Part shown: positions 1 to 64,000 of the stretch, one piece after another | How the letters are laid out: every line of letters begins with the position of its first letter | Position numbering within the stretch: the stretch's first letter is position 1 | Program-made: the position numbers and the translations under genes | The notes under the pieces: model-generated | Told to the model about the DNA's origin: nothing | Seen by the model: only the letters and a program-made list of their open reading frames with translations | Databases searched by the model: none | Source of the DNA: Paraspadella gotoi | Lineage: Eukaryota > Animalia > Chaetognatha | Assembly: GCA_051294375.1 (NCBI GenBank) | Contig: CM119265.1 | Coordinates: 11,347,818-11,411,817 of the forward strand | DNA: 64,000 nt | Direction of reading: 5' to 3'

Positions 1-412
1 TTTTTAGTCGGATCTGCTTATCAGCAGATTCCGACTCTATAATTCTGCCAAAAAAATGATGTCCGTCCGTCAGTCCGACTGTCCGTCCCCCCTTAGCAAA
101 AAACTTCAATTACTCGTGATTGGATGGATGGATTGGTATGAAATTTTGTGTGTGGGTAGGATACTGTGTGATTGAGATGGATATGAAGTTTCAATGGAAT
201 CGTGCGAGTGGAAATTGGTTTTAATGGAAAAAACAAAAAAAAATCTATTTCACTATTTGAACGCCAATTTCTCATGAGTGGATAGGGCAATTGACTTAAA
301 ATTTTGTATAATGGTAGGAAAGTGTGTAAATAAAGTTTATAAAGTTTCTATGGAATCGTGCGAGTGGAAATGAGTTAAAATGGAAAAAAGAAAAGTCATA
401 TCTACTGGAAGT
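1..412 (+). mobile_element. HINE/DINE-1-like non-autonomous Helentron, 5' part
   Basis: Starts TTTTTAGTCGGATCTGC followed by an adjacent inverted copy (GCAGATTCCGACT), a (GTCC)n microsatellite and ~155-bp internal tandem units. Same family recurs across the window. Confidence 0.7.
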
Positions 413-754
413 ATTTTTACTTAAATTTACTCAGTTTTTTTTTTTTTTTTTTGCTTTTCTTTTGTGAATCAGCAGGGCGCGAACCCGAGTCCTTTGGATT
501 TTGAGGAGCTCGCGCTACCTCCGGCGCTACCGGACGAGTAAAGGGGCTGTTCAGCTTCTCTCTCTCTCTTTGAATTATATGTCGCTTTCTCTTTCTCTTT
601 TTCTCCGTCGCTACTGCTTCTGATTCTGATTTGTGACGTAGTCGTTGTCGTCGTTGTTGTCGTCGCATCATAATCCAGGTTAAACCACTCTTCTATTCTT
701 GCTTGCAACTTCTCTATGCAAGTTGAAAAAATTATGCAAGTTGAAAAAATTATA

Positions 755-2090
755 ATCTGACTACCCAAATTGCAAACGCGTTTGCCAGAAATTCGGTTAA
801 AAAACACTTGTAAAAACGCCACGATTCCAAGAGCGTTGCATCTGAAGAGCTTGTCCTATTCGTTTTATGGCATTTGATAAAGGATTTAATATCAAACAAG
901 CCAGGGGAAATGCACTACTCATCTCCGGAGAATTTTCAAACCTCATTTTTACTATAGAAATGAAAGGGAAAGTTTACAAACTTAAAATTGCAAACGGGAT
1001 TGCTATATGTTCCTGTTACATGAGCAACTTCGAATTTCGCAATTCTGATAGCTTTGTGTCTGAAGAGCTTGTCCTATTTTTCTTTTTTCATTTTTTATTA
1101 ATGATTTTGACATAAAATGATCAGGTTTAAATGAAATAGTCCGGTTTGAATCGCGAAATTTTTATTTAAAAAGAAATTAAAAGGAAGGTTGAGAAAAAAA
1201 CTGATTTTTCCTAATATCTTTTGAAGGAATAAAGATAAAGGGATGGCAATAGTACCAAAATGAAGCCATAATCATAGGGCACATACAAGATACAATTTTA
1301 GAATTACTTATGCTGAAACCTCCTTTTAGGTGAGTGTCAAACTCAGTCAAAATTATAATGAATTTTAAAACTAATGACAACCCCATAAGAATAAATGAAA
1401 ATTTAATTCTTTTAATGATTCTGAAAGAAAAAAGGCTAAATTGTACTCTAGTCAAACTTTAAAGTTTTTTGGATAAAGAAAATGTGAATTTTTTGTCACT
1501 TTGCTTGTCTGATTTTACAAGCATGCTTACAAAATTCTACAAAATATTATTCACCCATCACAGCCTAAGTATTTATCTTTCTTTTTCCACCAGCAAAAAA
1601 GTAAACATTATTTTATGCTAGAGAACAGGGATATTTACTGAAATGAGCCGGAAGACATTCAACTTCTTCACTTTACTGTCATTTTTCAATAATAAAATAG
1701 GCGAATTTTTTATTATTTAACTCTCACAGGCTTCACAAAACATTATACTTTTATAATATCCCAATTTTAATGTAATTTATTATATTTTTTACCCAGTATC
1801 ATAAAATAACAGAAAGTTGTGGATTCCTTCGCTCGTTTAAGAAAAATATAACTAACGGAATTATAAGTTTGTAAGAGGAAGTCAGAATCGGGCAAATCTT
1901 AAAAGGCGAGAATGTTGAAAAAAAGGGTTGGAATTTTGATTGGTTTCCTAAGATTTCTCCACAATGTGAGGTCCGATTAAAGGGAAACTTGAGATTTACA
2001 ATATTCCCGTCATTCCACATCTATCGATATAAAAATATAAGAAAAAAGTCACTGGCTTCTTTCTATAACGGCTTCCTATATCACGTTCTA
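755..2090. repeat. Unclassified ~1.3-kb dispersed repeat (family B); other copies at ~9360-10500 and ~25030-26350
   Basis: Long near-identical sequence shared by three loci; no recognisable coding domain. Confidence 0.8.
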
Positions 2091-3009
2091 AATATTTGTT
2101 TGCAGTTCTCTCTCTGTCTCACTCTCTCTCTGTCTCTCTCTCTGTGTGTCTTTCTCTCTCTGTGTGTTCTGTCTTTCTCTCTCTGGTGTCTGTCTCTCTC
2201 TGTGTGTCTGTCTCTCTCTGTATGATCTATTGCGTGATCGTTCGTTTTTTTAAAATTCTGATTATTTTTTTCCTTCTAAAAACTTTTATTATCGCCATTT
2301 ATTATATTTTCTCAATACAAAATCCCAAAATACAATAACTTACTTGACCGTACATTTCGTGTCGTTGCGGGGCAATGAGTAAACAATGCGGATGTCAAAT
2401 AAATCGTTGTCAAACAAAACTGTTTTTCCTGATGACTATAATGTATTTCTCAATGTATGAGCTCTAATACATCAAAGATTACGCATTGTTATGCTGAATG
2501 ACCTTTCCTCTTAAAGCGAAACTTGAGATTTACAATATTCCCGTCATTCCACATCTATCGATATAAAAATATAAGAAAAAAGCCACTGGCTTCTTCTTTT
2601 ATAGCGGCTTCCTAAGTTATATTTTTTATTTAACTTTTTAAGCTCTATCAGAATTCATCAAAAAAGTTAAGATTAATAAAAAAAAATTTATCATTATATA
2701 GTAATATTGTAAATGGACTCTAACAAGAGAGTGCGTCCCCCAAAATATGAGCAAGATAACTCTTTAAGTAATAAAATATGAAATTATTATTATTAATTAA
2801 TTAGTTAAAATATTACTGTAACTCATGTTAATCATTAACATTGCTAAAGACTATATTTAGCTACTGGAAAACCGTAAAACAGAACTAATATTAAAATCCA
2901 AAATGAAAATGGATACATTTAGATTTAATTCTTCAATCTCATTTAAGATCATATTAAATAATCATCTCTTACATTGTTTTTAACTTATAAATTTGACTCT
3001 TTGATTGTA

Positions 3010-3330
3010 AATCACTTACCCCCCGAAATTGTACATTTTTTCTTTTTTTTTTTGTAAATTGCTTTAGCGATTTACTTACCCCCCGAAAATTGTAAATTCC
3101 CATTAGCTCAATTTTTTTTTTTCATCTTTGTAACTTTTGCTACCTACTACGAGGATCTGTTCTTACTTTTTCTACTATGAGCATTTTCCCTTTACTTTCT
3201 ATAGAAATTTGTTCTTCTGTCTGCACCCACTAGATCTTCACTTGCATCACTTTATACAAAATAGCAAATTTTTTTCTTGTTTTAGTCTTAATAAACCAGA
3301 TGGCTCCACAAACAAAAGAGCGTTTTTAAA
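3010..3330. repeat. Unclassified dispersed repeat (family D); other copies at ~3890-4310, ~22040-22150 and ~24690-25010
   Basis: Shared motifs ACCCCCGAAAATTGT, TCTGCACCCACTAGATCTTCACTTGCA and ACAAAAGAGC. Confidence 0.7.
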
Positions 3331-3513
3331 ACAAAATAATAATGAAATTTAGTTTTAGTATACCTATTCTTAAACAACATGTATTGGCGCAGTCACTGGT
3401 TTATCCGTGTATCTGCGTGTCCAAGGTTTTATTTCTTATTCTATATTCTTATTATATTTCATTTTATTTCGATCCGAAGAGCGTAAATTTATTAATTTTC
3501 GTTTTCGTTGCAG

Positions 3514-3597
3514 GCGATGCAAATATCCTCTGTCAAGTCGGCTCTTACTCAAGAGATAAACGAGTTGAAGAAGGTCAAAATTGATTTGGAGACTCGG
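3514..3597 (+). CDS. TMF1: TMF1 coding exon 7 (located upstream of exons 5-6)
   Basis: Acceptor ttcgttgcAG. Coiled-coil AMQISSVKSALTQEINELKKVKIDLETR, phase 0 as needed after exon 6. Consensus donor G|GTAAGT. Confidence 0.8.
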
Positions 3598-3657
3598 GTA
3601 AGTCCCTCCTTTAATCGTGGTTGAAGTGGCTGCTAACTTCCCAATATTCTTTCCCAG

Positions 3658-3885
3658 GTCCAACAGTTGACGGGTAAGGTCGTCGACCTGGAGCAAAGTC
3701 GCAGGACCAGGTCACCGCCGCCTTCTCCTCGACGCTCGTCCACTCCTCGACCCCCCTCCTCTCCACCTCCTTCGATCCACTCTCTGGTCGCTGCCTCCTC
3801 AGCGCCCTCTCTCTATAGCGCCATCCGGGACTCAGGATCGTCCTCCTTGCAGTTTGAAGAGATGCAGAGTCAGCTCAAACAAAAG
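3658..3885 (+). CDS. TMF1: TMF1 coding exon 8 (runs into the C-terminal TMF TATA-binding region)
   Basis: Follows a 60-bp intron with a GCTAAC branch point and ttcccAG acceptor. Ends SLYSAIRDSGSSSLQFEEMQSQLKQK, resembling TMF1 NLYDAVRMGAGSSIIENLQSQLKLR. Donor AAG|GTCAGT. Confidence 0.85.
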
Positions 3886-4529
3886 GTCAGTTTTTGTAAA
3901 TCGCTTTTTTACCCCCCGAAAATTGTACAATTTTGGGCCGCTCCCTTTTTTTTTCAATTTTTTTTTTTTTCGTCTTTGTAACTTTTGCTACCTACTACGA
4001 GGATTTGTCTCTTACTTTTTCTACTATGAGCATTTTCCCTTAACTTTCTATAGAAATTTGCTCTTATGTCTGCACCCACTAGATCTTCACTTGCATCGCT
4101 TTACACAAAATGGCAAATTTTTGCCTGTTTTGGTCTTAATAAAACAGATGGCTCCACAAACAAAAGAGCATTTTTCTGAATTTTCACCATATTCTACGAG
4201 AGGGCTTTACAAAGCAGGAGGTCTTTTGTAAGACCAAGGAACATTCATTTGCTCTTCTGTCTGCACCCACTAGTTCTTCACTTGCACCTGCTCTTCAACA
4301 AAACATTTTTTTAAAAATAATTTTTTTTATATTTTTGCAAGTATTTTTTTCCTATTCTATGAAAATATGCAAAATTAACTGTTTTACTATTTATCGAGCC
4401 AGGACCGGCGTTGCCGGGTCCTGGCTCTATAATGTTTTAGAATTGCTTCTTTGTGACGTCGTCGTCGGCGGCGGCGGCGTCACGCAATTTTTATATAAAA
4501 ATCTTAAAAGCAATAGGGATCGAGCTTAC

Positions 4530-4690
4530 TTTTGATGATAACCAAATATTGATGCGATGATAACCAAATATTGATGCGATGATAACCAAATATTGATGCG
4601 ATGATAACCGAAGGATTGATGTGATGATAACCAAATGATGGATGCGATGATAGTCATTCATTGATGCGATGCTAGTCATTGACGTGATGA
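4530..4690. repeat. 22-bp minisatellite (GATGCGATGATAACCAAATATT), decaying
   Basis: About 7 tandem units are visible; a reverse-complement relative lies at ~60445-60500. Confidence 0.85.
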
Positions 4691-5136
4691 GTTAATTAGA
4701 GAGAGAGAGAGAGAGTGACTGAGAGAGAAATATAGAGAAAATAATAAAATAATAATAAAAGTTTTTAGAAGGAAAAAAATAAAAATCCACAAAAATCTCG
4801 GAAATAAATTTGGGATTTTGTATTAAGAAAAAAGTGGCGTGATAAAAATAAAATTGTTTTATTAGAGTGTGATTAAGCATCAATTAACTTTCTATTTTTT
4901 TTTTCAATTGAAATAAGACTGAAGTCTTTTGTTCATCTCGTTCAAAATGAGGTTGAAAACCTTATTTTTTTTCATATTATTGAAAATGAATGAGATTGAT
5001 ATTGATTGTATGAAATGAAAACTCGTCGCTATAAAGCTAAACTATTTTCAATAATAACGGTCAAAAAATTATAATCTCTATTAACTAGAAGAGTTTGAAA
5101 TGAATTTTCAACAACGATTTTATTTTTAATAAAAAA

Positions 5137-5178
5137 AACGGACATGTTTCGGCTTAACTCCAAGCCTTCATCAGCATT
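5137..5178 (-). ncRNA. Minimal type I hammerhead ribozyme inside a ~200-bp insertion (5086-5283) with a 13-bp TSD
   Basis: Minus strand reads AATG-CTGATGA-AGGCTT-GGAGTT-AAGCC-GAAA-CAT-GTC-CGTT. AATCTCTATTAAC is duplicated at 5073-5085 and 5284-5296. Confidence 0.85.
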
Positions 5179-5455
5179 AAAAAAGTTAGTGAATTTGAAA
5201 CAAATTATGTGCATAAAGAAAGAGTGAGAGAAAGAGAGAGAGGGCAAAGTTTCCAACACAGAGTTGAGAAAGGATTATACCACAATCTCTATTAACAAAA
5301 TATATAGTTGACAATAATCAGTTAACGACTATGATATTTTTTTTACTTATTCAAATAAATTTTATTTCCTCATCTTAAAAAAAATTTAATCTTGAATGAA
5401 ATTTTAGATTGTTATATTTTTATATATATTAATCCGCGCAATTGCCGGATATATA

Positions 5456-7187
5456 CAGTAGCATCCGTCTAGAATTTCTGAGACGGCAAGCTCTGTAACT
5501 CGAGTACAAATGATAATTTTAAAGAGCTTTTGTCTTGATATAGAGTACACATGTGGCTACTCCCCCTTCGGTAAGCCATTGCTCTATGACCAATTTTGGA
5601 ACATCACAACTTATTGTAAAAAGAAGCTTCAACCAGATTTGAACCTGAATCCTTTTCATAATGTTGAAATCCGGCGCGCTAAGCACTCGGCCAAATGATT
5701 TTCAAAAAAATTAGTACAAATTAAATTATATAAAGCTGTAGGTTCGCTTTTAATATTTGGGGGGAAACAAATATTCAACGTTTGAAGGCAGAGATTTTTA
5801 CATCCGAGTCCCAAGTTTCCCGATTCGTGACGGAACGTTGCAACGACGACGATTGATACGAAGAAGAAAGCGAATATCTGGCTTATTTTTAATGTTTGAA
5901 ATTGAGAAAAAGTCAAAGCTTCGACGTTGAACATTTTCACGTTGCTTTTAAGGTGTTTTATTAAGTGTTTTTAACGAGTTGCTTATTGTGAAACAACTGA
6001 AACTGTTTTTATACATGGTCGCCTATTGTATCAATAATAATAAATAGGCTAATTATTGAGAGAATGAAAGAATGAAATTGTTTCGAAAAAAGAATAATTT
6101 AAGTTTACGATTTGCAAAAAAACAATTTTGAGGAAACAATGTCGGATCTGCCTACAATAATTAAGCGGTAATAAGCTAATACGATGATAATTCTTGGTAA
6201 TGTTTTCTGACTTTCAATTTTTGATCTTAACAGATCATAACACGTTGTAACATAAACAAGTTTGAGCAAACAATGTCGGATCTGCCCACAATCATTAATG
6301 GTAATTAATTAATTAATAATTAATTTAAGTTAATTAATTAAGCAATTAATTATTTTGATCCAAAAGTTTGTTTTGATTGATTGACTGATTAATTATTTGA
6401 TTAATTAATACATCTTACATTTAATATAAAAAGGAAAAAGAAGCATAATCAATTAGTGAAATAGGTTCTCTGTTTTTTCCATTTAAACTCATTTCCACTC
6501 AAACGATTACATCGAAACTTGATTTCCAGCTTAATCACACACTTTTCTATCCAAATACAAAATTTCAAGTCAATTGCCCCATCCACTCCTGAGTAATTGG
6601 TGTTCAAATAGTAAAAAAAATTTTTCCATTTAAACTAGTTTCCACTTGGACGATTCCATCGAAACTTCATATCCAGCTCAATCACACACTTTCCTACCCA
6701 CACACAAAATTTCATTCCAATCCATCCATCCAATCACGAGTAATTGGTATTTTTTGCTTAGGTGGGATGGACGGACGGACAGACGGACATCGTTTTTTTT
6801 TGCATAATTTCTTATAATTCGATGTTCTGACATGATATAAGTGAATTTCCGACAAGATTGAGGGACTGAAAGTAGATCCGACTAAAAAGAAAAAAAAAAA
6901 CCACAATTTATATTGAGGTTTTTGAATTTTTTTTTTTAAATAACGAGATGGCCGAATGGTTAAAAACTAAGACTTCGACGCAGAATGGAATGGTAGGATT
7001 CAAATCCCACTCAAGGTAAAATTTTACAATAAACTGCTATGTCCCAAAAGTGGCCGTAGAGCTATGGCTTACCGAAGGGGGAGTAGCCATATGAGTACTC
7101 GATAACAAGACAAAAACTCTTTCAAATTATCATTTGTGCTCGAGTTACAGAGCTTGCCATCTCAGAAATTCTAGACGGATGCTACTT
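5456..7187. mobile_element. Tc1/mariner-type non-autonomous element with ~165-bp TIRs, flanked by TA, containing a nested HINE
   Basis: TA|CAGTAGCATCCGTCTAGAATTTCTGAGA... at the left end and its reverse complement ...TTCTAGACGGATGCTACTT|TA at the right end. Confidence 0.8.
6254..6888 (-). mobile_element. HINE/DINE-1-like element, near full length
   Basis: Sub-terminal inverted repeats GTCGGATCT...AGATCCGAC, (GTCC)n tract, 3' hairpin GTTTG-CT-CAAAC and terminal CTTGTT, with T-rich ends. Confidence 0.75.
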
Positions 7188-8611
7188 TATACATTTGTGA
7201 GATGTTGTCAGAATATGAATAAAATTTTAACAGTTTTATTAGCATTTACTAAGAGAAATATTTTAGATGTGTCATTTTTTTAATCAGTCATAACTATTAT
7301 ATTAGTGAATATTATGTTTTTATATTACCGTCTTAGATGGGCCTTCGGTAGCTCTACAACATGAGTTTTGGTTATCTCAAAAAAATATTTGTCACAGCTC
7401 AAAATTTTAATAACAAAATTCAATTGTCATTTATACCTAAAATATGCAGAGAACTGGATTTATTTTTTAACCATAAAATAGCCAAAGCATACCTTATCTG
7501 CTGGTAGTCTCAAAAATTTAAATTAAAATAAGCATAATCTCATTTACATATTTAAAGATTTTTCTACTTTACTAAATTTCTCCTTACTAGGTAAGTATTT
7601 TATTATTGTTTTAAGTGCACAACAATTACATTGTATAAGCTTTAACTTAAGATTATTTTGGAGAATTTTTAACTTTATTTTCAAATTGTTATTATTTTTA
7701 AAATGTTACTTTAAAAAAGGTATTTATTAATACTTTATCAAATTTCCATTTTTGTTATTATTATAAAAAGAGTTTAAGACAAGGATTCTAAATATATAAA
7801 TTTTTTGTAAATTAGATCTTCCAAGGCCGAGATATGGCATTTTGAAATTGTCAAAAAGAGAAAAAAATATCCCTTCAAACTCCAATAAAAAACTGTACAA
7901 TCAAAATATCTCCTTAATATTTTAAAGATTTTAGGTAATATTTTCATTCAAATTAACAATTTAACAGTCTTTAAGTTTCAGATCAGGTATCGCCTACCTG
8001 TCACACAAGTTGATGTACATGTGACATTGCCTGCATTATAAGTTATTCTTCCTTTTTTCTAAAATGAATCCACTAAAAAAAAAGAGATATATATATATAT
8101 ATAGAGAGAGAGAGAGCCGGAACTCGTTTAATCGTTTACTCGTCGCCTAGTGACGGTGGTGAAAAAAAAAATATAAAGTTAATTTATGCTTAATCACACA
8201 CTAACAAAACAATTTTATTTCTATCACGTAGACGAGAATCTCGCTTATAAAAAAATTCAACATTTTTCTAATAGAGAATTCCGTTCAANNNNNNNNNNNN
8301 NNNNNNNNNNNNNNNNNNNNNNNNNNNNNNNNNNNNNNNNNNNNNNNNNNNNNNNNNNNNNNNNNNNNNNNNNNNNNNNNNNNNNNNNNNNNNNNNNNNN
8401 NNNNNNNNNNNNNNNNNNNNNNNNNNNNNNNNNNNNNNNNNNNNNNNNNNNNNNNNNNNNNNNNNNNNNNNNNNNNNNNNNNNNNNNNNNNNNNNNNNNN
8501 NNNNNNNNNNNNNNNNNNNNNNNNNNNNNNNNNNNNNNNNNNNNNNNNNNNNNNNNNNNNNNNNNNNNNNNNNNNNNNNNNNNNNNNNNNNNNNNNNNNN
8601 NNNNNNNNATG

Positions 8612-8990
8612 AAATGAGAGTGGGAGAGAGAGAGAGAGAGGGAGAGAGAGAGCGAGCGCAAAGCAAAAATTTTTAAACAATACATTTAGCAATGTACAAC
8701 AGAGATAAAGTGCATGAAATCTAAACATAAACTGAAATTAATGTTAACAATAGAAATTAATAAGTTATTAGAATAAAGTGAAATTTGAAGTAGAAAATAA
8801 GTGGTGAGGGATAGATAAGTGAAGAAAAGTGAAAGTAACTTATTAGTTAGTACTCTACTAACTTATTAATTTCTATTGTTAACATTAATTTCAGTTTGTT
8901 TAGATTTCATGTACTTTATCTCTGTTGTACATTGCTAAATGTATTGTTTCAAAATTTTTGCTTTGCTCTCTCTCTCTCTCTCTCTCTCCC
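8612..8990. repeat. Fold-back (inverted) duplication of the hammerhead-family element body
   Basis: ~8625-8770 is the reverse complement of ~8857-8990. The turn lies at hairpin GTTAGTAG-TACT-CTACTAAC. The body matches 18150-18370 and 21120-21270. Confidence 0.75.
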
Positions 8991-9116
8991 ATATAAATAA
9001 AACTTTTTTTTTTTTATTACTGATGACTATAATTATGTATATACTCTCTTTTCGTTGTTTTTGAGGTATTAGGAAAAACAGTTTTGGTTTGACAACGATT
9101 TTTTGACACAATTTTA

Positions 9117-9167
9117 GTCAACATGTTTCGTCGGCTTTTCATTTAGAGCTTCATCAGTGTTTGACAT
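9117..9167 (-). ncRNA. Degenerate hammerhead ribozyme motif in element ~9075-9340
   Basis: Minus strand reads CA-CTGATGA-AGCT...AGCCGAC-GAAA-CATGTT. Same element body as the other copies. Confidence 0.55.
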
Positions 9168-9207
9168 CTATTATTTTGTCTCTGTTGAAGTAAGTTTTTG
9201 AGAGAGA

Positions 9208-9238
<31 letters not shown>

Positions 9239-11143
9239 AATTAAAGGGAAGAGTTTCCAACAAAGAATAAGGTAAGGGACAGTGGTCAGATGTGAGACAG
9301 CTGAAGGTGAGGAGAGGAAGAAGTAAGGTCTTGATGAACCTACAATTTTAGGTTGAGTGATCCCTGGCCTTAAAAAAAATTCAACATTTTTCTAATAGAG
9401 ATTTCCATTTGAATCTGACTGCCCAACTTTACAAACGAGCCTGCAAGAAATTCCGGTAGAAAACAGTTGTAAAAACACACTATTCCGATAGCTTTGCATC
9501 TCAAGAGTTCGTTCCTTTCTTCTTGTGGCATTTGATAAAGATTTTACTATCAAACAAGCCAGGGGAAATGGACTACTCGTCTCTGGAGGATTTTCATACC
9601 TCATTTTTACTATAGAAATGAAAGGGAAATTTAGCTTTTTTAAAATTATTAACGGGATTACGGTATATTAGCATTATAAATGATACTTCAAATTATGAGA
9701 TTCCAAAAGCCTTGTCCCTAGAGCTCGTTCTATTTTTCTTTTTATTATTGACCAATTTTTTCATATTAAACCAACATGGTAAAGTGAATTGGTCCAGTTT
9801 TCATCGCGAAATTTTTATTTAAAAAGAAATTAAAAGGAAGGTTAAGAGAAAAAAACTTATTTTTCCTAATATCTTTTGAAGGAACAAAGATAGAGGGATG
9901 GCAATAGTACCAAAATGAAGCCATAATCATAGGGCACATACAAGATTCAATTTTAGAATTACTTTTGCTGAAACCTCCTTACAGGGTGAGTGTCAAACCA
10001 AGTCAAAATTATAATGAATTTTAAAACTATTGACACCCCATAAGAATAAATGAAAATTTAATTCTTTTTAATGATTCTGAAAGAAAAAAGGCTAAATTGT
10101 ACTTTAGTAAAACTTTAAAGTTTTTTGGATAAAGAAAATGTAAATTTTTTGTCACTTAAATAATTGCTTGTCTGATTTTACAAGCGTGCTTACAAAATTT
10201 TACAAAATATTATTCACCCCATCACAGTCTAAGTATTTATCTTTCTTTTCCACCAGCAAAAAGTAAACATTATCTTATTTTAGAGAACAGGGACGTTTAC
10301 TGAAAGGAGCCAGAAGATGTTTAACTTCTTCACTTTAATCTTAGTTTTCAATAATAAAATAGGCGAATTTTTTAATTACTCAACTTTCACAGGCTTCACA
10401 AGACATTACACTTTCACAATATCCCAATGTTAATGTAATGTATTATATTTTTTTACCTAGAAATTACAAAAGATTAGAAAGTTGTGGATTCCTTTATCAA
10501 AATGTCTCTCTATTACATTTTTACAAATGTTTTTAAGATTGCTTATCAAATTTTTAAATCAATATTATTGCAGTCGTTTAGGCTGCAACTCTTCAAATTC
10601 AGTATTGATTCATTGTAGCTCAAATTTCTTTACCATCTATTTAACTGAAGATTTAGTTCATGACCGGAAAACCAACAGAGTAACAAGATTAATTGTTTAA
10701 TTCTCCCCTTCTAAATTATCCCTTACTGTGTTTTAACTTCTTACCTAGAATTTTTTAACAATCAGATTAAAAAACTAATCTTTAAAAAATGTGCTTACCC
10801 ATTTAACTTAACAATTTTTGTTATTTAAAAAAAATGATTGAAAACAGAATGTTTACACAAAAACGCGCTCATTAGAATCTCCCCCACCTTCTTTTCTTGC
10901 CTAAGATATTTTTTCTTCAAGAAGAGTCCAACGGTTTGAGCTGCAACTCTTCGTTTTTAACTTCACTTCGTCAAGAAAGTTAAATTCTAAACTCATTAAA
11001 CATTTACATAAAGTAAAAAGTCAAATTGAAATAAATTCGATAAGTTTTTTAACTCATAAAAATAAAAGTATAAAAACCCGTCTGGAAAATGTGTAGAGTA
11101 GTTTATTTTAGACTTATTAGTGATAAACCAAGTATGTATGTAT

Positions 11144-11742
11144 TAAGGCGTAGTGAAAGTTAATAGGAAAAATTCTAAAAGTCAATTATGAACAACATAC
11201 TATCAGTGAACATTAAATTGGTAAAAAAAAATTAATTTTATGTTTTTTAATTTTTTGCAGTAGGATATTATATATAGTACTATCCTTATAAATCGAAAAA
11301 TCTCAAAATGGGCTTTTCTTAATTTTGATTGCAGATTTGAATTCCTCGTCAAAAATTGATAAAAGAAAATATAAATCATTTTTTAAAATTCTTCATTAAG
11401 TGGGTTAAAAATTAAAAAAAAAACAATATTTAATATATAAAAGTTAATTTCAGCTAAAATATAGCTTTTTTAATTTTGACTCACTTAATGAAGGAATTTT
11501 TCAAAAGAGTTATATTTCTTTTATATCAACTTTTATGAACAAATCCAAATCTGCAAAAAATTGTAGAAAAACTGTTTTGAAATTTTAACATTTATTGGTT
11601 TAGTATTAGTATAAAATATGGCCTACTGCGTAAATTTTAAAATTTATTAATAAATTTTTTTATATATAAATGTTCATTATATAATATTGCGTTCTCATTA
11701 GAATTTTAATTAAAGTAAATTTAGAAATTTTACTACGCCTTA
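11144..11742. mobile_element. Palindromic MITE with TAAGGCGTAGT TIRs and a GTAT 4-bp TSD
   Basis: GTAT|TAAGGCGTAGT...ACTACGCCTTA|GTAT. The halves are diverged inverted repeats. An uninterrupted copy of the host repeat is seen at ~28960-29220. Confidence 0.8.
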
Positions 11743-12518
11743 GTATTATGTACCAAAGGAAGAATTAAATATAAGAAGTAGAAATTGAGCTTACTGTAAG
11801 AATCAGTTTTAAGTAAAAATTTAGTTGTAGAAATTTAGCTTACATTAAAAAAATATTTTTCTCTTGAAAATCTAGTTACCGAAGAAAAAATTTTAAATTT
11901 TATATGAACATTTTATGTAGATTTTAAAAGTTTTTCGATTATTTTTCAATAGAAAACCTCTTACAAGATATGAGAAAATGATTAAGATACAGTAAATTAA
12001 GATTTTTTGAAATTGAAAGGATAGATTTGAGAGATGAGTTAGTAAATGAGGCATGATCGATGAGGCCGGGTCATTGGCATGTCATAGGCTGAGATGACAG
12101 TTGGATTGAGCTTGTCATGGATGCGTCAGGAAGAGTTCCCTGCGGGAAGAGCCCAAGTGCTATTCGAATGTCTCTCTGGCCTGATACGCCTGCCGACTGC
12201 CCTCTTCTCGCCTGCTGGCGAGGCGGGCGGTTGTCCGTTCTTGCCGCTTTTGCGACAGGAGTGTCGGGCTCCTCTCCCTCCTCCTGTAGCCGCCGTTTTG
12301 GGCGGCGCTCATTCCACAGAGGAAGGGACTGAGTTGCTACATTTATATATCATAAATATATCACAATTTTAATTATATAAATATATTTTTAATATTAAAA
12401 TATATTATATATTATAATATAAAATAAATATTAATTATAATAAAAATATAAACTATATAATTTAAAGAATATATTATGAATATTTAATTTCTTAAATTTT
12501 AATTTTATATATAGTAAT

Positions 12519-12696
12519 GGAGCCGGAGTTGGAGCCGGAGCCGGAGCCGAGTTGAAATTTTTGCTGGAGCCGGAGCCGGAGCCGAAAAAAAATTTTGCTT
12601 GGAGCCGGAGCCGGAGCTGGAGCCGGAAAAAAATTTGGCCTGGAGCTGGAGCCGGAGCCGGAGCCGAGACAAAATTAGGTCGGCTCCACATCCCTG
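12519..12696 (+). mobile_element. Right end of a hAT-like MITE with (GGAGCC)n subterminal repeats
   Basis: Ends CGGCTCCACATCCCTG|GTTTAAAT and is followed by the 3' half of a HINE (12697-13165). Confidence 0.75.
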
Positions 12697-15209
12697 GTTT
12701 AAATGGAAAAAACTGAAAAACATATTTCACTATTTGAACACCAATTACTCATGAGTGGATGGGGAGATTGACTTAAAATTTTGTGTTTTGGTAGAAAAGT
12801 GTGTGATTAAACTGGAAATCAAGTTTCCATGGAATCGTTTGAGTGGAAATGGAAAAAAACAAATAACCTGTTTCATTAATTGATTATGCTTCTTTTTCTT
12901 TTTCTTTTAAATGTAAATGCAAGATGTATTAATTAATCAAATAATTAATCAGTTAATTAATCAATTAGTCAATTAATTAATCAATTATTAATAAATCTGT
13001 CAATTAATCAATCAAAACAAACATTTCGGATCAAATTGCCTAATTAATTAAATAATTAACTTGAATAAATTAATTATTAATTAATTATTAATTAATTAAT
13101 TATTAATTAATTAATTACCGATAATGATCGTGGGCAGATCCAACATTGTTTGCTCAAACTTGTTAAAAATTGATTCTGATAAAGATTAAAAAGTTAAATA
13201 AAAGTTAGTACTACAAATTTCAAAAAATTTAATGATAAATGGGTTAAAATTTGAAAAAAACTTTAAAGAATCATTAGCATCATTCATTAAATTTTATAGT
13301 TCTTGTTAATTTTCATAGATAAATCATTAAAATTTCAAAAAGTTGTATTAATAACCTTCATCTAACTTTTCAAGTTTTATCAGAATCCATTAAAAAATAT
13401 ATAAATTTATTAAAAAAATTTTTGACATTATATAGTATTCGGATAATATAAATTAGCTTCCATGCGTTTAACTAAAAGATATTTTAAATTTTTTTTGATT
13501 TTCACGATCTTTAATAAACACATTAACAATATTTATACCGGACTTCTGTTAGTTTGTAACCTGTTTCGCCCTAATAAGTATATTCTAAGATGTTCAGTGT
13601 AAACTATGAATGCGCATTTCATTAGTTTCATTTCATTAGTATCTTACTTGAAAGAATCTTGGCTTGACATCGGTGACTCGCGATGTAAACTATGTCTTTG
13701 ATATATGTATAGTTAGTAAGGCGGGCCAAAATTAATCTATTTATATAGTAATAAAATCATTTTAAATGCTTCCGTGCGCTAATCAATAAGATAAATTTTA
13801 AAAATTATTTTTATTTATTCAACAGTCATTTAACCATTATTTATTTGAGAGAACTTCTAGTTTTCAACCTGTTCCGGCCTAATAGTAGGAGTAGCCTAGC
13901 GAAAATTTAAACATTTTTTTAAAAATTTGAATGGACAAAAAAATTTAATATTACTCCATACTAACTAATTTTTTGCTGNNNNNNNNNNAAAGCTGCCTGT
14001 TCCAAAAATCAGGAATCCATTACATCAAAAGTGACATATATAGATAGAGCAATAAAAAACGAATCGAATGGTGGTCACCTATGATTTGTAGCTTTAAAGC
14101 TAGTTAAGAAAAATGTGTTTATTGTCAATGCTGATTTTAAATGAGGACTTGAGCTTTCCCCTTTATTCATCTGAAGCTGTCATTTGGGTTGACGACTTTT
14201 CTGAGGAGAGTCAAAGTTAGTTTCGACAGGTGATTAGAGGGCATTGGTTGCTTATTGCCTTTCCAGAGGTCTCCCTCTGTCTCAGCGAGCGGAGACGGGG
14301 GAGTCATTGTGCGTCCGTGGTGGTTGGTATCATCTACCACCATGATTTAGAGAAGGTTCAAAGGTTCAAGAGATTGACTTTTTCTTTATTCACTTTTTTA
14401 TTTTTTTTTGTTTTTAAATTGAGTTTGAAATAAAGATGTAGTCTTTTACAACAACGATTACATTTAATGTTTTTTTATAATGTCTTTACACCATATTTAT
14501 CTATTATAACAATATATATTGGTATTATTGATTTAGGTATCTGACATAAAATAAAATGAAAGTTCATCAGCCATATTAACATCAAAGTTAAAGTAAAAAA
14601 GCTTGCGCGTCTGCATAATTAAACAATATCTAATAACTAAATAAAATATTTAAATTAAACTTTTAAAATAAATGATAAAAAAGAACATGTAACATATCTA
14701 GCGAATTTATAAAATTAGTTCGTAGCTTTAGAACTAATATTTAGCTGTTTTTGGTAACTTCCAGTTTGTAAAAGTAGTTTTTCAACATAATAAGCACCTA
14801 AAACTATTTTTTTAATATATTAACTAACTTGCAATGCAATATTCTAGTCAGGAATGAACTAATTATATTAGAAAATTAAATTTAAATAGAACTTGTTCAT
14901 GAAATCTACGAATATATGTGAATTTTGACGCTCGTGACACTTGGGCGCTCCTGGGAAGGGCCAAGAATTTTAAAAAGTCTAACAAAAGTCATATATTCAG
15001 ATAGAACGGAAAAAAAGGAAAAGAATGCCGTTCTCCTGAGATTTCTATTTTAAAAAAAATCGGATTTAAATGTGTCTCCTCCATAGTATGGAGTTCATAC
15101 CCCATATATTAATTTTTTAATATTTATTTATAAATAGAATAGGCTAAACATTTTTTTTGGATTTTTTTATTTTTAAGATAAGATTCAGGTAGCTTGCAAA
15201 AGTTGTCTA

Positions 15210-15568
15210 CGGAGGCGTGGGTTCGAATCTCACCGCTGCCACCACAAATAAGTAAATAGACAGGGATTTCGAGACGAAATCAAAGTGGATTTTATTTCTT
15301 CAGAAAATAGACAATAATACAAGACGGTGTCAATTTTCGGGCAGAATGAATCAGTACAGGTTTTGGTTCCCTTTTATATAGTGCAAACGGATCGGAGGTA
15401 AGGGTAAAAAATCCTTGGCAGAAGGAAGCCCATCTGACCATTGGCCGGTGCCATTTGTTGCCTCGACCAATGAGAATGTTCCATTCTGGTTCCGGGTTTT
15501 TCTGGTTCCTGGTTTTCCCCGAGTCGCTGATCCGATTTCGACTTTGGGGTTCTGATTCCTCTGCGATG
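15210..15568 (-). mobile_element. LTR-like fragment ending in 35 nt copied from the tRNA-Leu 3' end, including CCA
   Basis: Plus strand 15210-15244 is CGGAGGCGTGGGTTCGAATCTCACCGCTGCCACCA. The minus strand has TATATAAAAG (15380-15371) then AATAAA (15296-15291). It interrupts a repeat whose empty site is at ~28590-28620. Confidence 0.65.
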
Positions 15569-15633
15569 ATATAATTCTTTTTTCAATATTTTTATCATAA
15601 GTGGGTAAAACAAAAGAACACTATTTATAATCA

Positions 15634-16331
15634 TAGGAGTAAGCTCTGACGAAAAAAGTCTGAGGTTTTTTTAATATATTCTTTTACCGGCCATTGTAGA
15701 ATGATAGCAATATTGCTATTGTTAAGTTTAAAAAAACCCGACGATAAATATAGAAAATATTAACCAAAATCTTCAGAAAATCCACCCCTTCTTTGGAAGA
15801 TTTTCGCCATAGAAGATTTTTCCCGAATCTGAATCCCGGTTGAAAACTCTTAGAATTCCGATCGTTAGCTCCTCTTTTACTTTTACTTTAAATAAAAATT
15901 TCACCAAACTTTACCATGATCGTATCATATTAAAATAACTAAATAAAATGTAAAGAAAAATTTTGAGAGCCCTTCAGACATATGGCAATCGGATTCCTGA
16001 ATTTGAAGTTTATTGTAAAATGACAACATACCTTAAATGTATTGAAGTTGAGAAATGCCTTTATTTTATAAATAAAAATTGCGTCAAAAATATTTTCCTG
16101 AGCGGACCAGTCCATTTTAATTGGATGGTTTGATGTCAAAATGATTGTTATTTATCAAGAGAAAAAAAATGCGAGCCCTTCAGATGTAACAGGATCAGAA
16201 TCGAGTGTTTTTACATCTATTTTTTACCTGAATTTTTCCCAGGGGCGTTGACATTGTTTGGTAGTCAGATTTTAACGAAAATCTCCATTGAAAAAGTCTT
16301 CCTCGATTTCTAAGAACGACGTAGACTCCTA
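15634..16331. mobile_element. 698-bp non-autonomous DNA element with 7-bp TIRs and a 7-bp TSD
   Basis: ATAATCA|TAGGAGT...ACTCCTA|ATAATCA. A second copy is split between 23828-24514 and 21281-21317. Confidence 0.85.
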
Positions 16332-16814
16332 ATAATCATCATCATCATCTTTCGAAAATTTTATTACTTTTTCTTAATTTTGACCAAGAAAACAAGAATT
16401 TTTGAAAGTTGTAGTTATATAGGCGAAAATCTTGCTTAAGGTCCGGGATCACTCAATTCAAATTATAATTAGGCTAAAACCGAGCTCGGATTTCGAAAGA
16501 AGAGCTCCTGACGATTCCGAAAATGTATTCACTTTACTATTTTTTCAAAGGCGTCATCGTTTTTTCGATTTTTTTTGTACTATATAAAATAAAAGAAACC
16601 TATTTGAAGAGTTGCAGACCAAACGGTAAGGCGGTTTCTTATGAAATTTGGTATGAATTACCTTTAGGTCACAAACTCCAATTCTATGAAAAGATACTTT
16701 CAAAATTTGCCTTCCTTCATATAAAATTTGATTATTTTAATCAATTTTTTTGATTAATTCCTTGATATCTTTGAAACGAAAAACATTTTTCTATTATTAT
16801 TATAATTATAATTC

Positions 16815-17241
16815 ACTTTGTCGGTCCGCCCCCTCAATCTTGTCGGGCATTTACTTATATCATGTCAAAACATCGAATTATGAAAAATTATGCAAAAAAA
16901 TGTCCGTCCGTCCGTCCGTCCATCCCACCTTAGCAAAAAACACCAATAACTCGTGATTGGATGGATGAATTGGAATGAAATTTTGTGTGTGGGTAGGGAA
17001 GTGTGTGATTGAGCTGGATATGAAGTTTCGATGAAATTGTCCGAGTGGAAATGAGTTTAAAAATCAGGGATGTGGAGCCGGAGCCGGAGCTGGAGCCGCC
17101 GGAGCCGAGCTTTTTTTGCCGGAGCCGGAGCCGGAGCCAGAATTTTTATCTGGCCGGAGCTGGAGCCGGAGCCGAAAAAAAATTTTGACCGGAGCCGGAG
17201 CTGGAGCCGGAGCCGAAATAAAAATGCCCGGCTCCAGCTCC
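16815..17241 (+). mobile_element. HINE 5' half (16815-17064) interrupted by the left end of a hAT-like (GGAGCC)n MITE (from 17065)
   Basis: GTTTAAAAAT|CAGGGATGTGGAGCCG; this 16-bp TIR is the exact reverse complement of 12681-12696. Confidence 0.75.
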
Positions 17242-17939
17242 ATAAAAATAAAATAAGATTATAATTATCAAATTAAATATTAAAAAAAAAAGAGTGATGG
17301 AGGCCTTAAACCACCAAAGCCTGTCCAAAGTCAGGGGCAAGATAGCTTATTTATTAAATGAATGGATAATTTTTATATTGGTTGTACCAATTTCATAATA
17401 TTGATTTTTATAATTTATGAAAATTTTCAACTTACTTGTTTCACTATTTTCTATTTTTATATTTTTTGATTTTTATAATTTATATAATATCATATATTTA
17501 TTATATATAAGATTAAGTAAAATAAATAATTCTTTATTTTTAATCTATTAAATTATTATAAAATACTTTCAATTTTTTATGAAGTAAAATTTATCCCTGA
17601 ATATGCTTTGGCTTACTTAATACAGCAGTCTGATTAAAGGCAAAGCTTTTCAATAATATATTTTAAATAATAATAATAATAATAATAAAAGTTATTTTGC
17701 TTATAATTTTTTTTCCTATTATATACTTGCAATTTTTGTTACATATGGTTAAAACATATATAATTTAAAAGATAAAAAATTAAATTACTTTAATATAATA
17801 CTTTTTATTTTTAACTTTTTAATTAATGAATCCAAAAAATATACCATAAAACTTATCATATTAGTGTACTTCTTTCATAGTATTAAGGAGATAACAGTTT
17901 TTGAATTTGAACAACAATTTTTATTGACAAAATTTTAAG

Positions 17940-17985
17940 TCAGGATATGTTTCGGCTCACAAGGGTTAGAGCCTTCAGCAGCAGT
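17940..17985 (-). ncRNA. Mutated hammerhead motif in element ~17890-18380
   Basis: Minus strand reads CTG-CTGCTGA-AGGCTC...GAGCC-GAAA-CATATC; the core CTGATGA is changed to CTGCTGA. Confidence 0.55.
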
Positions 17986-18772
17986 TTTGAAATTAACAAT
18001 TTTTTCTCTGTTAATGTTAAGTTTTGGAGAGAGAGAGAGATTTTCCAACAAAGAATAGGGTAAGAGACAGTGGCCCGATGTGAGGACAGCTGAAGGTGAG
18101 GACAGGGAAGAAGAAACCAATTTTGGTGAAAAGTCAAAAGAAGAGAGAAGGAGAGAGAGAGAGAGAAATAATATCAATACATTTGGTAATGTACAACAGA
18201 GATATAGTGGAATAAATTAAATTAACAAACTTAAAGATAAACTAATATTTAACAAAAATAAAATATATTAAATTAGTTCTAACTAAATAAATAAATAAAG
18301 TGAATTAAAGTGAAATTTGAAACGGAAGAAATAAGTGGTGAGGGATAGTTAAGTAAAGTGATAGTGAAAGTAAGTGTAAGAAAGAGCTCAAAATAAGCTG
18401 GCTCCCCCGGCCGGGCAAATAGAAGATATATATATGCCTGAAAGGAATAACCATACTCGGGTATCCTGTCAATCTTTTTTTTTTATTAAGGTCGGACTAA
18501 GTGATAGACAAAAAGCATTGGTCAAGTTCAGGGTTTGAAAAGGGACTGGCCAGGAATAATGGGGATATAATAAGCCTTCCCATTCACCCTGAATGAACCC
18601 AATAAAAACCCTAACCCTAATTAATTTATCTTATTTGCAATCTTGCATCATTTACCGCAGGCCATTTTTTTAGCCCTAACCCTAACCTTTTATCTCATGC
18701 CATGCTAAAACCTTAACCCTAGTATTTTAACTCTACAAGTTGACACACAACAGCCCCGCCGCTAAAAAAACC

Positions 18773-19933
18773 TTGTCATTTACAAATTTTTAAATTTTTT
18801 TTAATCTGAAAAAGTTTTTCTGTAATAAAAACCTAAATCATTTATATATCCAAATTTTATATTGATTGGTTTTGACTTGGCACTGAGCAGAGAAAGGTTG
18901 CCTTAAAAATTGTGTTTTCATTTTAAAACTTTATTTTTTCTTCAATCTGTTTTTCTAACTTTTTAACTATTTTTTTACAAAACTTTATATAAAAAGGTAT
19001 CAATATTAATATCTTCTGAAAGCTTTTAAAAATATAAAGAGATTGGCATAATTAAAAATACTGTAATATTAAAAATAGCCTATCTAGCTTTAAGATAATT
19101 ATTAAATTAAAAATTCTTAAAGAGCAGTTTTTTGAATAATTATTAAATTTTTGTTAGCTATTTTAATTTAGTTTTTCTTAAGCTTTTTTATGATACTTAT
19201 ATAAACAATAATTGGTAAGATCATATAAGTAAGAATCAGTCAGATATTTAAAAAAAAATATTTTAATATTTTATTATTTCAATTTGGATTATCTTAATTA
19301 AACTAAAGCTGGTTAGGCTTATTTTCACGTTAGAATATTCTTAAATATATTATTTTCTTCAAATTTTCAAGAGCTTTCAGAAGATATTAATATTGATACC
19401 TTTTTATATAAAAGTTTTTTATTTGGAGAGAAAACAAAAATTTGTTATTTGATAACAATGGTTTTGTTTTTATTTAAATCGGACATTTTTTTGACTCTAG
19501 GACTTCATAGTTTTTTATCAGCATTAAATTCAAAAACATTTTAGTTTTAAATATTGAGTTTGTAAATTTAAATGCTGATGAAGACTCGAAAGTTATAGAA
19601 TCGAAACATGTCCGATTTAAATAAAACAAAATTATTGTTGTCAAATAATGAATTTTCGTTTTCTCTCTAAATAATTCAAAAAAATAATAAAAGAAAGGAT
19701 TAATACAATGTAAAAGTTTTTTTAAAAAATGTTTATAAAGTTAGACGAAAAAATTGAAAAAAAAAGATTTGTTTTAAAATGAAAGACAATTTTTAAAACA
19801 ACATTTTCCTGGTCATTACCAAGTCAAATCATAACCAATAAATATAAAATTTGGATATATAAATGATTTAGGTTTTTACTATAGAAAAAATCTTTCAGAT
19901 TAAAAATATCTTCACAAGTTTGCAAATGACAAT
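18773..19933. mobile_element. AT-rich fold-back/MITE element with a nested insertion in its right arm
   Basis: TTGTCATTTACAAA...TTTGCAAATGACAA long inverted arms. The insertion at 19421-19710 is flanked by a duplicated TAAAAGTTTTTT. Confidence 0.75.
19570..19618 (+). ncRNA. Hammerhead ribozyme motif, one of an inverted pair (degenerate partner at ~19480-19526, minus strand)
   Basis: AATG-CTGATGA-AGACTC...GAATC-GAAA-CAT-GTC-CGATTT. Confidence 0.7.
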
Positions 19934-20895
19934 TTGAAGTTAAGACATGGGGATAAATACATCACCTGCGGGCTCTTCCCTCAAAACTAAACCCTAACCC
20001 AAGTCTCCCGTACATCTCCATGCCTTTCCCCAACCCTAACCCAGGTCTAGGCCTCCCATACATTTCAATGCCTCAACCCTAACCACCTTCGACTCGCTAA
20101 CTGTGGGCTTTCCTAACCCTAACCCTTACCCGGGCCTCTTGTTTAACTCCATTCCTCTCCCCTAATCCTAACCCAGACGCTGGCCTCCAGTACATCTCTG
20201 TGCCTAAACCCAAACCTAAACTGCCTTGATGCATCAACCATGGGCTTTTCCCCTAACCCGAGCCTCTCGTTCAACTCCATGCTTTTCTCCCAAATCTAAC
20301 CCTAACTCGGGCCTGGGCTTCCCATATATTCTGTGCCTTAACCCTAACCCTATCCGCCTTTGATGCATCAACAATAAGCCTCTCCTTCTACCCTAACCCA
20401 GGCCTCCCATTCAACTTCATGCCTCTCTCCTAACCCTAACCTTAACCCTGGACCAGGTCTCCCTTATATATTCGTACCTCAACTTTAATCCCTAATATCC
20501 ATTGCCAGTACCTTGCTTAACCCTAATGCCGGCTTTTTGTTTATCTTAACCTAAAATTGACATAAACCCTAACCCTAACCATAAACTACTTAACTTTAAG
20601 CCTAACCCTAAATTACTCAACCCTAACCCTAATTATTACCAACTCAACCTTAACCCTAAACCAAACCAACTCACCCTAATCTAACCTTAAATTACCTCAA
20701 CCCTAACCCTAACCATAATCTGAGTTTTAAGTAAAATCACCATAATGAGAATGCTAAATATAATTTACAATTAAATTACCAAAAAGTGAGGATGTCACCA
20801 AAAATAAAAAAATATTTTGCTTATTATTTTAATATTTTTAAATATAATTTTAATTATTTGAGTTTAGTTTTGACAACGATTTTATTTAATTCAAA

Positions 20896-20937
20896 AACAG
20901 ACATGTTTCGGCTTCATTTCAAGCCTTCATCAGCGTT
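20896..20937 (-). ncRNA. Minimal type I hammerhead ribozyme with intact core, in element ~20860-21275
   Basis: Minus strand reads AACG-CTGATGA-AGGCTT-GAAATG-AAGCC-GAAA-CAT-GTC-TGTT: helix I, helix II, palindromic helix III (ACATGT) and a GUC cleavage triplet. Confidence 0.88.
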
Positions 20938-21110
20938 AGTGAACTTTGAAAATATTTTGTGTAAAGGAAGAGAGAAAGAGAGATAAACAGAGAGAGAGAG
21001 AGAGGGCAAAGTTTCCAACACAGAGTTTAGAAAGGACAGTGGTCAATTGGTGAGGACAGGCTGAAGTTGAGAAAAAGACAGAGTAAGTTGTGAAAAGAAG
21101 TGAAATGGTG

Positions 21111-21158
<48 letters not shown>

Positions 21159-21406
21159 CAGTGCAAAATCTTTACATTGTGTAATGTATAACAATAAGAA
21201 AAAATTTTTTAAACTGATGAATATTAGTGAAGTATAACAATTAATCTACTTAATAATTAGTGAGAGTGAAACAGGAAAAAAATCTTCCTCGATTTCTAAG
21301 AACGACGTAGACTCCTATGCGAGTTGAAATAAAATATTATTAATGCCGCAGTAACAGGGGAATATGAACCTATTGACTGAATCTACATTGCGATATTTTT
21401 TTTCAG

Positions 21407-21508
21407 ATGACGATGGTGACACAAACTTCTTCTTGGGAAGCCGTGGAGGAAAACCTCAACGGAAGATTGGCGGAAAGTCAGGAACAAGTGGCTGTTGCTG
21501 AGGAGAAA
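21407..21508 (+). CDS. TMF1: TMF1 coding exon 5 (located upstream of exon 1)
   Basis: Acceptor ttttttcAG. MTMVTQTSSWEAVEENLNGRLAESQEQVAVAEEK resembles TMF1 ATLGSQTSSWEKLEKNLSDRLGESQ, the segment directly after exon 4. Phase 0/0, donor AAA|GTAGGC. Confidence 0.9.
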
Positions 21509-21576
21509 GTAGGCACCTGACAGTTTGGTTGCCAAGATTGCCACAAAATTATATTCTTTTTTATTTTACTTTTAAG

Positions 21577-21735
21577 GAACGCGTGTCGGCTGAAGAATTG
21601 TTCGAACTCCGGGGAAAGATGTCGCAGGAATCATCGAGATGCTCGTCATTGACGGCGGAAAAGGCCCTTCTTAAAACGGAAGTGGAGACGCTAAAATCCA
21701 AGCTCAGCATCGCTGAGGAAGCGAAGGCCTCGCAG
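21577..21735 (+). CDS. TMF1: TMF1 coding exon 6
   Basis: Follows a 68-bp intron with acceptor ttttaAG. ERVSAEELFELRGKMSQESSRCSSLTAEKALLKTEVETLKSKL...ASQ resembles TMF1 ERAATEELLANKIQMSSMESQNSLLRQE. Donor CAG|GTGCCG. Confidence 0.88.
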
Positions 21736-21999
21736 GTGCCGTTAAATAAATTTTGTAGACGTTTTGTTATAGGAGGTTATATTTGCCTAAGATGAGATAA
21801 GTATTAAGGCGGGCCAAAATTTAACATTTTTTACAATATGAAAAACTCTGCAATAAGTCTTTTGTCCTTTTACAACCAAATTGACTTATGAAGTTAGATT
21901 TTGATTATATTAATTTTCCTCATTCATGGAAGCATTTTAATGTTTAACAATATATAAAAAATACTTGAAAAAATTTTTAGTCGGATCTGCTTTCAGCAG

Positions 22000-22031
<32 letters not shown>

Positions 22032-22366
22032 TCACACCAGATATCTATTCTTTTTTAAGAAACAAAGGAACAATGGAACATGCATAAATAAATTTGATCT
22101 TCACCTGCGAGATCTTCCTTTGCACCTGCTTTTACAACAAAATAGCAATTTCTGTTTAAATTTCTATTATTCCATATAGCAATTTCGGCTTAAATTTCAA
22201 ACTTTCAAAATATTTTATCATTTTTTAATCAACATCATTCTTTTAAACATCATTCTATATAAAAAATATTAAATCCTATTTTTTTATTACCCATATATTT
22301 TGAAAAAAATATACAAGTTTAAAAAATATACAAATTTAAAAAAAATTTAAAAAAATAATACCAAGT

Positions 22367-23827
22367 TCAAGAATGATGCGAGTTGAAAAGAATGATGCGA
22401 GTTGAAAAGAATGATGCGAGTTGAAAAGAATGATGCGAGTTGAAAAGAATGATGCGAGTTGAAAAGAATGATGCGAGTTGAAAAGAATGAAATGCGAGTT
22501 GAAAAAGAATGATGGCGAGTGAAAAGAATGATGCGAGTTGAAAAGAATGATGCGAGTTGAAAAGAATGATGCGAGTTGAAAGAAATGATGCGAGTTGAAA
22601 AGAATGATGCGAGTTGAAAAGAATGATGCGAGTTGAAAAGAATGATGCGAGTTGAAAAGAATGATGCGAGTTGAAAAGAAATGATGCAGTTGAAAAGAAT
22701 GATGCGGAGTGAAAAGAATGATGCGAGTTGAAAGAATGATGCGAGTTGAAAAGAATGATGCGAGTTGAAAAGAATGATGCGAGTTGAAAAAGAATGAATG
22801 CGAGTTGAAAAGAATGATGCGAGTTTGAAAAGAATGATGCGAGTTGAAAAGAATGATGCGAGTTTGAAAAGAATGATGCGAGTTGAAAAGAATGATGCGA
22901 GTTGAAAGAATGATGCGAGTTGAAAAGAATGATGCGAGTTGAAAAGAAGATGCGATTTGAAAGAATGATGCGAGTTGAAAAGAATGATGAGTTGAAAAGA
23001 ATGATGCGAGTTGAAAAGAATGATGCGAGTTGAAAAGAATGATGCGAGTTGAAAAGAATGATGCGAGTTGAAAAGAAATGATGCGAGTTGAAAGAATGAT
23101 GCGAGTTGAAAAGAATGATGCGGTTGAAAAGAATGATGCGAGTTGAAAAGAATGAATGCGAGTTGAAAAGAATGATGCGAGTTGAAAAAGAATGATGCGA
23201 GTTGAAAAAGAATGATGCGAGTTGAAAAGAATGATGCGAGTTGAAAAGAATGATGCGAGTTTGAAAAGAAGATGCGAGTTGAAAAGAATGATGCGAGTTG
23301 AAAAGAATGAGCGAGTTGAAAAGAATGATGCGAGTTGAAAAGAATGATGCGAGTTGAAAAGAAGATGCGAGTTGAAAAGAATGATGCGAGTTGAAAGAAA
23401 TGATGCGAGTTGAAAAGAATGATGCGAGTTGAAAGAATGATGCGAGTTGAAAAGAATGATGCGGTTGAAAAGAATGATGCGAGTTGAAAAGAATGATGCG
23501 AGTTGAAAAGATGATGCGAGTTGAAAAAGAATGATGCGAGTTGAAAAGAATGATGCGAGTTGAAAAGAATGATGCGAGTTGAAAAGAATGATGCGAGTTG
23601 AAAAGAATGATGCGAGTTGAAAAGAATGATGCGAGTTGAAAAGAATGATGCGAGTTGAAAAGAATGATGGCGAGTTGAAAAGAATGATGCGAGTTGAAAA
23701 GAATGATGCGAGTTGAAAAGAATGATGCGAGTTGAAAAGAATGATGCGAGTTGAAAAGAAATGATGCGAGTTGAAAGAATGATGCGAGTTGAAAAAGAAT
23801 GATGCGAGTTGAAAAAATGATGCGAGT
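22367..23827. repeat. 19-bp satellite (GAATGATGCGAGTTGAAAA)n, roughly 75 units
   Basis: Directly visible homogeneous tandem array; variants are mostly single-base indels. Confidence 0.97.
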
Positions 23828-24514
23828 TAGGAATAAGCTCTGACGAAAAGTCAGAGGTTTTTTTAATATATTCTTTGACCGGCCAATGTAGAATGATGGC
23901 AATATTGCTATTTTAAGTTTCAAAAAATCCGACCATAAATATAGAAAATAATTAACCAAAATCTTCGGAAAATCCACCCCTTCTTTGGAAGATTTTTCGC
24001 CATATAAGATTTTTTCCGAATCTGACTCCCAGTTGAAAACTCTTAGAATTCCGATTGTTAGCTCCTCTTTTACTTTTACTTTAAATAAAAATTTCAGCAA
24101 AATGAACTAATTCACTTTAACATGATCGTATCATATTAAAATAACCAAATGAAATTTAAAGAAAAATTTGAGAGCCCTTCAGACATATTGCTATCGGATT
24201 CCTGAATTCGAAGTTTATTGTAAAATGACAACATACCTTAAATGCGTTGACATTGTATTGAAGTTGAGAAATCCCTTTATTTTATATATAAAAATTGGGT
24301 CAAAAATATTTTCCCACGACGGACCAGTCCATTTGAATCGAATGGTTCGATGTCAAAATGATGGTTATTTGTCAAAGAGAAAAAAAATGCGAGCCCTTCA
24401 GATGCAACAGGATCGGAATCGAGTGTTTTTCATCTATTTTTTACCCGAATTTTTCCCAGGGGCGTTGACATTATTTGGTAGTCAGATTTTAACGAAAATT
24501 TCCATTGAAAAGTC
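23828..24514. mobile_element. Left ~690 bp of the 7-bp-TSD element; its right end lies at 21281-21317
   Basis: Aligns with 15634-16300. The left flank TGCGAGT reappears directly after ACTCCTA at 21318-21324. Confidence 0.8.
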
Positions 24515-27082
24515 ACTGGCTTCTTTTTCTATAGCGGCTTCCTATTCTAAGTGATAAGATGGAGAAAATTTGAGACTACCATTTTTTTAAATGAAGAAAG
24601 CTTCGTACTAACCAATGAGATCAAGAAATATGGTAATTTTTGGAGTTCAGATTTTGTTGTCTAAAAGACTCCGATTGTAAGCTGAACCTTCAGCGATTTA
24701 CTTTACCCCTGAATTTCGGTCCTTTTTTTTCCCTTTATTTTTTTTTCTTCCCATCATCTCCTCTCTCCTACTAAGTTTTCTTTCATTTTTTATTAACAGC
24801 ATTTTGATTCAGATTCCTATGGATTTCTATAGAGATTTGCTCTTTTGTCTGCACCCACCTATTCTTCACTTGCATCGCTTTACACAAAATAGCACATTTG
24901 CATATTATCAACATAGTTTTCCAGAGGGCACCAAAGTTTTTTTATATTTTAAGCTTTATTTACTAGAGGGCTCCCAAACAAAAGAGCATTCTGTAAGACA
25001 AGATAGCACTTTTGATTAAGTTTTAAAAATTACAACATTTTTTCTAATAGAGAATTCCGTTCAAATCTGACTACCCAAATTGCAAACGCGTTTGCCAGAA
25101 ATTCGGTCGTTAAAAAACACTTGTAAAAACGCACGATTCCGAGAGCGGTTACATCTGAAGAGCTTGTCCTATTCGTTTTAATGGCATTTGATAAAGGATT
25201 TAATATCAAACAAGCCAGGGGAAATGCACTACTCATCTCCGGAGAATTTTCAAACCTCATTTTACTATAGAAATGAAAGGGAATTTACAAACTTAAAATT
25301 GCAAACGGGATTGCTATATGTCCTGTTACATGAGCAACTTCGAATTCGCGATTCTGATAGCTTTGTGTCTGAAGAGCTTGTCCTATTTTTCTTTTTTCAT
25401 TTTATAATGATTTTGACATAAAATGATCAGGTTTAAATGAAATAGTCGGTTTGAATCGGCGAAATTTTATTTAAAAAGAAATTAAAAGGAAGGTTGAGAA
25501 AAAAAACTGATTTTTCCTAATATCTTTTGAAGGAATAAAGATAAAGGGATGGTAATAGTACCAAAATGAAGCCATAATATAGGGCACATACAAGATACAA
25601 TTTTAGAATTACTTATGCTGAAACCTCTTTTAGGGTGAGTGTCAAACTCAGTCAAAATTATAATGAATTTTAAAACTAATGACACCCCATAAGAATAAAT
25701 GAAAATTTAATTCTTTTAATGATTCTTAAAGAAAAAGGCTAAATTGTACTCTAGTAAAACTTTGAAGTTTTTTGGATAAAGAAAATGTGAATTTTTTGTC
25801 ACTTAAATATTTGCTGTCTGATTTTACAAGCATGCTTACAAAATTCTACAAAATATTATTCACCCATCACAGCCTAAGTATTATCTTTCTTTTCCACCAA
25901 CAAAAAGTAAACATTATTTTATGCTAGAGAACAGGGATGTTTACTGAAATGAGCCGGAAGACATTCAACTTCTTCATTTTACTGTCATTTTTCAATAATA
26001 AATAGGCGAATTTTTTAATTATTTAACTCTCACAGGCTTCACAAGACATTATACTTTCATAATATCCCAATGTTAATGTAATTTATTATATTTTTTACCC
26101 AGAAATCATAAAATAACAGAAAGTTTGTGGATTCCCTTCGCCGTTTAAGAAAAAAAATTAACTAGCGAATTATAAGTTTGTAAGAGGAAGTCAGAATCGG
26201 CGAAAATCTTTAAAAGGCGAGAATGTTGAAAAAAAGGGGTGGAATTTTGATGGGTTTCCTAAATTCTCCACAATGTGAGGTCCGATTAAAGGAAACTTGA
26301 GATTTACAATATTCCCGTCATTCCACATCTATCGATATAAAAATATAAGACATTAGCATTTAAATTTCATCGGCTATGGCTATCTACATTTTTAGGTTGA
26401 GTGATCATCCCTGGCCTTAAAGAGCCAAAATTTGAAATTTCACCTTTTATGAGTATTTTTTAGCTTTTTTCAGTAAATTTTTTAATATAATTATCATTAA
26501 TCAAAATAATTACTAATGATACTGCTTTTAATTTATCATTTTTAACTATTTTTAAAACATTCATTCACAAAAATTATTAATTTAGGGCTTAAGCCAGGGG
26601 TATTAAAGAGCTAAAATTTTTAAATTGTTTTCTTTAGTATTTTCAAATGATAATTTACTATTTTTTTAAGGATTACATATTTTAATCATGATAATAAAAA
26701 TATTTATTAATTTTAAATAGTTTTTTAAGTTAATTAACATAGTTAATTAATTTTTTTATAATTAAAAGCATTAAAAACTATTGTGACCAATGAATTAATT
26801 TTAAAGTTGTAGTTTTAGTCTTTATCATAATTTGTTAAACAAAAATAAATCAAATTGGTTGAATTAACAGAAAATATAGCCTATTGATTAAGCCTATTGA
26901 ATAAGCTTTTAACACCTACAAAATTATCAAAAAAACTTTTTTCGTTTAGCCACAAATAATTTTTAAAGACAACTTTTAATTTGTGAATTTTTGTGACTTG
27001 CATTTATTTTTGATAAAGAGAATATTTTTAAGTCATTTATTAATTTTAAAAGATGATGTACATACTGACGTTGATAGAACAA

Positions 27083-27588
27083 AAACAAGTTTGAGCACGA
27101 TCATTATCGGTAATTAATTAATTAATTAATTGATAATTAATTCAAGTTAATTATTTAATTAATTAGGCAATTAATTAATTAATTTGATCCAAAGTGTTTG
27201 TTTTGATTGATTAATTGACTGATTAATTATTTGATTAATTAGTACATCTTGCATTTACATTTAAAATAAAAAGAAAAAGAAGCTTAATCAATTAGTGAAA
27301 CAGGTTCTTTATTTTTTCCATTTCCATTTCCATTCCATCGAAACTTCATATCCAGCTCAAACACACACTTCCCTACTCGCACACAAAATTTCATTCCAAT
27401 CCATCCATCCAATCACTAGTAATTGGTGTTTTTTGCTAAGGACGGACGGACGGATATAGTTTTTTTTGCATAATTTATCATAATTCAATGTTTTGACATG
27501 ATATAAGTGAATGCCCGACAAGATTGAGGGGACGGACCGACAAAGTGAATTATAAAGTCGGGATCTGTTGAAAGCAGATCCAACTAAA
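27083..27588 (-). mobile_element. HINE/DINE-1-like element, internally deleted
   Basis: AAACAAGTTTGAGC end, TTAA-rich block, (GGAC)n tract and GCAGATCCAACTAAA end. Confidence 0.7.
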
Positions 27589-29497
27589 GAACCGCATCCT
27601 CTTAATCCAATAGAAAGCGTCAGGACTAATTGAAATAAAATCCTCCATTACCGTTAATTTCCTTTTTTGTAATGCATATTAAAGATTTTCTTTGATTTGG
27701 CTCAATGTAAACATAGTGAGAGGGAAGGCGAAAGGGAAAACAAGAAAAGAAGGGGAGAGAATCAAAGAGAGGGCGAAAGGCAAAAAAAAAAGACATGTAG
27801 AAAAAATAGTAAAAAAATTGTAAGGTGAGAAAAGATAGAAAAAATGGAAAGAAAAAGAGGGGAAAAGAAAAGTGAGGAAAGTGCATGAGTGGTAGAAAAA
27901 GGTAGGGGCCGAAAAAAGTGACAGCGTGAGAAGTAAGGGTGGAAAAAGGAATAGGAAAATATAAAGAAAGAAAAGAAGAGAGGTGAAGAAAAATAATCAG
28001 GAAAAGTGTATGAAGGAAAAAAAATTGTACCAGATAATGTGGCGTCTTGCTTAAAATCGTTTGTGAAGATTCTTACAAGGAATTCCATCTTTAAAAATTA
28101 TCTGTACCATAAAAATTCAAACATACTTATTTCTAAAATTAAACAGTTAATGAGATTAGATTAACAATCATTGAAGAAATCATGTCTTACCGTATTTTTA
28201 ACTCATAGAAATTTACATGGGAATTTCTAAGTAGACGAGAATCTCGCTTAAAAAAAAATTCTATGATCTTTAAAAGTTTTCAAATTTATTTTTAATAGAA
28301 AACCTCTTTACAAAATGTGAGAAAAATGATTAAGATACAGTAAATTAAGATTTCTACATTAGGGGTAGCCGCACTGCATGGGGTGAGTCAAAAATTTAGA
28401 GCGAGTACATTCTCAAAACGAATATTTAGACATTTTAAGAATACTTTCAATGGACAAAAAATTTCTAATATGGTCTATACGCCTAGTAATTGAATTTTTT
28501 AATATTTATTTATAGATAGGAAAGGCCAAAAAAATTTTTTGGAATTTTTAAATTTTTAAGACCAGATTCAGATAGCTCATATAAAAAGTTGTCTACACAA
28601 AGTATGATTCTTTTTTAAAATATTTTTAGCGATAAGTGTGTCAAAAATAAGAAAAACTATAAAAAAAAATCATCATCATTCATCATCTTTTGATGATTTT
28701 ATCAGTTTTTTTTATATTTTCACTTAGAAAAACGTAAGAATTTGAAAAGCTGTAATTATATTTCTTGTTTAACTTTTTTATGCTCTATCCAGAATCCATC
28801 AAAAATTTTAAGATTTTAAAAAAAATATTTTTTGCTCTATACTAGTCAATATAATATTTTTAAATTAGGCGAGTAAACCGCTCAAGAAGAAAGCATTTTT
28901 TGATAAACAAATATTTTAAAATACCCAAATTCTATGGTCATGAATAGATTATTTTTACGCCTGTGATTAAACTCATAAAAGCATAAAAATCCGTCTGGAA
29001 AATGTGTAGTTTATTTTAGACTTATTCGTGATACAACTCCAAGTATGTACTTGTACCAAAAGAAGAATTAAATATAAGAAGTAGAAATTGAGCTTACTGT
29101 AAAGAATCAGTTTTAAGTTAAAAATTTGCTTGTAAAAATTTAGGTTACAGTTAAAAAATTATTTTTCTCTTCAAAATTTAGTTTTACCGAGAAAAAATTT
29201 TGTTTAAATTTTTATGAACATTTTGGGTNNNNNNNNNNNNNNNNNNNNNNNNNNNNNNNNNNNNNNNNNNNNNNNNNNNNNNNNNNNNNNNNNNNNNNNN
29301 NNNNNNNNNNNNNNNNNNNNNNNNNNNNNNNNNNNNNNNNNNNNNNNNNNNNNNNNNNNNNNNNNNNNNNNNNNNNNNNNNNNNNNNNNNNNNNNNNNNN
29401 NNNNNNNNNNNNNNNNNNNNNNNNNNNNNNNNNNNNNNNNNNNNNNNNNNNNNNNNNNNNNNNNNNNNNNNNNNNNNNNNNNNNNNNNNNNNNNNNN

Positions 29498-32400
29498 GTA
29501 TTTTTTTCTTCAAGAAGAGTCCTGTGCGTTTGAGCTGCAATCTTCGTTTTTAACTTCACTTCGCTCAAGAAGTTAAATTCTGTACTCGTTACTTTGCAAG
29601 ATTCACCACAACATACACAAGCACGGGATGTGATGACGGAGTTTTGTTCACGCGATGTCTTAAAAAAATGGATCTCTCTCTAAACGGTAAGGCGGTTTCT
29701 CATGAAATTTGACATGAATTATCTTTAGGTAACGAACTCCAATTCTATGAAAAGATACTTTGAAAATTTGTCTTCCTTCATAGAAAATTTGATTATTTTA
29801 GTCAATTTTTGGGATTAATTCCTTAATATCTTTTAAACGAAAAACATTTTTCCAAAAACGTGCTCATAGAATCTCCCCCACCTTTCCTTTCTTGCCCAAT
29901 ANNNNNNNNNNNNNNNNNNNNNNNNNAAGCCGAGCTCGGATTTCGAAATGAGAGAACTTCCTGACGATTCCGCAAAATGTATTTACTTTACTTTTTTTCA
30001 ATATGGCGTGCATTCGTTGTTTTCGATTTTTTTTTATTATTATATAAAATAAAAGAACCTATTTGAAGGTTAGCAGCCCAAACGGTAAGGCCGGTTTCTC
30101 ATGAAAATTTGACTATGAATTATCTTCTAGGTAACAACTCCAATTCTATTTTGAAAATTACTTTCGAAAATTTGTCTTCCTTCATAGAAAATTTGATTAT
30201 TTAGTCATTTCTTTGGGATTAATTCCTTTATATTATCTTTTAAACGAAAAACATTTTTTCCAAAAACGTGCTCATAGGAATCTCCCACCTTTCCTTTCTT
30301 GCCCAATAGTATTTTTTTCTTCAAGAAGAGTCCTGTGCGTTTGAGCTGCAATCTTCGTTTTTAACTTCACTTCGCTCAAGAAGTTAAATTCTGTACTCGT
30401 TACTTTGCAAGATTCACCACAACATACACAAGCACGGGATGTGATGACGGAGTTTTGTTCACGCGATGTCTTAAAAAAATGGATCTCTCTCTGTAGCTCT
30501 CTCTCTCTTTTCCCCAGTTGCTGATTCATCGGGGAAAAAAACGAGTCGGCAGCTGCTTCTGCTCTGCTTCGGCTCTGCAGGGGCTTTCTTTCTTTTTCTC
30601 TTTTCTCCTGCTGCTTCTGCTGCTGCCTTTTGATTTTTCTTTTTTTCTGTCCGCCTCTGCTGCTGCCGCTGCTGATTCGTCCGAAAATGATTTGACAATG
30701 AAAATTTGGTTTTTTTTGGGTTTTTTTTTCAGAAACTGTAACTTTAATTTTCCTCGGTTTTTTATTATTTTTTTAATTGACACCCGAAAAATAAATTTTT
30801 TCTTTGTTTATAAATTAATTTTCTTTTTTCAAATTAGATTTCTTTTTTAGTATCAAAATTCGTTATCAATCCAGATTTTTCTGATGCGATTGCGATTGCT
30901 TTTAAGATTTTTTTCCAGATTTTTGTAAATCGCTTCAGGTTCCGCTTACAAACGTTGCATTTAGGTAAAAAACATCGTTCAGTTGTTACTTAAAATGTTG
31001 ATTAACTTTGTACCACAACACAAATTGGGCCGAACTAAGGTTTGGTTAGAAACATCACCCGTTTCTAATGATAAAAGAGTACCATTTTGGCAACTTTTAG
31101 GGAAAAAAATTATGTCCATTTTTACTTACGACTTCTGATTTGAATGCCAAGGAAAGTTGAAAAAAATGTTTTACTTTGGAAATCCGTTCTTCCTTATCTT
31201 CTTTACCCTTGGGTAAATTTATTTGCTTAAATCATTTATAGTTTGCCGACAATGTTTTAAATAAACAACCAGTCTGGGTGTCATTCTGTTCTTTTTTCCA
31301 AGCTCTTTTTAACTAAAAAAGTTTTATATAAAAAAAAAAAAATTTGCCCGAGCCAGGGGTGTTAAGGTCCGGGATCACTTAATTCAAATTATAATTAGGC
31401 TNNNNNNNNNNNNNNNNNNNNNNNNNTTTTTTCTTTTTGGATATAATAAGAGAACCATACTTCCGTCACTTGATGTCGTCAAGTTACTAGTTAATATGCG
31501 TTTTGGGATTCCAAATCTGTTTTTAAAATTGACCTATGGAGACGGCGCATTAGACGCGATATGCCTATTTAAGCAAGTTGTTTGGTTTTGGTTCCACTCT
31601 AAATGTTTTGCTATCTGGCCGAAGTCAAGTTTGGCTTATAAAAAAATTGATTTTCTTTGTATACTTTCCTTGAACAAAAAAGACCCTACGAATATGATGA
31701 TCGATGAGGACTGTGGTATCTATATTAAAGCTCTTGCATAATTATGCTTTGTTATGAGGTTTCATCTATTCCATATAGATTTAAGCATGTTTTACAAAGA
31801 TCTTCGTTGGAAAACATCTGTTATACGTCTTGTAGTCGATGAAAGTATATAACAACTTGAAATTTAAATTAAACACCACTTGGCCATCATTAAGAAAAAA
31901 TAAATTGAGTCTATAATTACTGACAAAGAGAAAAGATCTTGAATCTATGATATTTCTGATTTAAAATAGAAATTTCCTATTACCTCAATGTTATATAAGG
32001 ATAAATAATATTATCATTTCGTTGAAAATAGCGAAAATCCAAATTTAAAAATTTCATCGTAAGGAAATCCGTTAAGGAAAACATCATGATCTATAAATAT
32101 GTACTCACATTTATGGAGTTTTAAACTTTGTTCCCCCATGCACTTTAAACAACATGACTGAACATCAGGGCTAAAAAGACAGACTGTATTATTCAGATTT
32201 TTACAAACTTTCTTAAAGATTAATAGTCGTGTGGTTTCCTAGAGCGAGGGCTGGCTCCAGCGAAAAAAATTATTTTCACAATTTTTTTTTGTATCTGTTA
32301 TGTCCATAATGCATATTCATAGACAATGAATTTTAATCATCATAAGTCGCAGTATCCATCTAGCGGCCAAAGTATACTGACACGATTCGTCATCGTACCA

Positions 32401-34733
32401 TGACAGCACTAGTGGAAAATACAAAATCTTTTTGCACTTAATAAGATATAACATAAAATTAACCAGAGCTACTCTACTATCATCGTATCAATGAATGGTT
32501 TATCCTTGCAATTCATATATTAGGCTTAGTGCGATTCGGATTCCGTTATTTCTTATATCCATTTCGCATGCTATTAGTCTCTGACTCGTTCACAGCAATC
32601 ATATATAATCTGTGTCTTATCATTACGCTCATCATATAACAATACATTATTACTATCTAATGAACAATCATATTACTTACTTATCCAAATCTTAATCAAT
32701 CGTCTATTTATTCAATCTATCAATTTACATTATATATAATCCATCTTCTCATCAATCCAATCAATCTTATTACATCAATCATCAATCATATTACATCAAT
32801 CAATCAATTATATTACATCAATCGCCATCAATCATAACTCTTTTGCGCATAAGCTGGCGTAGTCGTTCCGTGCTGGTGCGGCGGGCGTTACGCAACTTAT
32901 CTATCGTGCTTTTGATGATTTAAATTTTGCGTGTGATAACCTGGAAGAATTTATTATACAGTCTTCTGCTCAATCGAGGTGCTCTGAAATGGGCGAGGAC
33001 AGTTTGTTTTAAATGTTTGTTTCGTTTTTTGATCAACACAAAGCAAATTTCGTTATTATTTTTGTTCTCCTTCTTCTCTCTCTCTCTTCTCTTTTTGAAA
33101 ATAAGTAGCCTCTCTCAATCTCTCTCGTTTTATTTTTCCCTCGAGGTATTGCTGATGTGAGTATCGGGAAAAAAACGGTCGGAGCAGCTGGCTGTTTGGC
33201 TCTGCTTCGGTCATCTGCAGGGGTTTCTTTCTATTTTTCTCTTTTCTCTACCCTGCTGCTTCTGCATGCTGCTTTTGAATTTTTCTTCTTTCTTTGTCGC
33301 TTGGCCTCTGACTGCTGCGGGCCGCTGCTTGATTTCGTCCCGAAATGATTTGACAATGAAAAGATTTGTGTTTTTTTTGGGTTTTTTTCTTTCAGATAAA
33401 CATGTAACTTTTAAATTTTCCTCGGGTTGTTTTATTATTTTGTTTAATTGACACCACGAAAAATAATTTTTTCTTGTGTTTATGAAAGTTATCTCTTGTC
33501 TTTTCAAAGTTAGCATTCTCTGTTTTTAGTTATTAAAAATTCCGTTTATCAATCCGATTTTTCTGTATCGCATTGCCGATTGCTTTATAGTAATTTTTTT
33601 TTATGGTCGCCATAGAATTTTGTAAATGCTCTCAAGGTTCCGCTTACAAACGTGCATTATGGTAAACATCGTTCAGATTGTTACCTTAAAATGTTCAGTA
33701 TATACTGTTTGTACCACAAACAACATTGGGCCTGAACTAAGGTTTCGTTTAGAACAGCAGTCACCCGTTTCTAATGATAAAAGAGGTACCATTTTGGGCA
33801 CTTTTTAGGGAAAGAAAATTATGTCTCATTTTTACTATACGACTTCTGATTTGAAGTGCCAAGGATAAGTTGAAAAAAATGTTTTACTGTTGGGAAATCC
33901 GTTTCTTCCTTAATCTTCTTTGACTGCCTTGGGTAAATTTATGTTGCTTAATATACATTTAATAGGGTGTTTGCCCCCGCGACAATGTTTGTAAATAAAA
34001 CAACCAGGCTCCTTGTGGTGTCATTCTGTCTTTTTTTCCAAGCTCTTTTTAAACTAAAAAATGTTTTATTAAAAAAAACAAAAATTTGCGCCGAGCCAGG
34101 GGTGTTAAGGTCCGGGATCATTTTAATTCAAATTATAGATTAGTGTCTATAAGCAGGAGCTCGGATTAGTCGAAATAGGGAAACTCCTGACGGGTGGATT
34201 CCGCGAAAATGTAGTTTACATTTACTTTTTTTTTTTCAATAGGCTGCATCGGTTTTTTCGATTTTTTTTATTATTATATAAAATAAAAGAAACCTATTTG
34301 AAGAGTTGCGAGCCCAAACGGGTAAGGCCGGTTCTCATGAAAATTTGGACATGATGTATCTTCTAGGTAACAACTCCAATCTATTGAAAAATTACTTTCG
34401 AAAAATTTGTCTTCCTTCATAGAAAATTGATTTATTTAGTCATAATGTCTTTTGGGATTAATTCCTTTATATATCTATTTAACGAAAAAAATTTTTTCCA
34501 GAAAACGTGCTCATAGGAATCTCCCCACCTTTCCTTTCTTGCCCAATATATTTTAGTGTCTTCAAGAAAAGTCCTGCTGTTTGAGCTGCAACTGCTTCGT
34601 TTTTAACTTCACTTCGCTCAAGAAGTTAAATTCTGTACTCGTTACTTTGCAAGATTGCACCACACATCACAAGCACGGGATGTGATGACGGAGTTTTGTT
34701 CACGCGATGTCTTAAAAAAATGGATCTCTCTCT
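29498..34733. other. Gap-flanked redundant copies of one repeat (family C) in low-accuracy sequence
   Basis: 29498-29901, 29927-31401 and ~33100-34733 overlap in content, differ mainly by indels and lie around two 25-N gaps. Related pieces occur at ~10850-11000 and ~16420-16790. Confidence 0.75.
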
Positions 34734-36310
34734 ATTGTATGTTATTGGTGTATCAGTTAGCTATTATTTGAAAAAAAATTTATTTAAATTATCATAAGAC
34801 TGAAAATACAATATTATAAAAAAATATATTGCTACTGTATGCAAATGAGTTTTAAGAAAGCTGTATTTGGTTTTACCACTGGTTTAGGCAACCCCTCCCG
34901 GTTATATCACCATAATATAAGAGTATTTACTACCATATTTTTTTATAGTATGCAAATTAATTTTTTGACCCAAAAAATGCCCATTCACTATTTTTTTTTT
35001 AAAGTGGCTCAAACTCTTATGGGGAATAAACCACCCTCAGGTCTAACCCGTATTCGATTTTCAGCTGATTTAAAGCATTTACAAAAAAGTTACAGCCTCC
35101 CTGGACTTTTCCAGGTTCTTCAAAACCGATACTGTATATGGTCTTTTCATACAATTGAAACATTCTTTGAAATATTATACCACTTCATTGATAGGGAAGC
35201 CAGGTTCACTGGGAGTGAATAAATAAGACTGTGAGAGAGTCTTGATTGAAAGCTTGCAGAAACCTGCTATGTTATTATCTTGTAAGTGTGATGGAGGCCT
35301 TAAACCACCAAAGCCTGTCCAAAGCCAGGGACAAGATAGCTTATTTATTTATTAAATGAATGGATAATTTTTATATTGGTTGTACCAATTTCATAGTTAA
35401 TAGATATCCGGCGCCGTTTGTTTTTATCTCGCCTCTTCTTCTTTGTGACTGTCGTCGTGGCGTCGTCGTCACGCTTCATTACCATCGCAAATTGCAAAAG
35501 TGTGTAAAAGGCTCTCCAGTGTCCAGCTTCTCTCTATTTCTCTCTCTTTCTCTCTCTCTTTTAATTATATGTTGCTTTCTCTCTTTTTTTCGGTTGCTGC
35601 TTTTTCTGATTCGTCTAAAAACGAGTTCAGCTCTGCAGCGGCTATCCAGCGTCTGTCCAGCTTCTCTTTTTTTTTCTCTCTTTCTCTCTCACACTCGCAT
35701 GTTTTATTTACGATGAATGAATGACTATCATTGATAGGGACGTCTGGCGTCCGAGATAAAAATTAGTGAATAAAAAAGTTGTTATTTTACTCACTGAATA
35801 AAAATACTTAAAATACTTACAAAATACATAAAATTGATAAAATTATTATTGCGAAAACATTGTTTAATCAAATGCATTTTTTTTTAGTGCCTTTTTTTTT
35901 ATTGAAATCGATAGATATTAACTAAATATATTAGAATTAAGGGAGGCTGTAACTTTTTTGTAAATGCTGGAAATCAGCTGAAATCGAATACGGGTTAGAC
36001 CTGAGGGAGGTTTATTCCCCATAAGAGTTTGAGCCACTTTAAAAAAAAATAGTGAATGGGCATTTTTTGGACAAAAAATTAATTTGCATACTGTAAAAAA
36101 AGTATGGTAGTAAATACTCTTATATTATGGTGATATAACCGGGAGGGGTTGCCTAAACCAGGGTAAAACAAAATGATCAAATACAGCTTTGTTAAAACTC
36201 ATTGCATACAGTAGCAATATATTTTATATAATATTGTATTTCAGTTTTATGATAATTTTAAAAAAATTTATTTCAAATAATAGCTAACTGATACACCAAT
36301 AACATACAAT
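34734..36310. mobile_element. Fold-back element with ~370-bp inverted arms
   Basis: 34734-35101 is the near-perfect reverse complement of 35940-36310. Confidence 0.85.
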
Positions 36311-37866
36311 GAATAAAATAGAATATTTGTTATTCTTTAATCCAAAATTAATTTTCAACAAAATATCAAAATATGCATTTTTTTGAACAAATGTTTTTTT
36401 AAAATAGTAATTATGCAACCAACTGTCCTCGGTGCACTGATTACAAATAATAATTTTTTTTTAAATAACGACTACTATATTATAAAATATAACCCTTCAA
36501 AACCTTAAAAAATACAGAAAAACACCCTTTAATTCAACTTTAATAAAAACCGTTCCAATGATATTTCATCTCTCATACTTTAAACATATCAAGGAGAACC
36601 ATCAGGTTTATTGTGTGAAAGTTATAGATAATTTTCGATAAGGAATGACTGCACAGGAAGGCGAAAATAGATGGATGAACACATATCAGCTTGTAATTGA
36701 ATAATGTACTCTTGCTTAATAAGGCGGTTGGTTGGCATAATTATTATTTTTAAAAAACATTGTTCAAAAAATACATATTTTGATATTTTGTTGAAAATTA
36801 ATTTTGGATTAAAGAATAACAAATATTCTATTTTATTTAATTTTCTTTTCTCAAATTTGATTTTTTTTTATTATCAAAATTTGTCGTCAATCAAAATTTT
36901 TGTTATGCAATTGCGACGATCCTTATGCTTTTAAGATTTTTTATTTCGAGGTAATATTGATAAAAATATTTAATATTTTTAAAAATTCACATATAAATAT
37001 AATTTATAAAAGGTAAATAATCATTCATATATGTATAATTAACTATATAATAAATGATTTTAGTCTAAAATCGTTTTATTCCTAAAAACAACAGTTATTT
37101 TTTTAACCGAAAGTGATACGCCACATAAAATGGCGTGGAAAGTCCTTAAATCTTTACCTGAGAAATTTTTTATTGTCATATTCTTTTTTTTCACTAAATT
37201 TGGAATAAGAAACTTTTACAAGAACCAACAACTTTTCTAAAGTAAGATATTTTTGGGAGCCCTTCAATGTAATTATGATTTGATATAATAATTATCTTTC
37301 TACCCAAAAGAAATTTCGACAGCTTTCACCTCAAATGTACATCAGGAACGAGTGAATCATGCAAATTCTTTTTGGTCTGGATACAATTTTGTTTTAACAC
37401 GTAGTATCCTACTTTTTCTCCCGACGATTTTTCCTTTTTTCGATTTAATGATTTATCATCCTACTTTTTCGCAATATATTTAAATTTTTTGTATCAAGTT
37501 TTTATCGATACAGATTATACGTTATAGTATTTATACATTATGCATTTTCTTACCATTATCGCGGAATTTTTAAAAGCGATTTCCGTTTAATAAAGAGAAT
37601 AAATGATACATACTACATAGTGATATGTAGCGTTAAATCTAGTAGGGAAATTTCTGGATTTTAGAGTTTCTGTAATTTCGTTTTCTTACATGGTTGCCAT
37701 CGTTTTATAGGAAAAGTTTTGTTTTTATCATGTTACTACAGACCGTTAATTTTTAACATTTTAATATTATTATTTTTAATATTTTTATGAATTTTTAGTC
37801 TTGTTCATGATTTTTTAGTAATTTAAAAATGGCCCACCACTCTAAACTAAAACTCTTTCCGTTTTA

Positions 37867-39779
37867 ATGAGTTGGTTTGACTCGGCGGGTCTGGCGGGAT
37901 TCGCCAAGACCGCTCTCACATCTGCGCAGAAGAAGATCGACAAAGTTTTAGACATTGAAGAGGACGATGCGTCCGCGACGTCCAAGGCCTCCGCCACTTC
38001 ACGACGCGTCTCCAGCGGTGGAGGCGGCGGCGGTTTCGGACCCTACAGCTTTTACGATGCCGCGAAAACGACGCCGGCTTCGTTGAATGCCGACGATGAC
38101 GTCGGTGACTGGGGCTCGCAGAGCACTCTGTGGAGTTCTTGGTTCGACTTTGGCAAAGACCCCTCTACCTCGGAGGCCGACAAGAAAAATATGGAGAAAC
38201 CGGAAGCCTTGAATCGAAGCGACGTCGTGGCGGCGCAACCGCCGATCGGAAGATCCTCCGAATTGGCGAAAGGCCCTTCCCTAGTTTTAACCGGGGAATC
38301 TCGATTAAGCTCCAACAGTTTCTTCGTCGAAGAGGATGTTCAGGAGCCGCTTTCTCACAAAGACGACGACGACAACGACAACGATTCGAAAGTCTCTACC
38401 TCCAGCGTCAAGGTTTCTCGTCCTCCAGAGACGAGGAAACCGAAGTCGAGACCCAAAAACTTGGGTCTACGAAAGAGTCGAGAGGACGAATCAGGTTCAT
38501 CTTCCAGCGTCCAAAACGTCAATGTCGCCAAGATGGTGACCAGCGACGACCTTTCGTTAGTATTTTATGAACGTCCGCCGACGGACTCGCATGGTGAACC
38601 GATCGTCGAACTCCCGACTTTGCCTACCCAGCCCATCGGAGCTTCCCGCGACGACGACGGGCTCGTCGATCCTCGTGCCTCTGCTCAAAGCCTACTTTCT
38701 CCGTCCACTACCTCCAACGACTTTTCCCCCTTCATCGCCGAATCCTCTCTCTCCGCCTCTCAATCCTCCGCCGCCCTCTCCGCTTCAGTCTGTTGGGAAG
38801 TCTCTGCCGACGATGCGGAAGTCGACGCCATCTTGCGGAAGAACGACTCCGAGACGGACTTGACGCCGTTTTCGTCCGCGATCCAAACGCCGCGCGGAAC
38901 TTGCGAGGCCTTTCCCGAGTCTCAACTGGGAAAGCCGCCGCACGTCGATCAAACCGTCTCCAGGGAGGCGCCGCCGGAAAACCCGTCTTGCGACTCGGTG
39001 GATTTGACTCTGACTCTGACGCGGTCGTCGAAGGAAAAGTTGACTGACAGTTCGACGACCGAGAGCACCATCGAACCGGAGGAGGATGCGGAAGAGAAGG
39101 GAGAGGAAGAGCAGGAGGATAAACAGGAGGATAAACAGGAGGGGAAAGGAGTGGAAGAAGAAGAGGAAGATGTTTCTTTGTCGTCCACCAAGGAGGCTGC
39201 TTCTCCACTTTCGACACCCAAACGCCCTCTTCCGGCATCGAGCGCCGATTCTCCGAAAATGACCACGGGCGTCGCCTCCGTCGTTCGCGACCTTCTAGGC
39301 GACGCCATGACGGAAAGCCTGCGGGCATCATCGGCCTCGTCCGAAGGCGTCTCGACCAGAACCAGAACGACTTTTGATTCCGGGGACGTCGACGGCGAAG
39401 AATCTTCAGACGCCGACGGTGCGGCCGCGTCAGAACTGCGCGAATCCGGCCGCGGCAGCTGCGCAATCGGCAGCGCCGAATGGATCAGTGGCTACGCCTC
39501 TAGCGACGATCATCACACGCCCGGTGGCGCCACCAGCGACGAACGTGAGGAGACAGGTACGTCGAGCGACATTGAGATCATCTCGAATCCCTCTTGCCTC
39601 GACGGCGAGGCTCCGCCCTCTCGCTTCGACGCCTCTTCGCCGCTCCGCAGTTTTCACGGGAGCATCGACGCTTCTGACGTCATTTTTCACCATCAGAGTT
39701 TGATGCAGCTGCAGCAGCGGAGGGAACATCGACGGACGCCCAGTCAGTCGAGCAGCGAACTTAAAATTGAGACTGCTAG
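37867..39779 (+). CDS. TMF1: TMF1 coding exon 1 (conserved N-terminus plus long acidic/Ser-rich disordered region)
   Basis: ORF starts MSWFDSAGLAGFAKTALTSAQKKIDKVLDIEED, closely resembling the vertebrate TMF1 N-terminus (MSWFNASQLSSFAKQALSQAQKSIDRVLDI). Contains a TSSDIEII motif. GC-rich exon. Donor AG|GTGATA at 39779/39780 (phase 2), just before the in-frame TGA. Confidence 0.93.
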
Positions 39780-39860
39780 GTGATAATGAAGTTGTGTTTG
39801 AGACCTGAGATCGATCACTTTCCAATATCAACTTATCAACTCTCCATTCATTTGCTCCAG

Positions 39861-40530
39861 AGCGGCGACCTCAACCGGCAGCGATGACTCTCCCTTCGAG
39901 AGTCCTCACCTCGCTGAGTTTGACGGAGACGTCGAGGACGAGGCGGAGGGCGAGCGAGAAAGGAGCGCCGCTCTTGTCCGCCAACGCCTCCAGCGCCTCC
40001 ACGACGAAGAGACCGCCGCGTCGACGCGGCAACGCCCCCAACGGTACGCCGAGCTGAGCGGCGAAGACGACGCCGGAAACAAAACGCCGCGCGCTTCTCG
40101 CAGCCGCAAGTCGTCGGACCGGTATCCCTCGGTGACGCAGGGCGGCGGCGAAGACGACGAAGCGGTCGCTTACGAAAAAAACGAAGTCGTCAACGAGCTG
40201 ATCCAAAAAATGAACGCGATGGCAGAAGTGATTCAAGCCAGGGAGACCAACGCCTTTGAACTCAGCAAGATGAATGCCGAGTTGACGGAGACGGCGACGA
40301 ATTTAAGACAGCAACTGGCGCAGGCTGTTGCTGCGCGCGACGCCGCCCACAACGACGCCTCCCAGATGAAGGACGAGTTTGCCAGACGTCTGGGCGAGTT
40401 GGAGCACAAGTTGCGCTCCACGGCGCAGGATCGCGACGCCGTCAAACGAGATCTCAATCAGGCGTTGAAGGATCTGCAGGCCAACGCCGCGTTGGAAGCT
40501 ATCGTCAAGGAAAAGGAGGACCTGGTGCAG
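39861..40530 (+). CDS. TMF1: TMF1 coding exon 2 (start of coiled coil)
   Basis: Acceptor tttgctccAG ends at 39860 and the phase fits exon 1. Open through ...EVIQARETNAFELSKMNAEL...KDEFARRLGELEHKLR...KEKEDLVQ. Donor CAG|GTATGA. Confidence 0.92.
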
Positions 40531-40605
40531 GTATGAGAATTTTCATAATGTATAAATTGGTTAAAGGGGTTAATCGTTTATTATTATTGATCCTATTTTC
40601 TCCAG

Positions 40606-40908
40606 GAACTGATGACGGAAGGCACGAAACTCTCGCAACAACTCGGCTCCGCCAACACGGCCCTGCGCAAACTCCGCGCCAAGGAGAAAGAGTCGGAAGT
40701 CGTCTTGACCAAGAAGAAGGAGCGGGTGGAGACGAGCGAGCGTCGAGTCGCGGAGCTCGAGGCCGAGCAGGAGGAGCTTAAGAGGAGCGAGAAATCGAGG
40801 ATTAGCCAGTTGGAGCAGATGGAGGAGCGGTGCAAGTTGCTTGAGTCGGAATTGCTTGAGGCACGGTCTAAGATTGAGGACGACGAGGCCAAGATAGGAT
40901 CCCTCAAG
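40606..40908 (+). CDS. TMF1: TMF1 coding exon 3 (TMF DNA-binding-type coiled-coil region)
   Basis: Acceptor ttttctccAG. ELMTEGTKLSQQLGSANTALRKLRAKEKE resembles TMF1 LMEEGEKLSKQQLHNSNIIKKLRAKDKE. Phase 0/0, donor AAG|GTTTGT. Confidence 0.93.
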
Positions 40909-41026
40909 GTTTGTTAGTATTTTCTTGAGATATAAGTTGCTAGTTATGGTATTTATTTTATTTTTTATTATTGAATTCTTTTAATTTATATTCTAATTGG
41001 ATACGTTCTTTCAATTTGCTCGAAAG

Positions 41027-41392
41027 GTATCTCTGGAAGCTGCAAACCGCGAGATCGTTTCCCTCAAAGCCCATGTTCTCGAATGCGACTCTCTCGTCGC
41101 CGAAGCGGAGGGCCGCTCCGAACGCGAGACGCGCCGGGCAATGGCGCGCGAGTTCGAACGAGCCCAGGAAACGCTGCTGGCTGAGCGGGACGCCCTCGCC
41201 GCTTCCTTAGAGGACCTACGAGTGTACGTGGGACGTCACGAGCGCGACCAGGCTCGGCGCGAGGACGTCCTCAGGCAGGAGATCGCCGGTCTTCAGCAGC
41301 GACTTCAAGAGGCCGACATTCGAAACCAGGAGTTGGTCGAGTCAATGGGCGGAGCCACTTTGCCGTTGCTGAGGCAGATCGAAAGTCTGAAG
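41027..41392 (+). CDS. TMF1: TMF1 coding exon 4
   Basis: VSLEAANREI...RREDVLRQEIAGLQQRLQEADIRNQELVESMGGATLPLLRQIESLK resembles TMF1 RLQEAENRNQELSQSVSSTTRPLLRQIENLQ. Phase 0/0, donor AAG|GTTAGA. Confidence 0.93.
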
Positions 41393-41451
41393 GTTAGATA
41401 ATAGATAATAAATATATATACAGTATCGGTTTTGAAGAACCTGGAAAAGTC

Positions 41452-41728
41452 CACTTTCCTTCTATTCTTTCTTTTTCCTTTCTATTCTTTCTTTACCCTT
41501 TCTATTCTTTCTTTCCTTTCTATTTCTTTCTTTCTCTTTCTATTCTTCTTTCCTTTCTATTTCTTTCTTCTTTCTATTCTTTTCTTTCCTTTCTATTCTT
41601 TTTTCCTTTCTATTCTTTCTTTCCTTTCTATTCTTTCTCCTTTTTATTTCTTCTTTTTCTTTCCTTTCTATTTTCTTTTCTTCTATTCTTTCTTTATATT
41701 TATTCTTTTCTTCTTTTTCTTCTGTTTA
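41452..41728. repeat. Pyrimidine-rich simple repeat (TTTCTATTC-type); similar tracts at ~42840-42964 and ~62970-63400
   Basis: Directly visible low-complexity sequence. Confidence 0.85.
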
Positions 41729-44131
41729 TAAATCTGGCCCCCCTTGGTTGTGCAAAGGAAGGACATAGGGGATATTGACGGGTCATTGGCGCGTCAATGG
41801 CTGAGAGGAGAGTGAGACATTGATGCTGTAGATGTTACAGAATATTTTTTTTAAATTATTAAGTATCAATAAAAGTTATAAGGTTCCGGGTAACCTTTCT
41901 GTAAGCAAAGTTATCATTTTTATTCACCTTTGGATGTATTATCAGAATCAAGTATCAATTAATTAATTAATTAATTAAAAAAATAAAGATTTTTTTTAAG
42001 TGAAAGACAATGAATTATCATATTATGCAACAACAATTCAAACTTGATTTATTTTATAAAGGATCAATCTTTTTCACTGCTTGCTAAGGAACATTTTTTA
42101 CCCCAAGTCTGTTAAAAAATATCATGTCAGAGATATAATTTTAACAATAATATGAGTAGTTCTCTTAATCAATAAGAAGTGAAAACAGAAACAACCTCTT
42201 TTGGAAGTATTTGAATGCATTTAATAATTTAATACTGTTGAAAAATAATAATTTTATTCAATCTTAGGGAGGTCATATTACCTATTAAAACTTATTTATT
42301 TGCCAAAAAATATATTTGACAATAAAATTAACTGGCTTTTCCAAATCGCGACACTTTTTTTTTCATCATGGTATTTGAAAAATCTTTTGAAAATACAATT
42401 ATTTCTGGGGTTTCTATCGTCGCAATCGCTTTGCGTTTGCAACGATTTTGCTGTGATTTTGCACATCAGTGGCGTCGTCGTCGTCGTCGTCGTTGTTGTC
42501 GTCGGCGTTCCAAATTATAGATCGCCTTATTTATGATTAAATTTGGGTGTATGAAGCTGAAAATTTATATACAGCTTCTCATCATCATTATAAGTAGCTC
42601 TCTCTCTCTCTTTTCTCTTTTAATTATAAGTAGCTCTCTCTTTTCCCCAGGCTGATTCATCGGGAAAAAAACGAGTCTGCAGCTGGCTCCGCAGAGGCTT
42701 TTTCTTTTTTTCTCTTTTCTCTTGCTGCTGCCTTTTGATTTTTCTTTTTTTCTGGCTGCCTCTGCTGCTGCCGCTGCTGATTTGTCCGAAAACGATTTGG
42801 CTTCTCTCTCTCTCTCTCTCTCTCCACAACATCAGGTTTTTATTTCGTTCTTTCTTCTCGTCACTCTCTTTATTTTTATTTTTCTTTCTTTCATTTCTTT
42901 TTTTTTTCTTTCTATTCTTTCTTTCTTTCCTTTCTATTCTTTTTCTTTCCTTTCTATTCTTTTTGATCAAGCCGGCCATCAATCGCATTTGAGCCGGAAC
43001 GCCGGTAGGATATTAATTCTCCTCACGAGGTCGTACCACACCCTCTGAATGAGTGGCAACACTTTCGACATCCCGGTCCACCACCGGCTCCGATCGTCGT
43101 CACCCACCTTTTCCAGAGGCGGCATTTCTTCCTCCGAATCGGAGTCCGTAACGGGGCTCGGAGGCCTCGCCACTCCTCTCCCAAGACTCTCGGATCAGAT
43201 CGAGAGCGTGTTTGTCCATTTATAGAACCTAAGCGCATCTTCGCCGCCCATGCATCTTCCCCCGCCGGAAAAAGACGCATAAACCGCGGGTGTCCAGCGC
43301 GGTTCGCCGGCCCTTCAACCAGTAGGTCCATTCCGAACCCGTCAATCGTGCCGGGCGGCGTCACCGCCAACATCTCTCTATCCAAAAGGAATACCTCCAC
43401 ATTCCTCGCATATCCTCTCTCTCTCGAATCCGTAACATCCAAATCCATATCCGTTAGCGTCCACCTCATATTGCCAGTCCTGGTCGTTCATCCCCGTCCG
43501 AAAAGTAACCCGCGGGAAACACCAGACTCTTTCGGCGCCCCAACAGCGCCCCAAGGCGCTCTTCATCATCAGACGCCGAGGAATCGTCCCCGACGGACAG
43601 GTTCCCAACCTGTTCATCCAACGACTCCATCTCCTCGACCCACTTTGTCGTTATCCATTTCACTTTATTATTTCTCGTTTTAGTCGTAAAAATTCGCACA
43701 ATCGGACACACGCAAAACGCAATAATCCGACTTTTCGAAGAAAAATTCGTAATCGTCTTAGTGTGAAGTTAATCCGAATCGATTGTGGAGAAGAAAAAAT
43801 CGAAATCGTCCAAACCCGAAAAATAACTGTCAAAAAAATATCCGTGATCTATGTATTCGGCTCTGGATTTATGTTTGGTTATCGCAAAAATCCCCAAACA
43901 TCCCGAAAATGTCAACAACCACAATAATTCATCATCTAATGTCAGAGAGGCTAAAACAAAAACAAAAAAAAATATACTAAACGTTTAAGAAAAATTTTTC
44001 ATCACTTCACAATGCATATCGTTTCATTGGGAAAAGAAAAAAATACTTATATTTCCTCTTATATCAACTCGGACAAAAAACAAATATTTGTACGCACAGA
44101 TAACTTCGAGGCTGTCCGATAAAGCGAACAA

Positions 44132-44864
44132 CGCTGGCCACCATGGTTGGTAAACGTGGTCTGTGGCCCTCAAAAGATGACGGATAGAGAGCTGGTTATG
44201 CATAATCTGTCTAATTAGTATTTGAGTTACCTGAAATAATTGTAGATTGCCCAAGTTGTAATTGTAATTAAACCATGATAAATGTTACGTCTTAATCCCT
44301 TGGAACCGAAAAATGGAATGCACTTAATTCTCTGCCTCCTTCCCGTCTCTCTTCCTTTTGTTTATCTAATTCACTAAATGTTTACAAAATAGGAGCCGAG
44401 CTCTGAGAATCTACAGGATATTAAACTTTGAGACTAAGAATATTTAGAGAGACAAAATTTGAAACTAAAGTTAATTACTAATTGGAGCTAATTAAAATAT
44501 TACTGACAGAATAAATAATTCAATATATGTACTAATTAGCTAAAAGAGAATTTGGTGAAATATGAATTGAAATGTGAAAGAAAGTTTAGTTTATATTTTA
44601 ATGATATAGAGCCTAAGAAATTGAAATTTAAGGAGTAAGAAAGAGCTCAAAAATGAAGCGAGAAGACATCGATCCTGACGTAGTCTTTAGTTCTATTCAA
44701 TTGTTAGTTCACTTTCGTTGCTCTTTTGTTTATCGAAAAATTTTCTCAACACCGTGTCCCAATTTATCGTTTCCGGCCTTGTTTGCCCGTATTCCTGTTA
44801 AATAGTATAAATTCGTTTATTCAGCTGAATTTTCATTTCTTTCGGTATACTACCCCTCCCGCCC
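44132..44864 (-). repeat. Candidate LTR (~44144-44851) bounded by a PPT (44852-44864) and a tRNA-Leu PBS (44132-44143)
   Basis: Minus strand: GGGCGGGAGGGGT, then ~700 bp AT-rich sequence ending ...ACCA, then TGGTGGCCAGCG (tRNA-Leu PBS TGGTGGCAGCG plus one extra C). No second LTR is present to confirm the ends. Confidence 0.65.
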
Positions 44865-47721
44865 AAAGGAAGGAAAAATTGCAGTATAAACTAATTTATG
44901 TTATTCGAATCGCCAACAAAATATAATCGTAATACCTCGTCCCTTTATTTAAAATTATCAAATATACTGTTCGTTTCAACCGTGTTCATAGCATGCAAAT
45001 AAGAAAAATTTTAGCCAGAAAACAGGAATCGAGATTATCGACAAATAACCAAAACGTCGAAACTAATAGCATTAAAAGCAATAAAATACATAGATCACAT
45101 CGAATCTCACCGTTATTCGTCAATCGTTCCGCATTTAAAACCAGATCTGTCGTAGGTGTCCCGGAATCTTGCTCCTGCACCATCGTAGCTGTTTCAGGTA
45201 GTGCCCATGCTTGCTGTTCTCCTTAGCCTGCACCACCGTAAAAGATGGCACCAACAGCATCCGCGGATGCAACCAGGCCGAAGACATTAAGTCCCCAGCA
45301 AATCTGGAGCGGAGCAAACCGTCCCACTCCAGCAATAATTCGAGATTCACCACCGTCCTGTGCGATCTCAACGGTTGTCTACGACGGGCCTTTTCTCTTG
45401 GAGGGTCCTGTCGGTGCACCTGCCGTCTCATCTGGCGGCCCGCGCTCCTATGCGTTCCTTCATAACGATCTATGGCGCTGTCGTCCCAGTGCCATGGCAT
45501 CCCCCGTCGCCGAATCAGCACAACCTCGTTTTTTCTACAAAAAAACGGGCGCGTTTGAATTTGAAAAATCTTACGAGGATGCCTATCCATAAAATCCACA
45601 AGCGAACGCATAGGCGGAATTTCCAACATGGGATACAAGTTGTCTTCAAAAAAAGAATCGCATGTCTTGATCCCACTTTCTTTCATCTCCAAGAACCTGG
45701 GCAGCTCGCCCTCCAGTATAAACGGCCATTCGAATTCTTTCAAATAAACCATAGTCGACGTCGTTATCGATCGATCGAGTTTCTTACAAAAAATTCGAAA
45801 CTTTCGAGCGTAAACAATAATCGTGTCGTTGCCTTGCGAAGGCGACGAAATCCTTGTTCGAGTGCAGTTTGAGGGTTAGGAAAAGTCAAACGGAAAACTT
45901 CTTTGAAAAAATTTTCGAGGTTATAATCATCTCCCTCACTCATCCACTCAATCACCATATCACCATTTGCTCTCACATCATGTTTGCATCGCAAATTTGC
46001 AATATGCATTTCTCTTTCTCAGTCGCATCATCAAAATATCTAATTATCGAATTTTTCAGCGCCGATTCCCCCATAATATAATCGATAATATCTTTAGTAT
46101 CGGATAATGTATTTTTTATGATTTTATTCGAATCGGTGAAATTGTCTAGACGTTCTATGTCTCGAAACAGGCGGACCCGAACCTGGTCGTGGAGCTCTCG
46201 ACGGCGCAGAATCGGCGACCGGCGGCGCCCAACTGACGCAAACCCTGGCGGCGGCTGAGTCGGCGGCGGGCGGCGGCGGCTGAGTCGGCGGCGGCGGAGG
46301 ACGTCGAAAAACCCAATCCGTCGCTATTCCTTCCCGAGATCGTCGCAACGACTCTGCGTCTGCGTCTCCTGTTGAAACGGCGGTCGCGTGTCCAACCGTG
46401 CGGATTGGCTTCCTCCGTCGAATCCTGCGTCTGTGCGTCGGCGGCAGCGTCGACGTGCGCTGCATCGATTGTTTGCGCGCCACTGCTGTTGATAAGGGAA
46501 GTGCTGCGTCGTTTGCTGCTGAGTCGGAAACTGCTGCATCATATGTTGCTGCGTCGGAAATTGCTGCATCTGCTGAGGTTGCTGCATCGGAAATTGCAAC
46601 ATCGTATATTGCGGCATTGTGATTGGCTGCACCTGCTGTCCCGCCATCTGTTGCAATTGTCGTTGGATCCAGACTGCTGTTGAGCTCGCGTATTTCTTGA
46701 GAATGTCGACAAAATCGGCGGCAGCATTTGATCGTTATCACCAAAATCTGGAGGCGGCGGCGGAACGACGTTCCAATCCATCTGAGCTCCTGGCGCCATC
46801 ATTCCCGGAGGCGGCGGCACGCCCACTCCTTCGAATCCTCGTTGAGCGGTCTCTTGATCATCGGCGCCTCTTCTCCGCCTTCACGCAACTGCTCTGCTGT
46901 CATATGTTGTCGTTCCAACCTCTCGACTCCCGCGCATTGTTCGACAAACCAGGAACTTCGGTCGTGTCGTCCAGCAATACTGCTTCGCGACGAGAGTCGC
47001 CACGAATCGCTTCCCCCCCTCTTCTCCGTGAGTTTGGAGAAGGACCGACGGCTCGCGCTTCTCTAGGAGGCGCGTCTCTCCATTGCCGGGGGGTATCGTA
47101 GTTCTCTCCGCGCCGAGTTCCCCGTCTGCTCCGCCCATTGGCGCGGCGAGTCATAATTTGTTTGGATCATGTTTGCTGCCCGCTCCCTCTCACTCGGACG
47201 TAGAGTCGGCGTCCGGCTTCTTGGAGGCGGAACCGGTCGGTCTTGGCAGTCCGTGCTCGCATCCGAAAATGGTGACAGTCGGAGGCGCCGCGGTTTCCGT
47301 CGACGCATCCGCCATCGTCGGTTTCAAAACTTCCACAGCGGTCTCCCGTCCTCGTCATCCGACGCAGTGGGCGTGTCATCCGGCAGCGGCAATCTCGCCG
47401 GGAAATTCTGATCGCCGTCATCGACGTCAACTCCTTGGTCCCGGAGCCATTGGAGGCATGCGTAGTGATCGAGGATATTTTCGATCAACTCCCGTCCTCG
47501 TCGTATCTTCATCCACGATCGGTCGGCCTCGCTTAGTACACTGAAAGTTGTACTTTAATCCATCTTTCGAGTGGACCGCATGATGCTCCGAAACTCTACA
47601 CTTCCGGCACCATCCTCCCGCCAGCGGCGTTCCTATCGCTTCGCGCACCCTCGCCTGAACCACGTCATTTTCTCGCACAAATCCGGCGTGCGCCACGCCT
47701 CCAGATTCGTCCTTATCTCGT

Positions 47722-48669
47722 CCAAAACATAAGCAAAAATATTTATTTCCGCATCGTTCAATTTTAATGTTAGAGTCACATATTCTCCACAAGTCACTTC
47801 TCCACCGATTCCCACAAGCTTCTTCGGCGCCACTAAATTCAAAACATTCACACCCAGTCTGTCGCACATGAACTTTGGAATCACTGTTCGGTCGCTTCCC
47901 GTGTCAATTTCAAAACAAATCACCCGGAAATCACCCCGTTCGTTCGCTCCTCTCACCCCGCACTTCAATATTAAATTCTCAGAAACCCCTTGATCCAGTT
48001 TTATATTTTCCTCCTTTTCCAGATTCTCTACTAAATCCCCTTTTATTTTGTATACCCCGTCTAGTCATTCCGATTCCAAGTCAGAGAACTGATAATCTTC
48101 GTAGTCGTCGTCAAAATTCTCTTCTGTCGACTTGACCTTTTCCTTCTTTTCTTCCCCGTTCCTTTCTTTCCCTTTCTTCTCTTCTTTCCTTTTCTTTCTC
48201 GCTCTCAAAACAGCAGAGAAATTGTTCGGTGCAAGACGGCACGCTAGTGAGAAGTGTCGGAATTCAGCCACACTCTTTTTGCAGAACAAGCATCTTTTCA
48301 TCGGACATTTCATCGCTAAATGGTCGTCATCGAAACAGTTCCAGCATACATTTTTCCCAATATTTTTCTTTTCAGCTAAGTCCGAATATCTAAGTTTACG
48401 TTTCACCGTATTCGTTCTCACAGCTTCCCCTTCCTCATCATCACTCCCCTCTTCATCGAAAGGAAAAATAACATCGGGCTCATCAACAAAATTCACCCTT
48501 GAATTACCCGACCGTGAAAAAGATTGTCGGTCTTGCACCGAATTCCTCATTCCACTCGCATAACTAACCAACCCTTCAAAGGAGTAGTTCGTATAGTAAG
48601 CCCGAACCAGCGAATTTCGAATATAGCTGTCTGAAAGGCCTTCGATAAACTTCAGAGATTGTGAGGTAA
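47722..48669 (-). pseudogene. Gypsy Gag C-terminus (two zinc knuckles) and aspartic protease N-half; duplicate at 52130-53047
   Basis: CWNCFDDDHLAMKC (CX2CX4HX4C), CLFCKKSVAEFRHFSLAC and FEIDTGSDRTVIP. Confidence 0.88.
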
Positions 48670-49881
48670 CCCGACTTTCGCGGCCAGGGGTAACTGGAAA
48701 AAATAGTCGGTCGCGTCGATGCAGCTGAAATATTTCTTGCAGCTAGCAGCAGCCAGAATTTCATCCATCAACTTCATTCGATATGCACGAGTCTCATCAA
48801 TTTATTCACCATTCTATAATCAATAGTTAAGCGATTCTTAAGTTTAGTTTCCCCTGTAGACGGATTCGTTATGTGTCTACTCACTATATGGGGATTCGAA
48901 ATGAAACGCGAGTCCGAAACCTTTTCTATTATCTCCGCTTTCGTGAGCATTCTACCGTAATCTTTTAAAATTTCCAACTTCGACGGAGATTGCCTCCGAA
49001 AACGATCGATTGTGGGAGGAGGATCCTTAATTACCGGGATACTATAGGGGGAATATTTACCTTCGGTCTCATGTGTCGCCATTTACTTGTCCAAAATACC
49101 CCTCTATAATCAAACCACCTCTTTATATTTCTCTAACAACTCTTTCCCCTTCTCAGGCTCATCCTCTTTCAACTCCTTTTCTAAGTGGTCCAGTCGAACT
49201 GCAATAAGAATTCGTCTCGATTCGGCCAAAACTCATCCGAATCATTTTTCTTTATTTCAGTATTCTCGATCGACAACGTAGTCGGGGAAAACCAAGTCAG
49301 GGGCCAGTTCGATCGGTTTAGGAGTAAACTAACGCCTTTGTCAATCACTTCGTCGGCTTGATGTGGCGTTAACTTTTTCTCTTTCGGTAAGTCATCATAG
49401 TTAATTTGCTTTGAGTCGGCACATCGAAATATTTTTGTCACGTCTTCCTCCTCGTTCAAACTCTCAAAAACAACTTCACCCAGTTTTGTTTTTGCTCTCA
49501 GTGATCGGTCTGTCCGGTTTTTATTCATCACTAAAACCCTATATATCTTTTCTTCCCTCTCATAGGTCACTCCTAGAATATGAAGCCCATCGTCTGGTTC
49601 GACTCCTATCAATGAATGCATAATATCGCCGAATCCTTTCTCGCCAATTCAACTTCGATCGGAGTTAATTGCGCCGGGGGCAGCGAAATCGCGGTACGAG
49701 AAAAAGAAATTTATATTTTTGATATTTGGTCGGTCAGTCGCTTCAACCATTCTCGCTTCTCTAGGCGTTCTATATAATGGGATCTTTTCCCCTTTTATAC
49801 TTAACCTACGCTTTTCATAATCAATGTTACAATTATTGTAACCCAAAACATCGCTTCCAGTAATATCGGACATTCATTTCC

Positions 49882-52143
49882 GATCGCGAAAAATATTTTT
49901 AGCCTCTGACATTTTCGAATTATCATCGTTCGATTCCAAACTCCTCGATAATTGATCGGCGGCATTTAAAGTCGACGGTATGAAACGAACAATAATATCA
50001 AACTCTTGTATGTAATTTAAGGCACGGGCGACTCTTTCGCTTATAATATCCATACTAAGCCAGTATGAAACTACTCTAGAGTCGACAAAAACATGAGTTC
50101 TACAACCTAATAAATAATGTTTAAAATGTTTAAGCGATTCGAATAACGAGAATAATTCTTTAAGACAGATCGGCAATAACAAATCATTATTGGCGAACGA
50201 TTTCGAGTAATATTGTAATAAATACATTCTTTTCTCGTCAGGATCCGCCCCTTGTAAAACTTCCGCGTCGGACGGTCGCTGCAGCTGACACAGTACGCTG
50301 CCAAGTGCCGTACGACTCGCATCGGTAAAAAGAACGAAATCCTCTTCCTCGATCGGAGCTCTCAGCACTTCCGTCCGATCGTCTAGCAAAATCTCGATAC
50401 AGCGGCGGAAAGCTTTCTCCTCTTCTTCGCCCCATTTGAAACGCACGCTGCTCTTCGCCATTGCCCGCAGCGGCAGCGCGGCGTCCCTCAGACAGCTAGT
50501 CCGCTGAAACCACGCCAGCAGCCCTAGAAATGACCTCAAGCTGTCTTTCGACGTGGGAGGTCTCAACTGACGTAAGGACGTAGTTTTGTGTGACGGAAGT
50601 CGATGTATGCTTTTGTAAGAAACACAGTAGCCGAGAATCGTTTGTTTCTTTAAACCAAGAGAAACTTTAGCCGCTTTGAATTTCAATCGAAAATAGCTCA
50701 TTGTCGCGAAAAATCTATCCAGGTGCGCGAGATGCAACTCATGGGTCATGCTAAAGACGATAGTCATCTATGAAAACGCGGCAAAACTCCATCAATTTAC
50801 CGATCAAATGGTCGGACACCTTCTGCGCGTCCTGCGGCGCCGACTTCAGACCCATTGCTACGATGCAGAAACGATAAATCTCATTATCGGCGTAAAAACA
50901 GGTGAGATCCCGGACTTTCGGCGCGCCAGGGGTAACTGGAAAAAATAGTCGGTCGCGTCGATGCAGCTGAAATATTTCTTGCAGCTAGCAGCAGTCAGAA
51001 TTTCATCCATCAACTTCATTCGATATGCACGAGTCTCAATCAATTTATTCACCATTCTATAATCAATAGTTAAGCGATTCTTAAGTTTAGTTTCCCCTGT
51101 AGACGGATTCGTTATGTGTCTACTCACTATATGGGGATTCGAAATGAAACGCGAGTCCGAAACCTTTTCTATTATCTCCGCTTTCGTGAGCATTCTTACG
51201 TAATCTTTTAAAATTTCCAACTTCGACGGAGATTGCCTCCGAAAACGATCGATGTTGTGGAGGAGGATCCTTAATTACCGGGATAAACTATAGGGGGAAT
51301 ATTCACCTTCGGTCTCATGTGTCTCCACTTTCCTGTCCAAAATACCCCTCTATAATTCCAAACAACTTCCTTATATTTTTCTAACAACTCTTTCCCCTTC
51401 TCAGGCTCATCCTCTTTCAATTCCTTTTCTAAGTCGGTCCAGTCGAACTGCAATAAGAATTCGTCTCGATTCGGCCAAAACTCATCCGAATCATTTTTCT
51501 TTATTTCAGTATCTCGATCGACTACGTAGTCGGGGAAAACCAAGTCCGGGGCCAGTTCGATCGGTTGAGGAGTGAAACTAACGCCCTTGTCAATCACTTT
51601 GTCGGCTTGATGTGGCGTCAACTTTTTCTCTTTCGGTAAGTCATCATAGTTAATTTGCTTTGAGTCGGCCAATCGAAATATTTTAGTCACGTCTTCCTCC
51701 TCATCTAAGCTCTCAAAAACAACTTCACCCAGTTTTTGTTTTGCTCTCAGCGATCGGTCTGTCCGGTTTTTATTCATCACTAAAACCCGATAAATCTTTT
51801 CTTCCCTCTCATAGGTCACTCCTAGAATATGAAGCCCGTCGTCTGGTTCGACTCCTATCAATGAATGTATAACATCGCCGAATCCTTTCTCGCTCAATTC
51901 AACTTCGATCGGAGTTAATTGCGCCGGAGGCAGCGAAATCGCGGTACGAGAAAAGAAATTTATATTTTTGATATTTGGTCGGTCAGTCGCTTCAACCATT
52001 CTCGCTTCTCTAGGTGTTCTATATAATGGTATCTTTTCCCCTTTTATACTTAACCTACGCTTTTCATAATCAATGTTACAATTATTGTAACCCAAAACAT
52101 CGCTTCCTAATAATATCGGACATTCATTTCCCAACACAAGCAA
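49882..52143 (-). pseudogene. Gypsy Pol: protease C-half, linker, reverse transcriptase and RNase H, frameshifted
   Basis: PILLGSDVL; RLTIDYRMVN; FSCIDATDYFFQLPL; VFIDD at ~50777-50763; LRSFLGL; FVLFTDAS; KELFSLFESLKHFKHYLLG; NAADQLSR. Confidence 0.93.
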
Positions 52144-53046
52144 AAATATTTATTTCCGCATCGTTCATTTTTAAAGTCAGAGTGACATATTCACCACAAG
52201 TCACTTCTCCACCGATTCCCACAAGCTTCTTCGGCGCCACTAAATTCAAAACATTCACCCCAGTTTTCCCACATGAACTTTGGAATCACCGTTCGGTCGC
52301 TTCCCGTGTCAATTTCAAAACAAATCACCCGGAAATCACCCCGTTCGTTCGCTCCTCTCACCCCGCACCTTAATATAAATTCTCAGAAACCCCTTGATCC
52401 AGTTTCATTTTAACTTCTTTCTCTAGATTCTCTACAAATCCCCTTTTATTTTTATCCCGTCTAGTCATTCCGATTCAAGTCAGAGAACTGATAATCTTCG
52501 TAGTCGTCGTCAAAATTCTCTTCGGTCGACTTGACCTTTTCTCTTTTCTTCCCCGTTCCTTTCTTTCCCTTTCTTTCTTCTTTCTTTTTCTTCCTCGCCT
52601 TCAAAACAGCAGAGAAATTGTTCGGGCAAGACGGCACGCTAGTGAGAAGTGTCGGAATTCAGCCACACTCTTTTTGCAGAACAACATCTTTTCATCGGAC
52701 ATTTCATGCAAATGGTCGTATCGAAACAGTTCCAGCATACATTTTCCCAATATTTTTCTTTTCAGCTAAGTCCGAATATCTAAGTTTCGTTTCACGTATT
52801 CGTTCTCACAGCTTCCCCTTCCTCATCATCACTCCCCTCTTCATCGAAAGGAAAATAACTCGGGTCATCAACAAAATTCACCCTGAATTACCGACCGTGA
52901 AAAAGATTGTCGGTCTTGCACCGAATTCCTCATTCCACTCGCATAACTAACCAACCCTCAAAGGAGTAGTTCGTATAGTAGCCCGAACCAGCGAATTTCG
53001 AATATAGCTGTCGAAAGGCCTTCGATAAACTTCAGAGATTGGAGGT

Positions 53047-54600
53047 AATCGATCGATCGAGTTTCTTACAAAAAATTCGAAACTTTCGAGCGTAAACAAT
53101 AATCGTGTCGTTGCCTTGTCGAAGGCGACGAAAACCTTGTTTCGAGGCAGTTTGAGGGTTAGGAAAAGTCAAACGGAAAACTTCTTTGAAAAAATTTTCG
53201 AGGTTATAATCATCTCCTCACTCATCCACTCAATCACCATATCACCATTTGCTCTCACATCATGTTTGCATCGCAAATTTGCAATATGCATTTCTCTTTC
53301 TCAGTGCATCATCAAAATATCTAATTATCGAATTTTTCAGCGCCGATTCCCCCATAATATAATCATAATATCCTAGTATCGGATAATGTTATTTTTATAT
53401 TTTATTCGAATCGGTGAAAATTTGTCTAGACGTTCTATGTCTCGAAACAGGCGGACCCGAACCTGGTCGTGGAGCTCTCGACGGCGCAGAATCGGCGACG
53501 GCGGCGCAGAATCGTCGCGGCACCGCGCCGGCGCCCAACCTGACGCAAACCCTGGCGGTGGCGGCGGCTGAGTCGGCGGCGGCGGCTGAGTCGGCGGCGC
53601 GGAGGACGTCGAAAAACCCCAATCCGTCGTTATTCCTTCCCGATGATCGTCGCAACGACTTTGCGTCTGCGTCTCCTGTTGAAACGGCGCGTCGCGTGTC
53701 CAACCATGCGGAGTGGCTTCCTCCGTCGAATCCTGCGTCTGCTGCGTCGGCGGCAGCGTCGACGTGCGCTGCATCGATTGTTGCTGCGTCCACTGCTGTT
53801 GATAAGGGAAATGCTGCATCGTTTGCTGCTGAGTCGGAAATTGCTGCATCATATGTTGCTGCGTCGGATATTGCTGCATCTGCTGAGGTTGCTGCATCGG
53901 AAATTGCAACATCGTGTATTGCGGCATCGTGATTGGCTGCACTTGCTGTCCCGCCAACTGTTGCAATTGTCGTTGGATTCCAGACTGCTGTTGAGCCTGC
54001 GTATTTCTCGAGAATGTCGATAAAATCGGCGGCAGCATTTGTTCGTTGTCACCAAAATCCGGAGGCGGCGGCGGAACGACGTTCCAATCCATCTGAGCTC
54101 CTGGCGCCATCATTCCCGGAGGCGGCGGCACACCCACTCCTTCGAATCCTCGTTGAGCGGTCTCTTGATCATCGGCGCCTCTTCTTCCGCCTTCACGCAA
54201 CTGCTCTGCTGTCATATGTTGTCGGTTCCAACCTCTCGACTCCCGCGCATTGTTCGAAAGACCCGGAATTTCGGTCGTGTCGTCCAGCAATACTGCTTCG
54301 CGACGAGAGTCGCCACGAATCGCTTCCCCCCTCCTTCTCCGTGCGTTTGGAGAAGGACCGACGGCTCGCGCTTCTCTAGGAGGCGCCTCTCTCCATTGCC
54401 GAGGGGTATCATAGTTCTCTCGCGCCGAGTTCCCCGTCTGCTCCGCCCACTGGCGCGGCGAGTCATAATTCGTTTGGATCATATTTGCTGCCCGCTCTCT
54501 CTCACTCGGATGTAGAGTCGGCGTCCGGCTTCTTGGAGGCGGGACCGGTCGGTCTTGCGCAGTCGTGCTCGCATCCGAAAATGTACAGTCGGAGGCGCCG
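53047..54600 (-). pseudogene. Gypsy Gag N-terminal Gln/Pro-rich region and capsid-like part; duplicate at 45766-47290
   Basis: 369-aa ORF 53373-54482 with MQQFPTQQ-type repeats and polyproline, colinear with the downstream knuckle and protease segments. Confidence 0.75.
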
Positions 54601-56849
54601 CACGGTGCCTCAGACCTCAGGAAAAAAAAAATTTCAAAATCGAGTGAAAAAAGTCATGTCAGCGATTTCGATTTTGATAGGTTAACTGATAAGTAGATGG
54701 TCTGCGGGCTTTTGACCAGAAAAGATCGCTAAAACTCGTAACCTTTCTTTCTTTTCTTTTTTACTTTTCTTACTTCTCTAAAATAAATTTATTTTTTATT
54801 TGCCAACTGCCATTTCTTATACTATGTTAATTGCATAAAATGATACGGCGTTCAAAAGCTGATGTCTTCCTTGGATATGTGCATAAGTACAAATGTTATT
54901 TTTCACAAGTTAAAGTAATATAATTTGTTCTTAACTTATACCTCATGCATTTTACATTGAAAATTTTACAAAAACATTTTTTTCTTTATGTCACTTCGTT
55001 TAACCAGGTTTATCACTGCTGGTAATATCTATAGGTTTTATTAGATAAAGGAAGTTTAGTTAGTCTGTGTTTGATGCGATCTTCATTGCGATTTTTTAAA
55101 TTAAGAGAGAATTTGATTTTTTCAAATCAGTTATTCAACCACAGACATTCGCGCAAAATATATAAAGAAATTAACTACGTTTCAGGAATTAAAAATTTTT
55201 CTTGCAGTTATCGTTTAAACAGGTTATTATCATTTAAAAATGATAATAGTTTTATTAGTTAGTAATCGGTTTTGGCTATTATGGTCCTGTTGCCGGTTTT
55301 TTTGCGGTTTTGAGTTTTAAGAAAGAAATATGACCTTACAGTTGACATGTCATCATCAAAAATAACAAAGAAAGAAACTAGGTTTCAGATTTTTCTTTTC
55401 TGACTTTCTTGTATTCGTTTACCAGGTTTATCTGGAACTAAATATCATTGTCAGGTTAAAACAGGTAAGCATAAGGTTCAGTAATAACTGGTTAATGCGG
55501 ATTTTAAGCGATTTGTATTTTAAGAGAGAAACAGCTTTACCAATAAACTTCTCAATTCCAAGAAATAACAAAGAAAGAACTAGGATTTTAAAATTTCTTT
55601 CATCTTTTATTTTGACGAATTTCGTTTACAAAGGTTTTTTGTTATAAAAAAATATAATCATCTTTAAACTGGCCTGAGATTACAGTGATATAGGGTAAAA
55701 CGGATTTTCGTTATTTTTAGTTTAATGGAGAAAGAAGATCATCCAGTAAACCCATAAGACCTCCTAGATTATCAAAGTTGCTCAAACTTGATTATATTTT
55801 CACTGTTGGGGATATTTGTTGTCTGTTATCTTGTCTTGTCTATATCATAATCCTCTTTGTCGTCATTTTAATCAATCAATCATCAATGAATCAATGAATC
55901 AACTAACTGAATAGAAAAACTTATATCATGAGAGAGAGAGAGAGAGAGAAGAGAAAGAAAGAGGAGAGAGAAGAGTGAGAGAGAAGAGAGAGAGAGAGGA
56001 GAGAAAGGCACGAGACTGACGGAGACGGCGACAGAGACGAAGAACAACCGATGTCGACGGACTGGACCGATCGACCGACCATGTTTGACTGTACGACTTG
56101 TTCACCCTCTTTTTACCGGCTTCTCTCGCTCCTTTCTCTCTCATAGTTCTCTAGGAAAAGCTCAGACAGACCAACTTCAGTCACTTTGATCACGATTCCT
56201 TGCGCTTTCTCTGGAATTATCAACTATTTTCTTATGACTTTTCTACGGACGCCGTTATTTTTTTTGGGAGATTTTCTGTTTCATTTACGCTGGATTTTCT
56301 TCTGATTTACATTTTTATACATTTATTTACATTTTACGATTCAGACCTTTTTATATTTGGCTGCTTTTGAGAGATCTCCAGTATTATACGACGTTCGGGA
56401 GTCTTGTCAGATGCAGTTGAGCTCCTCACGACGAGCCATTCCTACCCTGGCGACGCGGGAGAGCCAAGTCTCTCTACAGAGAGAGAGAGAGAGAGAGAGA
56501 AAGAAAGACAGAGAGAGAGATAAAAATACGTTCAAATGCATGAGCCTGACCATTTTTTTTTACAAATTGATTACTCTTTTTTATTTAATTAATTTACTAT
56601 TAATTATTTAATTAATTATCTGACTTTGTGTCAGTCTANNNNNNNNNNNNNNNNNNNNNNNNNNNNNNNNNNNNNNNNNNNNNNNNNNNNNNNNNNNNNN
56701 NNNNNNNNNNNNNNNNNNNNNNNNNNNNNNNNNNNNNNAAAAAGAGAGAGGATGAGGAAAAAGCGACGTAACACTCTGATCAGCAGTATTAGAGACGGCT
56801 TCGGGGGAGGCCTGTAGACGGTGTCCAGGACGACGTAGAAACTCTTCTT

Positions 56850-57400
56850 TTTTTTTAGTCGGAATCTGCTTATCAGCAGAGTCCCGACATCTTATAGACT
56901 CACTTTTCGGTCCGTGGGTCCGCCCCCTCAATATTGTCGGGCACGAGACACTTATATCATGTCAGAACATCGAATATGATAAAATTAGCAAAAAAAATGA
57001 TGTCCGCCAATAACGTCCAGTCTGTCCGTCCTCCGTCGATCCGTACCACAACTTAGAAAAAAACACCAAATTACTCGTAGATTAGGTGGATGGATTTTAA
57101 TGAAATTATTTGTGAGTGAGGATACGGTATAGTGTGATATAATGAGGGATATCGAGTTTCGATGGATCGTGCCGAGGGGAAATGAGTTACTAAATGGAAA
57201 AAACAAAAATAATATAATTCACTACTTTGAACAGCCAATTGCTTATGGTGGATGGCTGAATTGAACCTGGAATTTTTGTATGTGGGTAGGAAAGATGTGA
57301 TAGATGGAGACGGAATCAAGTTGCATGGAATGAGTTTGAGTGAAATGAGTTTTAAACTGGATAAATAACAAAAACCGCAACCTGTTTCCCCTATTAGCGG
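56850..57400 (+). mobile_element. HINE/DINE-1-like element in noisy sequence; further 3' ends at ~59600-59720 (+) and ~60928-60975 (-)
   Basis: TTTTTAGTCGGAATCTGCTTATCAGCAGA start like position 1; GCAGATCCGACATTGTTTGCTCAAACTTGTT at 59689-59719. Confidence 0.6.
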
Positions 57401-59839
57401 CCTGTGAGTGCCTTAGTTTTACTCGATTTTAATCCTTATAAATTAAGATGCATATACTGACTGGCATGTCAATTAATAAATGCATGACGGATGACTCGTA
57501 TAATTGTAATCAGAATGTTAGATGCATATAAATAATATTAATCAATAATTAATTAGATTAGTCCAAGATCAGTCCGTCCTCCCGTTCCATATCTTCAGCC
57601 CAAAAGAGCGTCGCAATAACTGTGTGCTGCGTTGATTGAATATTGGTGTCTGGTGGAAGTGTGTGTCGAAGCTGGTATGAGAAATTTCGAGTGGAACTGT
57701 GAGTGGAATTAGGTTCAATGAAAAAACATGTAAGTCGAATTTAGCTAAAATCTTCTGTACTTATTTTAACCAATAAATACGTGCCTGCAGGGATTAATCA
57801 TAATGTGGAGTGTAGATATGGGGCTGTATTGAAAGTTTTGTGTGTGGGTAGGTGAAAAATGTCTGTTGAACGAGCCTTGATATAAAGTTTCAGTTGGAGA
57901 CGTACCAGTGGAAATGAGTTTTAAATGAAAACAAATATGAGTCACATTTACTTGAATCGTTTATTTAGTTTACCATGATAAGATTGAGATGAAATTTTGT
58001 GAGCCAGTAGGAAAGTGAGTGATAGAAGCGGGTAGATATAAAGTTTTTGACGGAATGCAAGTTGAAAAAATTATGCCAGTTGAAAAAATGATGCACAAGT
58101 TTAAAAAAATCTTAAAAGCATTAGGATCGTCGCCTATTATTTTGATAAAAAAGAGAGAGAGAGAGAGAAAAGAGAGAGTGAGAGAGAGTAGAGACGAGAA
58201 AGAGAGTAGAGTGAGAAGAGTGAGAGAGGGAGAAGAGAGAGAGAGAGGAGAGCGAGACATAAATACAAAAATCTTAAAATGGACCTCAAGATCGAGCCAA
58301 GAGCCCACTATCAATAGAAACATTAATGAAAAAAAGGTATGACCCGCGGGAGCAACCGAATGAATATAATAAGGGAGGCGAGTACCTTGAGAATTCCAGC
58401 TGCAGTACATCGCGGCTAACGTTATTATTGTAATAGTATTATTAATATTAATTGGATTAGTAAGTGTTATCATGATAATAGAATGTACTTATGGGGATTC
58501 GATATTAGGTCATATTCCATAGTCTTACGGGATGACTATATAATGATAGCAGATTGTCATTATGATTGACCGATGGCGATTTGGGATAATCAATATGTCG
58601 GATTAGTCTGGCCACGCTGTGATCATAGACACATTAAACTGATGCGCGATGCTTCATTGGAATGCCGGGCGTATCAATACAAAAAATGGTGTATTGACAA
58701 GTAGAAGAGCAGAGACAGAAGGGTAGCAGAACTAGTCTCAGGACAGATTAAGGACTCCTCGAGAATGGATGAAAATAAAATAATCGAATGAAGGATTTTT
58801 TCAAAAAAACAAACGATCACGCAAGAGATCGGGCGTACAGAGAGGGACAGAACACACACAGAGAGAAAGAGAGAGAGACGCCGCTGCAGAGAAAAAGAGA
58901 GAGAGAAAGAGCGATAAATAATTAATTAAAAGAGAAGAAAGAGAGAAGCTCTACAGCCCCTTTACTCGTTTAAAGAATCAGTCAGTACCGCATGGGCTGG
59001 ACGTGCGTGAAGCTTTTCCTCTACGCCAAAGGACCCGGGTTCGCAACACCTGTTCGCGGGCATTCGGTATTTTTTAGCATTTAGTGAGCCCACATTATAT
59101 CCGTAGCGAACATTTTTGTTTGTAAAAAGATAAAAAAAAAAAAGACACGAAGAGAGAGAGAGAGAGAGAGGAGAGAGAAAAGATAGCTGAGAGAAAATGC
59201 AGAAGAAGCAGGTGACGGAGAAAAAGAGAGATGAGAGAGAATCCGACATATATTTTAAAAGACAAGCAGAGAGAGAAGAGCTGACATATAAGATTAAAAC
59301 GTTTTTGTCGTTTGTAATAAACATAAACAAATACGGCATATTGATATGGAAACATGAGAATTATTAAAGATCGTTGGATCTTTAGGAAGCAATATGAAAT
59401 TTCAATCCTTCTTTGGGATATCACACTTTTCAAGAAAGCCATGATGTGCAAAAAAAGCGTGACCGGAAAGCTAAAACCGCAATCAAAAATCGATAATAGA
59501 GGAATTTGTTTTTGTTTTGATTAAAATGTAAAACAAAACATTTAATAACTGTCCTGGGACTCAATTTAAAGGACATTCGATGGAGGACAAGCTGAATATA
59601 AATTGATAATTAATTATTAAAATTATTAATTAATTAATCTAGTTAATAATTAAATTAATTAATCTATTAATTATATTAATTATCGTAGGCAGATCCGACA
59701 TTGTTTGCTCAAACTTGTTAATGTGAAGCCTAGAATGTTGTCTACCAAAACTGTGAATTTTTTTTTTATCGCCCGCACGTTTTCAAGATGCAGTCAATTT
59801 CCTCTGAAGCGCGTGTCAAGTCATTGCCCAATTCTCCAA

Positions 59840-60080
59840 AATCATGAACAAGAAGGAGCGAGCATTTGCTTTACAAGTATTTTTGAAGCTAAATGTTTGC
59901 GTCCATCTATTTATCACGTAATACAAAGAGTAAAGTCTGGAGATACTCTCAAGCACAAAAAAGGCGAGGGCGTCCAAGAAAACTCACAGCAAGACAGTCG
60001 CGTACCATCGTGAAGGAATGGAAAATAAATTGGGTTTTCTAACGAGAAAGCTGGCGTCTCGATGAAGGTCCCTACGCCAC
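59840..60080 (+). pseudogene. Tc1/mariner-like transposase N-terminal HTH remnant
   Basis: RPSIYHVIQRVKSGDTLKHKKG, followed after a frameshift by GRPRKL (ggg cgt cca aga aaa ctc), the typical Tc1 AT-hook-like motif. Confidence 0.55.
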
Positions 60081-61157
60081 ATTTCACTAAAGAAAATCGT
60101 GATTTTTTTGGTTCAACTTGTTTGTCTGTATTTAAGTTAACGTTATTAGTATTAAAAAATTTATTTTGTATTTATATTTATAATAAAATGTTATAAACTT
60201 TAACACATTCAATCTTTGTCTCAATAATTATGTGTCAGATGTTAGAACGGATTCTGTGTTACCTAATATAAAGTTTTAGTGATAATTTACTCAGTAATAA
60301 TAAGAGTTTACAAAATTGTATTATAATTAGGTGGAAAAATATTATACTATTAATAATACAGTAAAAAATCTTATTTTTAGTAATAAAAAAGTTACAAAGT
60401 TAGGAATGGAATTTAACGCCTAAATATGGTTAAAAAATTAATCATATGGTTATCATAGCATCAATCCTGGTTATCATCGCATCAATATTTGGTTATCATC
60501 AATATATCAATTACTATTCATCAATCAATCAATTACTATTACGTCAATCAATCAATTACATTACATCAATCAATCAATTAGATTTATATTAATCAATCAA
60601 TTACTATTACATCAATCAATTACTATTCACAATCAATCAATCAATTACTATTACATCTATCAATTACTATTACCCCAATCAATTTCACTATACATTAAAC
60701 AATCAATTACTATTACATCAATAATTCGTTATTGCATCAATCATTCGGTTTTTTCTTCGGAATTTTCTTTCATTTCTTTGGCGAGAATCACAATACTTTA
60801 AAAAACTTTATTGCGCAGCGAGTATTCTCAGAGCAACTCTATAGTTCACTTTTTGGTCGGTTGGTCTGTCCCATTTACGTTAAAAAAGCTAACTCGCTTA
60901 TAATTGATTGCTCATTTGTTAAGACAGTAAACAAGTTGGAGCAAACAATGTCGTAATCGCCTACGATAATTACGGAATGCGAGATGATAAATCGTACATA
61001 ATCAAGTCTATTGTTGAATTTTTGCATCATTTTTTTAATTTTAAAGGCCTGTACTAAACCTGGACGAAAGATTGAAAACATTTGTATCTCGCTTTGCTAT
61101 TACAAATTTAGGTGATAATGTGTAATGTTTCTTGTAATTATAATTTTGTTTCTCCAG

Positions 61158-62530
61158 CATATTTTATTGGTGTTGTTGAAATACAACTACCAAGAAACAT
61201 TTTAAAGGAATTGCCGTGGTTGTTAAATTAAACTGAAAACTTTATACTGTTGTTACTATACGTAGCATAGAATAATGAATACCGAGCTGTGTTTGGACAA
61301 AAATTTAACAAACCTAAATGGATGAAAAAAATTAAGAAAAAAATTAGAATAAATGCTAATTATAAGTGTGAAGTATGCGATTCAGATTTCTTCTTTAAAA
61401 CTGAATTAGTTAAGCATTTGAATGCTGTTCATGCTATCCTACCATATAGTGTAAAATTTGTGAAAGGCATTTAAGTTACGTGACCATTTATACAACGCAC
61501 AAATCTATTCATGATGTTAAGAAGACTTTAGCTGTGTGGCATGTGAAAGAGGAATTTTTGCAACTTTAGAGAGTTTAAGGAATCATGAAAGATATGATCA
61601 TGATAAACACCCTAAAAAAGATACCCTTGTGAATTATGTGGGAAACTTATTTGTAAAAAATATCTGATTCATTTTCATAAATTACGTTTTCACAGTGCAA
61701 CTGAGGAACTAAACCTCGTAAATAGAAAAAATTCAGCCGACAGAAACGGGTCACATGTGCTTTGTGTGGAAAAGAAATAAGTCCTGAAATCTCTCGCCAT
61801 AGATATATAACCCATTTTAAAAAAGAACGGTCAAAAGACCCTCTATTGAAAGAATGCAGATAAGAAGCAAAAAAGTAGCAAATTGAAAAAAAAAGTTGCC
61901 AAGGAATGCACTTATGCATCGAGATGATGAATATGAAACTGATCTGCCTCCTCCATTTGATGATAATCTGACTCGTTAAATATAAAAAATGAGGATTTAA
62001 AAGTATCAAATAAATCAATAAATTATCAATCAGCTCTGTTGAAATGGCCAGCCATTACGAAGGTCGGATAATGATAATGTGGATGAAAAACGTTAGCAAG
62101 CTTTTAGAGAAACGTAAAATAAATGAAACATATAAATGCTCTTGTGGTAAGGGATTTAGGCGTCTGTCTGAGTTAACAGACACACTGGAAGTAAACAAAG
62201 AATATCTTCCTCACTTTTGTCGCCACTTTACGCAGCATTTGTTGTCCTGGAAATCTTCTTCGCAACAAACTGACGGTCCTATGAGAGTGCCCCCACCTTG
62301 TCACTGTAAAATATGCTTTAGACCTTTTTTAGGGCCTGGTTCTCTTCGAAGACATTTTACTGTTCACAATAGTGATTCTCATGTATGTGAGCTTTGTGGA
62401 AAATATTGTTTTGTCATGCGTTAATACCTAATGAGCCACGAAGATGCATTGAATGTCAAAAGAATCAACCGGTATGTGACTGAAAAACTATTGGAATTTA
62501 TGAAACTCACCCTGGATCCTGGTGGAAAAG
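61158..62530 (+). pseudogene. Multi-C2H2 zinc-finger coding region, frameshifted (pseudogene or sequencing errors)
   Basis: YKCEVCDSDFFFKTELVKHLNAVH, YPCELCGK, TCALCGK, YKCSCGKGF, CKICFRPFLGPGSLRRHFTVH and HVCELCGK across different frames. Candidate acceptor tttctccAG (61157) and donor AAG|GTATTT near 62530. Confidence 0.7.
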
Positions 62531-64000
62531 GTATTTAAAGTGTTATTTTATTAATTAAACAAGTTTTTGAGTTGTTCTTTTGGCTTTGTGTATTTCTTTC
62601 AAGTATTACGCCGTCCAAAAAGGCGCAGTTTTGAACTGCCTATAAGGGGACAGTTTGAACTGCGCCCTCTTTTCTGTTCACGAAAACTGTCTTTTTTTCC
62701 TCTGTTGTGGGGAATCCCGCCACTATTTTTGATGGGATTAACGTTTGAAGCCCTCTGCCTTATCCACTACGGGGAATCCCCGCCACTATTTTTGATGGGG
62801 TATTAACATTGAAGCCCAATCCCCGCCAACAAATCACAAGATCTGTTCATCATGGCAGTCCTTGTTATAAAAAATTTTAACTGAAAACATAAAAAACATT
62901 AATGATCCTAATTTCAAAATAAATATTTATTTGCATTTAGATCAATCCTAAACCCTATATTTTATTTTATATCTCTCTCTCTGTCTACCTCCTCTCTCTT
63001 TATTTTCTAGTTTTCATCTCTCTCTCTTCTTCCTCTCTTTCAATCTCTATCTCTCTTTCTTTCTCACTCTATTCTTTTTTGTATATTTTTATCTCTCTCT
63101 CTCTTTCTATCTCTCTCTCTTTCTCACTCTATTTCTTTTTCTATTTTTATCTCTTTCTCACTTCTCTCTCTCTCATTCTACCTTCTCTTTTTTTTCTTAT
63201 CACTTCTCTCTTGTCTCTTTCTCTCTCTCTCCCTTTCACGCTCTCTCCTTTCTCTCTCTTTGTATCTCTAATTCTCTATCTCTTTTTTCACTTTATTTCT
63301 TTTTTTATATTTTTGTCTCTTTCTCACTTTTTTTCTCTCTCTCTCTGTCTACCTCTCTCTCTTTCTTTTTGATTTTCATATCTCTCTCTCTCTTCTCTTT
63401 CTCAAGGGTATGACTTGAGAGTTCTCGGCTATAAAGCCATGGTGTCCCGTGGCCAACGAGTCTTTGTCCACCATGACCGAGGACCCCGGCGTGGGGCCGG
63501 CTAATTTTTGCCGCCGGGACTCGAGGACGCGGATCGAGAAAAAAAATCTCAAACTCGAGAGGAAATCCGCTAATCAATAAGAGGACTACGTCTTGGGATC
63601 GCAATCGTGGAAAAAAAAATTTACTTATTTTCTATGAAATGATAAAATTTGAAAAACATTGTAAAACAGGCGTCGGAGAAAAATTGACAGAGAGAAGATG
63701 AACTTATTTACAATGTTTGAAATTGTTTTTAAGAAAAAGGGTCAATCAAATCAACTTGAAAATAGGCAAAAATGAAGTACAGATTCAAAAAGTTGAGCTC
63801 CTGGCGATTCCGGTCACCTTTATTTTTATTTTTTATTTTTGATTGTTCTAAATCTGTATGGAACATCTTATGCAACCACAAATATCAAATATGACCCCCC
63901 AAAAAAAGTCAGTTTCTTATAAACTATACCTATACTATGCATTTAAAATTATCTTGACATAAAATATTGAAGTGTATTTTTTTTTTAGTGTTTCTGGAAA

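What the first reader, a model, noticed from the sequence alone, without database searches (positions are those of the whole stretch)
3514..41392. TMF1 exon groups lie in reverse order on the same strand (7-8, then 5-6, then 1-4)
Seen in sequence: eight exons with intact GT-AG sites and compatible phases join into one open TMF1 frame only if read 37.9-41.4 kb, then 21.4-21.7 kb, then 3.5-3.9 kb. No exon is duplicated, and none shows decay. Established knowledge: cis-splicing cannot join a downstream donor to an upstream acceptor in a linear mRNA. Inference: either the assembly has segments in the right order but each flipped (most parsimonious, given N-gaps between the groups), or the locus is truly scrambled and needs trans-splicing or DNA unscrambling, or it is a recently broken copy. 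Prediction: the missing C-terminal exon(s) lie to the left of position 1 on the + strand.
Basis: partly seen in the sequence, partly recalled or inferred. Interest (0 to 1): 0.88.

Follow-up and report, generated by a model that had tools for sequence, protein, structure and literature searches.

The report
Assembly error reverses TMF1 exon blocks
The exon groups of an ordinary Golgi-protein gene (TMF1) do lie in reverse order in this sequence, but so do the halves of about a dozen neighbouring repeats, several cut exactly at assembly gaps, so this is most likely a genome-assembly error and not a scrambled gene.

Summary
Observation confirmed: eight intact TMF1 exons lie on the + strand as groups 7-8, 5-6, 1-4; two relatives' proteins fix the true order; no exon is duplicated; the last ~98 residues are outside the window. 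The reversal is not specific to TMF1. At 12 places a repeat copy stops at one base and resumes further LEFT on the same strand, mostly with no N and 0-1 shared bases. Four of these ends are the last base before an N gap and two starts the first base after one; six joints interlock as a right-to-left list of pieces predicts. Short-read contigs of 4 of 4 runs carry the backward joint 61 bases behind exon 4 (as a high-copy repeat form). The piece holding exons 1-4 matches reads exactly; its neighbour carries unsupported bases and one-base gaps, like a long-read gap fill. A spliced contig runs 262 letters past exon 4 (exons 5+6 = 261). Most likely contigs, fills and gaps were written in reversed order without reverse-complementing. 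No long reads were available, so this is inferred. The scan had not noted it elsewhere. Useful only as a quality warning for this genome.

The parts
37867..39779 (+). TMF1 exon 1 (starts MSWF, the golgin vesicle-capture motif)
   Evidence: spliced contig; motif from PMC5267433 passages
39861..40530 (+). TMF1 exon 2
   Evidence: intron skips of 81 and 75 bases, GT..AG, in X9
40606..40908 (+). TMF1 exon 3 (part of Pfam TMF_DNA_bd)
   Evidence: PF12329 E 1.2e-07, 32 bits, below the 35-bit cut-off as a single exon
41027..41392 (+). TMF1 exon 4
   Evidence: 66-71% identity to P0001/P0002; intron skip of 118 bases
21407..21508 (+). TMF1 exon 5
21577..21735 (+). TMF1 exon 6
3514..3597 (+). TMF1 exon 7
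3658..3885 (+). TMF1 exon 8 (ends at the start of TMF_TATA_bd; the rest is outside the window)
36943..41453 (+). Inferred accurate short-read piece holding exons 1-4; ends 38 bases inside a high-copy repeat
   Evidence: contigs 37187-41444 (X1), 37187-41443 (X2), 37792-41443 (X3), 36964-37214 (X2) with 0 other letters
35941..36942 (+). Inferred error-prone gap-fill piece that follows exon 4's piece in the true order (joint 41453 to 35941; its own end continues at 33614)
   Evidence: joint in 4 of 4 runs, one-base gaps and unsupported bases
21281..26421 (+). Chain of interlocking backward joints next to exons 5-6: 26421 to 25025, 26350 to 24512, 24511 to 21281
28265..31426 (+). Three backward joints whose ends are the last base before an N gap: 29228 to 28265, 29901 to 29498, 31401 to 29927
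10858..16791 (+). Backward joint 16791 to 10858, between the exon 5-6 and exon 7-8 groups
755..8288 (+). Backward joint 8288 to 755 around exons 7-8; 8288 is the last base before a 320-N gap
   Evidence: two reference copies of the repeat
45135..54653 (-). Ty3/gypsy-like LTR retroelement region: two partial copies whose three shared blocks lie in opposite order on the same strand, with no N
   Evidence: (Asp_protease_2, RT_RNaseH)

Best explanation
TMF1 here is most likely an ordinary, collinear, cis-spliced golgin gene whose exon groups stand in reverse order in this sequence because the assembly likely wrote this scaffold's pieces (short-read contigs, long-read gap fills and N gaps) from right to left without reverse-complementing them, which is the same as flipping every piece in place. 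Shown: the reversed exon order; twelve repeat copies that stop and resume leftward; their coincidence with N-gap edges; the accuracy step between neighbouring pieces. Inferred: that the pieces are contigs and fills, that the true order is the reversed list (giving an intron 4 of about 13.3 kb and an intron 6 of up to about 18 kb), and that the last exon(s) lie left of position 1 on the + strand. Which program did it is a guess: a PBJelly-type gap filler fits the 25-N gaps and the error level, but I found no report of such a fault.
For: (1) Twelve hand-curated backward joints; for the ten outside the retroelement, each scored with at least one reference copy, the jumped form scores 77-134 against at most 34-75 for the assembled context. 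(2) 4 of 12 ends are the last base before an N gap (4 of the 5 gaps of 25 N or more) and 2 of 12 starts the first base after one; N edges exist only in the assembly. (3) No joint spans more than one known cut, 6 of 12 span exactly one, and of 6624 possible pairings within 10 kb only the observed one is all-backward with at most one cut inside (the cuts come from the same joints, so this tests pairing, not existence). (4) Reads: joint 41452 to 35940 in 4 of 4 runs; single-copy contigs of 3 of 3 DNA runs stop at 41443-41444, inside the repeat; loose ends at 41453 (X1) and 35940 (X3) read as the jumped neighbour. (5) 37187-41444 has 0 other letters over 4258 bases, while 35941-36942 shows 12 listed one- or two-base gaps and several bases carried by no contig of X1 or X2; repeat pairs differ mainly by one-base gaps, e.g. 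68 of 87 gaps on one side of one pair; gap fillers give 88-97% identity (PMC8848313 passages). (6) A spliced contig (3577 letters, depth 225) joins exons 1-4 and runs 262 letters further; exons 5+6 are 261 bases, and only exon 5 among exons 5-8 starts with a base other than G, as the alignment stop at 41392 requires. (7) 0-1 shared bases on either side at 8 of 9 joints tested, 4 at one.
Against: No long read or PCR spans an intron: the short-read contigs break in repeats. The joint seen in reads has 20 to 98 times single-copy depth in the DNA runs, so it is the repeat family's common form, not proof for this locus. Only 27 bases beyond 41453 were laid (the tool counts a bridge from 31) and 4612 pieces were not shown, so absence of the assembled adjacency is not shown; two table-5c rows place single-copy-depth contigs on low-complexity bases up to 41476 and I could not resolve them. 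X1-X3 are flagged as possible sources of the assembly. The 262 letters were not printed, and the 6|7 junction was not tested in RNA. A mechanical filter passed 23 of 41 candidate jumps, 18 backward and 5 forward (p 0.011, rows not independent); 3 of my 12 did not pass it and 9 backward passes were left out as internal sub-repeats or as having a reference copy that itself sits on a break. 6 of 12 joints contain no cut known from another joint. 3 of 16 cuts lie within 4 bases of GATC (0.021 expected per cut), unexplained.
Confidence: 0.94

Rival explanations
1. The locus is truly permuted in the chromosome and the mRNA is built by genic trans-splicing of three separate transcripts (exons 1-4, 5-6, 7-8), as at Drosophila mod(mdg4).
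For: Exons are intact and a spliced contig has the length expected for 4-5-6. An earlier AI note calls this genome an arrow worm (e1-10588163, not tested here), a phylum with spliced-leader trans-splicing and operons (PMC2481426 passages). Genic trans-splicing exists in flies (PMC13490949, PMC4387717, search listing and abstract starts).
Against: It does not explain why unrelated repeats show the same reversal, why 4 joint ends and 2 starts sit on N-gap edges, or why sequence accuracy changes at piece borders. Spliced-leader trans-splicing adds a 5' leader; it does not join internal exons.
Confidence: 0.02
2. Germline scrambling with programmed DNA unscrambling, as in Oxytricha.
For: Segments in permuted order on one strand resemble scrambled MDSs.
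Against: Pointers (2-20 bp repeats at the end of segment n and the start of n+1; PMC9797194 passages) are absent at 8 of 9 joints; no eliminated spacers between pieces; cuts fall in repeats and on N gaps.
Confidence: 0.005
3. A simpler scaffolding fault: a few whole contigs or Hi-C bins placed in the right order but misoriented (mate-pair orientation error, or bin flips of a Hi-C scaffolder).
For: N gaps separate the three exon groups; instaGRAAL flips single bins or restriction fragments (PMC7386250 passages); 3 of 16 cuts are near GATC.
Against: Most breaks have no N, 13 of 16 cuts are not near GATC and 0-2 of 16 near five other sites; pieces are as short as 71 bases; every curated joint points the same way, which random flips would not give.
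Confidence: 0.025
4. A recently broken copy (tandem triplication with loss, or serial template switching), with an intact TMF1 elsewhere.
For: Tandem duplication with random loss can reorder blocks on one strand (recalled, not from a call).
Against: No remnant of any exon elsewhere in the window; exon region at single-copy depth with 0 differences in three DNA runs of two samples; no decay. The rest of the genome could not be searched.
Confidence: 0.01

Closest known systems
TMF1 / ARA160 golgin (Pfam TMF_DNA_bd PF12329, TMF_TATA_bd PF12325)
   Same: N-terminal MSWF motif, long disordered N-terminal part, coiled coil with TMF_DNA_bd; 43-71% identity by segment to two full-length relatives that carry both Pfam families
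   Different: The C-terminal ~98 residues (most of TMF_TATA_bd; the Golgi-targeting Rab6-binding end by PMC5267433) are outside the window; exon groups are reversed in this assembly
Long-read gap filling of a short-read draft (PBJelly type)
   Same: Runs of 25 or more N treated as gaps, shorter runs not; fills and flank extensions spliced between contigs (PMC3504050 section 5); fill identity about 88-95% (PMC8848313 passages). Here: two 25-N gaps, joints on 4 of 5 gaps of 25 N or more and not on the 10-N run, error-rich pieces beside exact ones
   Different: Neither paper's passages describe pieces written in reversed order; the program used here is not known
Drosophila mod(mdg4)/lola genic trans-splicing
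   Same: Would join exons that are not collinear on one strand
   Different: There common exons join many alternative 3' exons with their own promoters (abstract starts); here one constitutive gene, and the flanking repeats are reversed too
Oxytricha scrambled genes
   Same: Gene segments in permuted order
   Different: No pointers, no eliminated spacers, cuts on assembly gaps

Membership tests
TMF1 golgin | N-terminal M-S-W-F/L motif | tested here: met
   exon 1 begins MSWFDS; motif in PMC5267433 passages
TMF1 golgin | TMF_DNA_bd domain in the coiled coil | tested here: met
   PF12329 E 1.2e-07 on exon 3 alone, 32 bits against a cut-off of 35, profile positions 16-72 of 74; P0001 passes at 41.7 bits, P0002 does not at 31.2
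TMF1 golgin | C-terminal TMF_TATA_bd domain | tested here: inconclusive
   only its first residues are in exon 8; the last 98-99 residues of the relatives have no match in the window; present in both relatives
Ciliate-type scrambled gene | Pointer repeats of 2 bp or more at segment n end and n+1 start | tested here: not met
   0-1 shared bases on either side at 8 of 9 joints, 4 A at one
Ciliate-type scrambled gene | Two genome versions (germline scrambled, soma ordered) | not testable with these tools
   only short-read contigs of unlabelled samples
Genic trans-splicing locus (mod(mdg4) type) | Non-collinear exon order in real genomic DNA | tested here: inconclusive
   reads favour the backward joint behind exon 4 but cannot span the introns; window structure argues against
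Genic trans-splicing locus (mod(mdg4) type) | Separate transcripts and promoters for the exon groups | not tested
   no raw RNA reads held; contigs cannot show starts
Piece-order assembly fault | Breaks on assembly constructs (N-gap edges, accurate/error-prone borders) | tested here: met
   4 ends and 2 starts on gap edges; accuracy step near 36942
Piece-order assembly fault | Same reversal in all sequence, not one gene; joints consistent with one reversed list | tested here: met
   12 joints, none spanning more than one known cut; 18 of 23 filter passes backward
Piece-order assembly fault | Raw long reads contradict the assembled adjacencies | not testable with these tools
   all 11 listed runs are kept as contigs
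Hi-C bin flips | Cuts at restriction sites | tested here: not met
   13 of 16 cuts not within 4 bases of GATC

The most novel reading that the evidence does not exclude
An animal (an arrow worm by an earlier unchecked note) carries a truly permuted, single-copy housekeeping gene inside a chromosome region where DNA blocks have been serially re-ordered, and rebuilds its mRNA by two obligatory trans-splicing steps between internal exons.
Probability: 0.02. Interest if true: 0.9.

Novelty: not a real feature. Interest (0 to 1): 0.08.

Why it matters
As biology it does not: TMF1 is a well-known golgin and the odd layout is most likely man-made. As quality control it does: a scaffold written as reversed pieces keeps every exon intact and on the right strand but moves upstream exons downstream whenever an intron holds a filled gap. 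That mimics scrambled genes, trans-splicing, missing 5' ends and odd exon arrays, and breaks gene models. Other findings on this genome that rest on exon order or on a front end 'not yet found' (such as e1-10588509) should be checked for the same backward joints. The test used here (a repeat copy that stops and resumes leftward at an exact base) needs only the assembly.

Tried and rejected
No whole genome is held, so the missing exons and a second TMF1 copy could not be sought outside the window. No run is on record as RNA ('no RNA holder listed'); X9 is a guess, though it shows three GT..AG skips. A search with exon 8 for longer proteins gave 1 protein (P0003, 53% identity, a relative's single-exon fragment), not this species' C-terminus; the exon 4 search gave 2 proteins of 3900 candidates, neither from this species. 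A base-by-base jump scan was swamped by one-base indels and was replaced by HSP pairs. Candidate jumps dropped: those inside one repeat family with an internal ~150-base duplication (17061 to 12697 was not exact), those whose reference copy sits on a break (29681, 36310, 48669), microsatellite edges; forward jumps 11138 to 11749 and 19421 to 19713 look like ordinary hairpin-element insertions. A predicted link 25024 to 23828 and several others could not be checked for lack of a second repeat copy. My note's idea that 37-40-base repeat stubs at piece ends mark a k-mer overlap is untested. Paper searches (listings and abstract starts only) showed no report of a reversed-piece fault or of a scrambled animal housekeeping gene; passages of PMC6240028, PMC6733440 and 10.1101/2022.08.07.503107 held nothing on it. 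No supplements were read. Look-ups of earlier findings for this pattern gave 0 and 1 unrelated note.

Full report
Observation. The window is AT-rich, repeat-rich animal DNA with six N runs (320, 10, 269, 25, 25, 100). TMF1 is the only cellular gene I recognised. Its eight exons lie on + at 37867-41392 (1-4), 21407-21735 (5-6) and 3514-3885 (7-8), with AG/GT ends and open frames. Two full-length relatives, P0001 and P0002 (both with TMF_TATA_bd), tile these exons in the order 1-4, 5-6, 7-8; P0001 leaves no residue out at either junction, P0002 has 4-5 extra residues at 6|7. No exon has a second copy and the last 98-99 residues are not in the window. All junctions after exon 2 are phase 0, so homology, not phase, fixes the order.

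The reversal is general. Self-comparison shows repeat copies that match a reference copy up to one base and then continue elsewhere. Ten such joints outside the retroelement were checked base by base: 8288 to 755, 16791 to 10858, 24511 to 21281, 26350 to 24512, 26421 to 25025, 29228 to 28265, 29901 to 29498, 31401 to 29927, 36942 to 33614, 41453 to 35941. Each goes leftward on the same strand; seven fit best with no shift, and three (26350, 29228, 36942) fit within 3-5 bases, in A- or T-runs or diverged copies. Two more lie in a Ty3/gypsy-like element at 45-55 kb, whose two partial copies carry three shared blocks in opposite order with no N. A mechanical filter on all 41 candidate jumps under 10 kb passed 23, of which 18 go back and 5 forward (p 0.011, rows not independent); 9 of my 12 are among them, 3 failed it, and 9 other backward passes I dropped as internal sub-repeats or as resting on a reference copy that is itself broken.

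The joints fit one model. If a scaffold's pieces are listed right to left but each is read left to right, every true joint runs from the end of one piece to the start of its left neighbour and spans exactly one cut. None of the 12 spans more than one known cut, 6 span exactly one supplied by another joint, and 24511|24512 is found as an end and as a start. Of 6624 ways to pair the same ends and starts within 10 kb, 8 are all backward and only the observed one also meets the cut rule (the cuts derive from the joints, so this tests the pairing only). Four ends are the last base before an N gap, covering 4 of the 5 gaps of 25 N or more, and two starts are the first base after one. Listing the pieces right to left by coordinates puts exons 1 to 8 in order, with an intron 4 near 13.3 kb.

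Reads. Nine runs hold the exon 1-4 stretch, all kept as short-read contigs, eight flagged as possible sources of the assembly. Four were laid on 35720-41480. The joint 41452 to 35940 appears in all four (3, 4, 6 and 2 contigs). Its depth is 20-98 times single copy in the DNA runs, so it shows the repeat's normal form; single-copy contigs in all three DNA runs match with 0 differences and stop at 41443-41444, about 30 bases into that repeat, so exon 4 is followed by the repeat whose continuation the assembly puts 5.5 kb to the left. Loose ends at 41453 and 35940 read as the jumped neighbour. The piece 35941-36942 carries 12 listed short gaps and several bases found in no contig of X1 or X2, while 36964-41444 is exact: the contrast expected between a long-read fill and a short-read contig. 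Repeat pairs elsewhere also differ mostly by one-base gaps. Limits: only 27 bases past 41453 were laid, the tables were cut, and two rows on low-complexity bases up to 41476 are unresolved, so the assembled adjacency is not strictly excluded. In X9 one contig (3577 letters, depth 225 against about 31 for unspliced DNA) splices exons 1-4 at GT..AG and runs 262 letters on; exons 5+6 are 261 bases and the next base is G in both intron 6 and exon 7, where a contig would branch; exon 5 alone begins with a base that stops the alignment at 41392. The letters were not shown, so 4-5-6 in mRNA is inferred from length.

Mechanism. Most likely an ordinary cis-spliced gene, with contigs, fills and gaps written in reversed order without reverse-complementing. 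PBJelly treats 25 or more N as a gap and splices fills and flank extensions between contigs (PMC3504050, section 5 read; passages), and such fills reach about 88-95% identity (PMC8848313, passages); that fits, but the program is unknown and my searches (listings only) showed no report of this fault. Hi-C bin flips (PMC7386250, passages) should cut at restriction sites; 13 of 16 cuts are not near GATC, though 3 are, above the 0.021 expected per cut.

Rivals. Trans-splicing earns a look because an earlier unchecked note calls this genome an arrow worm (e1-10588163), a phylum with spliced leaders and operons (PMC2481426, passages), and flies trans-splice mod(mdg4) (listing). It cannot explain reversed repeats, gap-edge cuts or accuracy steps. 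Ciliate-type unscrambling needs pointers (PMC9797194, passages); 8 of 9 joints tested share 0-1 base on either side. A broken copy would leave remnants or decay; none was found in the window, but the rest of the genome was not searchable.

Verdict. TMF1 is a known golgin (PMC5267433, passages). Interest 0.08, mainly as a warning for other exon-order findings on this genome.

Noticed in passing
window 45135-54653: Ty3/gypsy-like LTR retroelement on the - strand (aspartyl protease, RT, RNase H by Pfam), in two partial copies 93-95% alike with many one-base gaps; their shared blocks lie in opposite order.
   Followed up: partly
A spliced leader is possible if this is an arrow worm, but no AG lies directly before 37833 (nearest at 37817-37818); an allele difference near the 37759-37824 tandem repeat is as likely. 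Letters not shown.
   Followed up: partly
window 29498-29681 and 30309-30492: 184 bases 100% identical on both sides of a 25-N gap; in the reversed order this looks like sequence extended into a gap from both sides (an overfilled gap).
   Followed up: partly
window 22369-23828: Satellite of about 77 copies of a 19-base unit, 630 bases behind exon 6; related short arrays at 715-754 (ending at a piece border) and 58055-58110.
   Followed up: no
window 28265, 45.8 kb and 49.9 kb: 3 of 16 piece borders lie within 4 bases of GATC (0.021 expected per cut); could be a trace of an earlier restriction-fragment scaffolding step, or chance.
   Followed up: partly
window 62014-62424: 136-residue frame on + with a weak C2H2 zinc-finger match (E 0.036); possibly an exon of a neighbouring gene or a transposon fragment.
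   Followed up: no
window 8636-8988, 11222-11664, 13168-13391, 18976-19674: Several long imperfect palindromes and nested inverted-repeat pairs (4838/8228, 5449/7194), like hairpin or MITE-type DNA transposons.
   Followed up: no
window 43009-43700: GC-rich stretch with overlapping frames of 154-224 residues; the one frame scanned had no Pfam match.
   Followed up: partly
same genome, other pieces: Earlier notes on exon arrays with a missing front end (e1-10588509) may be touched by the same piece reversal.
   Followed up: no
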